Shown here piece after piece: positions 1 through 64,000 of a stretch of 64,000 nucleotides of DNA. The notes below the pieces were generated by a model. The model was not told the DNA's origin and made no database searches. It saw only the letters and a list, made by a program, of their open reading frames with translations. The position numbers were made by a program, and so were the translations under genes. The stretch spans positions 160,748 through 224,747 of IMG/VR virus record IMGVR_UViG_3300015261_000002. One strand, given 5' to 3'. Numbering within the stretch: the stretch's first letter is position 1; the number at the start of each line of letters is the position of its first letter.

Positions 1-988
1 CAACCACCACCCAATCAAACTTGCTGGAACGCAAGTTCCCGTATTGACGGGTATTGATAAGCCGGTTGGTCGACACAATAGTGATCGTCGAGTTCTTGGC
101 GACCGGGAGGAGATTGAAGTCACCTCGCATCAGCACTTCCCAGATCGTAATATCCCCGAAGCCACCGTATTCCCGTCCACCGTATTGGGTGGAGAACAGG
201 TTGATCGGAGGATACGACGTACGCAGGTCCGAAGGCATTTGACCGGCCAGGAACTTAACCAGGTATTGGTCGTAGATCTTGCGGCCGTTCTTGTCTTCCC
301 AGGAGATGGTTCGTTCCGGGTTCCAGTAGAAGTTGTTCATGATGTAGTTGGCAATCGTCAGCCGCCAATCGAACAGCTTCTTTGCCGTACCGAACTCAGG
401 GGTGGTAATGATCGCCACACCACCGTGCAGCACCGAGTCCTTCGAATAAACGAGTTCTTCAACTACCCGGATGTTCAACTGCGCCATGAGCTCTTCGGTA
501 AGGATACCGAGTTTCTCAAACGTGCAGAGGTACACCTTGTTCGAGGTGTCGTTACGGATTTCTGGCTGTTCCTTGATGTGGTAGAGACCCGCTCGGCCTT
601 CACCCGCATCCATGATTGCAACGTCCCACTGAAGGGGGTTGAGGTCAAAGGCAAGCCACATCTCAAACGTGGTTGCACTTTCAGCCTTGGTCGGATCAAA
701 GGCGTAAGCATCTGCATCGAGCTGCTTACCGACCAGGTTCTTGATACGGCTGTAGCTTTGATACACGGCGTCGTTAGACGGCTGGAACTGACTCAGCTCC
801 TCATCCGGCATCAGTTTGCGGCGATAGTACTCCATCAGACGCGGGGTACCATCGACCATCGACAGCAAAGACGTCTCAGGCGTATAGGCCGAGTCTACGA
901 TGCTGTGTCTGTAGGTATTGCTGTAGATCTTGGGACGTTCCGGTTCTGGCGGAACTTGCTGCCCCAGAGCAGTTGTCTTCAAACTCAT
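1..988 (-). CDS. Virion structural protein, partial (runs off the window start)
   Basis: Not in the ORF track. I translated it by hand: ATG at 988 overlaps the upstream TGA (ATGA), and the frame is open to base 1 (MSLKTTALGQQVPPEPERPKIYSN...). It lies in the virion gene block. Confidence 0.6.
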   Translation of the reverse strand, partial: MSLKTTALGQQVPPEPERPKIYSNTYRHSIVDSAYTPETSLLSMVDGTPRLMEYYRRKLMPDEELSQFQPSNDAVYQSYSRIKNLVGKQLDADAYAFDPTKAESATTFEMWLAFDLNPLQWDVAIMDAGEGRAGLYHIKEQPEIRNDTSNKVYLCTFEKLGILTEELMAQLNIRVVEELVYSKDSVLHGGVAIITTPEFGTAKKLFDWRLTIANYIMNNFYWNPERTISWEDKNGRKIYDQYLVKFLAGQMPSDLRTSYPPINLFSTQYGGREYGGFGDITIWEVLMRGDFNLLPVAKNSTITIVSTNRLINTRQYGNLRSSKFDWVVV

Positions 989-2502
989 TGGCGTCTGTCC
1001 TCTACCAATACGTAACTGTTAAGACCGAGGTTCATCATGTACCGGGTAGGGTTGTGGCCCGGCAGGCCTAAGCCTTTATCGATGTCCTTGCGGATCCGTT
1101 GAATATCATTCAGCCATGGCTTCGGCAACAGGTCCCAGCGATACCACGGGAAAATAGCCGGCAACAGGTTGAGGTCTTGCGGGTTCTTTGCGAGATCCTC
1201 CCAGAAGTCGTCTGTGTAGTCGCGCACCGAATAATCGAGTGTTACCACGATGTGATGGACATTCTTCATTGTAGGCAGTCTGGAGAGCCTTACAGAGCCT
1301 GTCTCATCCATGCTCAGCTGTGTGGGCAAGATACGCAGGTTGTTGCTGAATACCCACACCAGGAACGGCGTGGCGTATTGCGTGAATGCCACCTTGTGAC
1401 GACGGAGCATGTAAGCCTTTACCTGCTCATTCCATTTAAAGCCTGGAATGTCGAAGATATTGACCAGCTCCTGGTTCTCGATGTTTTCAACCGCCAGTCG
1501 TGCTTGAATGATCGGCTGTACAAAAGGAACCCGCTTCATGACCCAAGGATCATGTTTAGGCAGTTTCAGGAAGTAAGGGGCTTCCTGCTGACGGGTTGTC
1601 TGGTTAGACAAACCCCAGGCCACCTCAGGCGCTACCCGTACGTTGAATGGGCGATTGAACTGCTCATTCGGGATAGGGATCCACTTCTCGGGAATCTCAT
1701 CCTGGTAGATGTCGAGCGGGTAAAAGAACTCCCAGTTCGTGAACTCGTTAAAGTAGAAGGAGTATCTGAATTCAACTTCAAACTTACTGCTGCTACCACG
1801 ACGAGCACGTTGGATTTCAGCATCCTGGAACTGGATACCGATGTAGTCCAAACGCTGGGGTACTACGAGACGCTTGTTCTTGCCGGCGACGTTAGAGATC
1901 GTGGTAAACGGCACCTGGCAGTACTTGTTGAACCAAGCTCCGAACTCAGGGGTGGTGGGGTCGTTCTTCAGGAGCAGGGCATGGACGTCCTGCATGCAGG
2001 CCAGAATGCTGTTGTTAACGCCCAGATGTACGGTGGCGCTGAACGCCATGTCAGCCATCTGGTTATCGCGTGTACGGTTGATACGGCGCTGGTAGTGCTC
2101 AGCCAACTTGCTGCTGTTAAACGAAGCCACTACGGAGACGTTCACCTTAATGCCGGAGAACGCTGGATAGAGCCCCATAGGCTCTTCGTCATCGGTTAAC
2201 CATACCGGGCGTTCGGTCGGTTCACGACGCTGGTTGGAATAACCGGTGTTAAATGGGGTGTCTTCTTTCTCGACAACGATATAAAGTTTATTGCGGAAAA
2301 TACCGTCAGTTGCCATGTCACCACGGAAACCGTCATCACTGTTGCTGCCGATCATCTTGGCAACGTCGTTCTCGCCATTGTAAATAATTTGCGAGGCGTT
2401 GTCCAAGCTGTAGTACTTGAGAACTTGTCTGAGGGAATCCAGCACTGCTGGACGGAAGAACGAAGCATAGTCGTCTTCAGACATAACGATTGATTTCAGC
2501 AT
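985..2502 (-). CDS. Putative virion structural protein (~505 aa)
   Basis: Long ORF, likely starting at MLKSIV (ATG 2502), translationally coupled to the next gene. Function inferred from its position in the phiKZ-like structural block. Confidence 0.5.
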   Translation of the reverse strand: MLKSIVMSEDDYASFFRPAVLDSLRQVLKYYSLDNASQIIYNGENDVAKMIGSNSDDGFRGDMATDGIFRNKLYIVVEKEDTPFNTGYSNQRREPTERPVWLTDDEEPMGLYPAFSGIKVNVSVVASFNSSKLAEHYQRRINRTRDNQMADMAFSATVHLGVNNSILACMQDVHALLLKNDPTTPEFGAWFNKYCQVPFTTISNVAGKNKRLVVPQRLDYIGIQFQDAEIQRARRGSSSKFEVEFRYSFYFNEFTNWEFFYPLDIYQDEIPEKWIPIPNEQFNRPFNVRVAPEVAWGLSNQTTRQQEAPYFLKLPKHDPWVMKRVPFVQPIIQARLAVENIENQELVNIFDIPGFKWNEQVKAYMLRRHKVAFTQYATPFLVWVFSNNLRILPTQLSMDETGSVRLSRLPTMKNVHHIVVTLDYSVRDYTDDFWEDLAKNPQDLNLLPAIFPWYRWDLLPKPWLNDIQRIRKDIDKGLGLPGHNPTRYMMNLGLNSYVLVEDRRQ

Positions 2503-2577
2503 GGGCCTACGCTCATTAAAGAAATAAAAAGATAAGTAGTGGAAGGGGTTACCTTCCACTACCAACCAGTGAGGGTG

Positions 2578-3276
2578 TTACTTCCAGCGAACAGGGGCAA
2601 CAAGACCGTCTACAAACTGGAGGATCAGCAGATTGGAAATGCCATCCTTCAACTGACAGACAACCTCTGCCTCGGCGAAGTCTTCTGCCGACAGCGACAT
2701 CTTGAACCCCAACGAGTTTACAAACGTGGAGGCCTTTTCTGCCAGGTCATCGGGCACGCGTTCTTCTGGTGCATCCGCCGCTTCGAAGATTTTACCCGCC
2801 AGCGCCAGACGCACACGCTGTTCTTCGAGATCGACCGCAATGCATTCCTTGGAACGCTCAGGAGCATCTTTGTTCTTGACGGTAAAGATCAGGACGCCCG
2901 TCAGGCTGATGCTCGATTCCAACATCGGAACCGACACCTGGTACTGGGCTTTACTACCGAACTCGACCACGGCACCTTCAACGTCGTAGTCCACCTTATC
3001 CAACAGGTGAAGGTCGTACGCGTCAGCGAGTTCCTGGATAACAAGGTTCAGTGGATCACCCTCACGCGCCGATACTTCTGGCGCACGACGGACCATGACT
3101 TGCAAGAGGTTACCCTTGTTCATCTTGGCCTTTTGGGTCTGACCATCTTTCTCAACGAAAAAGACTGCGGCAGATTCCGACTCCGATTCTGCACGGAGCA
3201 CTGAGTAACCCTGAGGGAGCTGCTTCTTGAGTCTTTCAAGAAACACTGGGTGGACGTTTTCCAAAGCCATTGCCAT
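2578..3276 (-). CDS. Hypothetical protein (232 aa)
   Basis: TAATG overlap with the upstream gene and phage-like codon usage. Confidence 0.55.
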   Translation of the reverse strand: MAMALENVHPVFLERLKKQLPQGYSVLRAESESESAAVFFVEKDGQTQKAKMNKGNLLQVMVRRAPEVSAREGDPLNLVIQELADAYDLHLLDKVDYDVEGAVVEFGSKAQYQVSVPMLESSISLTGVLIFTVKNKDAPERSKECIAVDLEEQRVRLALAGKIFEAADAPEERVPDDLAEKASTFVNSLGFKMSLSAEDFAEAEVVCQLKDGISNLLILQFVDGLVAPVRWK

Positions 3277-4703
3277 TACTCCTTCTTAGCTTTTTCGTCA
3301 GGTTTGTCAGCAGCTTCGTTGGGGAAGATCTTGCTGTTGATACCGGCAGCGGCTTTGCGGATCCCACTGACCAGTTTCTTGTGAGCAGTAACCTTTTCCT
3401 TAAGCCCCTTGAGACTGTCTTTGGCAGCAGCGATCTTTTCCTGGGTCGACTTCCGGGTGGTGGCAACAACTTCCTTGTTGGCCTCGTCTTTACCCGAAAC
3501 ATTACTGGCTGCGGTTTTCAGCTCAGCAAGTTTCTGTTGAGCAAGGTTCATCGCCTCACCGAGTGCAGCACCGTAACCGCTCTGCTTGTTCAGCAGACCC
3601 AACAGCTTGTCGAGTGCAGTGGCTGCATCTGCCTTACTGTTAAGACCGCCTACGATGGCACTGAATGCACCAGAAGGATCGGATTCAGCCGCCAGCTTAA
3701 CCAGGCCTGCTTTAGCCACCGAGTTGATTTGATCACCCGTAGTCGCCTTGGCAGCAGCCAGGTCTTTCTTGTTGGCCTCAGCTGCATCAACCGTGGCTTT
3801 ATTCGTATCCTTTTCATCGGACGAAGTGAACCACTCCTTAATAGCTTTGAAAGACTCTGAGATCGTTTCCCAGGCCTTTGTAGCCATTTCCTTGATACCA
3901 TCCAGGATTGCGCCTTCAGTACCCTCTACAGCGCTCATACGAGCGTTGCGCGCACTGGCTACGCCAATGAGGTAGTTCGACGCAAAGGTGTTCTGGCCGT
4001 TCAGGTAATCTTCCATACCCTGGAGGAGTTGCAGCGGGTGATCGAACTTGCAACCGCAGTCACAATCATCGTTCCGTTGGCAGTCTTCCGGTTCGTCGAA
4101 ATCAACCACCGGGGCTTCTGGCAGATCTTCCAACTGGGAAGGGGCAAACTCTTCTGCACCCATTACCATACCGAGACGGCTGGTCACAAACACATCGACG
4201 ATGTTCAGCACCCGTTCCGCGTACTCCATTTGGCGGATGTTTGCGTTCATGCATTCGATGTTTGGTTGTTCATGGCCTTCGTAGATCTCCATGAAGTAGC
4301 GAAGACCTTTGTGAGCGAACTCGATCCAGTCATTGACGGCGGCACCGCTCAGGTGGTCAGAGTTCTTGTTACCGAGCGCGCAGACCTGCATGGCCACATT
4401 ACGCTCTGGATTACGACCGCCATTCTGGAGGTCAGCCAGCAGTTCGCCGAGGTATTGATTGACGAGGGTATTGACAAGCAACTCACTCGCATCGTAATAC
4501 GCCAGGCGGCTTTCAATAGCGGACACAATGGAGCACATCCGCTCTTTGACACGGTCGGTATCCGTCGCTTCACCCTCGAACACATAATCGAGTCCGATGG
4601 AGCGCAGGAGGTCAACCATCACCGGGTTATTCTCGGCGGTCAGTTTACCAGCTCTGCCGGTCAGCATGAGGCCAACCAACCCCAATTCAAAGTACAAATT
4701 CAT
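3276..4703 (-). CDS. Internal head (inner body/ejection) protein paralog
   Basis: Start MNLYFELG follows a GAGGAG RBS. Acidic propeptide, AVEGTE-G protease-type site, then an amphipathic helix and an Ala/Lys-rich helical body. Confidence 0.6.
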   Translation of the reverse strand: MNLYFELGLVGLMLTGRAGKLTAENNPVMVDLLRSIGLDYVFEGEATDTDRVKERMCSIVSAIESRLAYYDASELLVNTLVNQYLGELLADLQNGGRNPERNVAMQVCALGNKNSDHLSGAAVNDWIEFAHKGLRYFMEIYEGHEQPNIECMNANIRQMEYAERVLNIVDVFVTSRLGMVMGAEEFAPSQLEDLPEAPVVDFDEPEDCQRNDDCDCGCKFDHPLQLLQGMEDYLNGQNTFASNYLIGVASARNARMSAVEGTEGAILDGIKEMATKAWETISESFKAIKEWFTSSDEKDTNKATVDAAEANKKDLAAAKATTGDQINSVAKAGLVKLAAESDPSGAFSAIVGGLNSKADAATALDKLLGLLNKQSGYGAALGEAMNLAQQKLAELKTAASNVSGKDEANKEVVATTRKSTQEKIAAAKDSLKGLKEKVTAHKKLVSGIRKAAAGINSKIFPNEAADKPDEKAKKE

Positions 4704-4713
4704 TCCCTTCTCC

Positions 4714-5199
4714 TCACAAATACTTGATGGCCACGGTACCGCGGTAGTAGGTGGCACGGCGCGCAGTGACGTACAGGTAACCATCACTGGTCCCCAATTC
4801 CACTTCAAAGCGTCCCAGGTCGCTCAACCCCACCAGCCGCATCCAATTGAAGAACAGCTGACTCACCTCATCGCCAGGCTCAGCCTGATCGGCGTCAGTC
4901 AGTGTAATGATGGGTTCTTCGACACAACCATCTACCAGGCCTTCGAGGGGCAGGAGGTCACCTTGCTCAGGCTCACCAAAGGTAATGCCGCTGATATCCT
5001 GAGGGATACCTTTGAAGAGTTCCCCCAGGTCTACCTTTTCGATCATCAGGCCGGCGCCTACGGTGCCTTGTTCAACGTAGGTAAAGATGTTGTCACTCAC
5101 AGAACGACCAACGCCAAAGCGTGGGTTCAATCCATCAATACCCTGTTGCTCCATGGCTTTGGCAACCAACAAAGTTTTGTTAAAGCAATTCAAGCGCAT
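4714..5199 (-). CDS. Hypothetical protein (161 aa)
   Basis: Fills the gap between two head genes on the same strand. Confidence 0.45.
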   Translation of the reverse strand: MRLNCFNKTLLVAKAMEQQGIDGLNPRFGVGRSVSDNIFTYVEQGTVGAGLMIEKVDLGELFKGIPQDISGITFGEPEQGDLLPLEGLVDGCVEEPIITLTDADQAEPGDEVSQLFFNWMRLVGLSDLGRFEVELGTSDGYLYVTARRATYYRGTVAIKYL

Positions 5200-5205
5200 A
5201 ATGGA

Positions 5206-6261
5206 TTACCCTTTGACGTCGATGCTGCTCGACACAATGCTGGACGCGGTGTTGTAGACCTTGAACACGAGAGTCTCCAAGAGCTTGATACCCGCCATGC
5301 CATTGCGAATGATCTCTTCCAGGCTGTGGGCAATCGCTTTAGCAGCGGCCTGATCTTCAGCCTCGGCTTTCTTCGAGAACGCCAGACTGGTATTGAGGCC
5401 CTTGATAAAGACCTTTTCCAGCTCTACCGATTTCGTGATCATGCCCTGGAACTTGGTGTTCATTGTGTCCAGGCTTTTGGCAACCGAACGGGTGGTGGTT
5501 TCGCTGCTAATAAAGCCAGCGTTCTTGTCGGATTCCAGCAGATCAGGATCGGCCTTCAGCGACAGCTTACCGTGCGATGTGATCGACACAGTTGTACCGC
5601 CGATATAAGGAGCAGGGTCCTTACCAAAGATCTTGATCAGCGCATCGTGGTGCTCTTTAAAGAGCTTTTCCATGGCGTCCTTGGTATGGCTCAGCTGCTT
5701 GCCAGTAAACAGGGCTTCAGCCTTACGAGCGGTATCACCCACTTCCTTGATGTACTCTTCGACCTTACCGGTTGCAGCAGTCCAGTCTGCAATGGCTTTG
5801 GTCATCCAATCCAGGTTAGCCGGGATCTTGGCCTTGCTGGCCCACAGGTTCATGTAACCCTGGGGATAATGCGTGAAGTGTTTCCTGACCCCGTTCTTAT
5901 CCAGCTTAGCGATCAGGTCTTTGTTCTTGCGTGCAGCCACTTCTTTCTTGCCGGTGAAGAAACTGAACACCCACTTGAAGAAGTTCTTTACAGCGGTGAT
6001 AAGCGAAGACACCATATCACCAATCCAGCTCATGAACCCTTCGGTGCCTTCAACACTGTCGAGGTTCTTTTGGCGGGGGATATGGGAAAAGACGTACTGG
6101 TAATAGAGACACTCATTACCGGAGACTTTGTCGTATTCGTCAGACAAGTCATCGATCTTGTCGTCTGGAGCATCCACAACGCTTTCAGGATTCTCGGCGT
6201 TGTAGAGTGCTTCAACTGTTGGGGTATTGATAAAACGTCGAGCAAGCACTGGTTGCGTCAT
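5206..6261 (-). CDS. Internal head protein paralog
   Basis: Likely start MTQPVLARR. SVEGTE-GFMSWIGDMV...FFKWVFSFF gives a cleavage site followed by an amphipathic helix. Confidence 0.6.
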   Translation of the reverse strand: MTQPVLARRFINTPTVEALYNAENPESVVDAPDDKIDDLSDEYDKVSGNECLYYQYVFSHIPRQKNLDSVEGTEGFMSWIGDMVSSLITAVKNFFKWVFSFFTGKKEVAARKNKDLIAKLDKNGVRKHFTHYPQGYMNLWASKAKIPANLDWMTKAIADWTAATGKVEEYIKEVGDTARKAEALFTGKQLSHTKDAMEKLFKEHHDALIKIFGKDPAPYIGGTTVSITSHGKLSLKADPDLLESDKNAGFISSETTTRSVAKSLDTMNTKFQGMITKSVELEKVFIKGLNTSLAFSKKAEAEDQAAAKAIAHSLEEIIRNGMAGIKLLETLVFKVYNTASSIVSSSIDVKG

Positions 6262-6337
6262 GGTAAAAGTACCTGTTAAAAAGGATATGTAGCAAAACCT
6301 ATAGCATTCCTCAAAAAACCATATAGCAGCCATAAGA

Positions 6338-6367
6338 CTACTAAGGGGGATTGCTCCCCCTTAGTAG
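6338..6367 (-). terminator. Perfect 13-bp hairpin followed by TTATGGCTGCT
   Basis: ctactaaggggga-ttgc-tcccccttagtag downstream of the 422-aa head gene. Confidence 0.7.
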
Positions 6368-6402
6368 CTACCTTACGGTGGTACAGCAACCGCTACGTCG
6401 AC

Positions 6403-7671
6403 TTAGAAGCCGATGTGAGCAGCAACGCAGTCCAGCGTAGCGCCAGCGGCGTTGACGGCCACTTTGGTCACGTTGGTGGCCATGCTCGAAGTCGAGCTGT
6501 AAACAGCCTTGACCAGGTTGACCTGACCGTTGACTTCAGCCGACTTGTCGGCGTCGCCAGCTTTGATCGAGTTCAGGGAACCGATCACGCGATCACGCTC
6601 AGCAGCGCTGAAAGCCTTGGCCACTTTGGTGTTGCGCAGGAACGCGCCGACGCCACGGACTTCGGAGATCGCTTTCAGCAGGCCAGCCTTGTCGGTTTTG
6701 GCCTTGACTTCGCCGGTGGTCAGCTTCTTGGCTTCCGGATCCTTCATCACAACCATTTTCAGGGAGCGAGCAGCGGCAGCGGCTTCGGCCATGGTTTTGA
6801 TTTCGGCATCGCTGTACGAAACCTGGATGCGGATACCGTTCATCACGCCGATCAGGACGTCATGGGAACCAGCCTTCTTCTCGTTGTACTTGCCGGCCGC
6901 CTTGGCGTCGGTTTTGACAGCGGAGATCAGACCGGTGTAAGCCGACTTGAAGTCTTCCAGGCTGATGCCGGAAACGTTTTTGCCCAGCTCGGTCAGCTTG
7001 GCGATCGCGCCTTGGGTGGCTTCGAAGCCTGCGGATTTCACAGTGCCCAGGCCGCCTTTGGCGTAGTCGACGTAGATGTTCCAGCCGCCCAGCTTGACCA
7101 TCTCTTTCAGCTTGGCGCCGTCTTCCAGGCGCTTCTTCAGGGTGTCGCAACGGCGCTCGAGGCCGGCGGCCTTGTCGAAGATCGACACGAAGAAACCGAT
7201 GACGGTGTTGAAGATGTGCTTGATGAACTCGACGGCTTTCTTGCCGTACTCCTTGATGGAGTCCATGATGCTTTCCATGCCCTCGCGAGCATGCATCTGA
7301 GCGGTCGACGCGTCGGTGATGGATTCAGCACCCATGCGCTCGCCCTGGATGTTGGCACCCAGTTTGTTGCCGAGTTTCACGCCACGGTTGTAGAGGTGGG
7401 CGAAAGCCAGGCCGCTGAAGTTGCCGGAGTTGATCAGGGATTCCATGCCTTCGACGACTTCGGTCGCTTCTTCGACGGCTTCTTCCAGATCGTCCATCTT
7501 GTCGACCAGCGCTTCAACTTGCTGCGACTGCTCTTCGATGGCCACGGTGACTTCGGCGATTTCGGTTTTCACCGCTTCTTCGACGGCTTCAACGACTGCT
7601 TCACCACCGGCGCCTTGCAGCTCCAGTTCTTCAGCGCCAGTGTACATGTTCAGAAGATCAATACCGGACAT
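6403..7671 (-). CDS. Major internal head protein (phiKZ gp93/95/97-like family)
   Basis: Glu-rich propeptide with several G-X-E sites (TGAE, EGME, MGAE), an amphipathic helix after EGMES, and very strong codon bias suggesting high expression. Confidence 0.7.
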   Translation of the reverse strand: MSGIDLLNMYTGAEELELQGAGGEAVVEAVEEAVKTEIAEVTVAIEEQSQQVEALVDKMDDLEEAVEEATEVVEGMESLINSGNFSGLAFAHLYNRGVKLGNKLGANIQGERMGAESITDASTAQMHAREGMESIMDSIKEYGKKAVEFIKHIFNTVIGFFVSIFDKAAGLERRCDTLKKRLEDGAKLKEMVKLGGWNIYVDYAKGGLGTVKSAGFEATQGAIAKLTELGKNVSGISLEDFKSAYTGLISAVKTDAKAAGKYNEKKAGSHDVLIGVMNGIRIQVSYSDAEIKTMAEAAAAARSLKMVVMKDPEAKKLTTGEVKAKTDKAGLLKAISEVRGVGAFLRNTKVAKAFSAAERDRVIGSLNSIKAGDADKSAEVNGQVNLVKAVYSSTSSMATNVTKVAVNAAGATLDCVAAHIGF

Positions 7672-7725
7672 AGCTATGTATCCTTTTTCGTTAACGAAGG
7701 AAAATTGTGTGTTTAATTAAACGGT

Positions 7726-8739
7726 TTACGCGAAAACACCAAGCACACCATGAATGTACCTGTCGGTGTAGCTGACCACCCGAGGAGTGAATCCGCTATA
7801 GAATGCCAACGCATTCGCCTCACCAGAGAGAATCTTCTCACCCTCTGCCATGGCACTTGAACTAACCTTGTCCAACTTACTCAGGTTAGCGTCAACGGTT
7901 TTCACCATATCCGACCAGCTCTTGATAAAGGCCAAGTAGCTGTCGTACGACGACTTCAAGCGTTTGTGCATAGAGTTGATCTTGTCCAGCTTGTTCAACA
8001 GCGCGTTGACTTCAGACTTGGATAAGGTCGTGGAGGACCCCGCCTCAGCAGGTGCGTCACCACCTATAACATATTTCGGGTGTTTGCCGTCGCCGTAGAC
8101 GCATTCCCAGACTTTGCCACCTGGCAGAGTGTCAGAGAACGTCGTGTCGCCTTTTGAATGCGGCAACTTGAACGGAGGATACTTCAACGCCTCGAACTCC
8201 TCCACAATCGCGAAGATGTTCTCAGAGGTTGAAGCACCCTTGAGCTTACGGACGACAATCAGCTGCTTGTCCAGGTAACTCAGAATTTCTTTGCTGTGCT
8301 TATCCAGTGCATCCAACGTGCTCAGCAGAGTGTCCATATCATGCCCAATATGGCCAACATCGCCATTCGAGGTGATAAGGGCAATCGTGGTCTTGCTGAG
8401 GTTCAGCTCGTGATCTTCGATCTTGCTGAAGCTTTGCGTCAGCTTTTTGATCAAGGTATCGTTGTCGCTGAAAGCACGGTACAAGCCAGCTCCTGCCGCG
8501 CCAAGGGCTTTGCCAAACAGGTCGACAGTCTTACCGCCTACCCACTTGCTGACTTCAAAGAGGCCAGCGCCAAGTTCTTTGGCGTTCTCCATAAAGTCTT
8601 CATTGCCTTCGACCCGGATCTTCATCCGGTGAGGTTCCGCGAGCAACAGGTTACCTGCTTTGTGCAGATCGTTCTGTTCCTCACGGGTCTCCAGATGGTT
8701 CTCCAGGCAGGTTTGATATAACCGATGGGTGTTGCTCAT
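7726..8739 (-). CDS. Putative internal head protein
   Basis: RVEGNE-DFME site after a short propeptide; lies in the head operon. Confidence 0.5.
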   Translation of the reverse strand: MSNTHRLYQTCLENHLETREEQNDLHKAGNLLLAEPHRMKIRVEGNEDFMENAKELGAGLFEVSKWVGGKTVDLFGKALGAAGAGLYRAFSDNDTLIKKLTQSFSKIEDHELNLSKTTIALITSNGDVGHIGHDMDTLLSTLDALDKHSKEILSYLDKQLIVVRKLKGASTSENIFAIVEEFEALKYPPFKLPHSKGDTTFSDTLPGGKVWECVYGDGKHPKYVIGGDAPAEAGSSTTLSKSEVNALLNKLDKINSMHKRLKSSYDSYLAFIKSWSDMVKTVDANLSKLDKVSSSAMAEGEKILSGEANALAFYSGFTPRVVSYTDRYIHGVLGVFA

Positions 8740-8750
8740 GTCCAGCCTCC

Positions 8751-10064
8751 TTAGGGCGTGTTGGCCTTAACCGAGAGGTTAGACAGCTCGATCAAGCCGT
8801 GGATGATCAAGGTCAGGTAGCTGGTCAGAGCGGCGCGCAGGTTCAGCAGCTCCATTTGGTTACGACGAACAATCGAGGAGAAGGCAGTGAGTACCTTGTC
8901 TTTCAGTTCATCGTCCATCTGCGACTCGTAGATACCTTTGGCAACATCGTTGTAATCGCTGTCCGCCAGTTTGTACTTGTCGCCGGCCTCGTACACCTTG
9001 CTCCATTCCTTCAGCAGTTCTTTCAAATGCTTTGCAATGATCTTGATCTGCTGGGACGATAGGCTCTTCACTTCATTACCCAGTTTCGGGTAAATCACTT
9101 CAGAACTGTTTTCGAAGCCGGTGAGTTCTTCGTTGAGGTAGATGTAGAGGAACTGATCCACATCTTCCGGCGTGTGCATCCGATAGTTCGGCTTGCTCTG
9201 GCGGATATCGATGAAGTACGCACCACCCATCAGCTCCACGGATTGTTTCGCAGTAACACGACCCGTAGAGAAGTCCTTGTTGACCTTGTTACATTCCTTG
9301 AACGGTGTCGACGGCAGTTGCGACGGCAGGTCCAGGAAACGCTCCAGGCCAAGTTGTTGATCCAAGCCCGCAAACCCGCCAAAGAAGCTCAGGACGGCGT
9401 TCATGTTGTTCTTGCTGTTGAGGTAGTAGTTCGAGCTCACCGCCGAGATAGTGCGGCTCAGCTTGCTCACATCACCTGTCCAGTCACCGGAGATCTGACC
9501 ATTGATCTTGAACAGGTTAAACAGACGAGCGCCCAGCAACAGGTTCTCACGACCTTCATCGAAGCGCGGGGTGGTTTCAATCCCACGTTCCAATGCGTCC
9601 ACCGCTTCAATCAAACTGTCATGGGTTTGAGTAAAGACGATGTAGGCTTCTTTAAAGCCGTCGTTGATGCGAACCACTACTTCCTTGGACTTACGGAAGA
9701 AGTCACCCAGGAAGCTCTCACAGCCCATCAGGCGCGTCAGAAGGTAATCTTCCGGCATGAGGGTGCGTCCGAGCGCTTCAGCGCCCTCAACAGCGTCCAA
9801 ACCGCTTACAGGCGGAATGTCGACATTGGAACGTACCAACGAACCGTCCATGGCGTTTGCCAGCTCGGGTGTCACCTGGTGAGGTTCAGTGCCTTCAAGC
9901 ACCGCCTTAACCATGTTGACACGATCCTTGCTGTCATCCAGACGGTTCTGGAAGCGATCGAGATCACCGGTGTCTTTGGCCAGGCTGACAATCTCCGCAG
10001 ACTTAACAGCGGAGATAGCGGCCATTTCGGCCGCCAGCTGGAGTTCCTGGTTAATTTGACCCAT
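8751..10064 (-). CDS. Putative internal head protein
   Basis: Start MGQINQEL after GGAGGAG. Carries AVEGAE-A and LMGCE-SF sites. Confidence 0.55.
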   Translation of the reverse strand: MGQINQELQLAAEMAAISAVKSAEIVSLAKDTGDLDRFQNRLDDSKDRVNMVKAVLEGTEPHQVTPELANAMDGSLVRSNVDIPPVSGLDAVEGAEALGRTLMPEDYLLTRLMGCESFLGDFFRKSKEVVVRINDGFKEAYIVFTQTHDSLIEAVDALERGIETTPRFDEGRENLLLGARLFNLFKINGQISGDWTGDVSKLSRTISAVSSNYYLNSKNNMNAVLSFFGGFAGLDQQLGLERFLDLPSQLPSTPFKECNKVNKDFSTGRVTAKQSVELMGGAYFIDIRQSKPNYRMHTPEDVDQFLYIYLNEELTGFENSSEVIYPKLGNEVKSLSSQQIKIIAKHLKELLKEWSKVYEAGDKYKLADSDYNDVAKGIYESQMDDELKDKVLTAFSSIVRRNQMELLNLRAALTSYLTLIIHGLIELSNLSVKANTP

Positions 10065-10569
10065 AGTAGGCTTCTCCTCCAAGCAGCAGGAAGATACGCC
10101 CGACAACACCAGCGCCTACACCTGCCATGAGACGATAGAGATCGTTGTCGAAGACTTTGTCCCCATCCTGCAAGAAGGCCGCATGGCCACCTGTACGGGA
10201 GGTAGGGGTATAAGTGCCGTAACGGCTGCTGGCAGCATCCTGGAGTTTGTTTTCCTGGATACCAACAGAGGTGATCAGCTGACGATGACCACAACGACCA
10301 TTCAGGTAATGAATGATGTCGCGGATCAGTTCAGACAAAGGACCCTTGCCGTTGTCGAAGTTGACTTCCATCCACCCTGCAAAGGAAGTACCGCACAGGG
10401 CAGTGACTTCGCGCAGGGTCTCGATGGTTACGTCACCTTTCATGATGAGCTCAAAATCCTGGTACGCATCCTGACGGAGGTACTTCAGGTTCTTGAACAT
10501 GGTTGCCAGTTCACCTTCACTCAGGTTAGCACTGACGTACCCGTTGTTACCCCGGCGAAATTCAGGCAT
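10051..10569 (-). CDS. Hypothetical protein (~172 aa)
   Basis: Start MPEFRRG; short overlaps with both neighbours. Confidence 0.45.
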   Translation of the reverse strand: MPEFRRGNNGYVSANLSEGELATMFKNLKYLRQDAYQDFELIMKGDVTIETLREVTALCGTSFAGWMEVNFDNGKGPLSELIRDIIHYLNGRCGHRQLITSVGIQENKLQDAASSRYGTYTPTSRTGGHAAFLQDGDKVFDNDLYRLMAGVGAGVVGRIFLLLGGEAYYGSN

Positions 10570-11446
10570 AGTCGGCCTCGATCTCTGCAATGGTGTGGTC
10601 GTTGCGAATGATCTTGTCCTGGTAGATCTCGATACGGCGATCGAGGTCAGGGTCATTCGTGCCGTTGCGCTTGTTGATCGCCTGGGAGATCTTCATCGCA
10701 AAGTACTCGTTGTCACGACGCATCTTCTCGATACGCATGCCCTGAATCTTGCTCCAGCCCAGACCCCACCAGAACATCGGGTTAACCAGGTGAACACCGA
10801 AACCCTTGTTCAGCAGGTCGACTTGCGTCTTGCCGCCGGTGCTTTCCATAACGTCCAGGGACGTCTGGGTGATTTCGATGTCCGGCAGGTTGTTCATGTT
10901 CTTCATGATCAACGACGCGCCGCGCAGCAGGTCAACGGTGAAGTTGTTGTAGAACAGCGCAGTGCCGTTGATGAACTTCATGTCGATCGGTTGCAGGTAA
11001 CGCTCCGGCTCAACACCCTGGTTGTTCATGGTCAACAGTACGTCGTAGATCATGCGGGTGTAACGCAGCCAGAAGTTCAGGTACTCGATGACGTTCAGCA
11101 GGTTCGCTTGCTTGACGGTCATCAGCTTACCGTCCCACAGGCTTTCCTTGTAGCTGTTGACCGCTTTGGTCAGCTCGGTGGTCAGTGCATCGAGAGCGCC
11201 GAGACCGTGCTTGTTGATACCGACCAGATCGCCACCACGGAAGCCAGCGGAGTTGACCGCCTTCTTCAGGGAGCGGGTGATGACCCAATGCTCAGCCTGA
11301 TCGCTCAGGTCGATATCGTTCATCTCGATGTTTTCCAGACCTGCCTTCAGGTCTTCACCGGCTACCTTGATGCTCAGGATAGCAGACAGGATTTCGTTCT
11401 TCTTTACCGCTTTGACTTTCCCGATGTAGGAGAAAATATCCATCAC
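10562..11446 (-). CDS. Virion structural protein (294 aa)
   Basis: Coupled ORF in the head operon; phiKZ gp89-90 region by synteny (inference). Confidence 0.5.
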   Translation of the reverse strand: MMDIFSYIGKVKAVKKNEILSAILSIKVAGEDLKAGLENIEMNDIDLSDQAEHWVITRSLKKAVNSAGFRGGDLVGINKHGLGALDALTTELTKAVNSYKESLWDGKLMTVKQANLLNVIEYLNFWLRYTRMIYDVLLTMNNQGVEPERYLQPIDMKFINGTALFYNNFTVDLLRGASLIMKNMNNLPDIEITQTSLDVMESTGGKTQVDLLNKGFGVHLVNPMFWWGLGWSKIQGMRIEKMRRDNEYFAMKISQAINKRNGTNDPDLDRRIEIYQDKIIRNDHTIAEIEADYA

Positions 11447-12540
11447 ATGCCTCCGTTCAGCAACTTGACCAGGTCCGCCAGGGTGTTGGAGCCCGAATCT
11501 TTCTTCGATTTGATGGCGATATCCTTGCGGGTGTAAATTTCCGGCATATCGCTGCCATGGGTGTAGAAGGTGTAGATACCGCGATCTTCGTTGCAGACCA
11601 CGATGGTGTTTGCCACCACAGCCTTGAAGATACCTTCACGCGACTTTGGATCACGGAAGCGTTTACCGATGTCCAGTTCCAGCTGGGTAGCTGCTTCCTG
11701 GGAGATGATGAACGAGTTGGCCATGCTGTTGAAGCTGACCACGCCGGTACGCACAGCAGTGAGCTTGTTACCGGTTTCACGACGCAGGGCTTCTTTGTAG
11801 TAGCCCGACATCTCTTCGTTCTTGATGTTGAAGCGTTCCTTGATGATGTCCTTGCCGCTGAGGAACTCAGGGTAGGTGATCTCACGGGTCTTGGCCATGG
11901 TCAAGCGAGCAAAGAAGCCCTCTTCGATCTTGGCAGCAGAGAAGGTACGCTTGAGGTCCTTCGTGGACATCGGCACCGGGATCTGACGGAAGGTCAGTGG
12001 GAAGTCGATCTTGCCACCACGTTCGGTGTGCAGGGTAGCGTTAACCACCTTACCGATCGCGAGCGGGGTGTACTCTTGCAGGTCGGGCATGGTTTTGCCG
12101 CCGACTTGAACGTAGTCCTGCTCGGGGTTTTTCTTTGCTTCGTTCGGGATGTTGTCGTCGAAAGCTTCGCAGCCTTGGATCGACATCATGCCGGCACGGT
12201 TCGGGTTGATGGAACCGATAATGTCCTTGATCTGCACGCCCATCGACACGGTGCCTTCCAGCGCCAGGTGAGTCAGGGTGGCGACCACGTCACGCATCAT
12301 GACGATTTGCATGAGGTCGGACATGAATTCCTGGTGCAGAAGGGACTGTTCAACGCCGACCATTGGCGCAATGATCGCGCGGTTTGCGCTCTGATGCACC
12401 GATGTGGTCGAGACCACATTGTATGAACGTTGAACCTGGCCCGCCACTTTGGCGGCGGAGTTTATGTCTTTGCTATCGGGATAAAACTTACTTGCAATGT
12501 CCAGCAGGTAAGACCCCAGCCCTAATACGTTACCAATCAT
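11443..12540 (-). CDS. Virion structural (head) protein (365 aa)
   Basis: First gene of the leftward operon; contains an IQGCE-AF site. Confidence 0.55.
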   Translation of the reverse strand: MIGNVLGLGSYLLDIASKFYPDSKDINSAAKVAGQVQRSYNVVSTTSVHQSANRAIIAPMVGVEQSLLHQEFMSDLMQIVMMRDVVATLTHLALEGTVSMGVQIKDIIGSINPNRAGMMSIQGCEAFDDNIPNEAKKNPEQDYVQVGGKTMPDLQEYTPLAIGKVVNATLHTERGGKIDFPLTFRQIPVPMSTKDLKRTFSAAKIEEGFFARLTMAKTREITYPEFLSGKDIIKERFNIKNEEMSGYYKEALRRETGNKLTAVRTGVVSFNSMANSFIISQEAATQLELDIGKRFRDPKSREGIFKAVVANTIVVCNEDRGIYTFYTHGSDMPEIYTRKDIAIKSKKDSGSNTLADLVKLLNGGM

Positions 12541-12573
12541 TTTTAATTACCTTCATTAATGGGAGCCAGAGAA

Positions 12574-13650
12574 ATGGCGGATGATCCTAATCTGTATAGC
12601 GGGTGGTACGACAAGACCCCAGGGAATGAAGAACCCAAAGGCGATCTGACCAGTCAGACGTTTGACGACTGGCTTGAATACGCGTTTCGAGAAAACGGCG
12701 GACCGGGTTACTCGAGCGCACTGATCAGCATGCTGAAAGGGGTACGAATTCTAGGCCCTGGGAACCAGTTGGCTCCCATCCCCGACGACACCATAGGATT
12801 AGTCTTTATTAACCGGCCGTTGTTGAACTTATCCGACGAAAACGTTGTAAAACATCCTCAAATGTTGCCGCTTTACAACCCAACTCGAAATACCCTGCAA
12901 CATTACGTGAAGGGGTTACTCGATCCGGTGTGGGGAAGAGCGAACAGTGGTAACAGCGAAATGCTCGATCCGTTGTATCCCTGGATGGGTTGTTTGACAA
13001 ACCTGTGCAAGGTGTCCTCGGGCTTTCCTGACGTCAACATGCCTGTCGAGAAATCGACCCCCGGTATTCGTAAAGAAGTCTATCAGTACCCCAACGGGAT
13101 CCTGAAGGTGAACTACGACTACGACATGCGACTCACCTTTCACAACCCCAAGCCTAACGTGGTGCCGTTTATCTTCGACGTGATCAACCACTACATCGAA
13201 GGGGTGACGTTGGGTGACGAAGGTATGGAACCCTACCCGGAAGCGCTGATCCAGAACTACCGCGATTATGATGTGCGCATCTATCACATCATCATGAACA
13301 AGAACATGCGCAGTATTGAAGGGATCTACTGCAACGGCTACTCCTGGCCTAACACTTATCCGTCGGGTGCTTTCAGTACCATCGACCGTACGCAGAACAG
13401 TTTGCGTGGCCAGGGGCAGGATGAAGTAGAGATCAACTTCCCGAGTGTTATCTTCCGCTATAACAATTTGCGTCTTGCGGACATGTTTAACCGCACGACG
13501 CTGTTCTTCAATCCAAACATGAACCCTCGTGTTCGCGAGAACAACTATCGCAAGTTGAAATTCAGTGAGTACTACGCGGCTAACTATGCGTTGTGCTATC
13601 CATGGATTAACGTGAACTCGATGGAAATGGAATACTGGGGTGCTAAGTAA
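12574..13650 (+). CDS. Virion structural protein, possibly tail-tube/baseplate fold
   Basis: ATG 12574 after GGGAG; beta-rich; directly upstream of the baseplate-wedge-like gene. Confidence 0.45.
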   Translation: MADDPNLYSGWYDKTPGNEEPKGDLTSQTFDDWLEYAFRENGGPGYSSALISMLKGVRILGPGNQLAPIPDDTIGLVFINRPLLNLSDENVVKHPQMLPLYNPTRNTLQHYVKGLLDPVWGRANSGNSEMLDPLYPWMGCLTNLCKVSSGFPDVNMPVEKSTPGIRKEVYQYPNGILKVNYDYDMRLTFHNPKPNVVPFIFDVINHYIEGVTLGDEGMEPYPEALIQNYRDYDVRIYHIIMNKNMRSIEGIYCNGYSWPNTYPSGAFSTIDRTQNSLRGQGQDEVEINFPSVIFRYNNLRLADMFNRTTLFFNPNMNPRVRENNYRKLKFSEYYAANYALCYPWINVNSMEMEYWGAK

Positions 13651-16581
13651 ATGGCCGACATTACACAACGAGAACTGATCGCACTGGCCAACAACCCTAT
13701 TCGTGGGGTCAACCGTGTGATCAACCAGATCGAAGAGAACTACTTCGGTCGATCGGTAAAACTGAACAGCAAGAGCCACCCGTTTGTCTTTGGTACCGAC
13801 ATCATCCTCGGAACCGCCCACGGTATCTTGAACCGTGTTGACGATGCGGTGGCTAAACTGTTCCCCGCTCATGCACGCAGTACTGCTGATCTCAGCCGGC
13901 ACATGTCGGAAGAAGAGCAGGTCGGGATGTTTGGTACCCCGGCGATCATGGACCTGCAATACGCGATCAACACCGACGTCTACATGTCGTTGGCAAAAGA
14001 CGTAACGATCACCCTCGGCAAAAGTACCTTCACGTACAAAATGCTGTTGCTGCCGAAGGACACCGAACTGACCTTTGGTGGTTACACCTTTGCGATCGAG
14101 AACGGTATTGAAATCCGTTACAGCGAGCAGACGGGCTACCAGGTCGTCTACGATGACAGCACGAACAATCCGCTGAACCCGATCTCGAACAACCTCCTGA
14201 AGCGAGTGGTGACCCCTAACGGTTACCTGACGATCGTTATCCCGTGCCGTCAGTTGATGTGCCAGCCTACCGAGAATCTGACGTCGAACATCAGCTCGGG
14301 TTGTGCCGGTGATATCGACTTCATTGACTATCTGTTTGCCGTTCGTGCATTCCAGACGGTCAATGGCATCAAGACGGAAATCCCGGTTACCTACAACCAG
14401 GATGTCTTCGACCCTAACACGGTCACCATGGCATTGAGCCTGGATGTCAGCAACCAGCGGTTCAATTACCGTATCCCGGATGTCTACATTGCCAACGGCC
14501 TGGGCATCGGTTCGATCGACATCTATACCTACACGACGAAGGGTGAACTGTCGAAAGACTTTACCCAGACTGCGTTGCCGGATGTTGGGGTTAACTACCA
14601 GGACTATCGTTTTGGTGCAGGTACCCTCGGTCCGTTCTCTAACGCACTGAAGTCGTCAGGCGGTATGGCATGGCGGGCAATGACGCCGACGTCGGGTGGT
14701 AGCAATGCCATTCCTTTTGCTCAGATGAAGGCTTCCTTTATCATGGGTCGTCGTCAGCGCAATCTGCCGATCACCGAAAACAACCTGGTGGGTACCGTGG
14801 AGAACTACGGCTACAACTCGGTTAAGGCGATCGACTACATGACGAAGCGTAGCTACTCGTTGACCAAGGAACTTCGGATCCAGGACAACAAGAAGCTGTT
14901 TGCTCCCATGGGTTGCTTTGTTGGCAGTTACCTGGCATCGGTTAACAGTCTCATTGGTAGCGGTGTGGTGATCGACAATGGTCAGCGTATTACCATCCCG
15001 CACAACGTGCTGTTTGATATCAGCCAGCCAACTACGGTCCTGATCAACCAGGTCACGAAGAACAACTACGAAGCCAGAAGCAACGAAGCCAAGGTAGACC
15101 TGGTAGCGTCGACGACTCTCGTCTATACACCGTTCTACTACGTTATGGACCTGACGAACAACCAGGCTGTGTTGCGTACCTACCACCTCGACCAACCTAA
15201 GTTCCAAAGCCAGACGTTTAAGGCTGAGAACAGCTTGCTGGGTATCGACGTGGGTGTGGGCTCTGTGGCCATCGAGCAGAATGACTCGGGTTACCTGATC
15301 ACGATTGTGACGGCATCGGGTAAGAGCTATAAGGAACTGGACGACTCCACGTTGGGCCTCCAGCTCTCTGTACAGCCTGAAGACACAAACAGCCTGGCCA
15401 GTATTGCAGCCACCCTGTACGGCCTCACAGAAGACGGTGAACGTATCTGGCAGTTCGCACTCGACAGTCGTTTCGATGTTGATGTGAATGACGTGATGTA
15501 CTTCACAAACTTCGTGCAGTTCGGTAACACCCAACCGACCACCGGCGTTCCACTGGATCTGACGATGACGTTTATCTTCACCTTCCAAGGCGATAAGGCT
15601 AACACAGCGACCGACTCGGATGACAAGATTGACCAAAGTCTGTTCCCAGTGCCGATGGTGGCTATCATCGAAACTCAGTACAGTGTTGTGTTGGGCAAGA
15701 AGATGGGTAACCTGTACAGCCGTATCCGTCCTCTCGTAGGCGAAGCGCAGTACAAGAAGTATGGCGTCGACGTTCCGCTTGTGTATCAGGAAACGATCTA
15801 CAAGCGTGACGAGAATAAAGAGATCATCTTTATCGATGGTGTTGCTCAAGTTGAGCACGAAGTGGGTGAGGTCATGTACGACAAGAACGTACCGCCTCGC
15901 ATCATGCTGGAATACACCAAAGACGACTACATGCTTGATGGTGAAGGCAACTACATCGAAGTGGCTCCTCGTGAGAAACTCTATCACTGGGACTTCATCG
16001 GTTTCGACGGTGCGTACTTCTTCAGTCATGATGCCTATGACATGCAGTTTGCCCAAGAGACCAAGGACTACTTCGTTGATGTCATCAGTCAGGACATGGC
16101 TTACTTTGCATCGTCCTCGCTTGATCAGACTAGCCTGGTCTACCAACCGCGCAACAAGCTGGGCTACCAGAAGGTGGTCGTCAACAGCAACTACACCTCG
16201 TACCTCCGTCAGGATCTGAGCTTTGTGGTCACCTACTACCTCACGTCAGCGGGTATGAAGAACCAGAGCCTGAAGAGTTCCCTGGAAGCCAGTACTCCAC
16301 GGACACTCAACGAAGGGTTGTTTGGAGCGACAACCTTCAGTGCCAACGACTTGGCGTTCCAATTGAAGGACGGTACCTCCCGAGAAGTGGTTGCGGTTAA
16401 ACTGAGTGCCATCGCAGGTGACAGTACTGTGGATGTCATCAGTAACGCTGACTCCCTGACGGGCTTCAGTGTTCGTAAACTGTTGCAGGTGAGTTCGGAC
16501 GGCTTGCTGTCGATCAAGGAAGACATCGACATCGTGTTCTTGCCGCATGACGTTTCCATGGTCAACATGGGTCCGGTGTAA
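13651..16581 (+). CDS. Large virion protein, putative baseplate wedge (T4 gp6/baseplate-J-like)
   Basis: 976 aa and beta-rich. TSGGSNAIPFAQMK resembles the GG-x-D/N-x-E motif of baseplate J/gp6 proteins (weak inference). Confidence 0.5.
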   Translation: MADITQRELIALANNPIRGVNRVINQIEENYFGRSVKLNSKSHPFVFGTDIILGTAHGILNRVDDAVAKLFPAHARSTADLSRHMSEEEQVGMFGTPAIMDLQYAINTDVYMSLAKDVTITLGKSTFTYKMLLLPKDTELTFGGYTFAIENGIEIRYSEQTGYQVVYDDSTNNPLNPISNNLLKRVVTPNGYLTIVIPCRQLMCQPTENLTSNISSGCAGDIDFIDYLFAVRAFQTVNGIKTEIPVTYNQDVFDPNTVTMALSLDVSNQRFNYRIPDVYIANGLGIGSIDIYTYTTKGELSKDFTQTALPDVGVNYQDYRFGAGTLGPFSNALKSSGGMAWRAMTPTSGGSNAIPFAQMKASFIMGRRQRNLPITENNLVGTVENYGYNSVKAIDYMTKRSYSLTKELRIQDNKKLFAPMGCFVGSYLASVNSLIGSGVVIDNGQRITIPHNVLFDISQPTTVLINQVTKNNYEARSNEAKVDLVASTTLVYTPFYYVMDLTNNQAVLRTYHLDQPKFQSQTFKAENSLLGIDVGVGSVAIEQNDSGYLITIVTASGKSYKELDDSTLGLQLSVQPEDTNSLASIAATLYGLTEDGERIWQFALDSRFDVDVNDVMYFTNFVQFGNTQPTTGVPLDLTMTFIFTFQGDKANTATDSDDKIDQSLFPVPMVAIIETQYSVVLGKKMGNLYSRIRPLVGEAQYKKYGVDVPLVYQETIYKRDENKEIIFIDGVAQVEHEVGEVMYDKNVPPRIMLEYTKDDYMLDGEGNYIEVAPREKLYHWDFIGFDGAYFFSHDAYDMQFAQETKDYFVDVISQDMAYFASSSLDQTSLVYQPRNKLGYQKVVVNSNYTSYLRQDLSFVVTYYLTSAGMKNQSLKSSLEASTPRTLNEGLFGATTFSANDLAFQLKDGTSREVVAVKLSAIAGDSTVDVISNADSLTGFSVRKLLQVSSDGLLSIKEDIDIVFLPHDVSMVNMGPV

Positions 16582-16598
16582 AGCAGCTATAAACCATG

Positions 16599-16632
16599 CC
16601 TACCCTACCTCCCGCAAAGGAGGTAGGGTAGG
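16599..16632. terminator. Bidirectional 14-bp hairpin between convergent genes
   Basis: cctaccctacctcc-cgcaaa-ggaggtagggtagg, flanked by TTATAGCTGCT on the minus strand and TTATGGC on the plus strand. Confidence 0.75.
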
Positions 16633-16648
16633 TTATGGCCGGTACAAC

Positions 16649-17407
16649 TTATTCCGCAGGCTGTTCCATCGGAGTCCCTGGGTACTTCAGGTTCAGGTAT
16701 TCCGCAAACATGAACGGCAGCTTCAACTTGTTGCACATGTCGCTCGTGCGCCAAGAGAAGTCCTTCAGACTGTAACCCGTCAACTTCAGGTCAGGCTTGA
16801 AGGTACCTTCCAGATAGCTGGAGTGCGCCTTAGCCATGATGTCCTTGAACTCGTTAACAAAGAGGTAGTCCCCGTTGATGACGATATCCGGAACACGGTT
16901 GAGTTGATCCCACGAGGTGAGCGAACCGTCTTTCAACTTCTGCTCAGCTTCGTAGAAGTAGTCGCCGGTGTACGCGGTGTATTTCAACACCTCGCAACGG
17001 AACTCGTTCAGACGTTCCTGGCTCTCCACCGTGAAGTCAGCTGCGAGCAGCTCTTTCATTGTGGTGTTGACGACCTGGTCGATGTAGGCGTAAATGACCT
17101 CGAAGTACTCGCGGGTTTCTTTCAGCTCGCCCAGTTGCTTGCGTGCTTCTTCAACGGGCAGGCCTGCATACAGCACAACAGACTTGTTCGTTTCAGGAAA
17201 GCATTCGGACAACTGAACAATCAGCGAGTTAGCCCGAGAGCTACTACCCCAGATACCGCGGATGATCTTTGTAGCGACCGGCAGTGGAAGACCTTCGTCT
17301 TCCATCGCGGTGATCAGGGATTCGAGTTCGTCGATGTACGTCTGAGTCGTGACATCAGCCACACCCTTCAGTTTGACGATCTCTTCCCACATGGCTGCTC
17401 GGCTCAT
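16649..17407 (-). CDS. Hypothetical protein (252 aa)
   Basis: ATGA-coupled to the upstream gene. Confidence 0.55.
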   Translation of the reverse strand: MSRAAMWEEIVKLKGVADVTTQTYIDELESLITAMEDEGLPLPVATKIIRGIWGSSSRANSLIVQLSECFPETNKSVVLYAGLPVEEARKQLGELKETREYFEVIYAYIDQVVNTTMKELLAADFTVESQERLNEFRCEVLKYTAYTGDYFYEAEQKLKDGSLTSWDQLNRVPDIVINGDYLFVNEFKDIMAKAHSSYLEGTFKPDLKLTGYSLKDFSWRTSDMCNKLKLPFMFAEYLNLKYPGTPMEQPAE

Positions 17408-18918
17408 AGCAATTTACCTGCTCCGATTTGCTTGGTGAAGTTGTTGAGGTTGGTCTTAACCCCACCAATATCACTTTGGATGGCGAAGTTCACGTTGGCG
17501 GTCAACTTCTCGCCAAACGTTTTTGCATCGGCATCCTTGATGAACACACGACCTTCGATGATCGGGCTCAGACCGCGAGAGCGTGCCTCAGCAACGATCT
17601 TCTCGACCGCCTCGATATCGCCGACCACACCACTGTAGTAGTAGGCATGGATGCGACCGTACCATTCAACCAGGCTGACGATCTGCCGTTCAACGCGGAG
17701 AACTTCCTTGTTGATGGAGTAGCACATCTGGCTGAAGTTACGGCAAGCGACGCTCAACATCTGGTAGTCGGATAGCAGTTGCGGTGCGTTGTAGTAGGTC
17801 GCCATCGCGCTGATCTTTTCAGAGTCAGACTTGTCGATGATCTCGCCTAGTGCTTTCCAGTTGACTTTCGAGATATCAACCTCGTCGTCCACCAGTTCCT
17901 GGTAACGCACGTTCAGACGCTGGATCTCGAGCAGGGTAGCGGACACATCCACACCGGCTACAGTCGAAGCACTTGCCACAACTTCGGTCTTCAGGCGGTT
18001 CTGTACCTGGTCAAACTTGTTGGCCAGTTCTTCGTTCGAGAAGTCAAGGCTATACAGATCCTTGTACAGTTTGCTCATGAGACCAGAGATCTCTTCAACG
18101 CCAAAGGTCAGCAGCGTTTCGTTCATTGCCTTGGTGATAACAATCACTTCGGTAGACGATTCACCGGCGACGTGGTTACCCGACTTGTGACGCACACGAG
18201 AACGGTTGTACTCGTCGAGGATCACTTTCTTCAGACGCTTCTGAGCGATCGTAACCTTGTCAGTGGCCTGCTTGATCTTCACGTTCAGCTGCTGGATCAA
18301 CGGAACACTGGCCGCCAGCTTCTTCACTTGATCGATATCGCTATCGAGCTTGTTCTTCAGCAGGTGGATCTGTGCAACACGATCCTTGTCCTTTGGCAGG
18401 CTGCCGAGGAACTTCTCGACGTTGTACTCAGCGACGTTGAAGCCAAAGCTGATCAGCGTGTCTTCGAACTCTTTCTTCAGATCGCCGAGGCTGTCATTGA
18501 TGGCTTTGGTGATCCGTTCCGACTTGCGGAAACCGAAGATCCCTTTAACCATGTCGACAACCCAGTCGATGGCCATGCGGATGTAACGAATGATGGTTTC
18601 GATGAAGTCTTTGAAACCGGTGTAGACCGCACTGAAGAAGCCTTCAGCGCCCATGCGAGCGTTGCGCTCCGAAGGGAACGGGTCATAGTTCTCGACGCCT
18701 TTGAGTTTGAGGTGGCGGGCAACCTGCTTGGAGAAACGACCGAGGCTCAGTTGTTCGGAACCCATCACCATAACGGTGGCGTTGTTCTGTTCACTGACCT
18801 GGTAGTATTCAGTCAGGTCGATACGTTGTTTGTTTTCGCCAGGCTGATACGAATCAACCGGCTCCGCATTACCGTACTGCTGGTAATCGTCAATCTTGGT
18901 AGTGGCGGAGTCACTCAC
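17404..18918 (-). CDS. Internal head protein paralog (504 aa)
   Basis: RMGAE-GFFSAVYTGFKDFIETIIRYI: cleavage site plus amphipathic helix, then coiled coil. Confidence 0.6.
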   Translation of the reverse strand: MSDSATTKIDDYQQYGNAEPVDSYQPGENKQRIDLTEYYQVSEQNNATVMVMGSEQLSLGRFSKQVARHLKLKGVENYDPFPSERNARMGAEGFFSAVYTGFKDFIETIIRYIRMAIDWVVDMVKGIFGFRKSERITKAINDSLGDLKKEFEDTLISFGFNVAEYNVEKFLGSLPKDKDRVAQIHLLKNKLDSDIDQVKKLAASVPLIQQLNVKIKQATDKVTIAQKRLKKVILDEYNRSRVRHKSGNHVAGESSTEVIVITKAMNETLLTFGVEEISGLMSKLYKDLYSLDFSNEELANKFDQVQNRLKTEVVASASTVAGVDVSATLLEIQRLNVRYQELVDDEVDISKVNWKALGEIIDKSDSEKISAMATYYNAPQLLSDYQMLSVACRNFSQMCYSINKEVLRVERQIVSLVEWYGRIHAYYYSGVVGDIEAVEKIVAEARSRGLSPIIEGRVFIKDADAKTFGEKLTANVNFAIQSDIGGVKTNLNNFTKQIGAGKLL

Positions 18919-19306
18919 GGCCGGCCTCCAGTTCTTTTACCAGGTAGTCGGTCAGAACGGAGCAGGCCGGCAGCTCGCCAACGTCCACGTCATTCACGAT
19001 GGTGGTGAACTCTTTCTTGCACGGCAGGGTGCCGGTGTTCATCATCACACCGTTCAGCATGCCGATGCGCACTTGAGCGGTCTTGTGGATCAGCGGGGCT
19101 GGGATAGGGGATACCTTGTTCCACTTGTCGAGCATGGCCCAGGCTTTCTCATCCATCTCGGTGGTCCAACCGCCCAGACGGTACGAACGACGGATCAGGG
19201 CACGGGCGAACGGTTCGGCCAGCAGCTTGCTCTGCTCGATGGGACAGGTGATACCTTTTTCGGTCAGGGCTTTCTTGAATTCAACAACATGGATCAAATG
19301 CGACAT
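18911..19306 (-). CDS. Hypothetical protein (131 aa)
   Basis: Coupled ORF in the same operon. Confidence 0.5.
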   Translation of the reverse strand: MSHLIHVVEFKKALTEKGITCPIEQSKLLAEPFARALIRRSYRLGGWTTEMDEKAWAMLDKWNKVSPIPAPLIHKTAQVRIGMLNGVMMNTGTLPCKKEFTTIVNDVDVGELPACSVLTDYLVKELEAGRE

Positions 19307-19333
19307 GGTAGAGTTCCTTGCAAGGGGAGAGGG

Positions 19334-20737
19334 TTAGAATTCGTACGTCTTGTTTTCTTCTGGACTCTTGTCCGTTCCGTCACGACGCGCTTTCAGGTTG
19401 GCCAGTTTTACAGCAATGGTGTTCACCTCGTGGTTGGCGACCACAGAAGTGTAATGTTCAACTTCTTGGGCTTTAAAGTCAGACTGACTGAACACCCAAC
19501 CCATGAAGCGGTGGATCACGGTACTCTCATACCAAGGACGCAGGTCTTTCGCATGGTTCAGCAGTTGCTGCACTTCATCTGCCAGGGCATTCTTTTCAGA
19601 GGCCGGCATCTTCGTGTCCTCTTTCAGCTTTTGGATCAGCTGACGGACAGCATCTTCAAACCGACGGTGGTCAGCGTTATAGACGCCCGAGTAACCTTTG
19701 CTGAAGTAGTTCAGAACAAAGATAAACATATAGAAGACCATGGCCATGAACAAAGCACCGGCGACGCCGATAGAGATCGTTACCGAGAGCCAGGCAGGCA
19801 ATGCAATGATCGTGGTCACTGCGGCAATCATCAGGCTGTTGACAACCGTTTGGATGCAACCCTGGTCAGTCAGGATGCCGATCGCTGCGATAATGCCCTT
19901 GTCACAGCCCATGCGGATGGCGTACATGTCAGCCACAACTTCGGACGACATCGACTCAACCCCTACCGACAAACTGCGTCGCATATTACGTTGGGCGATT
20001 AATTTATCGAAGTAGAGGAAGACAGTCTTGTCATCCTGTTCTTGGGCGAGCATTTGCAGCTCACCTTGTTTGGCCGCTGGAACATCCAGCAGAGAAGCAA
20101 CATCCTTGAGCACTACAACGCGATCTGAGACGTCTTTAGCCTCGCGATAGTAGAGCAGGGCGCTCTTCAGGTAGAGGTTGTCAGACGCGACTGTGAGCAG
20201 CATCATGCAACCGCTGAACACATGACCGAGTTCGTGGGCGATCGCACCTGCCAGGATACCCGGCAACGGTACGCCAAACTTCTTCACCTTATCGGCTGGG
20301 AAGGTAGCGTTCAGGTCAGGGTTGATCTGGAAGGTCACGGGTACGGTTTGGAAGGAACCGAGGACCTTACCACTGGTGTAATCGATGCCACCTTTAAACA
20401 CCTTGTCCTTGTTCTGGGTAAACCAGCGGTACAGGGTGGTTTGAGTTGGCTTCAGCAGGTCGTCTACCAGTGCGTTGTTCAGCACATGGTTGGGGGAGAA
20501 GTAACCGGCGTCAACAGACAGGTTTCCGCTCTTGGAGAACTTCATGTCCACGTTCTTGAAACCCGTGAACTCCTCGATGAGGTCTTTGATGCCTGGGATG
20601 GCTTCTTTACTCAGAACACCGTCGGGACCAATCTGACTTTCGAGGTACAGCGACAGCTTGCGGTAGAAGTCAGTGGACTGGAAGTTAATGAACTCCAACC
20701 CTCCGACGGGTCGTTTCAAAAAATCCATCGAGATCAT
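19334..20737 (-). CDS. Membrane zinc-metalloprotease-like virion-block protein (M48-like)
   Basis: AIAHELGH (HEXXH) plus SEVVADMYA (E-x-x-A-D third ligand motif) and a long hydrophobic segment LMIAAV...FVLNYF. Confidence 0.55.
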   Translation of the reverse strand: MISMDFLKRPVGGLEFINFQSTDFYRKLSLYLESQIGPDGVLSKEAIPGIKDLIEEFTGFKNVDMKFSKSGNLSVDAGYFSPNHVLNNALVDDLLKPTQTTLYRWFTQNKDKVFKGGIDYTSGKVLGSFQTVPVTFQINPDLNATFPADKVKKFGVPLPGILAGAIAHELGHVFSGCMMLLTVASDNLYLKSALLYYREAKDVSDRVVVLKDVASLLDVPAAKQGELQMLAQEQDDKTVFLYFDKLIAQRNMRRSLSVGVESMSSEVVADMYAIRMGCDKGIIAAIGILTDQGCIQTVVNSLMIAAVTTIIALPAWLSVTISIGVAGALFMAMVFYMFIFVLNYFSKGYSGVYNADHRRFEDAVRQLIQKLKEDTKMPASEKNALADEVQQLLNHAKDLRPWYESTVIHRFMGWVFSQSDFKAQEVEHYTSVVANHEVNTIAVKLANLKARRDGTDKSPEENKTYEF

Positions 20738-20820
20738 GCACCTGTACTCCTCAAAGATATTTATTACTGGGACGCCATTGGTATAGCGCTAAAAGCGGGC
20801 ATAAAATGCAGGATAAACCC

Positions 20821-22680
20821 ATGACACAAAATCTTTCACCAATTATCGCGAAAGTCTGCAAACATGCTCATTATTCAGAGCATCGCTGGGACAAAACCAA
20901 AGACCTCCTCACAGCGAAGATCACGAACATCCATGAGGACGGTACTCGGTCGACAACCTTTAAGTCCTACGAGAATTACAAGCAGCCGTTCTGGATCATT
21001 AAGGAACAGCATCGCAAGTTCAACCAACCAAAGGACTACATCGAAGAACGGTACGTCAGGGAATACCGTTGCAATCGTCGTCAGATTCCATTTGAAGTCA
21101 AGAAGCAGTTGTTTGGGGCAGCTGATCGCAGTGCTTCGATTTATGACATCAAGTCGGGCAAAGGTATTCAATACGTGTTTGGTCTTGACCAGACGCCTGC
21201 GGTGCATTTGAAGCAACAGTTCTTTAAACGGTATGCGGAATACCAGGAAAAAGAAAAGTACACCATTGCGGCATTCGACGTTGAAGCCGACATGGAAGCG
21301 ATTGGTGAAGTGAAACCGATCATGATGGCTTCGGTCACTATGAAGGACAAAGCTTACTTCGCCGGGTGCCGGGGTTGGTATCAGTCTCGGCAGGACAAGA
21401 TTGACCCGAAGGTTCGTTTAACTGACTTTGCGATTTTAGCGGAGTTAAAAGCGGCCGAGAAGAAGTACCTGCAAGAACACTTGGATCGTCGAGGTTGCAC
21501 GATTGAGTATGAGTTGTTCGATACACCGGGTCAGGTAGCCTTTGCTTGTATTCAGAAGTTCCACGAGTGGGAACCAGACTGGGTACTGAGCTGGAACGCC
21601 GCTTACGATATGGAAGCGTGTGAGCGTGCATTGCGGTCCGAGGGTTATAACCTGGCCGACGTGTATTGCGATCCTCGTGTTCCAAAAGAGTATCGGATGT
21701 ATGAACTTAACCTGGGTCGTACACACAAGGTTAAAGAGAACGGCGACCGTACTCCTCTCGAACCTCAAGAGAAGTTCCCAACCGTTCGTTGTGTAGCAAC
21801 ATGGCAGTGGGCTGATGCCATGTCGGGTTATGCCATCAAGCGATTCTCTTCGGGTAAGCTCGAGAGTTACTCGCTGGAGGCGACTGCGCAACGGGAGAAG
21901 GTCAAGGGTAAGCTGTACACCGAAGAAGGCGCTGATAAGCTCCCAGGGTCTCCTCAGTGGCATCGATACATGCAGAAGCATTATCCGTATCTGTATTCGA
22001 TGTACAACATTGGCGATAACTTCCCAATCGAAGAGATCAACGAAACCACGCTGGACTTTGTACTGTCGATTCCAATGCTGCTGCGTTATTCGGAGTATTT
22101 CAACTTCGTTTCGCAACCACGTTTGATTGCAGATACCTTGTCCTTTATTGCGCGTGAGCATGGTTACGTTTGGGGCAGCACTCCTGCTAAACGGGATAAA
22201 GTCTTTACTGACCGACTGCCGACTCTCGACAACTGGATTGCACTTCTCGATACTGAGAAGAACGCAGACATGGGTCGGGCAATCTTTATCGGTCTGGATG
22301 ACGTTATCAGTGCGGGTCGTGGTCTTACTGACGACCTTGACGTTGAAGGGGCGTACCCAACCGGTACACTGGCTTCTAACGCAGCGAACAAAACCACGCA
22401 GATGGAGGTGTATGCCATTCAGGGTGCTAATGACATGAAGTTCCGGGAGATTGCCGTGAACTATGCCAGCAGTACTCAAGCGAATGCCATGGGTCTGAGT
22501 CACGCACTGTTCCGTTTCCCACAAGCCGACAAACTGCAATCTGAGTTTGAGAAAGGTTTGGAAGAACTGGGTTATGCAGACATGTTGAAGCAACTGCGTG
22601 AAAGTGCAGAGAAAGCAAAAGCAGAACGAGAAGCACGTCAAGCCAAAGTCCTACCAGAAGTACTGAAAGAAGCGGCGTAA
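20821..22680 (+). CDS. Split family-B DNA polymerase, N-terminal part (3-prime exonuclease plus motif A; phiKZ gp82-like)
   Basis: ExoI AAFDVEAD, ExoII SWNAAYDM, ExoIII YNIGD and polymerase motif A DLDVEGAYP. Confidence 0.8.
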   Translation: MTQNLSPIIAKVCKHAHYSEHRWDKTKDLLTAKITNIHEDGTRSTTFKSYENYKQPFWIIKEQHRKFNQPKDYIEERYVREYRCNRRQIPFEVKKQLFGAADRSASIYDIKSGKGIQYVFGLDQTPAVHLKQQFFKRYAEYQEKEKYTIAAFDVEADMEAIGEVKPIMMASVTMKDKAYFAGCRGWYQSRQDKIDPKVRLTDFAILAELKAAEKKYLQEHLDRRGCTIEYELFDTPGQVAFACIQKFHEWEPDWVLSWNAAYDMEACERALRSEGYNLADVYCDPRVPKEYRMYELNLGRTHKVKENGDRTPLEPQEKFPTVRCVATWQWADAMSGYAIKRFSSGKLESYSLEATAQREKVKGKLYTEEGADKLPGSPQWHRYMQKHYPYLYSMYNIGDNFPIEEINETTLDFVLSIPMLLRYSEYFNFVSQPRLIADTLSFIAREHGYVWGSTPAKRDKVFTDRLPTLDNWIALLDTEKNADMGRAIFIGLDDVISAGRGLTDDLDVEGAYPTGTLASNAANKTTQMEVYAIQGANDMKFREIAVNYASSTQANAMGLSHALFRFPQADKLQSEFEKGLEELGYADMLKQLRESAEKAKAEREARQAKVLPEVLKEAA

Positions 22681-22687
22681 AGCAGCT

Positions 22688-22731
22688 ATAAACCCTCCTA
22701 CTCCCTTTGTCGGGGAGTAGGAGGGTTTATT
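22688..22731. terminator. Bidirectional 19-bp hairpin
   Basis: ataaaccctcctactcccc-tttgtc-ggggagtaggagggtttat between convergent genes. Confidence 0.8.
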
Positions 22732-22765
22732 CACGATCGATGCTCAGAACGCCTTACAGACGTTA

Positions 22766-23845
22766 TTAAGCAGCGATACCAAAGACCTTGTTCAGGGCAT
22801 TGGACGCTTCGGTCACGCGGGTGTAGTTGGCTTCGATCAGCTTGGACGCTTTAACGCCAGTACCAACGATCACACGCAGAGCGGCGATGTCTTTCTGGAG
22901 TTCAGTTTTGTCTTTCGCTTCTTTGGCCTTCTTCATCTTCGCTTCAGCGCTGGCCAGCAGTTTCTCGATGGCCGACTTCTTGTTCTTGAATTCGTCGGAG
23001 AACGCCTTCAGGGACACGATGTTGGTGGCGCAGTCTTTGCTGAACTGGATGGCAGCAGCAGGCTCGGTGATGGAGGTGGCTTTTTCCAGCTTGGCCAGGA
23101 ACTGAGCGTCCCGGGTCATGAACTTGGTAACCAGGCCAGCCATGTCGATGGCGTTGTCGGTGAAGTCGGTGTTACCCGACAGGTGACCGGCGGCTTGCTT
23201 TTCCTTGTCGCTGCCCTGGGAAGTGGCGAGGGTCAGGAATGCTTTCTTCGCCTTCACAGCCGCAGCCACAACGTTGGCCAGAGTTGCTTGAGCCTTCTTG
23301 TTCATCTTGCCCATTTCTTTCAGGGCAGCCTTGACGGCGTCGCGCTTCTCTTTCAGGCCCTTCTTCTTGGCGTCAGCGATTTCTTTCGCAGTTGCTTCGG
23401 AAACGTTGCCGGCCATCGCGTTCAGTTGCTTGTCGGCGGTGGCTTCGTCCTGGGTACCCGAAACAGCGGCTTGGAGTTCAGCAGCGTTTTCGTTGCACGC
23501 TTCTTTGGCCACTTCAGCGTCTTTGGCGCTGTCACGGTTGAAGAAGAAGTCCCAGATGGACTTGAAGGTTTTAGCGATGTAGTCATACACCGCTTTGAAG
23601 CCGTTGCCGATGGCGGAGAACACGCCTTCGTTACCGGTCACTTGAGCGCCGGTAATAATGCCAGCAGCACTGAGCACGCCTTGAGCATAACGCTGAGCGT
23701 CAGTCAGGGAGATCGATTCGGTACCCGCAACGTCCAGCTGTTCAGCCGTATCGTTGAGGGCGTCGAACATGATCTCGACGTGCGGTACGTCGGGGAGACC
23801 AAAGCCGTCGCCATCAGGTTGGTAGGAGCCTTCTACGTATTCCAT
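22766..23845 (-). CDS. Internal head protein paralog (359 aa)
   Basis: VAGTE-S and VTGNE-GVFSAIGNGFKAVYDYIAKTFKSIWDFF; Ala/Lys-rich body like the 3276-7671 paralogs. Confidence 0.6.
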   Translation of the reverse strand: MEYVEGSYQPDGDGFGLPDVPHVEIMFDALNDTAEQLDVAGTESISLTDAQRYAQGVLSAAGIITGAQVTGNEGVFSAIGNGFKAVYDYIAKTFKSIWDFFFNRDSAKDAEVAKEACNENAAELQAAVSGTQDEATADKQLNAMAGNVSEATAKEIADAKKKGLKEKRDAVKAALKEMGKMNKKAQATLANVVAAAVKAKKAFLTLATSQGSDKEKQAAGHLSGNTDFTDNAIDMAGLVTKFMTRDAQFLAKLEKATSITEPAAAIQFSKDCATNIVSLKAFSDEFKNKKSAIEKLLASAEAKMKKAKEAKDKTELQKDIAALRVIVGTGVKASKLIEANYTRVTEASNALNKVFGIAA

Positions 23846-23894
23846 TTGTTCGATCCTTGCGGGGAGGGGGTTATGATGTATTGACGGCGGTGGA

Positions 23895-24524
23895 TTAGAC
23901 GTTGGTCAGGTAGCGGAAGTACTGGGTAACGTTTTCTTTACCCTTGCGATTCAGGTCAGTGATAACACTGGCCAGGTCGATCAGCGAGTGCAACTTGTAC
24001 CGCGCTTCCCAGTTCTTGGCGACCATGGTCAAGAACGCGAGGTAGGTGTGGTACAGGCGGATGGTCTGGGCAGGGTACTTCTTGTCCAGTCCCACGGTGT
24101 AACGGAATGCCAGGCCGCTGGAGAACACATCAGCGTTCTGACGGATGACGGTCAGCAGGTCGTCGGTAACGACAACGAACTGTTCGAAATCGAGGCGCAT
24201 GGAGTTGCCGATCGTTTCAATGAAACTGATCTGTTCGTCCTGCTCTTCCTTCTTGTCCTTGAAGCGGCGACGACCGGCCAAGAATTCGATGTGGCGGTTG
24301 ATACGAGTGACCATGATGTCAGTCGTGGTATCGCCCTTAGCGTTGACCATCTTGGCAATGCCGATGACCATTGGCTCAGGTTCGAAAGTAGCCTCAGCAG
24401 GAGCAGCAGCTTTGGCAGGTTGGGTGATAACAGCAGGGGCTTTAGCAGCAGGTGCGGCAACCTCCTTTGCTTCATCACCACTGAGATCTTCGCTCTCAGG
24501 TGGCGTGTATTCATTTTTGCTCAT
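23895..24524 (-). CDS. Hypothetical protein (209 aa)
   Basis: Good RBS; Ala/Pro-rich N-terminal linker followed by a helical domain. Confidence 0.55.
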   Translation of the reverse strand: MSKNEYTPPESEDLSGDEAKEVAAPAAKAPAVITQPAKAAAPAEATFEPEPMVIGIAKMVNAKGDTTTDIMVTRINRHIEFLAGRRRFKDKKEEQDEQISFIETIGNSMRLDFEQFVVVTDDLLTVIRQNADVFSSGLAFRYTVGLDKKYPAQTIRLYHTYLAFLTMVAKNWEARYKLHSLIDLASVITDLNRKGKENVTQYFRYLTNV

Positions 24525-24595
24525 GGAAAGGGCCCTTTCGTAGAGAGTTATAGGCTACCGTAAATACGGTTTCAGCATAAAATACGCCTCCACCC

Positions 24596-24617
24596 CTAGG
24601 GTCCGCTGGGACCCTAG
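24596..24617 (-). terminator. Hairpin terminator
   Basis: ctagggtcc-gctg-ggaccctag, extendable by cgcctc/gaggcg; followed by TATTTTATGCTG on the minus strand. Confidence 0.55.
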
Positions 24618-24630
24618 AGGCGAAAGGTAT

Positions 24631-25167
24631 CTAAAACAGTTTCTTGTCCAAACCCAGCTGTCGCATAACTTCCAGCACGTCTTTGTTGGTATCCCCAACC
24701 TTTGGCATTTTGGTATTACCATTTGACTCAGGTGGGTTATCCTGCTTGTCCCGCTGACTACGTCCTTCACCCACACCCGTGATCAAGTCATCGATCATAA
24801 ACATGGGCATTTCCATGTAATCCCTTAACGGCATGATCTCATGGAGTTTGTAGAACCCATACTTCTTAGCGACAGACTTAATTGACCACTCATGGTAGAA
24901 CTCGTTCTCCTCAGGAATGTAGAGAACCGAAGAGAACGGATCCATGGTGGCAGGGGTGTAGTAGTTCATGTTCAAGTCATGCAACATGGACTCGTTAAAC
25001 GACATCGCCTCTGGGGTAACATCCTTCATGGACTTACCCAGAAGCGAATTGTTTACCTGGTTGAACGCGGGACTGAAGACAATCCGATTGTTGACGCGCT
25101 CTATTATTGCGAGAGGGCTTCGGATTTGACTTTGTTTTGGACGGCCGTCTGCTTGAGCATTGACCAC
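24631..25167 (-). CDS. ORF in the -1 frame of the upstream gene; probable frameshift extension (tail-chaperone T-like or gp51-like domain)
   Basis: Overlaps the upstream gene by 64 nt with no convincing RBS at its GTG. The frame is open from the T7 run at 25179-25185. Confidence 0.5.
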   Translation of the reverse strand: MVNAQADGRPKQSQIRSPLAIIERVNNRIVFSPAFNQVNNSLLGKSMKDVTPEAMSFNESMLHDLNMNYYTPATMDPFSSVLYIPEENEFYHEWSIKSVAKKYGFYKLHEIMPLRDYMEMPMFMIDDLITGVGEGRSQRDKQDNPPESNGNTKMPKVGDTNKDVLEVMRQLGLDKKLF

Positions 25168-26831
25168 TGGGTGAGGGTAAAAAAACTCATCACCGGATCG
25201 ATAGGCGTGTAGCCCAGCTTACGATCCAGGAGGTTTTCGGGGTCTTCCAGGTCGGCCATGTTCTTGCGGCACTTCGGACACACGTAGTTACGCACACCAA
25301 AGAAGGTACGCGACATGTACGGGGTCTTGTTCAGCACGAACTTGACGAGGTTACGGTTGAGGTCTTCGTGGTCACGCAGTACATCGAGAAGACCGCCGTT
25401 GAAGTCGTTCGGTTCGATTTCGCTGCGGTTGAACACCGTTTCCTTTTCGTCGGTGTTTTCTGCCGGCAGGTCGACCTGACGTTGCACCCAGTGGATGAAC
25501 TCGGTAGAACCGAGGTTGTTGTGAACCATCGTCACCTGAGTTTGGTATTCGGCCGGATCGATCAACTTCGTACGCAGCTCAGCCAACTCAGGGTTGATCT
25601 CGCCGATAAAGAAGTCGAACGCGTCGAAGGCTTCAGCCAGGGTAGGCGGTGCACATTCCAGGTACATCGTTCTGTCGTCGTTGTACACGCGGTTGCTTTC
25701 GAGACCGTAGGTCGAAGCACGGCTCATGGCACGCGTTTCTTCCATGGTGTACTTCGCATGGCCGTTCAGCAGGTTGGCGTAGATCGCCTCATCAGCATCG
25801 CTGGTGATGTGGTGACGATGACGCAGCAGCTTGCTTGCCTGCACCAACTTGAAGGCTTCCCAATCACAGCTGCCGGAGAAGCAACGGAGGTTGAGGTTGA
25901 TACCCTTGGCGTTGGTGGACTCGATGAGCGCACTGATGATGGCATCCATGTCGGTCAGCAGGATCACGTTGGACAGCTGATTGAAGTCAGCCAGGTCAGT
26001 AACGCTGGAGTTCGTGATACGCTTCGCGATGAAGTTCCAGATCACACGGATCGATGCAATGCGAGCCAGGACGGCGCTGTTGTTGCCGATCTGCTGTACA
26101 TAGCCGGTGATGGTCCGGCGGATGTCGTTCAGCAGCGAGCCCATCTCGGTGTGGTTAGTCCGCGAGAAAGCGAACATCGCAAACGAGTCACGGCAGAGAA
26201 CGTCGAAGGCCAGCTTGTCGGCACCGGGTGCTGTGGTTTTACGCGCAGCACGACGACGCATGTTTTCACGAGCCGAGAAGCCTTCGGTCTGAGCAGAAGG
26301 ACGTTTACCGACGACGTCACCGGTGTTTACACCGCCACGGTTGGCGACGTTGCTGAGACCCGGCTCATTCATGATCGAGGTACGAACTTTCAGCTCGTCC
26401 TGGATCTCCGACATGAACGCATACATGTCGGCAGCGTGTGCCATGACCTGGTCAGAGGTCTTGCCCGGGAACTTCTCTTCGATGTACGCCATCCAGTCCG
26501 CTTCAGCCTTCTTGAAGACCGACTCAGGGATGCGCTCTTCCTCGTACATGGCCTTGGAGCCACTGAAGGTCAACCAACGGCCAATGACGCTCTGGGCCTT
26601 CTGGATGTCTTCCTTGCGGTTACCGAGGAACACAGTGAGGAAACCACCGTCTTGACGTTCTTCTTCGGAGAGGTCGCGGAGGACTTCATCTTCAGGAGCC
26701 AGGACTTGCTTCATCGTGGTGTTTTGAGCGGTGTGTACGTCGTGGTGCGTTGGAGTTGATGCAGTCGGTGCAGGAGTTGCATCAGCACCTTGAACAGACG
26801 TCTCAACCGGATCTTGAGGTTCAGTACTCAT
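25104..26831 (-). CDS. Putative tail/baseplate assembly chaperone (T4 gp26/gp51-like, inferred)
   Basis: 575 aa with Cys pairs LRCFSGSC and YVCPKC; strong codon bias. Function is inferred. Confidence 0.4.
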   Translation of the reverse strand: MSTEPQDPVETSVQGADATPAPTASTPTHHDVHTAQNTTMKQVLAPEDEVLRDLSEEERQDGGFLTVFLGNRKEDIQKAQSVIGRWLTFSGSKAMYEEERIPESVFKKAEADWMAYIEEKFPGKTSDQVMAHAADMYAFMSEIQDELKVRTSIMNEPGLSNVANRGGVNTGDVVGKRPSAQTEGFSARENMRRRAARKTTAPGADKLAFDVLCRDSFAMFAFSRTNHTEMGSLLNDIRRTITGYVQQIGNNSAVLARIASIRVIWNFIAKRITNSSVTDLADFNQLSNVILLTDMDAIISALIESTNAKGINLNLRCFSGSCDWEAFKLVQASKLLRHRHHITSDADEAIYANLLNGHAKYTMEETRAMSRASTYGLESNRVYNDDRTMYLECAPPTLAEAFDAFDFFIGEINPELAELRTKLIDPAEYQTQVTMVHNNLGSTEFIHWVQRQVDLPAENTDEKETVFNRSEIEPNDFNGGLLDVLRDHEDLNRNLVKFVLNKTPYMSRTFFGVRNYVCPKCRKNMADLEDPENLLDRKLGYTPIDPVMSFFTLTQWSMLKQTAVQNKVKSEALSQ

Positions 26832-26854
26832 GTACTACTTCCTTGCTTAAGGGG

Positions 26855-27634
26855 TTAGTTAACTTGTTTGGCGCCAATGTCTTCATAGGCGTCTTCAGGC
26901 AACACGGTGCCTTCCAGCGGCTTGCTGGCTGCCGGTGCGGCGGAAGGCGAGACAGTGCGGTAGGTCGCAGCAACGATGGCCATACGCTCACCGTGCAGAC
27001 GCATGCCGAAGGTGTAGTTGTCTTCGTCCTGGCCTTTGTGTTCGCGGACGTATTCGTTGATGATTTCTTCGCGAGGACGCAGCACACCTTCCATAACGGA
27101 CGGGATGTCGAATTCCATCACTTCGGCGAGGGTGTCGGTGTAGTGGACGAACAGTGAGATGTAATCGTCGACTTCCTGGCCTTTGTTGATGAACTCGAAG
27201 ATGGCATGAACGTCTTCGGCGATCGAGACGATCTTCTGATCGAAGAGGTTGATGAGCAGTTGCTCTTCTGCGGTCAGGGTGGTCTTCTTCATGTCAACGA
27301 GTTTGCTGACAACTTCGATCACGCCGTGGATGTTGCCCAGGATCGGGATCATTTCGTTGATGCCTTTCAGCACCTCGATGTTGTTCAGCGCTTCCTTCGC
27401 CTTGTCGAAATCCTTCCGCAGGTCGAGGGCGGTTTGCATCACGCCCTTGGTGGCGATGTCGTAACGCAGTTTGGCTTCGGCCGCCTGGATGCCTTCAGGG
27501 GTCTTGGCGATACGTGCCATCTCACGACGGCCAAGATGGAATTGTGTGGTGTTACGGTCAACGTTAGCCCGTTTCTTTTTCTGTTTCGAGGCCTGGTTGC
27601 GTTTGGCTTTCTTTTCTGCTTGCTTGGTGCTCAT
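26855..27634 (-). CDS. Hypothetical protein (259 aa)
   Basis: Basic N-terminus, helical body, strong codon bias. Confidence 0.55.
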   Translation of the reverse strand: MSTKQAEKKAKRNQASKQKKKRANVDRNTTQFHLGRREMARIAKTPEGIQAAEAKLRYDIATKGVMQTALDLRKDFDKAKEALNNIEVLKGINEMIPILGNIHGVIEVVSKLVDMKKTTLTAEEQLLINLFDQKIVSIAEDVHAIFEFINKGQEVDDYISLFVHYTDTLAEVMEFDIPSVMEGVLRPREEIINEYVREHKGQDEDNYTFGMRLHGERMAIVAATYRTVSPSAAPAASKPLEGTVLPEDAYEDIGAKQVN

Positions 27635-27673
27635 GCTATGATTCCCTGGTTAACTAACGGTAGGAAAGCCCCA

Positions 27674-28576
27674 ATGAATATTGAGACTGACGAAGTAGTG
27701 GTGATGGGTGCGGACGAAGACCTGGCCGCTACTCTCATCGGTGGTATTTGGGTTGACTTCAAGGCCTCTATCCCCGACCCTCAAGCTAAAATATTGACCG
27801 ACGGGTTCAATTTAATTCTTTTGAACATCCCCGAGTCATTGCTGCAAAACGTGATCACCGAACTGCTCGTGGATGAGACTTTTGATACCCCCATCAAAAA
27901 GAAGCAAATCTACGAACTGATCACCAACAATATAATCGACGTGCTGTCCCGTCTGGGCTTTATCATCAACGAGGATGAAGTGACACACGAACGATTGGAG
28001 GAACTCATTCATGTCGGTAACTTCTTCCACGAGATGGATCACTATGAAGACGTCATTGGTTTGGGTAACATTCTGGATTCTGTTGATATCCCCCCTGTGG
28101 ACCGCTTCCTCCTGATTTTCCAGAAATACATGGGTGATGCTGTTTCGCTCACCAACTATGAGTTGCTACTACAAGATGTTAGCGAGGTGACTTTAAAGGC
28201 TGTCCGCGACAACCTTGTCACCGGTGATGTAGAGGACGGGATCCCTACCACCCTCATTAAGCGTATAAGAGCCAACAAGGCCCTTATCGAGAATACCCTG
28301 GCCTATGAGCACGTCATTCACAACGGCCGCGTAGGCAGCCCTGTAGACGTCCTTATGAACTTCTTTAAGACCGATCTGGTTAAGCTCCTTGACTACCCGT
28401 CGATGGACAACCAAATCGAGTACGGTAAAGAAGTCATGGGTCTTTACCTCATCAGTGAGTTGAACAACGATACTCTTCGTGAACAGCTCCTGGTCCATAT
28501 CAACGAGATCACCACGGATCACTTGGCCTTGCTGGCGATTGAGAAGATGATCGGTGCCCTGGACCTTCAACCATGA
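27674..28576 (+). CDS. Hypothetical acidic protein (300 aa), coupled to the vRNAP gene
   Basis: Real start is MNIETDEV (ATG 27674 after AGGA). The N-terminal part of the track ORF is antisense shadow. Confidence 0.55.
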   Translation: MNIETDEVVVMGADEDLAATLIGGIWVDFKASIPDPQAKILTDGFNLILLNIPESLLQNVITELLVDETFDTPIKKKQIYELITNNIIDVLSRLGFIINEDEVTHERLEELIHVGNFFHEMDHYEDVIGLGNILDSVDIPPVDRFLLIFQKYMGDAVSLTNYELLLQDVSEVTLKAVRDNLVTGDVEDGIPTTLIKRIRANKALIENTLAYEHVIHNGRVGSPVDVLMNFFKTDLVKLLDYPSMDNQIEYGKEVMGLYLISELNNDTLREQLLVHINEITTDHLALLAIEKMIGALDLQP

Positions 28577-29871
28577 ATAAACTCGATTACCTAAAGCTCT
28601 GGTTTAACAACCTCGGCTACGCCAACAAGGCCTCGGTACAATCCATCATCTCGATTCAGTTCGAAGATGAGGAGTCCGCTGGCGCCTTCAAGAAGATCCC
28701 CTGGACCGTCTTTGTGGAGAAGGGTAAGTTCCACGCCATTATCGACGGTAATACCGTTGTGCTGGATGGCAAGGTCGATCAACCCTTTGCTGTCATGGAC
28801 GATGAGTTTTCCTTTCCGGGTGACTTCCATCCGATGCTGAAGGGAACACCGGTGGATTCTACCTTTGGGCTGATGTTGTTTAACGTCATCCTCTGGTGGG
28901 AGCCCTTCCAAGGCAAGGTGGATTATGTCAACCAGGGCTTTACCAAGAAGTTGATTGAAGGTCATATCAGTCGGCTCATGGTGGACAACCCCAAGGAAGG
29001 GGAAACAGTGCCTGAAGGTAAGGCCTCTGTTGATGACTGCATGAAGTTTACTGAGAACTGCTACTACCTTGAAGGGTTGGGTTCGTTCTTTGTTAAACCA
29101 GGTGGCGTAGACGCCCTCTCCGTCTCTGCTGCGGTGCTTAAGCGTAAAGATGAACTCTTTGCTAAGCTAAGAGCCGAAGGCAAGATGAACGACCCTGTAG
29201 CCTTTACAGCGGCCGTTGAAGAACTGGTTCAAATGGACCGGGAAGAAATGCTCAGTGGTGACAGCAAGAACTTCTTCATCAACGACAAGTTTATCAATAC
29301 CGCGCGTAAACGTATGTTTATTGCGTTTGGTATTGAAGAAGACGAAGAGACAGGTGAGTGGATTGCCTTGCCTCGCAGTCTGGATGAAGGCCTTGACCCT
29401 GAGCAGGTCGTGGTACAGACCAACGCCGCGGTAGCTGGTGCTTACTCCCGTTCCATGGCAACCGGTGAAGGTGGTAGCCAGGTTAAGGAAACGCTGCGTC
29501 TGATCGGCCGTGGTAAAGTGGAAGGGACGGACTGCAAGACCCCTCGGACTGAGCCTATCATCATGACCCCGGATAACCGTGGTTGGATTGGCGGTTACTA
29601 CATGAAGGGCGATAAGGTTACCTACATCACCCCAGATGAGTTCCAATCTGTAGTGGGTAAGGTCGTCAACATGCGTGTGCCTCAGTTCTGTCTGTCGCCT
29701 GACGGCAACTACTGCTCGACGTGCTTGGGTGAAGGCCTGGGTAAACTGGCAGATCGTCTGTCGGCTGAAGTGGTACGTGTTCCAACCGAGTTCATGCTGC
29801 AACGTATGAAGGCCCACCACCAGGCGGGTCGTAAGCGGGCTAAGCTGAACCTGGCCACTGCAATCAAATAG
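28573..29871 (+). CDS. Virion RNA polymerase beta-prime subunit fragment (phiKZ gp80-like)
   Basis: Bridge-helix-like GAYSRSMATGEGGSQVKETLR, DCKT, and zinc site RVPQFC...NYCSTCLG, as in RpoC. Confidence 0.8.
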   Translation: MNKLDYLKLWFNNLGYANKASVQSIISIQFEDEESAGAFKKIPWTVFVEKGKFHAIIDGNTVVLDGKVDQPFAVMDDEFSFPGDFHPMLKGTPVDSTFGLMLFNVILWWEPFQGKVDYVNQGFTKKLIEGHISRLMVDNPKEGETVPEGKASVDDCMKFTENCYYLEGLGSFFVKPGGVDALSVSAAVLKRKDELFAKLRAEGKMNDPVAFTAAVEELVQMDREEMLSGDSKNFFINDKFINTARKRMFIAFGIEEDEETGEWIALPRSLDEGLDPEQVVVQTNAAVAGAYSRSMATGEGGSQVKETLRLIGRGKVEGTDCKTPRTEPIIMTPDNRGWIGGYYMKGDKVTYITPDEFQSVVGKVVNMRVPQFCLSPDGNYCSTCLGEGLGKLADRLSAEVVRVPTEFMLQRMKAHHQAGRKRAKLNLATAIK

Positions 29872-29890
29872 CAAAAAAGAAAGCTGTTAT

Positions 29891-29931
29891 TATAACCCTA
29901 CCAACCCCTCAGTGGGGTTGGTAGGGTTATA
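29891..29931. terminator. Bidirectional 18-bp hairpin
   Basis: tataaccctaccaacccc-tcagt-ggggttggtagggttata between convergent genes. Confidence 0.8.
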
Positions 29932-29935
29932 GGTT

Positions 29936-30481
29936 TCAGCATGGGGGTAGCACAGGTAAACCATGGAGCATCGAACCACCGGTCGGAAGGGTTGGGATAC
30001 CCAACTGATCCACAACCGTCGGTTGAATGTTGAACACAACGCGGTCCTTTAAATGCAACGAGCTAAAACTGAACCGCTTCTGAAAACCAGGCTGAGACAA
30101 GATATTCTTGATAGCAGCCATCTCAGAAGGGTCGTTCATGAGGTTGATCGCATCGACCACTGCACCCAACTTAATCATGATCGCTTCACGGTACCCTGGG
30201 TCGTATTCAACCAACTCAGGATTGTTTAGCGTAATCACCCCGTCCAGTGGATTCTGGTCAGCCAAAACGCCCAGCAGATACTCTACTGAGGCTTCGAACT
30301 GTGAATCCGGATCATCCGCCAGATACTCGATGTCATCGACCAGCGGATAGTCATACGGGTTAGCCATCTGAAAGATGACAAAGATTCCCTCCAGCATGAT
30401 TAAGTCGAGAAACTCCAACGCAACATCCGAATAGAGTTCCTCGCGGGTTTCAGGGTCAAGCTTGAGGATGAAGGACAGCAT
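29936..30481 (-). CDS. Small acidic hypothetical protein (181 aa)
   Basis: TAATG-coupled; C-terminal SSLHLKDRVVFNI. Confidence 0.5.
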   Translation of the reverse strand: MLSFILKLDPETREELYSDVALEFLDLIMLEGIFVIFQMANPYDYPLVDDIEYLADDPDSQFEASVEYLLGVLADQNPLDGVITLNNPELVEYDPGYREAIMIKLGAVVDAINLMNDPSEMAAIKNILSQPGFQKRFSFSSLHLKDRVVFNIQPTVVDQLGIPTLPTGGSMLHGLPVLPPC

Positions 30482-30861
30482 TACGTAACCGGTTCCTTTT
30501 CCTCGATTGTCAGCATAACCTGAATGCCTACGTAGGTCGTGCTAACGATCTGGAACATCGCATTCTCGTACGGCTTGAGCTGGAGAATGGCGTCGTGGTA
30601 TTCCGGGATCTTTTCGAACTCGTTGAAGGCCGCAAAGATCTGCTTCGCCATTTCACCGTTGTGCTTGTTCACCTGTTCCGGAGTGGTCAGGTTGGACGGC
30701 ACCTGGAGGTAGTTCGCCACCAGGAACTGCGACTTGTCCACAAACGAATCACCCTGGAGAATTGCGCGGATGCGCTCTTCGATCAGCTTCTGGATGATGT
30801 AGTAGTGCGGCAGCTGGTCAATCCCTGGAGTTGGGATAAAGTGCGCTTTGAGTATGCTCAT
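30481..30861 (-). CDS. Small hypothetical protein (126 aa)
   Basis: Coupled ORF. Confidence 0.5.
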   Translation of the reverse strand: MSILKAHFIPTPGIDQLPHYYIIQKLIEERIRAILQGDSFVDKSQFLVANYLQVPSNLTTPEQVNKHNGEMAKQIFAAFNEFEKIPEYHDAILQLKPYENAMFQIVSTTYVGIQVMLTIEEKEPVT

Positions 30862-31298
30862 GGTTGTCTTCCTCTCACAAGAAGTATGATTTTATCTTTG
30901 AGTTTCAAGCTACTGACCGTGATCTCCTCCATTGCAAGACTGGAGTAGAGCAGGTTAATAGTGTCCTCGTTTTGACTCGCGATTGACTCGAGGTAATTGC
31001 TTACCTGTTGTCCATACAGCATGACGTGCCCGTACGGGTCTTGTTCGAACATCATCCTTTCCTGAGCGGAATACCACCAGGAAACCACTTCCCCGTCGTC
31101 GTTATAAAGACGATCTCGTAAAAGTGAGTAGTACCACTCATCGTCGATCCGAGAATCAACTTCCGTCAAGTTCAGCAGGAAATCAGAGATGGATTCACCA
31201 ACAACGGTACTTACCAGATCCCCGGCCAAACCAAGACCGGGACACTCCAATATCACGGCCTTGGTGACAGTCTTTGTACCACTTGCGTACTTGTGCAT
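30858..31298 (-). CDS. Small acidic hypothetical protein (146 aa)
   Basis: C-terminal SSLKLKDKIILLV. Confidence 0.5.
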   Translation of the reverse strand: MHKYASGTKTVTKAVILECPGLGLAGDLVSTVVGESISDFLLNLTEVDSRIDDEWYYSLLRDRLYNDDGEVVSWWYSAQERMMFEQDPYGHVMLYGQQVSNYLESIASQNEDTINLLYSSLAMEEITVSSLKLKDKIILLVRGRQP

Positions 31299-31332
31299 GT
31301 TAACTGTCCGTTATTAGGGATGCTCACCTATA

Positions 31333-33669
31333 TTAATTGAGCGAGCAGTTAGATTCAATAAGCTTAAAGTCCTTTTCCTTGTTGGCAAAGGCGATACGGC
31401 GTTTCTGGAAACACTCCTGATGTTTACCCAAGTCATTACAGAACGGGAAGACAAACGTTGGCGTAATACGACCGTTGAAGTGAGCGAACTTACCTCGGAA
31501 CTGTCGCAGTCGTCCGATCATCTGTTTGTTCCGCTGAGTCGAGAAGACCGTGTGGAAACAAATGGTCGTAACCAGTCCTGGAATGTCCTTACCCGTACCG
31601 CAACTACCTGGGGTGGTAATAACGATCTCGTGTTCCAGATACTTCGTGGGGGTCTTCTTATCTTTCGTACCGAGGAAGGTACAGAAGTCCAAGTCGGGAT
31701 AAACCTTCTGGAACATCGCCAACATGGTTTCGCACATCTCGATACGCGAGAAGAAGAACAGACACTTGGTACCCTCCTCTCGAGTCGGCGGGATAAAGTT
31801 GTAATCACCCGGCACACCCACCCCGTAGTAATACTCGTCGAACGCCTTTTTAGCGATCTTGAAGTAGAACTCGGTTAAGACAGGACTACGAAGTATGGAC
31901 GCCTCCAACGCCATATCGTTGTAGCTACCGAACTGCATCGTCTTAAGGAAGAACTTCCGCTGACACAAGTGATACATGTAAGCGACGATGTTGATGTAGT
32001 TCTCCGGCTCAGGCTCCTTAAGTCGGATACTGATAGGGAGCATCAGGTTATACATCTTGTTCATGAACGGATCGTCAGCCTTGAGCGTGGCTGTCAGCGT
32101 GACCATCTTCTTGTGGTTGCCGTGGAACATAGACAACGCAACTTCGTGGAACGATTCATGACCCTCGTCCACAATCCGATAGCCCGCATTGATCTGTTCA
32201 AAGATCTTGCTAAGCGACACCGCATGTGGATCCTTGCGGTTGTTACGCAGGTACAGCGAGATCCTGGAGAACGGCACGATAACGATCTTGGGATTGAGCA
32301 ACCCCTTCTCGATGTTCTCGCCGAGTAACGGCAGCGAAGCGTTTTCCCACACAATCACATCGCCTGGTTTGGTGATCAACGTTTTCTCGATGTCATTGAC
32401 CCAGGTGGTGATGTAACGCGGTTGCACCGTGATGAGCACTCGTTTACCCAGCTGTACGGCCGTGTAGAGTCCCATGTAGGTGTTGTGGGTAACGATGTAG
32501 TCCTTTACCACGAAACAGTGGCTAGGGTGCTCTACAGCGATGCACGTTGTCTCGGTAGGTTCCGTCTCAACGATCTGCAAGATCTTTAACGCAAGGTCCC
32601 GATTCTCGGAGTTACGCAGCTTGTCCTGTTTCACCTCATCGGTAAAAAGGATCTCCGGGGTACGGTGGCGAAGGATAACCGAGTTCTTGAACTTCTTGAA
32701 CTTGGCCTCAGCAATACCACCAATGCTCCTGACCAGGTCACGAACCATTTTGGCTGTGATCCCATACTCGGTCTTGAAGACGATCGAACCATCTAGCTGC
32801 GGTTCACCCCCGTTGTCAAGCAACCCTCGCAGTAACGCCATTCGCTGTGAGTGAGAACCCTCCAGGTACTTTTCGCCAAGGATGCGGTCGGTCTTACCGA
32901 TAAGGTAAGGTTCGATGATATCCCCACGATCAGGATTGCGCTCACTGGCAGTCAGGGGAATGTACCAGGTCTTGCCACTGTCCACCATTTGTTGCGTAGT
33001 CAGCACCTGCCATTCAGTCTCACCCTTAGCGCGAACCTCCCACTGGTGATCAGGGCACGCCACAATCACCCTGCCGTCTTCAAACTGCAAACGGTAGGCA
33101 CGGGTCATCCCTTGAGGGAAAACGCCTGTAACGTACGTATGGGAACCGTCAGGGGCCATTACAAGGTCATTAACCTTGATCTGCCCAATAGGTCTCCACC
33201 CGTGGATGGTTCTGACCGGTGTATCGTTAGCCAGAGCCTTACCACCACCTGTAGGGGCGTTGTTAACCTTTACCCCGCCGTCAGCCAGCTGATAATCCAG
33301 CCACTCCACTTGATGGTCTAATGGGGTTGACATTTCAGGCCTGAGTTGGAATTCGCAATCAGCGCCTTCAATCTCAGGTTCTGTTTCAATTGCAATCCGG
33401 GCAGTGTTGTAACCCCGGTATTGTGCGAACTCAATGAATTCCTTCATTAAGGTTGCGGGAATTCGATACTCAGTTTTGTCGTGGTTAGACTGAGCAAACA
33501 CGTGAGTCACTTTCCAAGCCTGTTTGTTTGTACCAGGCACCGGAACCTTGCCAACCTTGTACAGATGAGCACGGCAGAAAGGAATGATAACCCTTGCACA
33601 GAAATCGCCGTAATACCCAAAGATACGTAGGTAGGTGTGACCCATGGATATAGTGGCGGAATGCCTCAT
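31333..33669 (-). CDS. SF2 DEAD/DExH-like helicase (UvsW-like, phiKZ gp75-like), intein-containing; ~526 aa after splicing
   Basis: Walker A APTGGGK|T is split by the intein; Walker B IVDEGHE, motif III TATL, GKDIPGL, motif VI QMIGRLR. Confidence 0.85.
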   Translation of the reverse strand: MRHSATISMGHTYLRIFGYYGDFCARVIIPFCRAHLYKVGKVPVPGTNKQAWKVTHVFAQSNHDKTEYRIPATLMKEFIEFAQYRGYNTARIAIETEPEIEGADCEFQLRPEMSTPLDHQVEWLDYQLADGGVKVNNAPTGGGKALANDTPVRTIHGWRPIGQIKVNDLVMAPDGSHTYVTGVFPQGMTRAYRLQFEDGRVIVACPDHQWEVRAKGETEWQVLTTQQMVDSGKTWYIPLTASERNPDRGDIIEPYLIGKTDRILGEKYLEGSHSQRMALLRGLLDNGGEPQLDGSIVFKTEYGITAKMVRDLVRSIGGIAEAKFKKFKNSVILRHRTPEILFTDEVKQDKLRNSENRDLALKILQIVETEPTETTCIAVEHPSHCFVVKDYIVTHNTYMGLYTAVQLGKRVLITVQPRYITTWVNDIEKTLITKPGDVIVWENASLPLLGENIEKGLLNPKIVIVPFSRISLYLRNNRKDPHAVSLSKIFEQINAGYRIVDEGHESFHEVALSMFHGNHKKMVTLTATLKADDPFMNKMYNLMLPISIRLKEPEPENYINIVAYMYHLCQRKFFLKTMQFGSYNDMALEASILRSPVLTEFYFKIAKKAFDEYYYGVGVPGDYNFIPPTREEGTKCLFFFSRIEMCETMLAMFQKVYPDLDFCTFLGTKDKKTPTKYLEHEIVITTPGSCGTGKDIPGLVTTICFHTVFSTQRNKQMIGRLRQFRGKFAHFNGRITPTFVFPFCNDLGKHQECFQKRRIAFANKEKDFKLIESNCSLN
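32482..33237 (-). mobile_element. Intein (252 aa, Ala1, class-3 type) with a degenerate LAGLIDADG endonuclease remnant
   Basis: Starts ALANDTPVRT after GK and ends YIVTHN before Thr. Block B CPDHQW, block F TTCIAV, endonuclease remnant LLRGLLDNGG. Confidence 0.85.
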
Positions 33670-33686
33670 ACCAAAAGCCTCAAAAA

Positions 33687-33717
33687 CATTAGGAGGGGAC
33701 CGAAGTCCCCCCTAATG
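33687..33717 (-). terminator. Intrinsic terminator with cUUCGg loop
   Basis: Minus strand CATTAGGGGGGAC-TTCG-GTCCCCTCCTAATG followed by TTTTTG. Confidence 0.75.
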
Positions 33718-33730
33718 GGAGGACTCGGAG

Positions 33731-35728
33731 TTATGACACCGCGTGTTGCAGGAAACACTCCAGCACACTTGGTTGGCGGTCTTTGACCACAAAGGTTTTC
33801 GGAAGGTTCAGGATGTTCTGCTGCCGTTCAAAGATCGACATAGTACCCGAACCGCGGTTATCCACGCAGGTTACAAAACTGGAGAAGTACTTATCTCCAG
33901 GACCCGTTGCCAGTTTGTACGAATGCTCGCCTGGGTTCTTGGTCAGCGCACAAGACAGAATGACCTCGACGTAGACCATGTTGATGCCTTTAGTTTCAGC
34001 ATCGATCAACGTCCAGAATTCAGACAGTACTTCGCCAAAGACTTTCGGCGTAACAACTTGTTTCTTCCACGCCGCATTACGTTTGTTAAACGTAAGGAAG
34101 TTTTCCACCCGAGCCCGGTGTGCGTCCAAGTCCTCACGGACATACGGCAGCACGAACATTGGGTCGGCACTGTTCCACTTGGAAAGGTCCACCGAGATGA
34201 ACTTCTTGTCTTGCGTGGTCCAGCCGTTGTCCAGGATATACTGGAGGAACCCCATAGAAAAGCGGGCGCGGCGAGAAGATACGGATGTTTGCGCTGGATG
34301 CTGCTGCGTGGTGGTACCACCCACCATGATGTCTTCCACCTCGTACTGGAAGGTGACTTCACCAAAGTAAGGCAACTTGCTGAGTGCGATCTCGTCCATG
34401 ATGTCCAAGGAACGCAAGTCAGACAAATCTTTCACAATGGTCGACTTAAGAATCAGTCGTGTCCCTTCTTTGCACAGGTCTTTCTCGAGGAAGATTTGGT
34501 CACCGTTCGAACTGATGATCTCCTTGTCTCGTTGATGCGGCACAAATTTCTTACTGGTCGCGTTACGGATGAAGTGTTTGGTCGACAACATTTTCTGACC
34601 CAACGGGTTACAGATCGTGGTGCCCGCAAACATACCGATGTTGGCATCTTTGCGCATCATCCGGTTATACGGCATCGCAGACTTCATCGAGCCGTAACAC
34701 ACACCACACGGTGTACCGGCCGGACTGTTACAGAACGCTACCGTACGCAGGTTAACAATCTCACCTGCTTTGATCGACTTCACGTTCTTCACGCTGATCA
34801 GATCAACTGAGCCGTCGTCCAGGATGCGATACTTGCCAAGCAAGCTCTTAGCCATCTCAGTCGACGAAATGCGCAGAGGAACGGTGTCAAGCGATCCACA
34901 GTCCTGCATGTGACCGATGGAATGGATGATCGCCGTGAACAAGTGAATCTTCCGGTGAAACCATTCCGAGTCCTTCAGTGCGCGGCCGTTACTGTTAAGC
35001 GACTTACCAGCACCCCGGTTGTCACCGATGGCATCCGCCAGGTTGGTGATGCCGTCTGCATAACGCGACATAACCGCGTTTGGCATAATGGTGTTGTCGA
35101 GGTCGAATACTGCCCCTCGAATGATCGCCGTTTGATACGCTTGGTTGATACTCACACCACCCGTACGTGCCAGCAAGGCTACCGTGTTGTAATCCAATGT
35201 CTCGGACGTCTTCAGGTAGACGGAGAAGAGTTCTTCCCCTTCGTCGATCGTGACTTCCTTGTCGAGGACTTTGCGATGGATCTCGCGGATACCCTCGTCC
35301 TCGATCAGGTCGTCTACCGATTCAGCCATAGCTGAGATAACCGACGTCTCACTCATGACAACGATCAAGTTGTTAAGCTTGGTCTGCCACATGTGAATGG
35401 TCATCTTGATAGAGTCCCATTCCATTGGATCATGAATGTTGGGTCCAATCTCACCCATGATCCAGTTCATTGGAATAGCGAGCGTCTTGTTGTTATACAC
35501 GACGCTCTTGCCAGTTGGGATGATCTCCTTGACCGAGTACGGTACGTCGTTATAGACGCGGTGGATCATCATGCCTTGCCAGGTCAGCAGCATGGCATAA
35601 CTGTCGCTCATTACCTTTTCGCCATGGTCATCCGTGACCTCAACGGCCATGCGGAAACCACGCCAACGCAGTACCTGGTGTTCAGGCAGGTTGGCAAACT
35701 CCCGCAGGTTAATTTGCAAGGCCATCAA
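33731..35728 (-). CDS. Non-virion RNA polymerase beta-prime C-terminal subunit (phiKZ gp74-like)
   Basis: Bridge helix NSNGRALKDSEWFHRK, DCGS, zinc motif RTVAFC...PCGVCYG, trigger loop NPLGQKMLSTKH. Confidence 0.85.
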   Translation of the reverse strand: MMALQINLREFANLPEHQVLRWRGFRMAVEVTDDHGEKVMSDSYAMLLTWQGMMIHRVYNDVPYSVKEIIPTGKSVVYNNKTLAIPMNWIMGEIGPNIHDPMEWDSIKMTIHMWQTKLNNLIVVMSETSVISAMAESVDDLIEDEGIREIHRKVLDKEVTIDEGEELFSVYLKTSETLDYNTVALLARTGGVSINQAYQTAIIRGAVFDLDNTIMPNAVMSRYADGITNLADAIGDNRGAGKSLNSNGRALKDSEWFHRKIHLFTAIIHSIGHMQDCGSLDTVPLRISSTEMAKSLLGKYRILDDGSVDLISVKNVKSIKAGEIVNLRTVAFCNSPAGTPCGVCYGSMKSAMPYNRMMRKDANIGMFAGTTICNPLGQKMLSTKHFIRNATSKKFVPHQRDKEIISSNGDQIFLEKDLCKEGTRLILKSTIVKDLSDLRSLDIMDEIALSKLPYFGEVTFQYEVEDIMVGGTTTQQHPAQTSVSSRRARFSMGFLQYILDNGWTTQDKKFISVDLSKWNSADPMFVLPYVREDLDAHRARVENFLTFNKRNAAWKKQVVTPKVFGEVLSEFWTLIDAETKGINMVYVEVILSCALTKNPGEHSYKLATGPGDKYFSSFVTCVDNRGSGTMSIFERQQNILNLPKTFVVKDRQPSVLECFLQHAVS

Positions 35729-38001
35729 ACATTCTCCTTATGCAAATAGTCTTTCTCGAACTCGTCATCAGTACGAAGACCAGCCGGGTTGTTACCCTTG
35801 CCATTTACCGCAGGGTCGTCCATCCGTATACGTGGAATCAGCACATCAGGCGGCTCGTAATCCGAACGGTCACTTGGCAACTCACGACGCAGGGTGTAAC
35901 CCGAATCACTGAGCATGTCGCGTGACATCTGTACAGCACGGTTTAAGCTATATTCCTCTGGCTTGATGATCTGGTTAATATTGAAGCCGTCGTCTGCCCG
36001 GACAACACGCTGAGTCATCCGTGTCCGGAGTTCAGGTGCATAACCCATGGCCAGTTGCTTGACGGTTTCTTTCGTACCCGCTTGACTGAGTGTCAGACGT
36101 GCTTCCGTTTCACCCTTGTTACGGTTCCAGACCATCCGCAGCCAACTGGAATACTTGTTGGCTTCGTTAAGCTTGGCTGGCATGCCGAACGGGTTAGACA
36201 TTGGCAACGACTGAGCCGACATGTCTGTACCGAACTTGTCGAGCAGCATGAAGTGCTGGTTCGTGATCAGTACCGGGTTAACCGACCGCACCATCTCACC
36301 GAGGGAGTCCCGGAAGGTGATGTGTTCAGGTTTATAGCTGTACACCTTACGCAGGGCCTTGATGATCTCAACGCCGTACAGTTTGGTGTCGCTACGCACA
36401 TGCACACTGATCTGAGTGGCCGCGATGTCGTTGACGTACTCGACGATGTCCTCACGGGTTACCATGGTTTGCTGCACCAGCTCTGCGAACTCTGGGAAAC
36501 CAGTCTCGTAGAACAGCATCAGTTTTTCCATAGCCCCGATGTAGTCGCCTTCTTTATGCAACGCCACCACTTCTTTGTGGATGTTGACGTTGATAAAGTT
36601 GATCGACTGTTCCATCAGCATCGAGAAGATCTGACGACGGAAGGCCGGCGTGTTGTTAACCACAACGTCACACACGGTACCGTCATCATAACGAGGTGCG
36701 TCAGCGTCTGGAATGATCCGAACGATTACACCTTTGTCCCCGTTCATACCCGACATCTTGAACTTGGCACGACCCGACACGACTTCACGCAACCGGATAG
36801 TCACACTCCAGTCTTTAACGCGCACACGCTTCACAGCACGGAACAGCGGGTTAGGCTTACCGGTGTTAGCGTTGATCGTGTAGTTACCCTTGGCGAAACG
36901 GATGAACCGGTTCAACGGACGGGTCATGGCGATCGGGTTGCCGCGGTTAGCAGTAACACGACCACTGTGCCAACGGATCACTTCGTTCCACATGTCATTC
37001 TGGCGACGCTCATAGCGTTCCAGCATATTCGTGTGGGCTTGCTTGATATACTCAGTCGAACGGTTATTCGACTTGTTCTTCATACGCTCACTGATCACTT
37101 CAACCGACATGACCTCGGAGTCTACCGGCGCCCTGAACAGGATGTCGTGAGTCTCGTCTGGAATGGTCAAAGCTTTCTTGGTGAGCGACACCAGTGCGTT
37201 GGCAGAGACACGCCGACGGAAACCCATCACAATGCCATCTTCACGAACACGGTCACCACTTTGTGGGAATGGGCTATCTCCGTACAGCGTCAGCGGAACC
37301 CACTCGTCTTCGTTCCAGCCGTGAGCACGTTGGTGTTCGAACATGCAGCGCAGTTTATCGCGTGCACAGCTCTCAGTCACACCAATGCCGTCCTCCTCGG
37401 TATAGTGGAAGGAAGCCGGCGCTACCTTCAGGTCCATACCAAACATCCACTCACCGTCTTTACTGATGCGTGGGGATTTGGCAAAGATCGTGCCTTTAGG
37501 GAACACAGCGCCTTTACGCAGTTTGCGCATGACGTTCATGTCGTACACATACTCGAAGCCGACGTAAGAGTTCTGTACGTTATACCGTGGAAATTCCATG
37601 ATATCGTACTTGCCCTTTTCCTCGTTCCGGAATACGACGTAGACAGGAGCCCACTTATCGGTATCGCCTTCGCCACCGTTGACAGCCTGAGCATAGAAGA
37701 TTTCTTCAATGATCATGTTCGACGGAGCTTCTACACAGCGAGCGCGTTTGGCATATTGGTATTCGTTGCCGGTTTTGAGTTTGCGCTCACTTGCACCCGA
37801 GGTCACTACCGACTTCGGGATCATGTTGCCTACCATGTAGATACGCGTAGGCGACGATACCCATGGGAATACAACCAGGTTTGCACACACGCCCATTACC
37901 GCAGGGTGCAATTGGTTCTCGCCCAGATAAGCCCATTTCTTAAATCGCCCCAATCCAACCTGGGGCACCTCGGAAGGAGAATCTTCGATTACGTCACTCA
38001 C
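35725..38001 (-). CDS. Non-virion RNA polymerase beta subunit (phiKZ gp71-73-like), uninterrupted
   Basis: RpoB motifs SSPTRIYMVGNM, EEDGIGV, KMSGMNGDKGVI, NNTPAFRRQI; GTG start after GGAGA. Confidence 0.85.
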   Translation of the reverse strand: MSDVIEDSPSEVPQVGLGRFKKWAYLGENQLHPAVMGVCANLVVFPWVSSPTRIYMVGNMIPKSVVTSGASERKLKTGNEYQYAKRARCVEAPSNMIIEEIFYAQAVNGGEGDTDKWAPVYVVFRNEEKGKYDIMEFPRYNVQNSYVGFEYVYDMNVMRKLRKGAVFPKGTIFAKSPRISKDGEWMFGMDLKVAPASFHYTEEDGIGVTESCARDKLRCMFEHQRAHGWNEDEWVPLTLYGDSPFPQSGDRVREDGIVMGFRRRVSANALVSLTKKALTIPDETHDILFRAPVDSEVMSVEVISERMKNKSNNRSTEYIKQAHTNMLERYERRQNDMWNEVIRWHSGRVTANRGNPIAMTRPLNRFIRFAKGNYTINANTGKPNPLFRAVKRVRVKDWSVTIRLREVVSGRAKFKMSGMNGDKGVIVRIIPDADAPRYDDGTVCDVVVNNTPAFRRQIFSMLMEQSINFINVNIHKEVVALHKEGDYIGAMEKLMLFYETGFPEFAELVQQTMVTREDIVEYVNDIAATQISVHVRSDTKLYGVEIIKALRKVYSYKPEHITFRDSLGEMVRSVNPVLITNQHFMLLDKFGTDMSAQSLPMSNPFGMPAKLNEANKYSSWLRMVWNRNKGETEARLTLSQAGTKETVKQLAMGYAPELRTRMTQRVVRADDGFNINQIIKPEEYSLNRAVQMSRDMLSDSGYTLRRELPSDRSDYEPPDVLIPRIRMDDPAVNGKGNNPAGLRTDDEFEKDYLHKENV

Positions 38002-38047
38002 AATGTTTTCTCCTATTATCTTAAACTTGGTACTGCCTATCTCAAAG

Positions 38048-38068
38048 ATGATATAGGTTTAAGTTTTA
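38048..38068 (-). promoter_or_regulatory. Candidate phage promoter (weaker match to the repeated motif)
   Basis: TAAAACTTAAACCTATATCAT, 47 nt upstream of the nvRNAP beta gene. Confidence 0.4.
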
Positions 38069-38138
38069 TTAGGGTTGCCATATCGCTTATAGCAATAAAG
38101 GATGGGGCGGCCAGTTAACAATTAGCTTGGAGAGGACA

Positions 38139-38468
38139 ATGCCAATTCCAAACTCTGAATCAGACAACGGTAAAGACATCTATTACACCGAAGGTTTCAA
38201 GACCTTGGTGCGGTCTCAGAAAGAAATCTTGTTGCGCGGTTCTCAGCTGATGCCCATTGTGGACCGGGCCATGTTGTACGCATTCCGCACTGACTTCTAT
38301 CGCGTACTGCGTGTCATGAAGATTCCCGCTCACTTACGTTGGGCTACCGCATACATCAACGACGTCCTTGACCCCAATCAGGATGTGTCTGATATGCAAT
38401 CGTTTCAGATGATCAACGAGAGCGATTTGAACAAAGCCATATCCCGCAGTGATACTGTCAAAGGCTAA
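38139..38468 (+). CDS. Small protein, possibly baseplate wedge gp53/LysM-like
   Basis: GGAGAGG RBS. LRWATAYINDVLDP resembles the W-x5-N-x3-DP pattern of gp53/P2-X type proteins (weak). Confidence 0.4.
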   Translation: MPIPNSESDNGKDIYYTEGFKTLVRSQKEILLRGSQLMPIVDRAMLYAFRTDFYRVLRVMKIPAHLRWATAYINDVLDPNQDVSDMQSFQMINESDLNKAISRSDTVKG

Positions 38469-38480
38469 AAAAGAAAGGTA

Positions 38481-38510
38481 TAGCAGGTTGGGGATATCCC
38501 CAACCTGCTA
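38481..38510. terminator. Perfect 13-bp hairpin followed on the plus strand by TTATGGCTGCT
   Basis: tagcaggttgggg-atat-ccccaacctgcta. Confidence 0.75.
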
Positions 38511-38523
38511 GCCTTATGGCTGC

Positions 38524-39969
38524 TTAGTAAGTCGCTACGGAATAATCCGTAACGCCAGCTTGCGCGCCTTGGCTGGTGCTAGGACGCATCATTTGTTGCA
38601 GCTGTTGCGGCATTACGGTCATACCGTTAGGCAGCACGATCATGCCGTTGGCCAATTGCTGACCACCCATCATGTTCATACCACCCATCATGTTGTTCAT
38701 CATGTTCATGTTGTTCATCATGCTGCTTTCGATACGACGCAACAGGTTGCCGTGTCGAGTGCACTGGTAGATGACCTGGTTGCCGTTGTTGTTTGTAGCG
38801 TAGTGGTTCACGTGACCGTTCATGTAGTCGATCTCGCTCTTGATGTAGTTGTCACCGTATTCCATTGCTGGAACTGTGGTGTCATAGCTACCATCATTGC
38901 TACCTACAACGTTGGCACGGCCGTTGTTATTGTTGCCGTTGTTATTACCGTTGTTGTTTTGGTTGTTGTTATTGTTCTGGTTGCGATTGCCGCTGACCGA
39001 GAACAGGTTGGTGTTGTTGCGCTGATTGTTCTGAACCTGGACTTCTTCGTCCTGGGTGTTGTGGCTGTTGTAATCCAGCGTAGGCACCTGGCGATAGATT
39101 TCCGGCAGCTCTTCCAGACGCTCGTACCAGTTCGTATCGATCGGGTACACACCGGCCTTGTCGAAGTCGGCACGGAAGGTGTTCTGGATACGGTTCAGCT
39201 GTTCAGCCAGTTCGTAGTAGCAACCCAGGTAAGCGCACAGACGTGCACCGACTTGACTGGTCGACTCGATTTCCAGGTCGTCAGGGGTTTCCACGATTGG
39301 CAGAATCTGCTGGAACAGGTGAGCGGCCAGTTTCAGCGCGCCGATGGAAACACTGTAGCCGTTCAGTTCAACGGTCTGGTTGTCGGACTGACCTTCGGAG
39401 CGAGCCAGACGTTTGATGATCTCGTTGTAGAACGGGAACACCGGTTTGGCTTTGTAGTAAACCTTCTCACCGGTTTTACCACGACCGCCGCCCTTGGTCA
39501 CCTTGATGTGCAGGAAACGGTTGTCCACGCCGTTGTCGTTGACTTCTACCTGCATTTGCAGGAAGAGTTTCTTCAACTCGTCACGGAAGGCGCGCTTGGC
39601 CGACTTCAGAGGCTCGAGCATGTCGAGGATGTTCTGACGCCAGGCTTGCTTGGCCGTCTTGCTGGCCACGCCGAACATGATCGGAACGTACTCGGAGAAC
39701 GTGTTCATGAGCTTCAGTGTCGACAGGCGACGAATCACCTTGAACACTTCGGTTTCCTTCGAGGTCACGTTCTCGCAGGCCGGGTGGAAGAAGACCTTGT
39801 CGATACAGTTGCCATCCAGCACTTCGGACAGTGGCAGGTGCATGTCCATGTCGTCGATACGAACAGGGATCTCGTCACCATTGATGGATACCACAATGCG
39901 CGCGTCGTCCTTGATAACGCAATCCCAGGCCATCAACATGGCTTTGTACAACTTGTTCAGTTCGTTCAT
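38524..39969 (-). CDS. Conserved core protein (phiKZ gp70 position) with N/Q/M-rich low-complexity C-terminus
   Basis: Synteny between the PicA-like gene and nvRNAP beta; visible NNNNNQNNNG and MMNNMNMMNN tracts. Confidence 0.55.
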   Translation of the reverse strand: MNELNKLYKAMLMAWDCVIKDDARIVVSINGDEIPVRIDDMDMHLPLSEVLDGNCIDKVFFHPACENVTSKETEVFKVIRRLSTLKLMNTFSEYVPIMFGVASKTAKQAWRQNILDMLEPLKSAKRAFRDELKKLFLQMQVEVNDNGVDNRFLHIKVTKGGGRGKTGEKVYYKAKPVFPFYNEIIKRLARSEGQSDNQTVELNGYSVSIGALKLAAHLFQQILPIVETPDDLEIESTSQVGARLCAYLGCYYELAEQLNRIQNTFRADFDKAGVYPIDTNWYERLEELPEIYRQVPTLDYNSHNTQDEEVQVQNNQRNNTNLFSVSGNRNQNNNNNQNNNGNNNGNNNNGRANVVGSNDGSYDTTVPAMEYGDNYIKSEIDYMNGHVNHYATNNNGNQVIYQCTRHGNLLRRIESSMMNNMNMMNNMMGGMNMMGGQQLANGMIVLPNGMTVMPQQLQQMMRPSTSQGAQAGVTDYSVATY

Positions 39970-39978
39970 GACGGATCC

Positions 39979-41412
39979 TTATTTTGTAAAGTAGTCGGTG
40001 ATGTTCTGCATGAAGTTATGAGCCGCATTCAGACCATCTTGGCTGTTCGTGATGTTGGTACTGGTCCGGTTAACCGCGTACGTAGCATTGACGTATTTAC
40101 GCTCATTGTGCTCCTCGCCGTTGAAGAACACCGTTACGTCGGTCTCGCCGAACAAGTGGCAGCTAACCTGCACGCTCAGAATGGTCGAGGTGTGAGCGAA
40201 CTGAGTGGAGTACTTGCTGAAGAACAGCTGACGCAGCATCTCCTTGAAACGTTCCACCCGGTTGATTGCGTACTCGTCATGATCCAGTACCGAGCCAAAG
40301 GTACCGGTGACGATTTCCACGCCAGTCTCGGAACCTTCCAGACCACTGAAGTGATGCGGGTTGTTCGTGGCACTGAACACCAGGTGAGTCAGACCGCAAC
40401 GGATCAGCATGTGAACAGTCAGGTACGCCAGCTCGGAGGCAATCGTCTCGTAGCTGTTTGCACCGCCGTATTCGGTAGAGGTCAGTGTGTTGTCCACGGC
40501 TACCGTAGCGGTAGGGTTGAGCAACTGGATGTTCATCACATCCGGCAGGTTGGTAAAGACCGAGTTGATCTCTGCCATGCTCCAGCCCATGAAGTTCGCC
40601 ATGGAGAAGCTGCCGTTAACCGACATCATGGTCTTGAAGAAGTCGTTGCTGGTCAACGGGGCTTCACCAATACCTGGACCGACCATCGCATCACCAATGG
40701 CGTTTGCAATACCGGTGTACTGACCTTCAGTGGTCGTCGCTGCTGCTACACGAAGCAGCTCACGAGCGTGGTGCGTTGGGTTTAGGTTGTCGGTCTTCGA
40801 CATGACCACGTTTTGTTTCAGGTCGGCTGCGAGGATGCCGTCAAAGCCATCGTTCATGCCGTCGTTTGCACTGGCCATGTAGCCCAGCACTTCTTGCGCC
40901 ATGTCGAGAGGACGAACCGATTTCAGATCGTCACGGCCGGTCGGGTCGCCCATCAGGAACTGGTGAGAACCCGTGATGACGGTCGAAGGCATCGGTAGGC
41001 CCATGTTGTCGAACTTCTGCGTCGTGCGGGTATCCCAGCAACGCACCGGCACGAACATGGTCTGCGGTTCGATACCTTCATGGGTGGCACCGCCTCCGGT
41101 CAGGTAACCGAGTACCGACAGCTCGGCCTGCTCGACCGAGTTGTTCGTGATCATGAAGTTCAGCATGCCCAGGCCGCGACGGATGTTCCAGTCATCTTCG
41201 ATGTTGACGATGCCGGACGGGCGAGTGGTCAGGCCACCGGATTGTGCAGCAATGGCGTTCAGCGTGTTGGCCGTTACACCACCTTGATGTTGTTCCATCT
41301 TGAGGGTGTCGATGTTCATCGTCGACATGTCCAGGATGTTGTGCCGATGAACGTGTGCGTGGTTTTGGTTGCCCATGCCAAAGATAGCTTTGGTCAGTGT
41401 AATTTCTGCCAT
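39979..41412 (-). CDS. Probable PicA/Imp1 phage-nucleus protein-import factor (phiKZ gp69 position)
   Basis: 477-aa gene directly downstream of the sigma-like subunit. Assigned by synteny only. Confidence 0.55.
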   Translation of the reverse strand: MAEITLTKAIFGMGNQNHAHVHRHNILDMSTMNIDTLKMEQHQGGVTANTLNAIAAQSGGLTTRPSGIVNIEDDWNIRRGLGMLNFMITNNSVEQAELSVLGYLTGGGATHEGIEPQTMFVPVRCWDTRTTQKFDNMGLPMPSTVITGSHQFLMGDPTGRDDLKSVRPLDMAQEVLGYMASANDGMNDGFDGILAADLKQNVVMSKTDNLNPTHHARELLRVAAATTTEGQYTGIANAIGDAMVGPGIGEAPLTSNDFFKTMMSVNGSFSMANFMGWSMAEINSVFTNLPDVMNIQLLNPTATVAVDNTLTSTEYGGANSYETIASELAYLTVHMLIRCGLTHLVFSATNNPHHFSGLEGSETGVEIVTGTFGSVLDHDEYAINRVERFKEMLRQLFFSKYSTQFAHTSTILSVQVSCHLFGETDVTVFFNGEEHNERKYVNATYAVNRTSTNITNSQDGLNAAHNFMQNITDYFTK

Positions 41413-41443
41413 GTTGCGTAACCTCGAAGATAGTTCTGTTTGC

Positions 41444-43003
41444 TTAGGCGTTTACTTTACGGTTCAACGCCATGAATTCATTCTTGACTTCCACACTGAT
41501 TTCCAGAGGAAAGAGTTTCCCCTGACCCACCAATGCGTAAATCTCTGGCGTGTCCAATACCCCATATTCCAAATTGGACTGCCAGATGCCACGACCGAAC
41601 TTATCAAGGAACGATTGGGCAGCGACGATCGCTTCGTTAAACGAGCGACCTTCGTTGTTACGTGTTTGAATCTCGCAGATCGAAGACAGGTACTGACGGT
41701 CTTCTTCACTCAGATTCAAACCATCCGGTAGCGACAGTTCACCATTAGGATCCTTGATCGCACCAATAACCGACGGCAAGTACTTGAACCCTTGCTCATG
41801 CAGACGAACCTGCGCAATACAGATGGCTGCCATCAGTTGGTCATAGCCGGCTGCTTCAAAGGTGAATGGAGATACCTCGAAAGCAAACGTCAACTGCAAG
41901 AGCTTGAGGATGTGATCTTCCAACTCAAAGTCCCAGTGTGGCGACAGGTTGTCGTAGATCTTCTCAACCAGTGCAACGTTCTTAACACCCAATGCATCAC
42001 AGGTGTATTTGAAGCGATCCTTATAACGAGGATTGTCTTCTTCGTCGAACAGTGTAAAGCTGAAGAACTCTGCCGCCGCGGTATCGTCGGTGGATCGCAC
42101 TTCTTCACTGATCTGGTGTTTGTCGAGCATCGAACGTTTATCGTCGTCAGACTCGCTTGGGTAATCCCGTTGCGTGAAGTTACCGCCCAGCGACTCGTGT
42201 TGCTTAACCGAGGCGTTGATGGCCGTGGCAATGTTCTTGCCCTCTTCCGTTTCCGGAATAGCCGCACAGCATAGACGATTAAACACCGTGTTAAAAAGTA
42301 CTTTATCAACAAAGTTTTCAACACTGGTGACACTGTCAGGCTGCGTAGGAATGCCGCGCTTGTCAAATGCGAACTTGACATAGCCCGTCAGCTTTTGCCA
42401 GCCCGGCAGGCTCGTGATCCAAGGGTTATCCTTGATCAGGTTACCACACGCCAGGTCGGTGAATCCGCCACTGCCCATGTGCACTTCGAATCGCGCCTGC
42501 AAGCCGAAGATGATTGGGTAGATAACGCGTACCACGAATGCCAGTTTTACCTGCTCTTCATAGTCGCGGTCAGTGATGGTGGTTTCTTTCGGGTAATCGC
42601 CCTTACTCGCCGCTTCACTCAGATCCCGTGGAATCTTCATGTACTTCGAGTAGTGGATAAAAGAGCAGTACTTCGGCACGTTGATGAAGTCCAGGATTTC
42701 ATCAGTGATGGGTTTTATTTGTGCCAGGTCTTCGTTGTAATCCAGGAACTTACCGCTCTCAACAATCGCGTACGCCCGGTTGTACAGGTTGAACAAATGC
42801 ATCTGTTGTTCATGGTCCATCGTGCCGTCAACATAATCGTTGAGGCAGTCGAACAGGTTGTAGGTGGCTTCGCTACGATCCTTGATCGTGCGTTCCAGTT
42901 TGATAGCAGCCTCACCATTGAACTTGATTACCTGTTCATTGAAGGTAATCAGGATCCCCTCGAACTTCTTGCTGGATGTGCGCCTGATGGCGAATTCAAG
43001 CAT
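41444..43003 (-). CDS. Non-virion RNAP sigma-like promoter-specificity subunit (phiKZ gp68-like)
   Basis: 519 aa and helical; size and position match the fifth nvRNAP subunit (synteny). Confidence 0.65.
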   Translation of the reverse strand: MLEFAIRRTSSKKFEGILITFNEQVIKFNGEAAIKLERTIKDRSEATYNLFDCLNDYVDGTMDHEQQMHLFNLYNRAYAIVESGKFLDYNEDLAQIKPITDEILDFINVPKYCSFIHYSKYMKIPRDLSEAASKGDYPKETTITDRDYEEQVKLAFVVRVIYPIIFGLQARFEVHMGSGGFTDLACGNLIKDNPWITSLPGWQKLTGYVKFAFDKRGIPTQPDSVTSVENFVDKVLFNTVFNRLCCAAIPETEEGKNIATAINASVKQHESLGGNFTQRDYPSESDDDKRSMLDKHQISEEVRSTDDTAAAEFFSFTLFDEEDNPRYKDRFKYTCDALGVKNVALVEKIYDNLSPHWDFELEDHILKLLQLTFAFEVSPFTFEAAGYDQLMAAICIAQVRLHEQGFKYLPSVIGAIKDPNGELSLPDGLNLSEEDRQYLSSICEIQTRNNEGRSFNEAIVAAQSFLDKFGRGIWQSNLEYGVLDTPEIYALVGQGKLFPLEISVEVKNEFMALNRKVNA

Positions 43004-43040
43004 CTCTTTAACTCCAAACAGTAATAGCGTCTACAGAGGG

Positions 43041-43068
43041 ATAATGTAGGTTTTAAATCTTTTTACCC
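43041..43068 (-). promoter_or_regulatory. Candidate early (vRNAP) promoter
   Basis: GGGTAAAAAGATTTAAAACCTACATTAT, near-identical to the element upstream of phuZ. Confidence 0.6.
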
Positions 43069-43113
43069 ATACGGAAATTGCTCAAAAAACAATTAGCAGC
43101 CATAGGGTTAGGC

Positions 43114-43138
43114 AGAGCAGAGGATTACCCTCCGCTCT
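43114..43138 (-). terminator. Imperfect hairpin followed by CTATGGCTGCT
   Basis: agagc-a-gagg-attac-cctc-c-gctct downstream of the ChmC-like gene. Confidence 0.5.
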
Positions 43139-43155
43139 TATCAGCATTTGGACGA

Positions 43156-43872
43156 TTAGAAGTCGTCGTCGAAGGAGTCAGTCGAGCTGCTCGAGTCATT
43201 GCTGTTGTAGTCGTTGCTACGGCCACCACCACCGCCATTCGCTGCGTCGCCGCGTGGTTTAGGCGGTTCCCAACCTTCGAGTTCCATACGTTCCAGAACC
43301 GGCTTCAAGAAGCTGACCCAGTGACGCACAGCCCAGCGGGACATGATGCCTTTGTCTTCGGCCACTTCGCCGTTGGCGTTGCGCATCATCACGGTCATCG
43401 AACGAGGACCTTTGAAGCGGATCATCGCCTTGTAGTCGCCTTTGGTGTAACCCAGGGTGATCTCGCCGTTGTCTTCGCGGGAGATAACGAAGTTGCACTG
43501 GACGACAGGCTTCTCGGACATACGGCCCGAACCGCCTTGGAACACGAACTGGTGACGCGCCGGGGTAACCTTGGCTTGTTTGAAGTTCGGGCTGCCGTTG
43601 ATGTCAGCGGCTTCCAGGAGGGCTTCGAACAGTTGACCGCGGTCGTAGGCATCGAGTTCGACTTCTTTGTGAGTCGACTTGCCTTCGGAGAACACGCCAT
43701 CGTTGACTTTCAGTACGATCTGGCCGGTGATCTTCTGCTCGAACATCAGTTGAGCAGGATACTTGCCGCCGTTGATCGGGGCATCCGTTGCCGGGTGAGC
43801 CTGACGGTAGTCATTCAGAAACGTCTTCTTGCGCTTCTGGCCGTTGGGAGCACCGTTACGTTGTGGTTGCAT
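43156..43872 (-). CDS. Probable ChmC-like nucleic-acid-binding protein (phiKZ gp67 position)
   Basis: Beta-rich core with a Gly/Ser/Asp disordered tail ending DSFDDDF; strong codon bias; sits immediately upstream of the sigma-like gene. Confidence 0.55.
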   Translation of the reverse strand: MQPQRNGAPNGQKRKKTFLNDYRQAHPATDAPINGGKYPAQLMFEQKITGQIVLKVNDGVFSEGKSTHKEVELDAYDRGQLFEALLEAADINGSPNFKQAKVTPARHQFVFQGGSGRMSEKPVVQCNFVISREDNGEITLGYTKGDYKAMIRFKGPRSMTVMMRNANGEVAEDKGIMSRWAVRHWVSFLKPVLERMELEGWEPPKPRGDAANGGGGGRSNDYNSNDSSSSTDSFDDDF

Positions 43873-43970
43873 AGCAGATTCCTTTTTGTTCAAGCAGGGG
43901 AAATTGGTGATTTGAGTCTATATGAATGGTGACTCTGTGACATTAAAGCCGTATTACTTGGCGACATATC

Positions 43971-44765
43971 CTACATCATCATGAGCAAACCTGCTCGGTC
44001 AACGGGATTGTCCAGTGCAGCGATCGAGTTCCTTACACGGCTCATGGAGGTAGCCGAAGTCCAGCCGCTGTCCAAAGCGATTTTCTTCACAAGATCTTTA
44101 ATCGCCTTAGAAGACGACTTAAAGTTAGTGGAGCGATCACCAAAGACTTGGATGGTCAGGTGGTTAAAAGGCATGTAGTGAAGTTCTTCTCCTCCAGTCA
44201 ACTTAGTGTACCAGGCCGTGAACGGTTTAAGCACTCCGGTGTAAGATTCCAAAAGAAACAGTCGACTGTAACCGCGCACATCTGCTAGGTCGACCACGTG
44301 GTGCGTCATAACAAGCCCGTTCCCCTTAAAATCAGGCATACCTACATCGGTAGCCACAAGGATCTTGCCGTGCTTGCTCATCAACGCATCCGCGACATCT
44401 TTGGATAAGCGCGCATACTTCTTCTGCTTCTCTGTACCCTTGTTCAGGAAGTCAGTCAAATCAGCGTGCTTGAACTTACGCTCCAAGCCTTTATAAGACG
44501 GGTAATACACCACCATCTGAATAGGCTTGCCTTTACGCAACTGCTCCAGATACTGTCCTAACTTGATGAGGTCCTCTTCAACGTCTTTGGTCAGTACCTT
44601 AACGTTGTTGGCTCCCTCATCATCTTTCTCGTAAGCAGCTTGTGCATTACGAATCAACGTTCTGAGATTAAACAGCAGGGTATCCGCAGACCGGATTGCA
44701 TCCCCACCGAGTTCCAATGCCAGTGAAGTCCCCACCGACATGCCTAGCGCACCCAGTGCTCTCAT
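43971..44765 (-). CDS. Conserved core protein, possibly PIN/RNase H-like nuclease (phiKZ gp66 position)
   Basis: Coupled to the SbcD-like gene; motifs DTLLFNLRTLIRN, THHVVDL, QVFGD. Confidence 0.4.
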   Translation of the reverse strand: MRALGALGMSVGTSLALELGGDAIRSADTLLFNLRTLIRNAQAAYEKDDEGANNVKVLTKDVEEDLIKLGQYLEQLRKGKPIQMVVYYPSYKGLERKFKHADLTDFLNKGTEKQKKYARLSKDVADALMSKHGKILVATDVGMPDFKGNGLVMTHHVVDLADVRGYSRLFLLESYTGVLKPFTAWYTKLTGGEELHYMPFNHLTIQVFGDRSTNFKSSSKAIKDLVKKIALDSGWTSATSMSRVRNSIAALDNPVDRAGLLMMM

Positions 44766-45883
44766 TTGAACTCCTCCAGCACCTCAAATGCTTCCTCTAC
44801 CGAGATACCCAGTTCCGCCAAGCGGTCACTGATCTCCGGCAATAGGGAATCATTCAAGTTATCTTTAGTGAGTGAAACCCCTTCGTACACTTTAGCGTCA
44901 AACAAAGTCTCGTCAACACTGACGCCTTTATCAACTTCGTTCTCAGCCTTAATGCCAAACATGGGGTAGTCTTTTTTCATGACCTCAACGATCGGGTTAA
45001 CGACCTCGGTCTTACCGCCCTTAACGCGAAGCTGCGAGAAAGGTGGTAACTTACGTGCAGCGATAAACGTGTGGAACTCTTTGATCAACACCTCAGGTGT
45101 AATCTCCGGATCCACATGCATGGTGAGAAAAGGAAGCGCGTTCTTGTTTTCCCAGAACACCGGATTAAAGTAATCCTTCTTCTTATCCAGATCCACCACA
45201 TAACCGCCCTTGGGATGTTCTTCACCATGAGCAGTACGGTCAAACGAACCAGAGGTGAAGAGTTTCCCCTTCTGCACTGGCTTGTGAATATGTCCCGCAA
45301 AAATGCCGTACCGAACAATCGTTTCCCATCGTTCGAGTAGGTGTGCATTCTTTTGGGCTGCGGCGTGCAGCTGGAAGGTAAAGCCACCGTGGAAGCAGAT
45401 CAAGTCGACCTTATCCATTCCGTTGGCTTTAAGGACCTGGAGTGCCCGTTCCCAGATCTCATCCGGTGTCATCTTGCCCATGTTGTCCGGGACGAACATA
45501 ATGGACAGTTCGTCTAACTGGTGAAACACCTCAATCGACAGGGTATCGATATAACGAACATCCATACCGCGCGGAGCGAGGTTTACAAAGTGCCGTGGCT
45601 GCTTATTGTCGTGAGACTCAGTACCTGCCAGCCAAATGGCGATCAGGTCTTCATTCGCATCGTGGGCTGAGTGCAAGAAGTCGCGCCCCCAGTCCTTGAC
45701 CTTAAACATGTCTTCGTTAGGGGATTCAACCATGCGCTCAAAGAAGTCGCCGCCAAACAGTACCATGTCAACCTTTGACAAGTCGTTCTCTTTTAAGAGG
45801 AATCGATTGAGGTTGGACAGGATGTGTGGGGTAGGGGTTACTTGGTGCAGCGTGTGTTGATCAGAGCTCCAGAGAAAACGCAC
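44762..45883 (-). CDS. sbcD: SbcD/Mre11-like metallophosphoesterase nuclease
   Basis: SSDQH, GGDFFE, GTESHD, FHG, GHIH, SGSFDR and EEHPKG motifs. Confidence 0.8.
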   Translation of the reverse strand: MRFLWSSDQHTLHQVTPTPHILSNLNRFLLKENDLSKVDMVLFGGDFFERMVESPNEDMFKVKDWGRDFLHSAHDANEDLIAIWLAGTESHDNKQPRHFVNLAPRGMDVRYIDTLSIEVFHQLDELSIMFVPDNMGKMTPDEIWERALQVLKANGMDKVDLICFHGGFTFQLHAAAQKNAHLLERWETIVRYGIFAGHIHKPVQKGKLFTSGSFDRTAHGEEHPKGGYVVDLDKKKDYFNPVFWENKNALPFLTMHVDPEITPEVLIKEFHTFIAARKLPPFSQLRVKGGKTEVVNPIVEVMKKDYPMFGIKAENEVDKGVSVDETLFDAKVYEGVSLTKDNLNDSLLPEISDRLAELGISVEEAFEVLEEFK

Positions 45884-45904
45884 TTATAAATCCCCTAATG
45901 ATAG

Positions 45905-46711
45905 TTAGCACTCCAGCGGGTCGGTAGGACGTGGCCGTTGGCTGACGACATTACCTTTACCCGAAGCAGCTGCGGCCATATTGACGCCCTTGATGGATTC
46001 CTCATTGAACTGGAATTCCATGTTGCCGGTCATCAGGCGATTAACCTGAGCGACTTGTTCGGCAGTGATCGGCTCTTTGCGATAGTTTGCATAGAGGATA
46101 GGACGGATGGCGTTGATCTCTTCGATCGGACGTTTGTTGTTGTTCAACGTGTCCTTGATGTAAACCACCTGCTTCTCTACTTCCGGGATCACGCCGAACT
46201 TGGCATAGAACTCAGGCGCGATCATTTCAGTGAGGGTGGTACGTTTCTTGCTGTCCAGTGCCTTGGTCAACGCCTTGGCCAAACCGAGGTTGGCGTTCGG
46301 GTCGTTCTTCTTCATGGTGTCAGCACTGTGACTGTGAATCATCCGGCTAGCCTGTTCCAGCATCTGGTACTCACGCTGGGTCAGGTTTGTGGTGATCATC
46401 GGCGGAATGAGCAGCACTGGCTTGTGGTCTTCGTCGACGACCATTACCGCACGAGTGCCGTTACCGCTGATCGACATCCACTTGTTGACCTTGGCGCCGA
46501 AGTAGTTCAGGCCATGATCGTTACCGAGGGCAAACGCCATCAGCCATTCGCGGACGAAGTCCTTTTCGTAGAGCACGGTTTCGACGTTGAAAGGCAGATC
46601 ACCATCACCCATCATCAACTTGCCGTCGATGTTTTGTACTTTGACGTTTTCAAGAAAGGCAAAATCTTCCTTGAGAATCTCTTCGCGGTCCTGCTTTGTC
46701 ATCTGACTCAT
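45905..46711 (-). CDS. Conserved hypothetical protein (268 aa)
   Basis: Coupled ORF in the core block. Confidence 0.55.
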   Translation of the reverse strand: MSQMTKQDREEILKEDFAFLENVKVQNIDGKLMMGDGDLPFNVETVLYEKDFVREWLMAFALGNDHGLNYFGAKVNKWMSISGNGTRAVMVVDEDHKPVLLIPPMITTNLTQREYQMLEQASRMIHSHSADTMKKNDPNANLGLAKALTKALDSKKRTTLTEMIAPEFYAKFGVIPEVEKQVVYIKDTLNNNKRPIEEINAIRPILYANYRKEPITAEQVAQVNRLMTGNMEFQFNEESIKGVNMAAAASGKGNVVSQRPRPTDPLEC

Positions 46712-47115
46712 TTACCCAACCTCGCCTTATCCAACACTTCATAAAGTCTGCCTGTTACAAGTACCACTTCAGACAGGTCATAAGTTTCGCCATCCACAAT
46801 TGCCCGAGCGGACATCAAGAGATGGTAGTTGTTAACTTCGTTATCTACCGTTTTCTTTTGCACCAACACTTGAGCCTGCGGAAACAGTTCTCGCATGTAG
46901 GATTCGAATTCTTGTTGAGTTCGTTCAACCATGGTCTCAGGCGTCGTACCATGGGTTGCCCAGAGAAAATAAAAACTAGGCACCTCACCAATGACCTTAC
47001 CCTGGTCACGACGGGAGGTAAACCAGTACATGAAATGCAGCGCCATCGCCTCCTGAGGCGACTTAACCTCGAAGCCTGAACGGGTAGACATCGTGGCCAC
47101 GCAAAAAGTGTTCAT
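46708..47115 (-). CDS. Small protein, possibly gp25-like baseplate/sheath initiator
   Basis: Helix-loop-helix-helix-three-strand pattern compatible with the T4 gp25 fold (weak inference). Confidence 0.35.
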   Translation of the reverse strand: MNTFCVATMSTRSGFEVKSPQEAMALHFMYWFTSRRDQGKVIGEVPSFYFLWATHGTTPETMVERTQQEFESYMRELFPQAQVLVQKKTVDNEVNNYHLLMSARAIVDGETYDLSEVVLVTGRLYEVLDKARLGK

Positions 47116-47192
47116 ACCGTTTTCCTTTATAGAAGTAACCTCTATAAGAATAGTTTTCCTTGCAACGCTGTAAGATAGCGTATGGCAAAAAA

Positions 47193-47226
47193 ATAAAGCA
47201 GGAAGGGTGTTACCCCTCCTGTTTAT
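47193..47226 (-). terminator. Intrinsic terminator
   Basis: Imperfect hairpin followed by a T7 run on the minus strand. Confidence 0.55.
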
Positions 47227-47236
47227 CTAAACGGTC

Positions 47237-47878
47237 TTATTCGGCTTCTGGGGGCGGTGTAGCGCCTTTCAGAGCCTTGTTGGTCTCGCTGGTGATATCG
47301 AACAAGTTCTTCGTCCGATGATAACCAATTGCGTTCCACGTTTTCTGCACGTCAACGCGTTCACGGAAGGACAATCCACCGCCTGCACTTTCCAGGTAGT
47401 GAGCATGTTTCAACCGTGTGACGTCGTCTTTCGTTTCCAGGTGCAACAAGCCATTCATCGAACGGCGCCAGAAAATGTTCTCAGCGCCAATCCCTGTATT
47501 GAGTGGACTGAAGTTGCCGTCATATCCACTGATCTTGTCATCCAGCCAATCCTGGTGCAAGCCTTCATGCGCCATGATGTAGTCGCGCATGAAACCCTGC
47601 GCACCTTGCAGACCTGCCACGGAACCCAGGTAACCGATTTCGAACCGACCGACGTAATCGCCGTCCGAGTTACCCAACAGTCGCTTACCCATTTCCCATG
47701 CTCGCGAGGTCAGGTAGTTGTTGAACCCTTCCAACGCGTTTGTTGCTTGTTGTGCTAACCAACCACCCGCCTGCTGAAACGCCTGAGTGGAGTTGTTCAC
47801 ATACTGGGCGTACTTCTGCATCTGATTCTCGGTGTAGCTGCCCGAGACCGCATAACTGAATGCATGAGCACTGTTCAT
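47237..47878 (-). CDS. Conserved core hypothetical protein (213 aa) downstream of nvRNAP beta-prime N
   Basis: GAGG RBS and clear coding pattern. Confidence 0.55.
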   Translation of the reverse strand: MNSAHAFSYAVSGSYTENQMQKYAQYVNNSTQAFQQAGGWLAQQATNALEGFNNYLTSRAWEMGKRLLGNSDGDYVGRFEIGYLGSVAGLQGAQGFMRDYIMAHEGLHQDWLDDKISGYDGNFSPLNTGIGAENIFWRRSMNGLLHLETKDDVTRLKHAHYLESAGGGLSFRERVDVQKTWNAIGYHRTKNLFDITSETNKALKGATPPPEAE

Positions 47879-47900
47879 CGTGTTTACCTCTTAGCCTGGG

Positions 47901-49538
47901 TTAGGCTACATCAAGGATCGGCGTTTGCGCCATGAGCGTGTTAAGGTTCATGAGGTTAGTTGCCGCTTGCCCTGCGTAGTCACCCACTGTAAACGGAATG
48001 TTGCGGTCCAACGTCTGATGGTGACCCCACGCGCCGTAAGCTTTCGCTTTGGACTCGTTATCGGCCATAAGGACGATGTAGTGGTTGTCGCCGTCAAAGT
48101 CGGTGTTCGATTCACTTACGGCCAGGATCGGTACGCGAATACTTTCATCCTGGAGATCGCGGTTCACACGGAGGAACGCACTGCGCAGACTGAGGAACTC
48201 AATCGACGGGTTACGTCCGCTCTGTATGATAGCCTTGTTGTTTTCTTCCATGTCGCGGAAGAATTCATCAATCAGCGGGTCGATCCAATACGCAGCTCGA
48301 CTGATTCGCTGGATGGCCTGATACGGAGTATGACCGCGACGGTACAAGAAGCCCGTGATGTGATAGTCCAGAATAGCCAGACACATCTTCCACGGGACCA
48401 TCCACTCATCCGGGTTGAGGATACCGGTTACCGAGGTTACAACCGAGCGGCCAGTGAACGGTACTGCACCAGAGGCCACGTGTTTACGGTTGAGTGCAGG
48501 CTTACCAAACAACGCTTTCGGGTTGTTTACCTTACGGTATTGGTCAGCCAGCTTAACCAGGTTCTTGCCGACGATCTCGCAGTTACGACGCTTATCGGCG
48601 GCGCTCAGCTTAACGACAGCATTCGAACGTTTGGTATCAGCAATCGCGGTGTACAGCTGTGCAGTGACCGGTTGGTGAGGATAGGCGTAAGTATCCTTGC
48701 CCGTCTTCTCCAGGATCGTTGCGTAGCGATTCGGCACCTTCATGTACTTGGAGAACGCGATGTGCTTGTTCTTTTGGTACACTTCCATCAACACCACACC
48801 TTCGTGCGAGGTCGTGCAATGGCGTTTGCCATTACCTACCAGCATCCAGTGCATGATGTCATCACACCGTGCCTGGAAGGTGTTCATGTTTACGTCGATG
48901 ATCTCCAGCTCTTCGAGCATGTTGCGAATCAGGTTGACGGTGGTGTTCTTTTGCTTGTTGATCTGGCCGCGATACGTCGGGTCGATGAAGTACCGTGGTA
49001 CGCAGACCTTTGGACTGCCAATGCCGACTTTGTTAAAGAAGGTCGAGAAGAAACCCAAGTTAACAAACCCATTCACACCCTCTGGCAACTTAAGCCACAG
49101 CCGAGTGTCCTCTCCGCGGTCCAGGAACAGCTCTGGAACCTCTCCGCACTTAGGACAAGCCTTACCCTGCTTCAGCCGGTAGTTGCCACGGTAGTGACCA
49201 CAGGCCGGATTACAGGTAGCGACTGTCTCGAACGAGTTACCTGTGAATTCCATACGAGTCAGACGCTCGATGGCTTCGCGATCTTCCTGAATGTTGAAGT
49301 CAAACTCATTCAGGTAAATAGGCTTCAGACGACTGGTATCGTGCAAGTAGTCGTAGTCTTCGAAGTCCCAGTACAGAGGCTCCGAGTAACGGGGGTCATC
49401 CTCCAGCGACCGGCCGAAGGCTGCGGCGTAACGGTTGAAGAAAGGCATTGGATCAAGCTTTTCTTCGTTGTACTGTGTGAGCTTTTTGATTGCCAGCTCA
49501 TTTGACGGAGTGAGTTCCGGTAAGTACATATTGCCCAT
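47901..49538 (-). CDS. Non-virion RNA polymerase beta-prime N-terminal catalytic subunit (phiKZ gp55-56.1-like), uninterrupted
   Basis: Catalytic NTDFDGD (NADFDGD-type), zinc finger CNPAC...CPKC, RKHVASG...GRSVV, GRNPS. Confidence 0.9.
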   Translation of the reverse strand: MGNMYLPELTPSNELAIKKLTQYNEEKLDPMPFFNRYAAAFGRSLEDDPRYSEPLYWDFEDYDYLHDTSRLKPIYLNEFDFNIQEDREAIERLTRMEFTGNSFETVATCNPACGHYRGNYRLKQGKACPKCGEVPELFLDRGEDTRLWLKLPEGVNGFVNLGFFSTFFNKVGIGSPKVCVPRYFIDPTYRGQINKQKNTTVNLIRNMLEELEIIDVNMNTFQARCDDIMHWMLVGNGKRHCTTSHEGVVLMEVYQKNKHIAFSKYMKVPNRYATILEKTGKDTYAYPHQPVTAQLYTAIADTKRSNAVVKLSAADKRRNCEIVGKNLVKLADQYRKVNNPKALFGKPALNRKHVASGAVPFTGRSVVTSVTGILNPDEWMVPWKMCLAILDYHITGFLYRRGHTPYQAIQRISRAAYWIDPLIDEFFRDMEENNKAIIQSGRNPSIEFLSLRSAFLRVNRDLQDESIRVPILAVSESNTDFDGDNHYIVLMADNESKAKAYGAWGHHQTLDRNIPFTVGDYAGQAATNLMNLNTLMAQTPILDVA

Positions 49539-49581
49539 GGCCGACTCCAAAAACAGAAAAACAGAAAAAAGAGATCAGCGA

Positions 49582-49605
49582 GCAAGAGGGAATTACCCCT
49601 CTTGC
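49582..49605 (-). terminator. Intrinsic terminator after chimallin
   Basis: gcaagaggg-aattac-ccctcttgc with T-rich tracts downstream on the minus strand. Confidence 0.6.
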
Positions 49606-49641
49606 CCACCAATCCGTTGCAGGCTACAACGTGTACAACAC

Positions 49642-51663
49642 TTACATGAACGGCATGTTCATGTTGTACGCCAGGCCCAGGCCGTTGCCGTTGGCATTGT
49701 TCGAGCCAGCACCCACGAGGGTAGCCAGACCGATGCCAGGCGTCGAAGCCAGGCTGGTGTTGCGCCAGCTGCCCAGGTTGTTCGCGACGTTCAGCTGACC
49801 GATGGTGTCCATGGCTTTCGACATGGCAGCCATGAAGTCAGGCGCCCAGATGTGAGGCTGAGCCCAGCCGTTGATGTGAACCTGACCGTCGAACAGCGAC
49901 GAACCGGTTTCCACGCGCAGCTTCTGAGCACGTTGCTTGAACTCTTCGCCCTGGATGGTACCGTACATGGTCGACAGCAGGCTTTCGGCTGCGAGTTGAC
50001 CTTTCGGGCCCTTGATGTGCGAGATCATCATCTCGTCCAGTTCCTGGGTGTTGAACTTGCGACCGGCGTATTCGGCCAGGCCGTTTACCGCGATCATGCC
50101 AGTCGGGATCAGCACTGGCTTGGAAGGCGTCCAACCTTGTTGCGAGGTGACGTTCTGGCGGATGATTTCCGAGAACGCGCCCTTGGTCATGCTGTCGATG
50201 AGCGAGATCACCACCTTGATTTCTGCCGCGTTCTGGCCTTGCTTGGCCAGCTGGAAGAAGAAGTTGTTGATCGAAGCGTTCGGACCGGCCGGGATCAGGT
50301 TGATCTGGAAGGTTGCATGCGGGGAAACGTTCTGACGGATCCAGTTGTTGACCAGCTCGGTGTCCGACATCTTCTTCTCGTCGAGACGGATACGTTGCGG
50401 GTTCTGGAAGCCACCAGGGATCTGGCTTACCATTTGGTCAACACGGACTTCCAGGTCGGCCAGGTTACCGCGAGCACCCACGCTGTGACGGCGCAGAGCT
50501 TCGGACCAGACGTACTGGTTGTTCGTCGCCATCAGCGCGTACAGGCCGGTGAAGAACGGGAACAGACCGCCGTTGTTGCAGAGTTGCTCGCCGGCTTGAA
50601 CGGTGCCGACGGTGATCACTGGACGCAGAGGTTTGAAGCCCTGTGGGTAAACACCCATGCCCATTTGGTTGCCCAGGAACTGTTGCAGCGCGTTCATCTG
50701 CTCTTGCGAGCGGTGCGACATCATGAAACGCTGGTGATCTTCCCACGACACGCCGTTCAGGCTGACAGCGGCGGTAGCACGGATGATCTCTTTCGAGTTG
50801 GCCTGGAAGTTGCCGGTGTTCTGGTTGTTGTTGTTGATCGTCGAAACGATCACTTCCATGTTGTCGGCGGTCAGGGTGCCGGCCTTGCTGGTGCGGAAGC
50901 TGATAGCGCTCACACGAGCTTCGGCGCAGCCGTCTTTGCCGTACGGTTGATCAGGAGTTGCGAACGGTGCCGGAACCTGATAGCCCTTGGCAACGATTTC
51001 GCGAACGGTTTTGACCATGATCGCTTCTTCCCACTCGGAGGCGATGTAGTTCGCCTGACGGTGAGCGTAGTCTTTCGGATCGCCGGCTTCCTGATGGTTC
51101 AGGAGTTCCAGGTCGACCACGATCATGTTGATGACGCTGACGTTCTTCACGCCTTGTGCTTCGGCGACCTTGGTGTAGTGACCGGTCAGCTTTTCCAGGA
51201 ACTGGCTGTTCGGGTACTGGGCCGGGGTCAGCGGCGCCGACATTTGCTGCATGATGTTGTTGGCGTTGACGGTGATGCGCTCGACGCCGATGCTCAGGGT
51301 GCGGTTGTAGAACAGCGCGGCCATCACGTACATGGTGCCGTCGAAGATGACGTACAGACCGACGCCCGGCAGTTGAGCCGAGATGGACGGGGTCAGGCTT
51401 TCGACGGTCGGAACGATTTTGCGTTGCAGTTCGTTGGTGGTGGACTTCTTGGCGTTCTCGTAGATCGCCTCGAGTTTCTCGATGGTTTCAGCAACCTCTT
51501 TCAGGTTGCGGTTATCCGACGTCATGGACGGCAGACGAAGCAGGCCGGCGAGACCATCCAGCGGAGCCATGGTGCCCGGAGCGCCTGGAGCCTGGCTTGC
51601 GTTGGTAGGCTTTTCGTTGTCGTTCCAGGAGGTGCTTTCGGAAGAACCGGTGTTCAGTGTCAT
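49642..51663 (-). CDS. chmA: Chimallin, major phage nuclear shell protein (~673 aa)
   Basis: Start MTLNTG after AAGGA. Size, extreme codon bias, position immediately upstream of nvRNAP beta-prime N, disordered N-terminus and aromatic/hydrophobic C-terminal tail. Confidence 0.85.
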   Translation of the reverse strand: MTLNTGSSESTSWNDNEKPTNASQAPGAPGTMAPLDGLAGLLRLPSMTSDNRNLKEVAETIEKLEAIYENAKKSTTNELQRKIVPTVESLTPSISAQLPGVGLYVIFDGTMYVMAALFYNRTLSIGVERITVNANNIMQQMSAPLTPAQYPNSQFLEKLTGHYTKVAEAQGVKNVSVINMIVVDLELLNHQEAGDPKDYAHRQANYIASEWEEAIMVKTVREIVAKGYQVPAPFATPDQPYGKDGCAEARVSAISFRTSKAGTLTADNMEVIVSTINNNNQNTGNFQANSKEIIRATAAVSLNGVSWEDHQRFMMSHRSQEQMNALQQFLGNQMGMGVYPQGFKPLRPVITVGTVQAGEQLCNNGGLFPFFTGLYALMATNNQYVWSEALRRHSVGARGNLADLEVRVDQMVSQIPGGFQNPQRIRLDEKKMSDTELVNNWIRQNVSPHATFQINLIPAGPNASINNFFFQLAKQGQNAAEIKVVISLIDSMTKGAFSEIIRQNVTSQQGWTPSKPVLIPTGMIAVNGLAEYAGRKFNTQELDEMMISHIKGPKGQLAAESLLSTMYGTIQGEEFKQRAQKLRVETGSSLFDGQVHINGWAQPHIWAPDFMAAMSKAMDTIGQLNVANNLGSWRNTSLASTPGIGLATLVGAGSNNANGNGLGLAYNMNMPFM

Positions 51664-51748
51664 GAGTGTTTTCCTTTTATACGAAGATAGTCTGCTATAG
51701 CGACGTTGTTTTAACAAATGTGGAACATTTGTACTACCAACTACATGA

Positions 51749-51776
51749 GTAATATAGTCTTGAAAATTTCTTACCC
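51749..51776 (-). promoter_or_regulatory. Early promoter of chimallin
   Basis: GGGTAAGAAATTTTCAAGACTATATTAC contains TATATTAC, the reported phiKZ early-promoter core. Confidence 0.65.
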
Positions 51777-51969
51777 CAGCAGAAACCATCCCGCTTTTCA
51801 GCAGGGATGATATAGAGTAGTCGCTTTCAAAGCTGTATTACAAATTCTCAAATTGCGCAATGGTCCCCAGTAGGAGATCTTCTCCTGATGTGACTTGTTC
51901 ACATAAGATAGAGAATTCCAGTGAGACTTTATTTTAAACATCCCTCCCCATTTTTCTCGGACAGCCATT

Positions 51970-53073
51970 ATGACTATCTTCACCTATCCAGCTGAGGACA
52001 TCAGCCGGAAGTACCCCCGTAGCAATTTCGGTGATATGGGGAACCTGCATCGCGTTACCGAATTCAACCGAAAGGATTACCGGGCCTACGTGGACCGCGC
52101 TTCCTTCCACCTTGAAGATCAACATACCCTCGTGGGTCTTCTGCGCCATTTGGCGGTCGACCCTGAGTGGAGCTTGCAGGAGGTTGTAGATAATACACGC
52201 TTCCGTGCTAATTCACTGTGCACGGTTTACCGCATCACTTCGATCAACCGAATCGGCTTTGCAGAGCCCAATGGACTCTACCGTCGTAACGTCAGGGAGC
52301 ACTGGGTACTCCTCGATGGTCCTACCGACTATAACGAAGCGACCTTGAAGCTGGACGATCTGAGAGCGGTTATCCCGCTGTACTCAACAGTATTGGATCG
52401 TGGGTACAAACATACCGTCGAGAAGAACCAAACCATTCGCAATGATATCACAGATGTGGCGATCATTGGTTTGGACATGGTCGCTTTGGCGGTAGGCTGG
52501 TGGTTGTTTATGCGTGAGAAACGTGAGGCTAATACAGGCATTGCGTCCTACGTCTGTCTGTACCCGCTCTACCACGCTACCCTCTACCAAAACCAACTGT
52601 CGGTGATAAACATCCTCTACGAGTTCTTTGTAAAGGAACAAGATCTCAACGACCTGATCAAGACGGAGACGGTTAAGTTCACCACGTTGAATGAGGAGAA
52701 GCTGTTCAGAAAGTACATGCTCTTCCTTATAGACACCTTGACTGACCGTCGTCTGCAAGATGTGTGGATGATGCTGAAGCAGATCGATAGCCTGTATCGT
52801 GTCTCCTACACGAACTACGTCGATCCCCATGACCAGGCGCTCTATGCTCAAACCGCTTGGGCGTTCGAACCGGCCATGCTGAAGGTGTCTGCGATCTACC
52901 TGTCTATCGGTAACCGCATGAAGTACAAGTGCACCGACATTAACGTTGATTTCGATCGGCTCTATCGTCAGATCGCCTATCGTCAAAAGAACATCCCTGA
53001 AGTGTTCTTTCGGAAGCATTTGGGAGATTTGCTTGAAGAAGTAAAAATCCTGAATGACATCAATTTTCGTTAA
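51970..53073 (+). CDS. Conserved hypothetical, probable virion protein (367 aa)
   Basis: Divergent from chimallin, as in phiKZ-like genomes (synteny inference). Confidence 0.5.
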   Translation: MTIFTYPAEDISRKYPRSNFGDMGNLHRVTEFNRKDYRAYVDRASFHLEDQHTLVGLLRHLAVDPEWSLQEVVDNTRFRANSLCTVYRITSINRIGFAEPNGLYRRNVREHWVLLDGPTDYNEATLKLDDLRAVIPLYSTVLDRGYKHTVEKNQTIRNDITDVAIIGLDMVALAVGWWLFMREKREANTGIASYVCLYPLYHATLYQNQLSVINILYEFFVKEQDLNDLIKTETVKFTTLNEEKLFRKYMLFLIDTLTDRRLQDVWMMLKQIDSLYRVSYTNYVDPHDQALYAQTAWAFEPAMLKVSAIYLSIGNRMKYKCTDINVDFDRLYRQIAYRQKNIPEVFFRKHLGDLLEEVKILNDINFR

Positions 53074-53163
53074 AAAGTAATACTACGGGAGGAGACTTAA
53101 CGGTCCAACCGACGAAGTGCTCCCATATTTCATCTAAATATTTAAAAATTAGTAAAAAGACTA

Positions 53164-53199
53164 TACCTCTACTAGCCCCGCAAAGGGCTAGTAGAGGTA
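53164..53199. terminator. Perfect 15-bp hairpin between convergent genes
   Basis: tacctctactagccc-cgcaaa-gggctagtagaggta. Confidence 0.75.
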
Positions 53200-53212
53200 G
53201 GTCGAATTCACG

Positions 53213-53602
53213 CTATTCTTCTGGTCGAATTACGGTGGTTCGGTAAATGTCCAGGGACGCTAGTCGCCTGTCGATCTTCGCCTTGATTTCCTCGAAGCTC
53301 TGCTTAGCCCGTTGGAACTCGTTGTACTGAAATTTCTTTCGGTATTCGATTGTGTCCACAACAAACTGAAGTCGATTGGTCGTGGTCTTCAAGAAGAAGG
53401 ATCGGAACCAGCCTTTCCAACCCTTTACCTTTTGTTTATGCTTCTCCAGAACTACCTTTGCGTCAGCCAGCTCTTTGACCGTTTCCAGGTAAGTGTCAAA
53501 GTATTGGGTAACGATCGCCCAAGACTCATCCAGTTTCTTGATCTCATGCCCAGGTCGGTACTTCTTTCTTCTGGCTTCCGCCAGTGAGTGCACAGTACCC
53601 AT
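53213..53602 (-). CDS. Hypothetical coiled-coil protein (~129 aa)
   Basis: TAATG overlap at 53602. Confidence 0.45.
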   Translation of the reverse strand: MGTVHSLAEARRKKYRPGHEIKKLDESWAIVTQYFDTYLETVKELADAKVVLEKHKQKVKGWKGWFRSFFLKTTTNRLQFVVDTIEYRKKFQYNEFQRAKQSFEEIKAKIDRRLASLDIYRTTVIRPEE

Positions 53603-53955
53603 TATTCCTTCCACTCTTTGCCGACAAGGAAATGCCAGGCGGCGCTGTCTTCATCCAGCTCTATGGATCGCACAAACTCATGGCCTCCGTGAAATGGACG
53701 TTCGATGCTGTACAATCTTGAGTCCGGATCGTGTAACAGTCTGTGTTGAACGCCATTAACGTCGTCGACGTAGATAGGGACATGGGTTCCTTTATTGAAA
53801 GGAGTAACACCCTTTAACGTACATTCGAGATACAGCACTTGCTTCTTGCGGTTTTCTGGATCGGTGTCCGGTACTGGTTCGCCCAGGCCATTTGGAACAC
53901 ACCCCGGCAGGTCCACGTAAAAACCATGCGGACCTGCTTTAATCGTAATAGACAT
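53602..53955 (-). CDS. Hypothetical protein (~117 aa)
   Basis: Follows the DNA polymerase gene with a GAGG RBS. Confidence 0.45.
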   Translation of the reverse strand: MSITIKAGPHGFYVDLPGCVPNGLGEPVPDTDPENRKKQVLYLECTLKGVTPFNKGTHVPIYVDDVNGVQHRLLHDPDSRLYSIERPFHGGHEFVRSIELDEDSAAWHFLVGKEWKE

Positions 53956-53962
53956 GTTCACC

Positions 53963-56047
53963 TCAATGCTCGTCAGATACGAGACGGGTTACTTTTGCGT
54001 TCATGATGTACAAGCCCAACGATTCAAGGATCGCATAAATGGACTTGAAGTTCTGGGAGATCAACAGACGCATATCCACAATTGGAAGGATCTCTTTCGG
54101 GATACCACCAATCGATTCAATCATGTCTGCTGGGATGTACACCGCCGACATACCACCGCGGGCTTCGATATACGCATTCATGCGTTTAGCGACGTCAGTG
54201 TCCCCGTAAGCTTCCATGTAGCGTTTCATCTTTGACTTGTTGTCAGTCGTAACGTTCACCTTGTACGCACGGTATGGCAGCTCCGGGGCTTCACCGTAGG
54301 TATCGGCAAACACCTGCTTCCACATCTCGTGGTAGAAGTAGATCGACGACTCAGCATTGCTGTAGGCCGACTCTTCTTTGATGCCGTTCTTAACCAACCA
54401 GCTCCAGCCACCTTGCTCCAGCTCTTCAAAGAGTGCACGTTCCAGATCCCCAACCCCTTTAAGCAGAGATGGTGCATCTAGCTGCTGTTTGTTGTAGATG
54501 GCATTGAGTACGTCTCGCATGAGCTTGTTCGTAAAGTCACGAACCTTCTGTGCGATCTTGATACCCCTGAGGTGGACGCCCTTAAGCTCCAACTTAGGAT
54601 CGTCGTACATAATGCCTTCGAGCATCAACTGCAACGCGTAATAGTGTTTCGACATGGACGTGGTCACGTACGAACTGAAGAGGTATTCGTTCTTCATGTT
54701 CAGACGGTAGCGGAACTTCCGCGCTACGTTCATGTTTGTACTCAAGCGTGCGTGCTGGTCAACTGCCACACAACGAATGAAGTACGTCAATACACCGTTA
54801 AACGCCAGCGCGTCTTTCTGATCCGTGATGAAGTCGTCAATGACGGCGTCGATCGAATAGATCATGGAGTCCGTGTCAGAGGTTACTACGTTTTCACGCA
54901 CCAACTCTTTAACGTTGAAGATACCGGTCGGTGGAATGTCCGCCTTGAGGAATGCTTCGATGAAGTCACGCCATTTAACTTCCAGGCTGACGTGGTAGGC
55001 GTTGAGATACGCCGACTGTTCTGCACTGGCCCCTTTACCCAGCTTCGTGGTGCAGAGTGTCTTGTAGTCGTCGTTAGCCGCCTTGATGGTGGTAACGTTT
55101 TCAAACGACGCAGGCATCTCAGGAACAACACACCATTCATCGAAGAACCGTCTAACCAACTCTTTGTTGGTGGTGTACAGACCACGAAGGTCCATCGTGC
55201 AGAGGATGATGGTCAGCTCTAGCGGCGACAGGTTTTCCATAAACGTACGGATAGCTGCAATGCCGGTAGGGTTGTTCCAGTAATACGACGAGCAACGCTT
55301 AACCATGTCCATGACTTGATCAATGGTCGCATAGTTCATCTGGTACTTGTCGATGACCGCTTGAATCTTGTCGCGCTTAGCAAACGCCAGGGTACTGATA
55401 AACAGTTCCATGGAGCTGTTGAAACTGAGGAGCAACCGGTTACCTGTAATCAACCGCTCGTTCAACAGGTTAGCGGTGGAGGTCAGGCTACGGCAGATCG
55501 AAGTCAGCGTGGTGTGACCCGACTTGTTCGTCAGCGGAGTACCCGACGACGAGAACGCACCCGATTGGGCGTTGTTAAAGATCTTCAGTGCTTTCTGGAT
55601 TTCGTCGAAGGCTTGGGTGGCTTCTTTATCGCCAATCGAGATGGCTTCCTTCATCTTGCCTTTATAGAGGCGACGGAATTCAATAAAGGTTTCAGTACCA
55701 ATCGAATTAATCGACTGTTCCTGGTTCGTGTGGGTATACGCCACAAACGAAGGGGACAAGTGCCAGTTGTTATCCTGGACTGTCTTGAAGAACTCCAGCG
55801 CTGGCATGATGTCTGGGACACGGTCGCCGTACTTGTTCTTCTTGAATACTTTGAACTTGGCTTCCTTATAGCCGTTCTGGTTTGGTACAAAGACTTTCTC
55901 AACCAACTCAAGGACTGTGTTGTAATCCCACTTGTAAATCGCCGTTAGATAAGCGGCAGCCATGTAGTGGTAGTTCTTGAGAAGGTCGCGGTTTGGTTTG
56001 TAATCCTCTTCTAAGAAGGGAGAGAGGTGTTGGGCCGCAGCAGTCAT
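53963..56047 (-). CDS. Split family-B DNA polymerase, C-terminal catalytic part (phiKZ gp50-like)
   Basis: Motif B ALKIFNNAQSG, motif C TSDTDSMIY, KHYY, LELKGVHL. Confidence 0.85.
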   Translation of the reverse strand: MTAAAQHLSPFLEEDYKPNRDLLKNYHYMAAAYLTAIYKWDYNTVLELVEKVFVPNQNGYKEAKFKVFKKNKYGDRVPDIMPALEFFKTVQDNNWHLSPSFVAYTHTNQEQSINSIGTETFIEFRRLYKGKMKEAISIGDKEATQAFDEIQKALKIFNNAQSGAFSSSGTPLTNKSGHTTLTSICRSLTSTANLLNERLITGNRLLLSFNSSMELFISTLAFAKRDKIQAVIDKYQMNYATIDQVMDMVKRCSSYYWNNPTGIAAIRTFMENLSPLELTIILCTMDLRGLYTTNKELVRRFFDEWCVVPEMPASFENVTTIKAANDDYKTLCTTKLGKGASAEQSAYLNAYHVSLEVKWRDFIEAFLKADIPPTGIFNVKELVRENVVTSDTDSMIYSIDAVIDDFITDQKDALAFNGVLTYFIRCVAVDQHARLSTNMNVARKFRYRLNMKNEYLFSSYVTTSMSKHYYALQLMLEGIMYDDPKLELKGVHLRGIKIAQKVRDFTNKLMRDVLNAIYNKQQLDAPSLLKGVGDLERALFEELEQGGWSWLVKNGIKEESAYSNAESSIYFYHEMWKQVFADTYGEAPELPYRAYKVNVTTDNKSKMKRYMEAYGDTDVAKRMNAYIEARGGMSAVYIPADMIESIGGIPKEILPIVDMRLLISQNFKSIYAILESLGLYIMNAKVTRLVSDEH

Positions 56048-56114
56048 CAGGATAATACTCTCTGAATAAGCACAATAAGTGAAAAAGAAAAATCAGATTG
56101 CAAAAAAGAAAAGG

Positions 56115-56151
56115 GTCACTACACTCCCCTATTGATGAGGAATGTAGTGAC
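56115..56151 (-). terminator. Imperfect hairpin terminator
   Basis: gtcactaca...tgtagtgac followed by TTTTCTTTTTT on the minus strand. Confidence 0.5.
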
Positions 56152-56160
56152 AGTTTACCC

Positions 56161-56574
56161 TTACTTGTCGAACACCGTGAGCGTGTAGGCTGCGCCGAGA
56201 CTCTGCATGAAGGTAGCCAGAGGAGCCCGGAAGTCTTCACGCCAGTTGGTGCAGACGATGTTCGCATTACGGCCGTCGATGAGCTGGAAGGTTGAGTCGT
56301 TGATCCAGGGAATCCCGACAATCTCCAGCTTATCATTCCGACCGATAAGCGCCAGGTAACCGTAGGTGCTTGGGTCGTCAACGTTTTGAACCTTGTCCTT
56401 GAAATACGGGAACAGGTTTTTGTGCTTGATAGCCAGCTGAGGGTCGATCAGCCGAGCTGTCGAATACTGCATCAGACCGTCGACCTTTACGTCTACACGG
56501 TCACCCCCGTTGATGCCGTTTTTGACCAGCTGAAATGAAACGATGTCACCACGTGAAGGATTCGGGGTTGCCAT
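56161..56574 (-). CDS. Conserved hypothetical beta-rich protein (~137 aa)
   Basis: Start MATPNPS after GGAGA. Confidence 0.55.
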   Translation of the reverse strand: MATPNPSRGDIVSFQLVKNGINGGDRVDVKVDGLMQYSTARLIDPQLAIKHKNLFPYFKDKVQNVDDPSTYGYLALIGRNDKLEIVGIPWINDSTFQLIDGRNANIVCTNWREDFRAPLATFMQSLGAAYTLTVFDK

Positions 56575-56905
56575 ACGGGAGGTCTCCTTGAGATTCAAGT
56601 TCGATAATAACGAGCGGAAGCTTCAAAGGATGGCCGTTCCGAATAACTACCGTACCAGGCGTGCTGGTCACGTGCATGTTTTTAACCGATCCATGGATGT
56701 GGTGTTTGAACAAGATGTCTGTCAGCACTGTGTCCTCGCAACACTCACCGTCTTCCATGATGGCTTCCACATGATCAATCAATACATTCTTCGACATCTG
56801 AAAATCAAATGGTGCCGCTGGCCAGTCTATGCAGTCCATCGCATAAGACGCTAACAAATGGTCGGCCAGTTCTTCGTAATCAATCGGTAGTATGCGTTTC
56901 CACAT
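56546..56905 (-). CDS. Small acidic hypothetical protein
   Basis: AGAG RBS; member of the small-ORF run. Confidence 0.45.
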   Translation of the reverse strand: MWKRILPIDYEELADHLLASYAMDCIDWPAAPFDFQMSKNVLIDHVEAIMEDGECCEDTVLTDILFKHHIHGSVKNMHVTSTPGTVVIRNGHPLKLPLVIIELESQGDLPYGNPESFTW

Positions 56906-56915
56906 GATGTTCTCT

Positions 56916-57227
56916 TTATGCTGAGGACGGTACCTGGTACGTGAAGGTGAACGTCGCCGTACTGTTACCTGTCGTTAAGTTGGTGCACTGGACAGACCCG
57001 TAGATGTTTTTCAGGTCTTGCAGTTGACGGAAGAACTCAAAGAATGCCGTGGTCAGTTGCTTTTGGCATTCATCGATTGGGTGGGTGAACGCCTCACAGG
57101 TTTCGAACATGTCGAGCCCGTGTGGAATTTGCATTGAGTCCATAAGGTTGCGATGCACGCCGATGAACTGGGGCACATCAGTGTTCGGGGGGATCATTAC
57201 GGTGTGTGTAATGGTTTTGGTACTCAT
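56916..57227 (-). CDS. Small hypothetical protein
   Basis: Start MSTKTITH after GGAAG. Confidence 0.45.
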   Translation of the reverse strand: MSTKTITHTVMIPPNTDVPQFIGVHRNLMDSMQIPHGLDMFETCEAFTHPIDECQKQLTTAFFEFFRQLQDLKNIYGSVQCTNLTTGNSTATFTFTYQVPSSA

Positions 57228-57546
57228 CGTCAACTTCCAGTAAAATGATGTGAGGGTGGACTGCGTAACGTTGCAGGTAACCGGTTGCAGCCACCCGCCG
57301 GAATTGCATGCCTACGTCAACAAGTATCTCTAAAGCGTCCAGGATAAGGATCTGGGCATGCAGCGGGTCCAGATCCATTTCGGTGCGAATGAACTCAGCC
57401 ACCACTCCTGGAATATACGGTTCTTCGTTAAACCTGCACACGCCCATCAGCAGTGCGATCAGGTTACAGGTCTCATTGGGATGAAACCCACGGCTACCAA
57501 AGGCCGTCGGAATGCAGCCCAGGGCCAAGCCATACGTCTTGCTCAT
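57178..57546 (-). CDS. Small hypothetical protein
   Basis: Start MSKTYG after GGAG. Confidence 0.45.
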   Translation of the reverse strand: MSKTYGLALGCIPTAFGSRGFHPNETCNLIALLMGVCRFNEEPYIPGVVAEFIRTEMDLDPLHAQILILDALEILVDVGMQFRRVAATGYLQRYAVHPHIILLEVDDEYQNHYTHRNDPPEH

Positions 57547-57991
57547 CGCCGCACTCCTGCTCGTCAAAGGTATCAGTTGCTAGAGGCTCGTAATCCCTGA
57601 CGTCCATGTAAACCAACAAATCACCGTTTGCGAGGATCTGGTATACAAAAGGATGATCCGGTGACGTTTTATTGGTGATGTTGCCCATCTGGTGCGTGAT
57701 GTGGGACATGATCTTGTCGAGCTCGAGTTCCAGATCGTCCGCATACAGGTAGCGGCGTGCAGCCTTCTGATTGTAGCGACAGTCGTTAAGGTTCTTGCCC
57801 TTGAGGAACATGAGTTGCTCAATGCCCATCTCAAGCACACCCCAAGCCATCTCTTTAGAAAGATGGGGAACGTAATCATTGCTGAGGGAAGATATCTCGC
57901 TCAAAAGGTTCTCTAACAGCTGTCGGTTGTCGATCTGAAAGCTGCGGAGTTCGCCGAATACTCCGACGCTCAACAGTTTCAAGGAATTCAT
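57494..57991 (-). CDS. Small acidic hypothetical protein
   Basis: Start MNSLK after GGAGG. Confidence 0.45.
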   Translation of the reverse strand: MNSLKLLSVGVFGELRSFQIDNRQLLENLLSEISSLSNDYVPHLSKEMAWGVLEMGIEQLMFLKGKNLNDCRYNQKAARRYLYADDLELELDKIMSHITHQMGNITNKTSPDHPFVYQILANGDLLVYMDVRDYEPLATDTFDEQECGDEQDVWLGPGLHSDGLW

Positions 57992-58427
57992 TGATCGCCT
58001 CCGGACTTGGGTTTTCACTGATGGTGTCGCCAGTGACCTTGGAACGCACAGTGCGTGTAACCTTAGGTTTGGCATTTGCTCTCAACGTAGCATCCAAGTC
58101 CATTTCGATGTGAGCTTGGTGAAACCCGTGTGAGATCTTCTTGAAATCGACCTTCACCTTCAATCGTGGATCCCACGAACGACGGCGCATTTCCTTTTGT
58201 AGCTTTTGCTTGAGCTCAACCATCACAAGGTCAGGCGTCAGCATGTCGTAATGTTCTTCGTATACATTCCCCAGGTGATCCAAAAGCTCTTCTTCACGCC
58301 GTGGATGATTGATCATCTCTACTACGGCTTCCAGCATTCGCACAGCAATTGATTCCCGCACTCCAGGAGAATCGTCCTTATCCATTACCAAACTGTTGCC
58401 CAAGTTTAGTACATCGAATCTGATCAC
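57876..58427 (-). CDS. Hypothetical protein (183 aa)
   Basis: GTG start after AAAGGGG. Confidence 0.5.
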   Translation of the reverse strand: MIRFDVLNLGNSLVMDKDDSPGVRESIAVRMLEAVVEMINHPRREEELLDHLGNVYEEHYDMLTPDLVMVELKQKLQKEMRRRSWDPRLKVKVDFKKISHGFHQAHIEMDLDATLRANAKPKVTRTVRSKVTGDTISENPSPEAINEFLETVERRSIRRTPQLSDRQPTAVREPFERDIFPQQ

Positions 58428-58438
58428 TGCTTGCCCCT

Positions 58439-58801
58439 TTAGTATTTCAGTGTAACCAGAACTTGTTGCCGGAGCTTACCGAAAGTCTGCATTTTAACCA
58501 CAGCGTCCCTAGGTACCCCCAACAGCTTGCTAGCCACCTGATCCCTTAACGCGTTGATATCATTTCCCCAGATCCGGTGATAGGGCCTGGGGGTCTCGAA
58601 TGAATTGAATCCCTCGTCGACGAGTATGGCATGCAGATCAATCGTGGATATAGCACGATTTAAGCAACGTTTATCTGCACCCACTGGTACGTCCAGGGTA
58701 TAGGATTTTAAATCCAGAGAGAAGCTCTTAGACACCTTCCTGACCCCTATATAAAAACCATGCCTCATAGTAATGAAGACGGCTGTGTAAAAAGATATCA
58801 A
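58439..58801 (-). CDS. Hypothetical protein (start uncertain; alternative ATG at 58768)
   Basis: First ORF after the phuZ terminator. Confidence 0.4.
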   Translation of the reverse strand: MISFYTAVFITMRHGFYIGVRKVSKSFSLDLKSYTLDVPVGADKRCLNRAISTIDLHAILVDEGFNSFETPRPYHRIWGNDINALRDQVASKLLGVPRDAVVKMQTFGKLRQQVLVTLKY

Positions 58802-58822
58802 AAAACAACATAGCAGCTATAA

Positions 58823-58848
58823 GGTACCGAGGATCTCTCCCCGGTACC
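58823..58848 (-). terminator. Imperfect hairpin followed by TTATAGCTGCT after phuZ
   Basis: ggtaccg...cggtacc, then TTATAGCTGCTATGTTGTTTTT. Confidence 0.55.
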
Positions 58849-58867
58849 CTACAGTAGCTAAGTGGCT

Positions 58868-59866
58868 TTACATCACGAAGCCTTTCGAATCTGCACCCTG
58901 CGAGATGTTCTTCGGCGCGACGTAGGTGGATGAAGTTTGGTTTTTACGATTCTCCATCGCCTCGATATGCGCTTCGAGTTCTTTCAGGGCTTCACCGTGG
59001 TCCAGGACCATGTGCAGCTCGGTAGCGTTGCTTGGCAGCTTGGTGCCAGCGGCGAACACACCGGTGGAACGGATCACAGTGCCGGAGAAACGGCCGACGA
59101 TTTCGTCGCTGCTCTGGAACAGGGACGATACAGCAACCGGAGTTTTGCCTTTGAACTCGGCCACGCCTTTTTCGTCGTAGAAACGAATGCGGGACATGGA
59201 CGGCGGAACACCGTAGTGCTTCGAGAAGTTCAGCAGGTTCTTCAGGTCGCTGTGGTCTTGCTCGCCGTTGGCGTTGGTCAGGAACAGGGAAGCGACGTCG
59301 AGCTTGTCGATGATCGCACGGTTCGCATCACCGCGGTTGATGTCCGGGGTGTTGTCGAATTCCATGTACGGAACGACGCGGTTCAGGGAGTCGGCGTTGG
59401 TCAGCGACGCGTACGAGCGATAGCTGTTGACGACGTTGATCTCTTCGACCTGCGAGGTCTTGTCGTTGATGAAGCACAGCACGACCAGTTGGTCTTGTTC
59501 CCAGAGCATGCGCGCCAGAACGAAGCCCAGCATGGAACCAGTACCACCGCCGGTGGAGCAGACGATGATGTTGAACGGACGCGGTTTGTGCTTGGCCAGC
59601 ACGCTCTTCAGGAACATTTCTGCCTGAGGATAGTTGGCCGCCCGGACCTTACCCGAACCCTGAGCTTTCTTTTCAGGATCGTCCGGCAGGGTCATTTGCT
59701 CGACCGGGAACAAATCGTTGGAGCTGTTGCGGTCGGAGGAGTCCATGCCGATCATGAAGGCATGCTTGTTGTTGTCGGTGTGGGTGCCGTTCTTCAGGGC
59801 CACGCCGATGTTGATACCGGTACCACCGCAGAGGAAATACGCCAGATCAGAAGTGTTTGCATTCAT
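58868..59866 (-). CDS. phuZ: PhuZ tubulin/FtsZ-family spindle protein
   Basis: G-box CGGTGINIG, tubulin signature TGGGTGS, GSGK, T7-loop N..D motif, 332 aa. Confidence 0.92.
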   Translation of the reverse strand: MNANTSDLAYFLCGGTGINIGVALKNGTHTDNNKHAFMIGMDSSDRNSSNDLFPVEQMTLPDDPEKKAQGSGKVRAANYPQAEMFLKSVLAKHKPRPFNIIVCSTGGGTGSMLGFVLARMLWEQDQLVVLCFINDKTSQVEEINVVNSYRSYASLTNADSLNRVVPYMEFDNTPDINRGDANRAIIDKLDVASLFLTNANGEQDHSDLKNLLNFSKHYGVPPSMSRIRFYDEKGVAEFKGKTPVAVSSLFQSSDEIVGRFSGTVIRSTGVFAAGTKLPSNATELHMVLDHGEALKELEAHIEAMENRKNQTSSTYVAPKNISQGADSKGFVM

Positions 59867-59931
59867 GTGAAATGTTCTCTTTGAGTTACCAGTTGGAAGA
59901 ATTCGTTAGACCATTGACGGTCAACACACAG

Positions 59932-59959
59932 ATGATGTAGGTCTGAAATCTTTTTACCC
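59932..59959 (-). promoter_or_regulatory. Candidate early promoter of phuZ
   Basis: GGGTAAAAAGATTTCAGACCTACATCAT. Confidence 0.6.
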
Positions 59960-60001
59960 GACTTCAGCCCATTACCTACATCCCCAAGAATTGTTCCCCA
60001 A

Positions 60002-60185
60002 GTGAAAAAGAACCCCTGTTGCAAATGAGTACTCGGCACACCCAAGCTAACTCGACAACAGGGGCTGTCCTCAGAAAAGACCTAACACTTGTGAGAAGTA
60101 CCCGCAAACCGAAGGACAGTAGGACCCACCTCCAATCCACGTCACCAAGAAAACCCAGCTACGAGAAAAACTGGATGACGTGTGC
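60002..60185 (-). ncRNA. Candidate structured small RNA A (~185 nt)
   Basis: Three consecutive helical domains (60138-60182, 60065-60119, 60013-60064) ending in TTCTTTTT; no credible ORF. Confidence 0.45.
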
Positions 60186-60214
60186 AAGTATAAAATATAT
60201 TTATCCGGTGAGAA

Positions 60215-60443
60215 AAAACAAAACGCGAAATAATCCCACCACACCCAGACCCCCCGAAGGAGAGCTGAGTGTGGTGGAAGTATCTTTGGCAGGTGGAGCT
60301 TTTCCCAGCGATGGAATGCCAGGACAGCCGATCGTTAATGGGGGACAATCGACTGTTGCGGGTAGTGGACTCCAAACTATTCCCGCGGATACGCCAGGGC
60401 TAACTATCTTCAAAGCAGGAGCAAACTCACGAGTTCACATAGC
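60215..60443 (-). ncRNA. Candidate structured small RNA B or structured 3-prime UTR (~225 nt)
   Basis: Stems 60358-60386 and 60324-60356, then a long cUUCGg terminator stem 60236-60277 with a T-rich tail. Confidence 0.4.
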
Positions 60444-60451
60444 ATAGAAAA

Positions 60452-61039
60452 TTACGACCCCTTGGTTTCTTCGAATGGCGCATCATCGACGACTGCGCCC
60501 AACGTGACGACCTCTGCCGCAGGACGCTTGGACGGTGTCTCAGGAACTGGTGGAACTTCGAATACCTGGAGATTACCCCCGCACTCGATGCACAGGTTGA
60601 TCGCCGCCTTGACACCTGCCCGGGCTGACTTGCCAATCGACATCACCGCTACTGCGTATTGCGCGCCGTCCCCAACGGCAACGTATCCGGTAGACGGGAT
60701 GATGTTCAGGATTGTGCGCTTGTCGGCTTTGGTCGACTCCGACGGAATAACCTGGTAAGCGACCCCATTTTCGCCAACCACGAGTGCGTCGAAGGTAGAG
60801 TCCAGAACCGTGGCGTCGGTGGAGTGGTCCATGCCGTCCCGCAGCATCTTCCGGAACTGCGGATAAACCACGGGAGTTGCAATCACTGCAAACGCTACCG
60901 CTTTGACACCACAGATCTCCCAGTACTCCCCTTCGTCTGGTGTGTAGATCTTGCGGAACTCGGTTGGGCTGATTTGACCGTCGGTATGGATCGCCGAATC
61001 GGTGACCAGAAGTTTACCGTCGAATGCTGCTACGGACAT
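60452..61039 (-). CDS. Ntn-hydrolase (HslV/proteasome-beta-like) paralog with degenerate active site
   Basis: MSVAAFDGKLLVTDS..., AVGDGAQYA, CIECGG; clearly paralogous to the upstream gene. Confidence 0.65.
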   Translation of the reverse strand: MSVAAFDGKLLVTDSAIHTDGQISPTEFRKIYTPDEGEYWEICGVKAVAFAVIATPVVYPQFRKMLRDGMDHSTDATVLDSTFDALVVGENGVAYQVIPSESTKADKRTILNIIPSTGYVAVGDGAQYAVAVMSIGKSARAGVKAAINLCIECGGNLQVFEVPPVPETPSKRPAAEVVTLGAVVDDAPFEETKGS

Positions 61040-61054
61040 GATGTGTTTTCCTGA

Positions 61055-61597
61055 TCAAGCGGGTGTAGGTTCGGCAACCACAGGTCGTACAGACTTGACG
61101 GCTGGTTTTGGTGGAACTTCGAAGATTTGCAACTCACCACCGGAGTACTTGTCGAGACGGCAAGCGGCACGTACAGCGGCTTCAGCGTTCTTGCCAATCG
61201 ACAGGACAGCCAAAGCGTAAGTCTTACCGCTACCCACTGCTGCGTGTGGACCCAGGAGCAGCAGGTCATGGTGCACTGGACGTCCCTGGCGTTTGTGGGT
61301 TTGCCAGTGATAACACTGTCCGTCTTCGGTGATGAGCAAAACACCGAAGGCTACTTCGTCCAGGTCGTCGATCTTGGTCGTGTGGGTAACCCCGCTCCGG
61401 AGTTTGTCCCTGACCGATTCGATCGCCTTACCGTCACCCGAGACCCCAAAAGCGATTACGCGGTTTCCCTGTACATCCCAATACTCACCCTCTTCGGGTT
61501 CAAAGATTTTCTTGACCCCACCTGGGATAACCATCGCACCACCGGTGGCCTGCGAATCACTTACCAACTTCTGCCCATCAAAACAAATCGTCGTCAT
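61055..61597 (-). CDS. Ntn-hydrolase threonine peptidase (HslV/proteasome-beta-like)
   Basis: N-terminal MTT nucleophile, SDSQ, KKI, AVGSG, DKYSGG. Confidence 0.75.
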   Translation of the reverse strand: MTTICFDGQKLVSDSQATGGAMVIPGGVKKIFEPEEGEYWDVQGNRVIAFGVSGDGKAIESVRDKLRSGVTHTTKIDDLDEVAFGVLLITEDGQCYHWQTHKRQGRPVHHDLLLLGPHAAVGSGKTYALAVLSIGKNAEAAVRAACRLDKYSGGELQIFEVPPKPAVKSVRPVVAEPTPA

Positions 61598-61660
61598 GTC
61601 TACTCCTCACGTTACTTCCAAATCGTTTTTCTAGAATATGGTCTCCTAGGTTACAAACTA

Positions 61661-61687
61661 GTAATTTAGGTTTGAAATCTTCCACCC
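61661..61687 (-). promoter_or_regulatory. Candidate early promoter of the Ntn-hydrolase pair
   Basis: GGGTGGAAGATTTCAAACCTAAATTAC. Confidence 0.55.
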
Positions 61688-61698
61688 ACTGTATACCT

Positions 61699-61940
61699 CG
61701 TGCGTGCGTACGCGTTTCTTTGCTTTTTAAAAGCTCTAAAAGCAATAAAGAATAATAAATATATAAATATATTTATAAGGTTCTTTAGCGCACGGAGCGC
61801 GTGCGCGCACACACGCGATAATGAAGGGAAATATTTTTCCTTGAAATTAGCCAATTGACAAAACAAAAAACTTACCAAAGTTTTCCGAAGGAACTGTGAA
61901 AAACAAAAATATACCCTTTACCCCCCGGCCGCGGCGGCCG
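61699..61940. other. AT-rich palindromic non-coding element flanked by GC alternating tracts
   Basis: 16-bp palindrome TATAAATATATTTATA (61762-61777) between cgtgcgtgcgtacgcg and gcgcgtgcgcgcacacacgcg; cggccg-cgg-cggccg at 61926-61940. Confidence 0.5.
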
Positions 61941-62222
61941 ATCTCAAATAGAATATATAGGTAAGATGATATTTAAATGGGTCTTTTTCTGAGAGGGTTT
62001 TATACACCCCCGATACCCATCTGACAATCGATTATAACCCACCTAGGAAGCGATCCTAGCAGGTTTCAGTATGCAAGGTACCCTACCGTACCAGTTTTAA
62101 AAACTTCGCTGTATACGGCGATTTTGGAAGGTCATCCCCTTTTGGATACTCGCGTCGAAAAGGGATGCTATGACCCCTTCTTAACCCAAATTATTTACAT
62201 CGCCTCCTAGGAGTGACACGTC

Positions 62223-63068
62223 ATGAATGCGGTGGACTATGCCATCAATCGGGTCACGAACTGTGACATCGACGACTACCTGCTTAAACTTGCTTTCGAG
62301 TCCCCAAACGGTAACTTCGCAGGCAACTGGTACAACCTCGTTAATCACACCACCGTGGAACAGGGTATCCGTGAAAAAGTCATCCATCGTACTGTGCTGC
62401 CAGCTTGCAATGCGAACGGTGGTAAGACCGAACTGATCGACCTCAGCGGCGCCCGTATTCGTGACCTCGGTAACGCTTGCATCGAAGTGAACGTACCCGA
62501 CATCGTCACCGGTGGCCGCAAGATCATTTCGGTGACCGAAGTCTACTTGGGTTCCATGACCTCGTCGACCGGTATGCTGGGGATGAGTACAAACACGAAC
62601 GACATGTGCGGTCAAGGTTCGATCACGGACATGACCGAGGCATTAATCGACAGCTTGAGTCCAAGCCGTCAGATGCCTGTGACGTACAACAACATCCACA
62701 TGACGGGCAATAACTGCTTTGTGATCTTTGGTTTGAACTCGGGTACTTACTCGATGTCGGCCAAGATGATCCTCGAGTTCGATGAAGGCTTGAGCAGTAT
62801 CTCGACACGGCAGCATGAACACTTTGCTCACCTCGTGGAACTGGCAGTTAAAGCGTATATCTATCGCACCTGCCGCCGGCCTACCCAGGAAGCGATCATC
62901 CGTAGCGGCGTCACCCTGAACGACATCAAGGATGACATCTTGGAATATCGGGATGCCTGGAAGGACTACCACGAATACCTCACGACTGAATGGACCAAGC
63001 GCATGGCCTACAGTGACCGTCAACGCGTGACCGATGCTGTGCGTCGTGCTATCCCAAGGAGAATGTAA
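62223..63068 (+). CDS. Putative virion structural protein (281 aa)
   Basis: AGGAG RBS; first gene of a rightward operon. Structural role inferred from phiKZ synteny. Confidence 0.5.
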   Translation: MNAVDYAINRVTNCDIDDYLLKLAFESPNGNFAGNWYNLVNHTTVEQGIREKVIHRTVLPACNANGGKTELIDLSGARIRDLGNACIEVNVPDIVTGGRKIISVTEVYLGSMTSSTGMLGMSTNTNDMCGQGSITDMTEALIDSLSPSRQMPVTYNNIHMTGNNCFVIFGLNSGTYSMSAKMILEFDEGLSSISTRQHEHFAHLVELAVKAYIYRTCRRPTQEAIIRSGVTLNDIKDDILEYRDAWKDYHEYLTTEWTKRMAYSDRQRVTDAVRRAIPRRM

Positions 63069-64000
63069 TGTTTTCTGATAACGGTCCGGCAACGTTGGAT
63101 TTCTCCCGCGTGCCCAAGCAATACAACCCCGGAGACCTCAGCAGTGATCGCGTTGCTGAAGCCGCCGAAAACGAATACTGGGAACGGCAGCGTTACTTGG
63201 GCGGTGAAGTCTTAAGCCTGTTTGAAGGGATGGAAGAACACTCCGCCCTTGCTCAAAGCGGCCTGTACCTCTATCCGATGGATGCTCATGAGATCCAATC
63301 GGTAACCGGTGCTGAAGCGTTGCTGCGGGATGTCAACTTCGACAGCAACCACGCCATCCTGGACATCTGCAACAAGTTCGGCGACTTTCTCGTTATCGAC
63401 GAGAAGTGGGCCAAGGCATTGCGTCGTTACGTCTATGCGTTTGTGACTCGCAGTGTCGGTGTGGTCAGTCACATGGAGTTCTTTGGTTCTCCGTACCTTG
63501 GACTGCACAAAATCACCTTCACGACGGCGGACCGTAACCAATGGTTCTCCGAGATCTTTGACGTGGATGAAGAGGAACTCAAAGAGAACCTCCACGCCGC
63601 CAAAGCCGTGAACAAGGAATGGAGTGTTGTGGGCGATACCTTCAACCTGACCATTCCATACCTGCTGTATCGGGTGAACAAGTCGAATCTGAGCAAGGAC
63701 ATCAAGCACCAGGCGATGATCGATATCCTGTCGATGTATCACTACAAGTGTTTGACCTCGATCATTCACAACGACTACCCCTTCATGGCCCGAAAGGAAG
63801 TCGTGATGGAAACCTACAACCGTCTGAGTCTGAAATACGACATCAAACGGTACGGTTCCTGGCGGGTTCTGATCGAAGCACGGGCTGAGTTCATCATCAA
63901 CCCGAAGACGGGTATCCACTACGACGCTTTCACCAAAATGGATGACGACAAGAAAATCGTCTACATGGTCGGCGATATCCAGAACCGGTTGCGTCGGGCA
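63068..64000 (+). CDS. Virion (head) protein, partial (runs off the window end)
   Basis: Not in the ORF track. ATG 63068 overlaps the TAA (TAATG) and the frame is open to the end (MFSDNGPATLDFSR...), with an SVTGAE-A site and FFGSPYLG. Confidence 0.65.
   Translation, partial: MFSDNGPATLDFSRVPKQYNPGDLSSDRVAEAAENEYWERQRYLGGEVLSLFEGMEEHSALAQSGLYLYPMDAHEIQSVTGAEALLRDVNFDSNHAILDICNKFGDFLVIDEKWAKALRRYVYAFVTRSVGVVSHMEFFGSPYLGLHKITFTTADRNQWFSEIFDVDEEELKENLHAAKAVNKEWSVVGDTFNLTIPYLLYRVNKSNLSKDIKHQAMIDILSMYHYKCLTSIIHNDYPFMARKEVVMETYNRLSLKYDIKRYGSWRVLIEARAEFIINPKTGIHYDAFTKMDDDKKIVYMVGDIQNRLRRA

What the first reader, a model, noticed from the sequence alone, without database searches (positions are those of the whole stretch)
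6325..58822. Recurrent 11-mer TTATRGCTGCT immediately 3-prime of terminator hairpins
Seen: exact matches at 6325-6335 (-), 16582-16592 (-), 22681-22691 (-), 38514-38524 (+) and 58812-58822 (-), and a one-mismatch copy at 43095-43105 (-). Each lies within about 8 nt of a GC-rich hairpin, where a U-tract would normally be. A rough equal-composition estimate gives under 0.1 chance hits in the whole window. Three copies face antisense to the neighbouring gene, so it is not simply a promoter. Hairpins without the motif tend to have normal T-tracts. Inference: a sequence-specific termination or pause signal for a phage RNAP (analogous to T7 class II terminators), or an RNA processing or protein-binding site.
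Basis: partly seen in the sequence, partly recalled or inferred. Interest (0 to 1): 0.65.

Follow-up and report, generated by a model that had tools for sequence, protein, structure and literature searches.

The report
Jumbo-phage terminator hairpin tail motif
A conserved 11-base tail (TTATRGCTGCT) follows the terminator hairpins of an uncultured phiKZ-like jumbo phage; it is a clade-specific, longer version of the 'hairpin + TTAT' terminator signature already mapped in phage phiKZ, so it is real but not a new kind of element.

Summary
The window has 5 exact copies and 1 one-mismatch copy. Shuffles give 0.08 exact copies. The whole 224.7-kb genome, a rhizosphere metagenome phage with chimallin, PhuZ and split RNA polymerase genes, has 11 exact copies. 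All 11 lie 0-6 nt after a strong hairpin. A same-strand gene always ends 40-75 nt upstream.

Five related metagenomic phages (87-90% aa identity) keep the motif at the same sites. There the stems change by compensatory substitutions or are replaced outright, and the loops vary freely.

The motif occurs only on hairpin sides that face the end of a gene (10/42 against 0/22). Most other gene-facing hairpin sides carry T-tracts.

Published ONT-cappable-seq 3'-end maps of phiKZ describe the same architecture: a stem-loop followed by TTAT (…YTTATKYYGT). I found TTAT(G) enriched after hairpins in phiKZ, EL and RisingSun too. The RGCTGCT extension is absent from all three.

Best reading: this is the single-stranded 3' tail of phiKZ-type intrinsic terminators, replacing a long U-tract, in a lineage-specific form. 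A promoter role is unlikely. RNA processing is not excluded. No RNA data exist for this phage, and specificity for a phage polymerase is untested.

The parts
6325..6335 (-). Motif copy TTATGGCTGCT, tandem context, downstream of the internal-head-protein gene 6403-7671(-)
6338..6367 (-). Terminator hairpin: 13-bp perfect stem, GCAA loop
6313..6318 (-). T6 run 6 nt after the motif's 3' end. It is seen only at the tandem copies and its role is unknown (distal U-tract or part of the next promoter region).
16582..16592 (-). Motif copy TTATAGCTGCT. It lies downstream of gene 16649-17407(-) and abuts the TAA stop (16579-16581) of the convergent gene 13651-16581(+).
16599..16632 (.). Bidirectional terminator hairpin: 14-bp perfect stem, extended by CCAT/ATGG pairing
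16633..16643 (+). Degenerate second copy TTATGGCCGGT on the other side of the same hairpin, serving the (+) gene 13651-16581
22681..22691 (-). Motif copy TTATAGCTGCT. It lies downstream of gene 22766-23845(-) and abuts the TAA stop of the convergent DNA-polymerase-like gene 20806-22680(+).
22688..22730 (.). Hairpin with an 18-bp perfect stem whose base includes the motif's TTAT paired with ATAA
38514..38524 (+). Motif copy TTATGGCTGCT downstream of the small gene 38127-38468(+) (phrog_3455). Its last T is the first base of the reverse-strand TAA stop of gene 38524-39969(-).
38481..38510 (.). Bidirectional hairpin with a 13-bp stem. The other side carries a T-rich tail (TACCTTTCTTTTTT on the - strand).
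43095..43105 (-). One-mismatch copy CTATGGCTGCT, tandem context, downstream of gene 43156-43893(-)
43114..43138 (-). Weaker hairpin (10-bp stem) 8 nt upstream of the motif
43084..43089 (-). T6 run after the tandem copy
43040..43050 (-). Separate promoter-like box CCTACATTATC between the terminator and the next gene start (43003). It shows that the motif is not needed as that gene's promoter.
58812..58822 (-). Motif copy TTATAGCTGCT, tandem context, downstream of the PhuZ tubulin gene 58868-59866(-)
58823..58854 (-). Terminator hairpin. The predicted fold extends into the first 6 nt of the motif.
58800..58805 (-). T6 run after the tandem copy

Best explanation
TTATRGCTGCT (wider consensus YTATRGCYGCW) is the conserved single-stranded 3' tail of factor-independent, hairpin-type transcription terminators in this phiKZ-like (Chimalliviridae-type) jumbo phage.

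Proposed mechanism: the polymerase transcribes a long, very stable hairpin (13-18 bp). Directly behind it comes UUAU, a short weak RNA:DNA hybrid segment that stands in for the proximal U-tract. The next bases (RGCUGCU) act as a sequence-specific slowing or release signal, so that the transcript ends within or just after the motif.

The element is favoured where a long U-tract cannot be fitted. Between convergent genes the motif fills exactly the space between the hairpin and the opposing gene's stop codon.

It is the lineage-specific form of the 'stem-loop + TTAT(KYYGT)' terminator consensus mapped at RNA 3' ends in phiKZ.

Shown here: position, orientation, conservation and family-wide TTAT enrichment. 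Inferred: that transcripts end there in this phage, and how the tail acts on the polymerase.
For: 1. Non-randomness and hairpin linkage. There are 11 exact copies in 224.7 kb, and all lie directly 3' of a strong hairpin. Only 0.3% of random positions have such a fold upstream.

2. Orientation. A same-strand gene ends 40-75 nt upstream of every copy. The motif occurs on 10 of 42 hairpin sides that face a gene end and on 0 of 22 that do not.

3. Complementarity with T-tracts. In tandem and other non-convergent contexts 12 of 19 gene-facing sides carry T-tracts and 3 carry the motif. In convergent contexts 7 of 23 carry the motif, often with a T-rich tail on the other side of the same hairpin.

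4. Footprint. At seven convergent sites the opposing stop codon lies at -2 to +2 nt from the motif's end and never deeper.

5. Selection. Five related genomes each carry 3-11 exact copies and 0 copies of the reversed control pattern. At orthologous sites 57 of 60 sequences keep YTATRGYYG. Stems differ through paired changes, with up to five distinct perfect 17-bp stems at one site. Some stems are replaced outright and loops vary freely. Positions 9-11, which the anchoring pattern did not constrain, are C 51/57, T 51/57 and W 57/57.

6. Published precedent. In phiKZ, 61 terminators at mapped 3' ends share ...GGGRRGGBYTTATKYYGT (PMC10914365). Motif A of 201phi2-1 resembles it (PMC11512511).

7. 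My own scan. TTAT lies near the 3' base of GC-rich hairpins on 33% of sides here, 26% in EL, 33% in RisingSun and 64% in phiKZ. Backgrounds are 2.5-11%.
Against: There is no transcript data for this phage. It is known only from DNA metagenomes, so no 3' end has been seen.

The published phiKZ 3' ends cannot fully separate termination from processing.

The RGCTGCT extension is absent from phiKZ, EL and RisingSun, so its role cannot be borrowed from them.

The TAT(G) core equals the phiKZ late-promoter initiator (PMC4666361), which keeps a promoter-linked reading alive.

At the tandem copies a T6 run follows 6 nt after the motif's end. Termination there could depend on that run rather than on the motif.

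Covariation at any single site is modest (2 compensatory pairs among 7 sequences).
Confidence: 0.7

Rival explanations
1. The motif is a promoter or initiator for the non-virion RNA polymerase. TATR would correspond to the phiKZ late-promoter T(-3)ATG(+1), with transcription starting at the purine, placed just behind the upstream gene's terminator.
For: The phiKZ late promoter is exactly TATG, is essential, and starts at the G (PMC4666361). R at position 5 fits a purine start. The four tandem copies do point at a downstream gene.
Against: Eight of 12 copies point into the 3' end of a convergent gene or have no nearby gene to drive.

Three of the four tandem copies are followed 35-55 nt downstream by degenerate versions of the family's promoter-like box, and the fourth (43040-43050) by an exact YCTAYATYAYY copy.

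No hairpin-free copy lies upstream of any gene. Copies of the loosened pattern that lack a hairpin are inside genes or are a start codon.

The archetypal phiKZ late promoter P119L has no GC-rich hairpin upstream of TATG (PMC7618050).

Five of the 11 copies have A in place of the G, a change that in phiKZ strongly reduces transcription.
Confidence: 0.07
2. The motif acts at RNA level after transcription. It would be a cleavage site or a protein-binding site just 3' of a protective hairpin, defining or stabilising mature mRNA 3' ends rather than stopping the polymerase.
For: It has the same positional signature as a terminator: single-stranded, directly 3' of a stable hairpin, only on the transcribed side. 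It is A/U-rich at the hairpin base. The motif carries more sequence information than a U-tract substitute would seem to need.
Against: At convergent sites, reading through to a downstream cleavage site would mean transcribing antisense into the neighbouring gene. The authors of the phiKZ maps interpreted the TTAT hairpins as intrinsic terminators, predicted as such by ARNold. No candidate nuclease or binding protein has been linked to the motif.
Confidence: 0.13
3. The hairpin plus motif is a repeated palindromic DNA cassette (REP- or MITE-like, or a DNA-level protein site) that spreads or is homogenised by recombination. Its link to transcription would be incidental.
For: Hairpins share a common style (…CCCTCCTA…, GCAA-type loops). 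One relative carries, at the site-16582 orthologue, the same 32-nt hairpin + motif that another relative carries at the site-22681 orthologue. Loops flip CGCAAA<->TTTGCG, as expected of DNA palindromes.
Against: Stem sequences differ widely between sites, while only the tail is constant. Apart from one site, there is no presence/absence polymorphism among relatives. The strict orientation rule relative to gene ends (10/42 against 0/22) is not expected of a DNA-level repeat. Cassette exchange is compatible with a terminator function.
Confidence: 0.05

Closest known systems
Conserved intrinsic-terminator motif of phiKZ (5'-BCCYCCCCHWWDGGGRRGGBYTTATKYYGT-3'; Putzeys et al. 2024, PMC10914365) and motif A of 201phi2-1 (PMC11512511)
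   Same: Same phage family. Same architecture: a stable GC-rich stem-loop directly followed by TTAT and a few semi-conserved bases containing Y-Y-G. Same location after gene ends, including bidirectional use between convergent genes. TTAT enrichment after hairpins is confirmed here in phiKZ, EL, RisingSun and this genome.
   Different: The tail here is longer and much better defined (TTAT-R-G-C-T-G-C-T-W). It has an extra G relative to TTAT-K-Y-Y-G-T. The extended form is not enriched in phiKZ, EL or RisingSun. Stems are longer (13-18 bp against about 7-10 bp). No 3'-end mapping exists for this phage.
Canonical bacterial intrinsic (Rho-independent) terminators
   Same: A GC-rich hairpin is followed by a U-containing segment. 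The element sits downstream of stop codons. Many other hairpins in this genome do carry ordinary T-tracts.
   Different: Only UUAU, with 3 U in 4 positions, follows the stem. The next 7 positions are a fixed G/C-containing sequence rather than U-rich.
T7 RNA polymerase class II termination/pause signal (ATCTGTT + U-run); from general knowledge
   Same: It is a sequence-specific, non-U-tract signal read by a phage polymerase. There is a superficial CTG(Y)T resemblance.
   Different: T7 class II works without an RNA hairpin and on a single-subunit polymerase unrelated to the multisubunit enzymes of this family. The resemblance is an analogy, not membership.
[quoted passage not shown]
   Same: The TAT(G) core is identical to positions 2-5 of the motif. 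The window encodes homologues of nvRNAP subunits.
   Different: The copies here are tied to hairpins and mostly point at convergent genes. Half carry A instead of G. The archetypal late promoter P119L has no hairpin.
Bacterial elemental pause consensus G(-10)Y(-1)G(+1); from general knowledge
   Same: Y-G steps (T4|R5 and T8|G9) lie 4-11 nt after a G-rich 3' stem arm. That is roughly where a pause would help hairpin-driven release.
   Different: Purely a sequence resemblance. Pausing by these phage polymerases has not been characterised.

Membership tests
phiKZ-type conserved intrinsic terminator (stem-loop + TTAT tail) | Stable GC-rich stem-loop immediately upstream of the tail | tested here: met
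   All 11 exact copies have an upstream 50-nt fold of -23 kcal/mol or below, and the one-mismatch copy has -17.7. Perfect stems of 13-18 bp occur at 8 of 12 sites.
phiKZ-type conserved intrinsic terminator (stem-loop + TTAT tail) | 5'-TTAT-3' directly 3' of the stem | tested here: met
   TTAT starts within -5 to +6 nt of the stem end at 11 of 12 sites (CTAT at the twelfth). TTAT lies near the stem end on 39% of strong-hairpin sides in the five clade genomes, against 2.7% background.
phiKZ-type conserved intrinsic terminator (stem-loop + TTAT tail) | Tail continues K-Y-Y-G-T | tested here: inconclusive
   The tail here is R-G-C-T-G-C-T. It matches K-Y-Y-G only if one extra G is allowed after position 5. 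A few hairpins in this genome carry the exact phiKZ form TTATGCTGT. The extended form is absent from phiKZ, EL and RisingSun.
phiKZ-type conserved intrinsic terminator (stem-loop + TTAT tail) | C-rich 5' arm / G-rich 3' arm (CCYCCCC…GGGRRGG) | tested here: inconclusive
   By eye, roughly half of the motif-bearing hairpins have a …CCCTCC…GGAGGG… stem; the others are mixed or the reverse.
phiKZ-type conserved intrinsic terminator (stem-loop + TTAT tail) | Lies downstream of a same-strand gene end, including bidirectional use between convergent genes | tested here: met
   12 of 12 sites meet this. The motif is on 10 of 42 gene-facing hairpin sides against 0 of 22 others.
phiKZ-type conserved intrinsic terminator (stem-loop + TTAT tail) | Coincides with mapped RNA 3' ends | not testable with these tools
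   Only DNA metagenome runs hold this genome. No RNA run does.
phiKZ-type late promoter (TATG initiator) | Upstream of, and pointing at, a gene it drives, with no need for a hairpin | tested here: not met
   Eight of 12 copies face a convergent gene's 3' end or have no nearby target. No hairpin-free copy lies upstream of a gene. The tandem copies have separate promoter-like sequences downstream.
T7 class II terminator | Hairpin-independent signal ATCTGTT followed by a U-run, read by a single-subunit RNAP | tested here: not met
   The motif is always tied to a hairpin. The phage encodes multisubunit beta/beta'-like polymerases. No single-subunit RNAP was looked for.
Known RNA families (Rfam 15) | Match at gathering score | tested here: not met
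   0 matches in the window.

The most novel reading that the evidence does not exclude
[quoted passage not shown] One polymerase-intrinsic DNA-reading site would then serve both to start transcription and, when it follows a hairpin, to pause and release the polymerase. The clade-specific GCTGCT extension would reflect co-evolution with this clade's divergent beta-like subunit. That would be a sigma-independent, core-encoded, sequence-specific terminator signal in a multisubunit RNA polymerase.
Probability: 0.15. Interest if true: 0.75.

Novelty: new variant of a known kind. Interest (0 to 1): 0.4.

Why it matters
Transcription termination by the unusual sigma-less multisubunit polymerases of nucleus-forming jumbo phages is barely understood. 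The phiKZ 'hairpin + TTAT' consensus has been described, but its mechanism has not been explained.

This clade offers a sharper version of that signal. It has about 11 defined positions. It is kept through complete turnover of the hairpins, and it is used preferentially where a U-tract cannot fit.

That gives a clean substrate for mutational work on what the tail does. It gives a practical rule for annotating transcription units in uncultured Chimalliviridae-like genomes. It also offers compact bidirectional terminators for synthetic biology.

It is an incremental advance, not a new principle, unless the dual promoter/terminator reading proves true.

Tried and rejected
RNA evidence: the single run search found only DNA metagenome holders. 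One rhizosphere run holds 100% of the words and is probably the source. The few 'RNA?' wastewater runs hold 6% of the words. I therefore did not use read laying, because contigs cannot show RNA ends.

Megablast of 8 kb of the window against GenBank phages found nothing.

Rfam found no family in the window.

The sigma-70 promoter and classic terminator scan gave counts no higher than in shuffled sequence, and it picked up only two of the motif hairpins.

Motif paired with the 5' flank: RNAfold sometimes pairs TTAT(GG) with an upstream (CC)ATAA. This is not consistent across sites and reflects TTAT-type tails on both sides of bidirectional hairpins. I rejected it as the reason for conservation.

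Start-codon reading: the ATG inside TTATGGCTGCT opens ORF 5206-6333 at one site. At 43095 the frame stops after 16 codons. A hairpin-free copy in two relatives is a genuine start codon behind an AAGGAG ribosome-binding site. This is coincidence and does not explain the motif.

Temporal or gene-class specificity: the genes that end at motif terminators are mixed. They include an internal head protein, virion proteins, terminase, PhuZ, a ribonuclease and unknowns. No pattern emerged.

Supplementary tables with the phiKZ and 201phi2-1 3'-end coordinates are not held. The exact 3'-end position relative to TTAT could not be read.

Two of my promoter-box patterns were mistyped and gave meaningless hits. 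One search replaced them.

I did not attempt residue-level conservation of the GP123 TATG pocket. Identity to phiKZ proteins is only 22-30%, too low for a reliable residue check.

Full report
**What the window is.** The 64-kb window is the last part of a single 224,747-bp contig with 51.6% GC. It encodes a nuclear-shell (chimallin) protein at 49642-51789(-) and PhuZ tubulin at 58868-59866(-). It also encodes split beta/beta'-like RNA polymerase genes at 33731-38001(-) and 47901-49550(-), and DNA polymerase pieces. By blastp the RNAP genes match the phiKZ ORFs at the positions of the non-virion RNAP genes gp74, gp71-73 and gp55 (assignment by position, from my knowledge of the phiKZ map). The nearest named relatives are Pseudomonas phage EL (about 55% aa) and Erwinia phages RisingSun and Joad (about 50%). 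The only run that holds the sequence in full is a rhizosphere DNA metagenome. This is an uncultured phiKZ-like, nucleus-forming jumbo phage. Table 11 was used throughout, and nothing resembling human sequence was met.

**The observation.** All six coordinates are right. There are five exact copies against 0.08 expected from dinucleotide shuffles. With one mismatch there are six against 0.99, and 0 of 100 shuffles reach six. The whole genome has 11 exact copies. Every one sits 0-6 nt after a long hairpin, with perfect stems of 13-18 bp at most sites. For all 11, the 50 nt upstream fold at -23 kcal/mol or below, which is true of 0.3% of random positions. Loosened patterns (TATRGCTG, TTATRGYYG) split cleanly in two. 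Intergenic copies follow hairpins. Scattered copies inside genes have no structure and look like chance.

**Gene context.** I called genes with a simple codon-usage caller: 204 genes covering 93% of the genome. The key ones were checked against PHROGs. On the motif strand a gene always ends 40-75 nt upstream, with the hairpin in between. Seven of the twelve sites (11 exact plus the one-mismatch copy) lie between convergent genes. There the far end of the motif touches the opposing stop codon at -2 to +2 nt. At an eighth site (G000 14677) the facing gene is 436 nt away. Coding sequence butts against the element but does not enter it, which marks out an 11-nt functional footprint. Four sites are tandem. 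In the three tandem sites inside the window a T6 run follows 6 nt after the motif's end.

**Hairpin sides across the genome.** Among intergenic hairpins with stems of 9 bp or more, the motif appears on 10 of 42 sides that face a gene end and on 0 of 22 that do not. In tandem and other non-convergent contexts most gene-facing sides carry ordinary T-tracts (12 of 19). In convergent contexts the motif is the commonest single class (7 of 23). Often the other side of the same hairpin has a T-rich tail made possible by an A-rich spacer after the other gene's stop.

**Conservation.** IMG/VR holds eight related contigs, seven at 87-90% aa identity and one at 54%. The five I scanned whole, four of them 93-100% complete, carry 3-11 exact copies each and no copy of the reversed control pattern. 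All copies but one follow hairpins. The exception, seen in two genomes, is a real start codon behind AAGGAG. I fetched four complete relatives and aligned the twelve orthologous sites.

- 57 of 60 orthologous sequences keep YTATRGYYG.
- The next three positions, which my anchoring pattern did not constrain, are C 51/57, T 51/57 and W 57/57.
- Further downstream, within-site identity falls to about 0.75.
- The stems differ at one to four paired positions yet stay perfect. Site 14677 has five different 17-bp stems.
- At the site-16582 orthologue, two contigs have a different hairpin altogether in front of an unchanged motif.
- Loops vary freely and often flip between CGCAAA and TTTGCG.
- A formal pair count at one site gives 99% pairing, two compensatory pairs, and no support for slid registers. 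That is modest alone, but the pattern repeats across sites.

Both a structure and a specific sequence are under selection.

**Relation to what is known.** ONT-cappable-seq of phiKZ located 133 termination regions. [quoted passage not shown] The main terminator motif of 201phi2-1 'strongly resembles' it (PMC11512511). I fetched phiKZ, EL and RisingSun and repeated my hairpin scan. TTAT lies near the 3' base of GC-rich hairpins on 64%, 26% and 33% of sides, against backgrounds of 11%, 4% and 5%. Here the figures are 33% against 2.5%. After TTAT, phiKZ shows G/A, Y, Y, G/T, T, as published. This genome shows R, G, C, T, G, C, T with far higher information. The extended pattern TTATRGCYGY is not enriched in phiKZ, EL or RisingSun (0-2 hits, fewer than the control), and is absent from the 54%-identity contig L006. 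The finding is therefore the local, sharpened form of a family-wide terminator signature. The extension is peculiar to this uncultured clade.

**Mechanism.**

- *Shown:* position, orientation, footprint, conservation and family-wide precedent.
- *Inferred:* UUAU gives a short weak hybrid directly behind an unusually long hairpin. The fixed RGCUGCU supplies what a distal U-tract normally supplies, namely slowing of the polymerase at the right distance. The Y-G steps at T4|R5 and T8|G9 resemble the bacterial elemental pause rule; this is a resemblance recalled from general knowledge and was not tested.
- *Context preference:* the element fits into 11 nt between a hairpin and an opposing stop codon. 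That would explain why it is favoured at convergent junctions, while roomy tandem junctions use T-tracts.
- *Polymerase specificity:* whether the signal is specific for phage polymerases is open. In 201phi2-1, eight phage terminators worked in uninfected Pseudomonas chlororaphis, that is, with host RNAP.

**Rivals.**

1. *Promoter.* The TAT(G) core equals the phiKZ late-promoter initiator T(-3)ATG(+1) (PMC4666361). [quoted passage not shown] However, eight of twelve copies aim into a convergent gene or at no nearby gene. Three of the four tandem copies are followed 35-55 nt downstream by degenerate versions of a separate promoter-like box, and the fourth (43040-43050) by an exact YCTAYATYAYY copy. 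This box family lies 30-65 nt before many gene starts, and 18 of its 22 genome copies are intergenic. No hairpin-free copy precedes a gene. The archetypal P119L promoter has no hairpin (PMC7618050). I give this rival 0.07.

2. *RNA processing or protein binding just 3' of a protective hairpin.* Sequence alone cannot exclude this. I give it 0.13.

3. *A recombining palindromic DNA cassette.* There is a hint of exchange between sites: the same 32-nt hairpin + motif sits at two different loci in two relatives. The strict orientation rule argues for a transcriptional role, and cassette exchange is compatible with that role. I give it 0.05.

**Most novel reading not excluded.** The same core-subunit pocket that reads TATG at promoters may also read TATR behind hairpins during elongation and so trigger pausing and release. 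This is attractive because the recogniser is an integral core subunit. Nothing here tests it, and the structural paper says the pocket is incomplete in the transcribing complex. I put it at 0.15.

**Verdict.** It is a new variant of a known kind, of moderate interest.

Noticed in passing
window 38047-38057(-), 43040-43050(-), 51806-51816(-), 59931-59941(-), 61660-61670(-); G000 17426, 64309, 111069, 148089 for the long form: A promoter-like box YCTAYATYAYY (often preceded by AAA) lies 30-65 nt upstream of many minus-strand gene starts, and 18 of its 22 genome copies are intergenic. A longer form, TTAAGATACA-N10-GTCTATATTACT-N4-GTGATTAAGA, recurs four times. The ATTACC part recalls the phiKZ middle-promoter motif AAanTTACc. 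These are probably this phage's early and middle promoters.
   Followed up: partly
orthologues of G000 14677, 57550, 145647, 177329 (window 16599-16632) in G001-G004: Hairpin loops flip between CGCAAA and its reverse complement TTTGCG among close relatives, while stems and tail stay put. This is the kind of loop inversion expected of perfect DNA palindromes. The orientation of the GCAA (GNRA-type) loop does not track the motif strand.
   Followed up: partly
L003:12927-13005 compared with L001:19039-19113: The 32-nt hairpin + motif at the site-16582 orthologue in contig L003 is the same sequence as the hairpin + motif at the site-22681 orthologue, 6 kb away, in L001. This suggests ectopic conversion or cassette exchange between terminators.
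   Followed up: partly
window 6313-6318, 43084-43089, 58800-58805 (all -): A T6 run followed by GA lies 16-17 nt after the start of the motif at the three tandem window copies and is mostly kept in relatives. It is absent at convergent copies, where coding sequence begins. It could be a distal U-tract or part of the downstream promoter region.
   Followed up: partly
window 16633-16643(+): The other side of the 16599-16632 hairpin carries a degenerate copy, TTATGGCCGGT. This terminator therefore has motif-type tails in both directions.
   Followed up: yes
window 6279-6333(-): The longest ORF of the gene ending at 5206 starts at the ATG inside the motif (6333). This is probably not the true start, and an in-frame ATG lies at 6279. 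Automatic annotation may over-extend this gene across the terminator.
   Followed up: no
window 61755-61776 and the following ~30 nt: An AT-only palindrome (ATAAATATATAAATATATTTAT) is followed by an alternating GC-rich stretch (…GCGCACGGAGCGCGTGCGCGCACACACGC). Both lie in a 625-nt gene-free region near the contig end. Three relatives are classed as having direct terminal repeats, so this may be near a genome terminus or origin.
   Followed up: no
G000 48585(-); G001 218806(+); G002 99783(-): A few hairpins in this clade carry the exact phiKZ-type tail TTATGCTGT instead of TTATRGCTGCT. Both forms therefore coexist in one genome.
   Followed up: partly

Follow-up and report, generated by a model that had tools for sequence, protein, structure and literature searches.

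A conserved, probable programmed -1 frameshift site in a core gene of phiKZ-like giant phages

In long-tailed phages, the tail assembly chaperones are made as two nested products through a conserved -1 frameshift. In lambda gpG/gpGT and P2 gpE/gpE+E', a -1 slip on a heptamer near the 3' end of the upstream ORF produces a major short form and a minor, C-terminally extended form that share the N-terminal part. This arrangement is retained across very divergent phages and is not known to have been resolved into a simple fusion. In P2 the slip occurs on a T run, T TTT TTG. Classical X XXY YYZ tandem-slippage heptamers are also found in E. coli dnaX, in IS3/IS911 OrfAB, and in HIV-1 gag-pol, which uses U UUU UUA; these sites normally have a downstream hairpin or pseudoknot and/or an upstream Shine-Dalgarno-like stimulator. 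U_UU.U_UU.C is used by IS elements, H_HH.U_UU.Y is a high-efficiency class in E. coli, and U_UU.U_UU.Y is in the class of most efficient -1 heptamers in that species, shifting measurably without stimulators, while UUUUUUU is otherwise avoided in genes (PMC4066793). A different route to two nested products is seen in T4 gene 26, which encodes a baseplate hub assembly chaperone (gp26/gp51 family, Pfam PF12322) and makes 26 and 26', the second from an internal non-AUG start.

In the present study, a stretch of 64,000 nucleotides (the window; positions 160,748 to 224,747 of IMG/VR record IMGVR_UViG_3300015261_000002) was analysed at a locus where a first-pass annotation, made from the sequence alone, had proposed a -1 frameshift on T TTT TTT fusing a 575-aa gene to a 182-aa extension, and had inferred a hidden G/GT-type chaperone lying away from the tube and tape-measure genes of a nucleus-forming jumbo phage. 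The features of the locus, all on the minus strand, are as follows.

25104..26831 (-), the 0-frame gene, 575 aa; orthologue of phiKZ gp77, EL gp47, 201phi2-1 gp136, Goslar gp081 and RAY gp267, chimallivirus core gene cg18 (PHROG 4585), annotated as a hypothetical protein.
25179..25185 (-), slippery heptamer T TTT TTT (X XXY YYZ) in 0-frame phase, being the last base of S549 plus F550 and F551.
25104..25178 (-), dual-coding overlap; in the 0 frame the last 24 residues, most of the C-terminal helix 546-574 of the predicted structure, and in the -1 frame YPHP plus a Gly/Ser/Arg-rich linker.
24631..25185 (-), -1-frame reading from the slip site to its TAG stop, 184 codons, of which 182 are new residues after F551; residues ~28-184 form a conserved, mainly helical extension domain (PHROG 19747).
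25165..25167 (-), GTG, the only canonical start codon upstream of the conserved -1-frame sequence; without an RBS and present only in close relatives.
25027..25029 (-), ATG that a gene caller would choose, 52 codons inside conserved -1-frame coding sequence.
25269..25280 (-), CPKC (C518, C521), which together with C317 (25881-25883) and C322 (25866-25868) forms a family-wide four-Cys set, a probable structural zinc site; these columns are invariant or >=90% conserved in an 84-sequence alignment.
24587..24626 (-), terminator-like 18-pair hairpin followed by CGTATTTTAT, starting 5 nt after the -1 ORF stop.

The observation in the first-pass annotation was confirmed, with one small correction. 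Codons 549-551 of the gene read AGT TTT TTT, and 24 sense codons follow F551 before the TAA at 25106..25104. After a -1 slip the reading is TAC CCT CAC CCA GTG GTC AAT, which is the frame of ORF 25167..24631, and the fusion would be 551 + 182 = 733 aa, with the predicted junction ...MSFFYPHPVVNAQADGR (in phiKZ, ...STFFYFGGLEVKPDGVVNDLR). The -1 frame is open for only 11 codons upstream of the run, rather than the approximately 13 previously given. The GTG at 25167 is preceded by tttaccctcaccca, in which there is no Shine-Dalgarno-like purine run. This is more than would be expected by chance, as the run is the only T7/A7 run inside coding sequence in the window; the only other one, at 47187, is the T-tract of an intrinsic terminator.

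Orthology of the gene rests on synteny and the C-terminal motif, on a note in the 201phi2-1 record, and on Table S3 of PMC10299810. Due to the RNA polymerase neighbourhood, identity with PicA/Imp1 (phiKZ gp69) was considered, however BLASTP found no similarity and synteny points to gp77 instead. No close DNA relatives were found in the phage collection by megablast.

Conservation of the heptamer in the same -1 relation in phiKZ, 201phi2-1, and their relatives had been set beforehand as the test of the frameshift, and it was found. All 45 distinct orthologous junctions examined carry an in-phase T TTT TTN at the homologous Phe-Phe (or Phe-Leu): TTTTTTT in 36, TTTTTTC in six, TTTTTTA in two, and TTTTTTG in one. 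These junctions range from 100 % identity down to relatives found only by a sequence-profile search and cover the clade of the window, RisingSun, EL, FishSpeaker, Miami, phiKZ, 201phi2-1, Goslar, SPN3US, PCH45, RSF1, Xoo-sp14, Bacillus phage AgentSmith, Halocynthia phage, and eight metagenomic relatives picked from the distant end of the profile-search list. The preceding codon varies (AGT, GCT, AAT, ACT, GGT, GTT, CTT, TAT, TCT), but always ends in T. Elsewhere in these genes Phe is encoded by TTC 517 times and by TTT 99 times, a preference of 84 % for TTC, yet the slip-site codons are TTT TTT, or TTT followed by TTC, TTA, or TTG. One of the two peptide patterns used to fetch the IMG/VR loci contained the FF motif, a protein-level ascertainment bias, although this does not affect the nucleotide-level result or the 21 loci fetched in other ways. 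The conserved FF is itself partly explained by protein-level constraint, since T4 gp26 also has it. In T4 gp26, which served as a negative control with the same Cys pattern and a C-terminal FF, the motif is encoded as TTC TTT and there is no -1 extension; although T4 gene 25 is in the -1 frame relative to gene 26, a frameshift between the two was rejected on the basis of this TTC TTT.

The geometry of the site is likewise maintained. In the 45 junctions the 0-frame stop follows 10-53 codons later, the -1 ORF is always 144-189 codons, and the -1 frame is open only 0-38 codons upstream of the run (median 11). From the T run to the 0-frame stop the -1 frame is open in 45 of 45 junctions, although shuffling the 0-frame codons keeps it open only ~53 % of the time per locus. 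Among close relatives, variable sites fall on 0-frame third positions upstream of the run (27 of 37), show no codon-position bias in the overlap (6, 3, 6), and fall on -1-frame third positions after the 0-frame stop and before ATG 25029 (18 of 34). The -1-frame domains of the two deep groups are homologous (hhalign 95.9 %, E 6e-9), including those of phiKZ, SPN3US, PCH45, AgentSmith, and others. None of the 150 listed family representatives has a fused long form; the longest tail after the FF motif is ~50 aa.

No stimulatory RNA structure is conserved, in agreement with the first-pass annotation, which had noted no strong downstream hairpin. RNAalifold finds 0 conserved pairs, the fold z-score of the window site is -1.1, and for 35 sites the mean z-score is -0.18 with none below -2. 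No conserved purine motif or Shine-Dalgarno-like element was seen upstream. In this respect the site differs from dnaX, IS3/IS911, and HIV-1 gag-pol, although the T TTT TTA variant in AgentSmith and in the junction labelled L053 is the HIV-1 heptamer, and the P2 heptamer T TTT TTG occurs in junction L049.

The best explanation is probably a programmed -1 ribosomal frameshift, and the frameshift part of the earlier interpretation is strongly supported. In this view, most ribosomes translating cg18 read straight through to make a 575-aa protein ending in a 29-residue helix, while a minority slip back one base while two tRNA-Phe molecules sit on U UUU UUU and continue in the -1 frame to 24631, making a ~733-aa isoform. 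In this isoform the C-terminal helix would be cut off after its first turn by Tyr-Pro-x-Pro and replaced by a ~25-residue disordered linker and a ~155-residue helical domain. Since the heptamer appears to act without a conserved downstream RNA structure, the long form is probably the minor product. The analysis demonstrates the site, its phase-exact conservation, coding constraint in the -1 frame, the absence of independent start codons in several lineages, and homology of both protein parts across phiKZ-like phages. The evidence is entirely comparative, however, and the trans-frame protein, the ribosomal rather than transcriptional mechanism, the ratio of the two isoforms, and the function, including any binding to the tape-measure protein or role in tail assembly, are inferred.

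Programmed transcriptional slippage, in which the phage or host RNA polymerase occasionally adds one extra U while copying the A7 template tract, would give exactly the same 733-aa protein and remains a rival, although an unlikely one. The run is a homopolymer of 6 T in four junctions, 7 in 36, and 8 in five, a length conservation that would also suit polymerase slippage, and in junctions where the phase differs (for example CTT TTT TTC in Xoo-sp14, SPN3US, Phobos, and L047, or GTT TTT TTA in AgentSmith) the run is usually still 7. The lack of a conserved ribosomal stimulator is also consistent with this, and the avoidance of A7 and U7 in E. coli genes is partly attributed to transcriptional slippage (PMC4066793). 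Middle and late genes of these phages are transcribed by an unusual phage multisubunit RNA polymerase of uncharacterised slippage behaviour. However, the constant feature is the codon phase NNT TTT TTN, with Z being T, C, A, or G, rather than the run length, which fits tandem tRNA slippage. Four junctions have only T6 (Yong XC32 TAT TTT TTC, L049 AAT TTT TTG, L053 TCT TTT TTA, and L054 GGT TTT TTC), and no lineage has lengthened the run beyond 8. Established bacterial cases of programmed transcriptional slippage use runs of about 9, and T6 is poor for it.

It is very unlikely that these are two ordinary genes, with the downstream ORF translated from GTG 25167, ATG 25029, or a non-canonical codon, possibly by termination-reinitiation at the 0-frame stop. 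The window does have a GTG at +6 and an ATG at +52 in the -1 frame, all public annotations opened treat the two as separate genes, and T4 gene 26 provides a precedent for internal non-AUG initiation. However, the GTG is a by-product of the 0-frame CAG TGG and other lineages have GTT here. RisingSun, EL, phiKZ, and the lineages labelled L017, L019, and L020 have no ATG, GTG, or TTG for the first 56-75 codons of the conserved -1 sequence. Conserved coding extends upstream of every annotated ATG: tblastn homology begins at query residues 3-10, upstream of the Met at 25029, and about 90 nt upstream of the annotated ATGs of RisingSun gp54 and EL gp048. The open -1 frame in the overlap and the fixation of TTT TTT plus a preceding wobble T at the slip site, despite the preference for TTC, are also against this reading. 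A homopolymer sequencing error or recent frameshift mutation splitting a single 733-aa gene can be all but dismissed. Although homopolymer runs are error-prone in several sequencing chemistries, the same -1 offset is present in 45 independent sequences from many laboratories and sample types, including phiKZ, EL, 201phi2-1, and T4-era reference genomes, and junctions with T8 and T6 keep the same frame relation. The 0-frame tail is conserved in length and sequence (for example ...EALSE followed by the stop, 26 codons, in most of the group of the window) and is modelled as a confident helix packed on the protein (pLDDT 94-97).

The other part of the earlier interpretation, that this is a G/GT-type tail chaperone, is not established, so the interpretation as a whole is only partly supported. 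The proposed two-isoform logic is as in G/GT, but the upstream protein is 575 aa rather than ~100-150 aa, and the gene does not lie between tube and tape-measure genes; its neighbours are the virion RNA polymerase beta subunit, DNA polymerase, and hypothetical or head genes in the window, RisingSun, EL, phiKZ, SPN3US, and Goslar. Pfam and NCBIfam searches of both parts gave nothing, with no Pfam hit at E<=1 apart from noise and no tail-assembly-chaperone domain. AlphaFold2 predicts the 575-aa protein with confidence (pLDDT 92.5, pTM 0.90), however Foldseek of this model against the PDB gave no hit with E<1. Structural hits to tail assembly chaperones are weak: Foldseek prob <=0.21, and an ESM-Atlas row covering only 103 residues. 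The -1 part was modelled at a pLDDT of only 59.6 and was therefore left out of the fold searches. By sequence, single or as profiles of the family, no match to any solved structure in the PDB was found, including for phiKZ gp77 and its -1 ORF. Neither of these is flagged as a virion protein in the phiKZ or 201phi2-1 records, while neighbouring genes are.

Weak structural and language-model links are seen to the T4 gp26/gp51 chaperones. Foldseek on predicted viral structures (BFVD) gives, at ranks 19-25, ~250-aa 'baseplate hub assembly' proteins with prob 0.97-1.0, but E 5e-3 to 7e-2, target TM ~0.5, and query TM ~0.26, and 46 of the 100 nearest ESM-Atlas clusters carry PF12322, at scores <=0.89. 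Both proteins have two Cys pairs, the second, CPxC, close to a C-terminal FF: C317, C322, C518, C521, and F550-F551 here, and C82, C84, C187, C190, and the ending EFFELL in T4 gp26. The correspondence is uncertain, as the hhalign trace aligns the CPEC of gp26 with C317 rather than C518. Sequence homology was not demonstrated for the family. The window protein has no PF12322 hit, only one of 84 family members has one (1.2e-5), hhalign of the family against gp26 homologues gives a probability of 2.8 %, and the best hmmsearch E is 0.014 in a 217-sequence database; apart from the CPxC motif and the one member, nothing significant was found by hhalign, phmmer, or hmmsearch. The jumbo-phage protein is also two to three times larger, and the second product of T4 gene 26 comes from internal initiation rather than a frameshift. 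An assembly-chaperone role with G/GT-like logic is plausible but unproven. The best guess for function, which is tentative and rather less likely than not, is a non-virion assembly chaperone of the baseplate hub or tail, distantly related to T4 gp26/gp51 and working in two isoforms as lambda G/GT does.

More speculatively, and doubtful on present evidence, the frameshift product may be an essential, so far overlooked protein of every phiKZ-like phage, the jumbo-phage counterpart of gpGT, with a gp26/gp51-like hub chaperone made in a fixed short-to-long ratio and the extra domain of the long form coupling the hub or tape-measure to tube polymerisation. Alternatively, given the neighbourhood of virion RNA polymerase and head genes, the extra domain could do something unrelated to tails, such as loading injected proteins. 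It is also possible that the recoding is done by the phage's own multisubunit RNA polymerase, which would be a first case of programmed transcriptional slippage for that enzyme family.

Although -1 frameshifting of this type is known from other phages, this site is not annotated in the records opened. Literature searches on frameshifting in Chimalliviridae, phiKZ, or jumbo phages, on gp77, PHIKZ077, and SPN3US gp39, and of the phiKZ atlas, Goslar structure, core-genome, and Tn-seq papers found no mention of it or of a function for cg18. phiKZ, Goslar, 201phi2-1, EL, and SPN3US are the model systems for nucleus-forming and giant phages, their core genes are being worked through one at a time, and cg18 is one of those still labelled hypothetical. 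The results point to cg18 encoding two proteins rather than one, to the 90-220-nt 'intergenic gaps' downstream of it being coding, and to the small downstream ORFs (phiKZ 076.4, EL gp048, RisingSun gp54, Goslar gp082, and others) being mis-annotated fragments of the long isoform, such that knock-outs, transposon insertions, or tags in either ORF will affect a shared product. On this reading, the site also extends the rule of a conserved frameshift in assembly genes to a phage group and protein family where it was not known, and offers a natural, apparently stimulator-free U7 site that would function in hosts from Pseudomonas to Bacillus. The terminator-like hairpin at 24587..24626 probably marks the end of the transcription unit, and phiKZ has an analogous hairpin after PHIKZ076.4.

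The genes of this locus lie on the minus strand, and the features on which the analysis rests are the following.

26831..25104, minus strand: the 575-aa (0-frame) ORF.
25185..25179, minus strand: the T7 run, within codons 549-551 (AGT TTT TTT) of the 575-aa ORF.
25167..24631, minus strand: the downstream ORF, in the -1 frame, beginning with GTG.
25111-25122, minus strand: the 12-nt motif CGAAGCCCTCTC, just before the 0-frame stop.
24626..24587, minus strand: a terminator-like 18-pair hairpin, starting 5 nt after the stop of the -1 ORF.

The T7 run is followed in the 0 frame by 24 sense codons and a TAA. Read one base back, the sequence continues TAC CCT CAC CCA GTG GTC AAT..., which is in the frame of the downstream ORF; this frame is open for only 11 codons upstream of the run, its GTG has no Shine-Dalgarno-like sequence, and a tandem slip would give a protein of 551 + 182 = 733 residues. 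Each element of what the first-pass annotation observed in the sequence is therefore correct. The run is also unusual for this DNA. The window (52 % G+C) has only two A7/T7 runs, and the other, at 47187-47193, is the minus-strand T-tract of a hairpin (47195-47225) forming an intrinsic terminator between the minus-strand genes 47878..47237 and 47115..46708.

Although the window has no close DNA relative among deposited phages, both ORFs have relatives at the protein level. The 575-aa protein (PHROG 4585) and the downstream ORF (PHROG 19747) are adjacent in RisingSun (gp53/gp54), EL (gp047/gp048), FishSpeaker, Miami, and many Vibrio and Aeromonas jumbo phages. The window itself carries chimallin (49642..51789), several split RNA-polymerase subunits, and a DNA polymerase, and is thus from a nucleus-forming phage. 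The phiKZ orthologue was initially suspected to be gp69/Imp1, however synteny and the C-terminal motif identify it as gp77; in phiKZ, gp78 is followed by gp77 and then by 076.4, transcribed divergently from gp79 and the gp80 virion RNA polymerase, with the DNA polymerase gp82 nearby. Likewise, the 201phi2-1 record describes gp136 as 'similar to phiKZ gp77 and EL gp47', and Table S3 of the chimallivirus core-genome paper lists phiKZ gp077, Goslar gp081, and RAY gp267 as core gene cg18, a 'hypothetical protein' that is not unique to chimallin-encoding phages (PMC10299810). A small gene of unknown function (window 26855-27634, minus strand, PHROG 28183; phiKZ gp78, 201phi2-1 gp137, Goslar gp080) always lies immediately upstream of cg18, often overlapping its start, and looks like a conserved partner in the same transcription unit.

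To compare the junction between the two ORFs, sequences were collected from 27 IMG/VR loci, four annotated phages, phiKZ, 12 very distant phages found with phiKZ gp77 (201phi2-1, Xoo-sp14, RSF1, SA002, AH06, PCH45, Bacillus phage AgentSmith, SPN3US, Eowyn, Phobos, Halocynthia phage, and Yong XC32), Goslar, and eight metagenomic representatives with 26-46 % G+C picked from the distant end of an exhaustive profile search. One of the two search patterns used for the IMG/VR loci contained the Phe-Phe motif, which biases the sample at the protein level only; 21 junctions were obtained independently of it. After removal of duplicates there are 45 distinct junctions, all 45 of which have the same anatomy. 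An in-phase T TTT TTN heptamer is present at the homologous Phe-Phe (or Phe-Leu), being TTTTTTT in 36, TTTTTTC in six, TTTTTTA in two, and TTTTTTG in one. A 0-frame stop follows 10-53 codons later, and the -1 frame is open from the heptamer for 144-189 codons, but for only 0-38 codons (median 11) upstream of it. The residue before the Phe pair varies (S, A, N, T, G, V, L, Y), however its codon always ends in T. Elsewhere in these genes Phe is encoded as TTC 517 times and as TTT 99 times.

T4 gp26 serves as a natural negative control. It ends ...CPECGKTHAHVIRGLKEFFELL, resembling the CPxC...FF end of the jumbo-phage family, and shares the Cys pattern; gene 25 starts in the -1 frame overlapping the gene 26 stop (3803-4429 of the T4 gene 26/25 sequence, L045). 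The FF is encoded as TTC TTT, however, so there is no slippery site and no extension. PCH45 (L038) and one metagenomic relative (L052) have unusually long overlaps of 46 and 53 codons, and both carry a second in-phase heptamer, G GGG GGC, inside the overlap, 34 and 41 codons before the 0-frame stop, respectively. This heptamer also leads into the same -1 ORF and could be a second slip site.

The downstream sequence is coding from the slip site and, in several lineages, cannot be reached by ordinary initiation. Homology of the downstream protein in tblastn searches starts about 90 nt upstream of the ATGs annotated in RisingSun and EL. In RisingSun, EL, three IMG/VR lineages, and phiKZ there is no ATG, GTG, or TTG in the first 56-75 codons of the -1 frame, although these codons align well. 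The GTG of the window, at codon +6, exists only in its close relatives and is a by-product of the 0-frame Gln-Trp codons. Among seven close relatives, the position of variable sites changes along the locus: upstream of the run they fall on 0-frame third positions (27 of 37), within the overlap they show no bias (6, 3, 6), and after the 0-frame stop, still upstream of ATG 25029, they fall on -1-frame third positions (18 of 34). When the 0-frame codons of the overlap were shuffled, the -1 frame remained open in only ~53 % of trials per locus, yet it is open in 45 of 45; as the loci are phylogenetically related, the product of these probabilities overstates the significance. The extension domains of the window's group and of the phiKZ/SPN3US/AgentSmith group are homologous (hhalign 95.9 %, E 6e-9), and none of the 150 listed family representatives has an in-frame long form. 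Within the overlap, the 12-nt motif is nearly invariant at the nucleotide level in the window's group, RisingSun, EL, and FishSpeaker, despite ~35 % protein identity, but is absent from the phiKZ-type group. It encodes E-A-L-S in the 0 frame and R-S-P-L in the -1 frame, and could reflect double protein constraint or an RNA signal.

With regard to mechanism, the constant feature is the X XXY YYZ phase rather than the length of the run. The T run is six in four junctions, seven in 36, and eight in five, and Z can be any base, which favours tandem tRNA slippage on the ribosome. In E. coli, U_UU.U_UU.Y belongs to the most efficient class of heptamers and shifts measurably without stimulators, and UUUUUUU is otherwise under-represented in genes (PMC4066793). 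No conserved stimulator was found: RNAalifold returned no pairs, the 126-nt region of the window has a fold z-score of -1.1, and across 35 sites the mean z is -0.18 with none below -2. A low, fixed frameshift rate is therefore inferred. Transcriptional slippage, with insertion of one U, would give the identical protein and cannot be excluded, since the run is seven in most lineages and the phage RNA polymerases are uncharacterised in this respect, however it is considered unlikely. All of the evidence is comparative; what it shows is the conservation of the site and the coding character of the -1 frame, whereas the ratio of the isoforms, the role of the extension, and the choice between ribosome and polymerase are inferred. 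The terminator-like hairpin after the -1 ORF stop has an analogous counterpart in phiKZ, therefore the long ORF probably ends the transcription unit.

Using an 84-sequence alignment, AlphaFold2 models the 575-aa form with pLDDT 92.5 and pTM 0.90. Residues C317, C322, C518, and C521 are (nearly) invariant and probably bind zinc, while F550-F551 are nearly invariant and lie in the first turns of the predicted C-terminal helix 546-574. In the long form this helix would be interrupted by Tyr-Pro-x-Pro, a motif invariant in the window's group and frequent elsewhere, followed by a Gly/Ser/Asp/Arg-rich stretch modelled as disordered and then by a predicted helical domain (pLDDT 59.6 overall). In one metagenomic relative (L050, -1 ORF from about 3000) a CxC...CxxC segment, a possible zinc ribbon, is inserted in this linker, showing that the linker tolerates insertions. 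The model of the 575-aa form has no match in the PDB (best E 1.8), and neither part matches any PDB chain by sequence or profile, including phiKZ gp77 and its extension. The phiKZ and 201phi2-1 records mark neighbouring genes, but not these, as virion proteins. All of this fits a non-structural role.

The only functional leads point to T4 gp26/gp51, which both belong to PF12322 and for which the current NCBI name is 'gp26 family baseplate hub assembly chaperone'. Foldseek against predicted viral structures first lists jumbo-phage orthologues and then ~250-aa 'baseplate hub assembly' proteins, with prob 0.97-1.0 but E 5e-3 to 7e-2. Of the 100 nearest ESM-Atlas clusters, 46 carry PF12322, one of 84 family members hits PF12322 at 1.2e-5, and three deposited genomes independently call the gene a baseplate or hub-assembly protein. 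Conversely, profile-profile and HMM comparisons with a gp26 alignment are not significant, and the window protein itself has no Pfam hit. An assembly chaperone of the baseplate hub or tail, made in two isoforms, is therefore proposed as the most likely function, but only tentatively, and not as a demonstrated membership. The first-pass annotation had interpreted the locus as a frameshift encoding a hidden G/GT-type chaperone, which is supported only in part: the comparative evidence strongly supports the frameshift, but G/GT membership fails on gene position, size, and fold, even though the expression logic is the same.

Programmed -1 frameshifts that give a C-terminally extended isoform are already known in phage genes. 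For cg18, no mention of a frameshift or of a function was found in literature searches and in the phiKZ structural atlas, Goslar structure, import-factor, core-genome, and Tn-seq papers, although this is not proof that the site is unreported. The site is of interest because it is in a core gene of intensively studied model phages, is conserved from Pseudomonas phages to a Bacillus phage, and can be checked at once in existing proteomic data. All of the public annotations opened list two separate genes with a gap or a truncated downstream ORF. The 'intergenic gaps' of 90-220 nt downstream of cg18 in these records are -1-frame coding sequence, and the annotated small ORFs look like truncated pieces of the long isoform. 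The gaps lie at the following positions of the collected locus sequences, each given with its annotated small ORF.

L032 (phiKZ), 16685-16946: PHIKZ076.4.
L001 (RisingSun), 4606-4709: RisingSun gp54.
L002 (EL), 4609-4703: EL gp048.
L037 (AH06), 2665-2867: AH06_283.
L039 (AgentSmith), 2626-2840: AgentSmith_12.
L046 (Goslar), 32497-32588: Goslar_00082.

What the first reader, a model, noticed from the sequence alone, without database searches (positions are those of the whole stretch)
60002..60204. Three-domain structured non-coding RNA directly upstream of the phuZ promoter
Seen on the minus strand: stem 1 CACGTCA(T)CCAG/TTGG-TGACGTG (60138-60182); a single-stranded GGATTGGAGG linker; stem 2 CTGTCCT(T)CGG/CTGAGGACAG with an inner hairpin (60065-60119); and, immediately abutting, a long interrupted stem CCCCTGTTG..GAGT..CTTGG/CCGAG..ACTC..CAACAGGGG (60013-60064) followed by TTCTTTTT. 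An AT-rich promoter-like stretch (60186-60204) precedes it. It lies between two terminators and has no credible ORF. Inference: an independent phage sRNA. Its exposed GGAGG could act as a Shine-Dalgarno or RsmA/CsrA decoy (speculative).
Basis: partly seen in the sequence, partly recalled or inferred. Interest (0 to 1): 0.7.

Follow-up and report, generated by a model that had tools for sequence, protein, structure and literature searches.

The report
Conserved structured small RNA upstream of phuZ

Summary
The flagged element (window 60192-60005, minus strand) is real and non-coding. The host is a 224.7-kb nucleus-forming jumbo phage from a rhizosphere metagenome. The element is single-copy and absent from Rfam. 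It is present in 9 close relatives and in a diverged lineage (L031/L035, PhuZ 60% aa). A simpler version with the same layout occurs in Pseudomonas phage EL and an EL-like contig.

It does not support stem 2 or an exposed GGAGG. The GGAGG lies in a covarying helix (P3), which with stem 1 and a probable closing helix forms a three-way junction. The Shine-Dalgarno/RsmA decoy idea is therefore not supported.

phuZ has its own canonical phage promoter downstream of the terminator. FishSpeaker and phiKZ have no such spacer. Best reading: an independent structured small RNA, most likely a protein- or ligand-binding RNA. No transcript data exist, so its promoter and 5' end are inferred.

This is a new RNA family of a known kind (jumbo-phage sRNAs).

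The parts
60188..60204 (-). AT-rich stretch ATAAATATATTTTATAC, a candidate promoter or 5' end of the RNA. From 60199 it is the start of a 21-nt invariant block that runs on to 60179.
   Evidence: The block is invariant in 9 relatives. TTATAC is kept in L031, EL and L032. It scores below 0 with the position weight matrix of the phage's recurrent promoter motif, and it has no second copy in the genome. Its role as a promoter is inferred, not shown.
60099..60190 (-). Three-way-junction core closed by P1. P1 pairs TACTTGC (60190-60184) with GCGGGTA (60105-60099).
   Evidence: Predicted for all 9 close relatives and independently for L031. P1 shows 3 one-sided changes, all of which keep pairing, and no double change.
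60138..60182 (-). It has a conserved U-rich internal loop and an apical mini-hairpin (TTTTTCTCGTAGCTGGGTT).
   Evidence: 9 of 11 pairs have a change on both sides. Equivalent hairpins with different stem sequences occur in L031, EL and L032.
60108..60136 (-). P3 hairpin: ATTGGAGGTGG / loop GTCCTA / CTGTCCTTCGGT.
   Evidence: 98.9% of cells are paired. Two pairs have changes on both sides and 3 have one-sided changes that keep pairing. Pair probabilities are 0.97-1.00.
60065..60098 (-). Variable linker ending in the invariant box CTGAGGACA (AGGAC at 60071-60067). Its pairing partner is unresolved.
Evidence: The linker varies in length and sequence while the box is invariant in the 9 close relatives.
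60005..60064 (-). Intrinsic-terminator-like hairpin CCCCTGTTG...CAACAGGGG followed by TTCTTTTT. A 26-nt apical extension is present only in the window, L002 and L006.
   Evidence: 100% of cells are paired and 2 pairs have changes on both sides. The apical extension is an indel among relatives.
59919..59970 (-). phuZ's own promoter-like site, core CTACATCA at 59940-59933. It is a member of the genome-wide motif TTTcaaACCTAyATTAyy..GTG.
   Evidence: Its position-weight-matrix score is 29.7, with this copy left out of the matrix. Only 20 of 449,390 genome positions score above 15. There are 17 intergenic copies, all on the minus strand.
58868..59866 (-). phuZ (phage tubulin), 332 aa.
   Evidence: Pfam Tubulin and TubZ_C_2 hits, both below the curated cut-off. 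tblastn: 45% identity to RisingSun PhuZ and 41% to EL PhuZ.
60283..60443 (-). It starts 8 nt after the stop codon of the upstream gene.
   Evidence: 89-97% identical to close relatives, against 63-69% at phuZ third codon positions. Covariance model R3 finds L031 at E = 7e-18. 10 pairs have changes on both sides and 97.3% of cells are paired.
60212..60277 (-). Terminator 1: CCACCACACTCAGCTCTCC / TTCG / GGGGGGTCTGGGTGTGGTGG, plus TTTTGTTTTTT. It ends element A or the upstream gene's transcript.
   Evidence: The stem sequence differs among relatives with pairing kept; several pairs have changes on both sides.
60452..61039 (-). Upstream gene, 195 aa. Homologue of phage EL gp015, which is annotated as 'peptidase HslV family'.
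   Evidence: BLASTP: 35% identity, E = 4e-30. The gene order with phuZ is the same in EL and FishSpeaker.

Best explanation
The element is a small-RNA gene of its own on the minus strand.

The RNA starts at or just after the conserved TTATAC (about 60190) and ends at the intrinsic terminator (about 60005), giving roughly 185 nt.

Its 5' two-thirds fold into a three-way junction:
- P1, the closing helix.
- P3, which contains the GGAGG.
A variable linker, a conserved AGGAC box and the terminator follow.

Three observations point to a folded core that a protein or small ligand recognises (a scaffold, sequestering RNA or sensor), rather than antisense seed pairing or ribosome/RsmA mimicry:
- The conserved nucleotides sit in and around helices.
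- The purine-rich GGAGG evolves as a helix strand.
- No extended complementarity to phage mRNAs is found.

Shown: non-coding status, conservation, covariation of P2, P3 and the terminator, the separate phuZ promoter, and strand specificity.
Inferred: transcription start, independence of the transcript, and the mode of action.
For: - Nucleotide conservation exceeds the neutral proxy. The three-way-junction core is 86-90% identical to close relatives, against 63-69% at phuZ third codon positions.
- Covariation on alignment A8 is strong. 97% of cells are paired, against 40-49% when partners are slid. 14 pairs have changes on both sides, against 2.8 in shuffles (0 of 500 shuffles reach it).
- Covariance model R1 finds the diverged L031/L035 lineage at E = 1.6e-14 with all helices kept. 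L031 folds into the same junction on its own.
- The minus strand folds much better than the plus strand. The helices are rich in G-U pairs, which only work on this strand.
- No ORF is conserved.
- phuZ has a canonical copy of the genome's recurrent promoter motif between the terminator and its start codon.
- The gene order (hslV-like gene, element A, terminator 1, TTATAC, hairpin, terminator 2, promoter, phuZ) is repeated in phage EL and in L032, where PhuZ is only 38-41% identical.
- FishSpeaker and phiKZ have the two genes adjacent without these elements, so phuZ expression does not need them.
- Terminator-bounded sRNAs without ORFs have been found experimentally in the related phage 201phi2-1: 11 sRNAs, 3 of them intergenic (PMC11512511).
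Against: - There are no transcript data. The only 'RNA-Seq' runs holding a relative are flagged as probably DNA, and they show no ends.
- The AT-rich stretch does not match the phage's recurrent promoter motif.
- If P1 is real, the 5' end must lie inside or upstream of TATAC, which leaves little room for a conventional promoter.
- Most double changes come from a single diverged lineage (L031/L035).
- Models R1 and R2 do not reach EL or L032, so homology there rests on layout and short motifs.
- The mode of action is not demonstrated. The absence of targets was tested only against the phage genome, because the host is unknown.
Confidence: 0.5

Rival explanations
1. The element is a cis-acting leader or attenuator of phuZ. 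Transcription from an upstream, non-early promoter either stops at the terminator or reads through into phuZ, depending on the fold of the junction domain. That would be riboswitch-like or protein-mediated attenuation, and the short RNA would be a by-product.
For: - The element sits directly upstream of phuZ on the same strand in all four lineages that have it.
- A structured domain followed by a terminator is the usual riboswitch layout.
- Eight of the 11 sRNAs of 201phi2-1 arise by premature termination in 5' UTRs.
- The invariant AGGAC box abuts the terminator and has several mutually exclusive pairing partners.
Against: - phuZ has its own canonical promoter downstream of the terminator.
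- I found no antiterminator pairing with either terminator strand by inspecting the sequences.
- There is no Rfam riboswitch match even at E = 10.
- FishSpeaker and phiKZ express phuZ without any such leader.
Confidence: 0.17
2. The element has no promoter of its own. It is the distal part of a long structured 3' UTR (element A, terminator 1, this element, terminator 2) of the hslV-like gene. It is made by read-through of terminator 1 and perhaps processed into stable fragments.
For: - Element A starts 8 nt after the stop codon.
- Element A's first helix may use the CTAT immediately downstream of the stop codon, which would put the RNA start inside the upstream transcript.
- The AT-rich stretch does not match the recurrent promoter motif.
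- P1 needs TACTTGC to be transcribed.
Against: - Terminator 1 is a long G+C-rich hairpin with a T-run, kept by covariation, so it should stop most transcription.
- The 12-nt AT-rich block just 5' of P1 is invariant while its own 5' flank varies. That fits a promoter or start element better than a spacer.
- TTATAC is kept across all four lineages.
Confidence: 0.15
3. One reading: the RNA works as a Shine-Dalgarno or RsmA/CsrA decoy through an exposed GGAGG.
For: - GGAGGUG is a perfect 7-nt complement of the 3' end of 16S rRNA (sequence read; the complementarity is from general knowledge).
- GGA motifs occur at two equivalent places in the window's clade and in L031.
Against: - The GGAGG is paired in P3 with probability 0.97-1.00.
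- It becomes GGGGG in L005 and GGGAG in L031, with the partner strand changing to keep pairing.
- EL and L032 have no such motif at that place.
- Only two GGA motifs are present, and neither lies in a hairpin loop of the supported fold.
Confidence: 0.03
4. The conservation reflects a DNA-level element, such as an operator, a replication or packaging signal, or a bidirectional terminator, and not an RNA.
For: - The region contains several inverted repeats.
- The phuZ promoter just downstream is itself embedded in a conserved inverted repeat.
Against: - The helices tolerate U-A, U-G and C-G exchanges and contain many G-U pairs. These would be A-C mismatches on the other strand or in a cruciform.
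- The two strands fold unequally.
- The layout of structured domain, hairpin and T-run is a transcript layout.
Confidence: 0.05

Closest known systems
Terminator-bounded sRNAs of nucleus-forming jumbo phages, found by ONT-cappable-seq in 201phi2-1 and phiKZ (PMC11512511, PMC10914365)
   Same: - Short units without an ORF in which a terminator follows shortly after a start.
- Intergenic or in front of a gene.
- From the same virus group (RNAP-encoding, PhuZ-encoding phages).
- Function unknown.
   Different: - No sequence or model similarity was shown.
- The one sRNA reported as conserved there lies upstream of a tail gene (phiKZ gp182 / 201phi2-1 gp277), not phuZ.
- phiKZ has no spacer between gp38 and phuZ.
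- Here there are no transcript data, but there is covariation evidence, which those studies lack.
Transcription-terminating riboswitches and leaders (aptamer with a multi-helix junction, followed by an intrinsic terminator)
   Same: A three-way junction with conserved junction and loop nucleotides, followed by a linker and an intrinsic terminator, upstream of a gene on the same strand.
   Different: - No Rfam family matches.
- No antiterminator alternative was found.
- The downstream gene has its own promoter after the terminator.
Bacillus phage phi29 pRNA (structured phage RNA built on a three-way junction that works as part of a protein machine)
   Same: A phage-encoded, non-coding RNA of about 120-190 nt whose function would reside in its fold rather than in antisense pairing. 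This comparison is from general knowledge and is an analogy only.
   Different: - No sequence or structural homology was tested or expected.
- The virus family is different.
- There is no evidence here for multimerisation or a packaging role.
RsmY/RsmZ-type protein-sequestering sRNAs of Pseudomonas
   Same: A terminator-ended sRNA with GGA-containing purine tracts.
   Different: - RsmY and RsmZ display several GGA motifs in loops.
- Here there are only two GGA motifs. Both lie in positions explained by base pairing, and they are not conserved as sequence.
- No Rfam hit.

Membership tests
Any Rfam 15 family (riboswitches, known sRNAs, ribozymes, tRNA-like elements, GOLLD/ROOL and others) | Score at or above the family's gathering threshold with its covariance model. 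| tested here: not met
   There were 0 matches at gathering score over the whole window. At E <= 10 on 59700-60600 there were only two chance-level hits to eukaryotic families, and both fell on the terminator 1 region.
tRNA / tmRNA | Cloverleaf or tmRNA recognised by ARAGORN. | tested here: not met
   No tRNA or tmRNA gene in the window.
Independent bacterial- or phage-type sRNA gene | No conserved ORF. | tested here: met
   ORFs differ in frame and extent among the 9 relatives because of 1-nt and 26-nt indels.
Independent bacterial- or phage-type sRNA gene | Intrinsic terminator at the 3' end. | tested here: met
   Hairpin 60064-60013 plus a T-run. 100% of cells are paired and 2 pairs have compensatory changes.
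Independent bacterial- or phage-type sRNA gene | Own promoter and a discrete transcript. | not testable with these tools
   - An invariant AT-rich block precedes the element, but it does not match the phage's recurrent promoter motif.
- No usable RNA run was found.
Independent bacterial- or phage-type sRNA gene | Structure conserved with covariation in relatives. | tested here: met
   P2 has 9 of 11 pairs with changes on both sides, and P3 and the terminator have 2 each.
Transcription-attenuating riboswitch or leader | Mutually exclusive terminator and antiterminator pairings that control the downstream gene. | tested here: inconclusive
   - The terminator is present.
- No antiterminator was found by inspection.
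- Alternative pairings of the AGGAC box exist.
- The downstream gene has its own promoter.
RsmA/CsrA-sequestering sRNA | Several conserved GGA motifs exposed in loops or single strands. | tested here: not met
   The GGAGG is paired in covarying P3. The motif mutates to GGGGG and GGGAG with pairing kept.

The most novel reading that the evidence does not exclude
The element, together with its neighbour element A, is a new class of structured regulatory RNA specific to EL-related nucleus-forming phages. One possibility is a ligand- or protein-sensing domain whose fold decides between termination and late read-through into phuZ. Another is an RNA component of a phage ribonucleoprotein that acts in or at the phage nucleus.
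Probability: 0.12. Interest if true: 0.8.

Novelty: new member of a known kind. Interest (0 to 1): 0.5.

Why it matters
Nucleus-forming jumbo phages are known to make small non-coding RNAs, but none has a known function and none has been supported by comparative structure analysis.

Here two adjacent RNA elements are kept across lineages whose PhuZ proteins are 38-60% identical to the window's. Compensatory mutations support the comparison with the 60% lineage. A shared layout supports the comparison with the 38-41% lineages.

One of those lineages, Pseudomonas phage EL, is cultivable. That gives a tractable system in which to ask what such RNAs do: map the ends, delete the element, and pull down its partners.

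It also shows that automatic annotation places spurious 'hypothetical proteins' on this spacer in several EL-like records.

Tried and rejected
- **Rfam.** Searches at gathering score and at E <= 10 found nothing relevant.
- **blastn against phage records.** The spacer gave no match in 50,697 records. The EL version matches only EL-like phages at >= 96.6% identity, which gives no usable variation.
- **Sequencing runs.**
  - Only DNA holders were found, plus two wastewater 'RNA-Seq' runs flagged as probably DNA.
  - These hold relatives below 90% identity and carry no transcript-end information.
- **Search for more lineages.**
  - The metagenome scan added one close relative.
  - The IMG/VR scan with a wider PhuZ alignment added L031, L035 and L032.
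  - A P1-anchored DNA pattern found nothing new.
  - Two scans of bacterial genomes found nothing, so there is no host clue.
- **Covariance models R1 and R2.**
  - They do not reach EL, L032, RisingSun or phiKZ.
  - A weak FishSpeaker hit (L023:758-865, E = 0.35) has a similar P2 loop and a P3-like hairpin.
  - It cannot be tested, because FishSpeaker has no relatives in the collection.
- **Second copy of the AT-rich 'promoter'.** None was found in the genome.
- **Sigma-70 scan.**
  - It gives TTCTCA-16-TATACT.
  - The -35 part lies in a variable patch.
  - EL and L032 have TATACC.
  - By general knowledge of phiKZ, these phages do not use host RNAP. I rejected it as weak.
- **Target search.** No complementarity longer than 12 nt was found between either RNA and the phage genome, which is chance level.
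- **Coding hypotheses.**
  - The 142-aa plus-strand ORF 60019-60447 and the minus-strand small ORFs are not conserved in frame.
- **Pseudoknot between the P3 loop (GUCCU) and the AGGAC box.**
  - It has one compensatory change in L031.
  - A local hairpin and another upstream partner fit about as well, so I left it unresolved.
- **One script failure.** The identity script timed out. Its rerun gave unreliable spacer and hslV values for some loci. I used only its phuZ codon-position values and took the RNA identities from the model alignments.

Full report
**Context.**
The window is the last 64 kb of a 224,747-bp IMG/VR virus record with direct terminal repeats. It was assembled from a rhizosphere metagenome.

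The gene at 58868-59866 (minus strand) is a PhuZ tubulin. It has weak Pfam Tubulin and TubZ_C_2 hits. It is 45% identical to Erwinia phage RisingSun PhuZ and 41% to Pseudomonas phage EL PhuZ. The host is therefore an uncultivated nucleus-forming jumbo phage.

The gene upstream (60452-61039) is a homologue of EL gp015, annotated 'peptidase HslV family' (35% identity, E = 4e-30). The 585 nt between the two genes (59867-60451) contain the finding.

**The observation.**
- The minus strand of 60002-60204 folds to -69.9 kcal/mol against -52.5 +/- 3.8 for shuffles (z = -4.62, 0 of 200 as good).
- The plus strand gives only -45.1 kcal/mol (z = -2.52).
- A terminator-like hairpin with a T-run lies on each side.
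- Rfam has no match, either at gathering scores over the whole window or at E <= 10 over 59700-60600.
- There are no tRNA genes.

**Relatives.**
PhuZ-based searches found 7 IMG/VR contigs and 1 further metagenome contig with PhuZ about 79% identical.
- The whole spacer aligns at 82-85% identity in the 7 IMG/VR contigs and at 82% in the metagenome contig.
- A wider search added L031/L035 (PhuZ 60%), L032 (38%), EL and RisingSun.
- No reading frame is maintained across the close relatives. Indels of 1 nt and 26 nt shift or break every candidate ORF, including the 142-aa plus-strand ORF.
- The junction core of the element is 86-90% identical to the close relatives, against 63-69% at phuZ third codon positions. 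The DNA is therefore under selection that is not protein-coding.

**Structure.**
- P1, a closing helix: TACTTGC (60190-60184) with GCGGGTA (60105-60099).
- P3: ATTGGAGGTGG (60136-60126) with CTGTCCTTCGGT (60119-60108).
- A variable linker, the invariant box CTGAGGACA, and the terminator follow.

A covariance model built on this fold (R1) finds exactly one copy per genome. It finds L031/L035 at E = 1.6e-14 with every helix kept. L031 alone folds into the same junction.

Pair counts on the model alignment:
- 97.0% of cells are paired, against 40-49% with slid partners.
- 14 pairs have changes on both sides, against 2.8 in shuffles (0 of 500 reach it).
- P2: 9 of 11 pairs changed on both sides.
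- P3: 2 pairs changed on both sides, 3 one-sided, 98.9% paired.
- P1: 3 one-sided changes, all at positions opposite U where a transition keeps pairing.
- Terminator: 2 pairs changed on both sides.

Two caveats apply. The alignment is fitted to the model. Most double changes come from one diverged lineage.

Stem 2 shares the strand GTCCTTC with P3, so only one of the two helices can form.
- In the window's ensemble the P3 pairs have probability 0.97-1.00 and the stem 2 pairs 0.00. Enforcing stem 2 costs 4.9 kcal/mol.
- In L031, 4 of the 9 stem 2 pairs break, whereas P3 keeps pairing through G-C to A-U and U-G to A-U exchanges.
- GGAGG becomes GGGGG in L005, still pairing with CCUUC through G-U. 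It becomes GGGAG in L031, with the partner changed to CUUCC.

This is how a helix strand evolves, not how a Shine-Dalgarno or RsmA-binding motif evolves. The decoy idea is therefore not supported.

The invariant AGGAC box (60071-60067) remains unexplained. It can pair with:
- the P3 loop GUCCU, with one compensatory change in L031;
- a local GUCUU;
- a UUCUCA just after P1;

I leave this open.

**Is it a separate gene?**
A recurrent motif (TTTcaaACCTAyATTAyy..GTG) occurs at 17 intergenic sites, all on the minus strand. [quoted passage not shown]
- A position weight matrix built from the other 16 sites scores the site at 59970-59919 at 29.7. Only 20 of 449,390 genome positions exceed 15. phuZ therefore has its own promoter downstream of the element's terminator.
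- From 60199 it belongs to a 21-nt block that is invariant in 9 genomes, while the 12 nt before the block vary.
- Its TTATAC is kept in L031, EL and L032.
- It may be a start element of another promoter class. The phiKZ late consensus is TATG overlapping the start (PMC7618050). This is inference.
- If P1 is real, the 5' end must lie at or before TAC.

**Wider conservation.**
Phage EL has the same order of parts in its 506-nt spacer:
- HslV-like gene;
- about 200 nt of structured sequence;
- a terminator with a TTTTGTTTTTT tail;
- AATATCTTATAC;
- a long hairpin whose loop (..CGCCAUGGUUC..) resembles the P2 loop here;
- a small hairpin;
- a second terminator;
- the annotated phage promoter;
- phuZ.

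L032 has the same order. Both versions fold well: z = -5.03 for EL and -3.38 for L032. They lack P3 inside P1, and models R1 and R2 do not detect them. Homology to these lineages therefore rests on layout and short motifs.

FishSpeaker and phiKZ have the HslV-like gene directly next to phuZ, with gaps of 16 nt and 50 nt. The spacer RNAs are thus a lineage-specific addition and are not needed for phuZ expression in general. FishSpeaker has a weak look-alike elsewhere in its genome (L023:758-865, E = 0.35). It could not be tested.

**Second element.**
- It is 89-97% identical in close relatives.
- Model R3 finds L031 at E = 7e-18 and L035 at E = 5e-15.
- 97.3% of cells are paired, and 10 pairs have changes on both sides. 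One 12-bp hairpin has 7 such pairs.
- It ends at terminator 1 (60277-60235 plus a T-run), whose stem also covaries.

Whether element A is a 3' UTR or a gene of its own is open. CTATG at its start is conserved in three lineages and resembles the phiKZ late start motif. The same CTAT can also pair with a downstream ATAG.

**Function.**
- No complementarity longer than 12 nt to the phage genome was found for either RNA.
- The host is unknown.
- No transcript data could be obtained.
- In 201phi2-1, 11 sRNAs of this general kind have been mapped, 3 of them intergenic and 8 from premature termination in 5' UTRs. None has a known function (PMC11512511).
- A 2026 review notes only that phiKZ expresses non-coding RNAs of unknown role (PMC13282480).

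I commit to an independent structured small RNA that works through its fold, by binding a protein or ligand. My confidence is 0.5 for independence plus fold, and much lower for the mode of action.

**Verdict.**
The feature is real and conserved. The proposed architecture is partly wrong, and the decoy mechanism is not supported.

It is a new RNA family of a known kind. Interest is moderate. It is raised by the existence of a second RNA next to it and by a cultivable phage (EL) that carries both.

Noticed in passing
window 60283-60443 (-), with terminator 60212-60277: Element A is a second structured non-coding element of about 160 nt that starts 8 nt after the stop codon of the HslV-like gene. 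It is more conserved than the flagged element (89-97% identity) and has compensatory changes in several helices. It has no Rfam match. L031/L035 carry it (E = 7e-18 and 5e-15). EL and L032 have a counterpart with the same layout.
   Followed up: partly
window 59919-59970 (-), plus 16 other sites in the genome (for example window 51750, 51808, 43042 and 38049, all minus strand): A recurrent promoter-like motif, TTTcaaACCTAyATTAyy..GTG, occurs at 17 intergenic sites, all on the minus strand. It is probably the early-promoter consensus of this phage. EL's annotated 'putative phage promoter' and RisingSun's phuZ upstream region carry the same core.
   Followed up: partly
window 59925-59985 (-): The phuZ promoter core lies in the 3' arm of a conserved inverted repeat: GATGTAGGT..CTGAA..TTCAG..ACCTACATC. 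The arms covary among relatives (GGT/ACC against GGC/GCC). It could be an operator, or a hairpin in read-through RNA.
   Followed up: no
G000 genome positions about 17428, 64311, 111071 and 148091 (minus strand, outside the window): Four promoter copies share an extended repeat of about 60 nt. It includes a downstream hairpin, GTGATTAAGACAATAAGTCTTTCAC, which suggests a common 5' leader on four transcripts.
   Followed up: no
window 61690-61820: A very AT-rich core of about 60 nt (GC about 0.36) is flanked by alternating purine-pyrimidine G+C-rich tracts (CGTGCGTGCGTACGCG and GCGCGTGCGCGCACACACGCG). It lies in a non-coding region of more than 340 nt between divergent genes. It could be an origin-like or unwinding element.
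   Followed up: no
L023:754-1420 (Shewanella phage FishSpeaker): A 667-nt unannotated spacer lies after the thymidylate synthase gene. It holds a weak look-alike of the flagged element (758-865, E = 0.35, with a similar P2 loop UUUUCGUAGGGU) and a long closing helix, GGGAGTGAGG..CCTCACTCCC, that is reminiscent of element A. There are no relatives with which to test it.
   Followed up: partly
EL-like GenBank records (for example PQ287649, PV472050, PQ287644), region homologous to L022:2498-2909: Automatic annotation places two or three 'hypothetical protein' genes on this spacer. Given the non-coding evidence, these are probably spurious.
   Followed up: no
runs X2 and X3: A run labelled with a single organism (X2, 91-kb contig) and a second rhizosphere metagenome (X3, 176-kb contig) each hold a related phage that includes the whole spacer. 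X2 might point to the host, but the names are coded.
   Followed up: no
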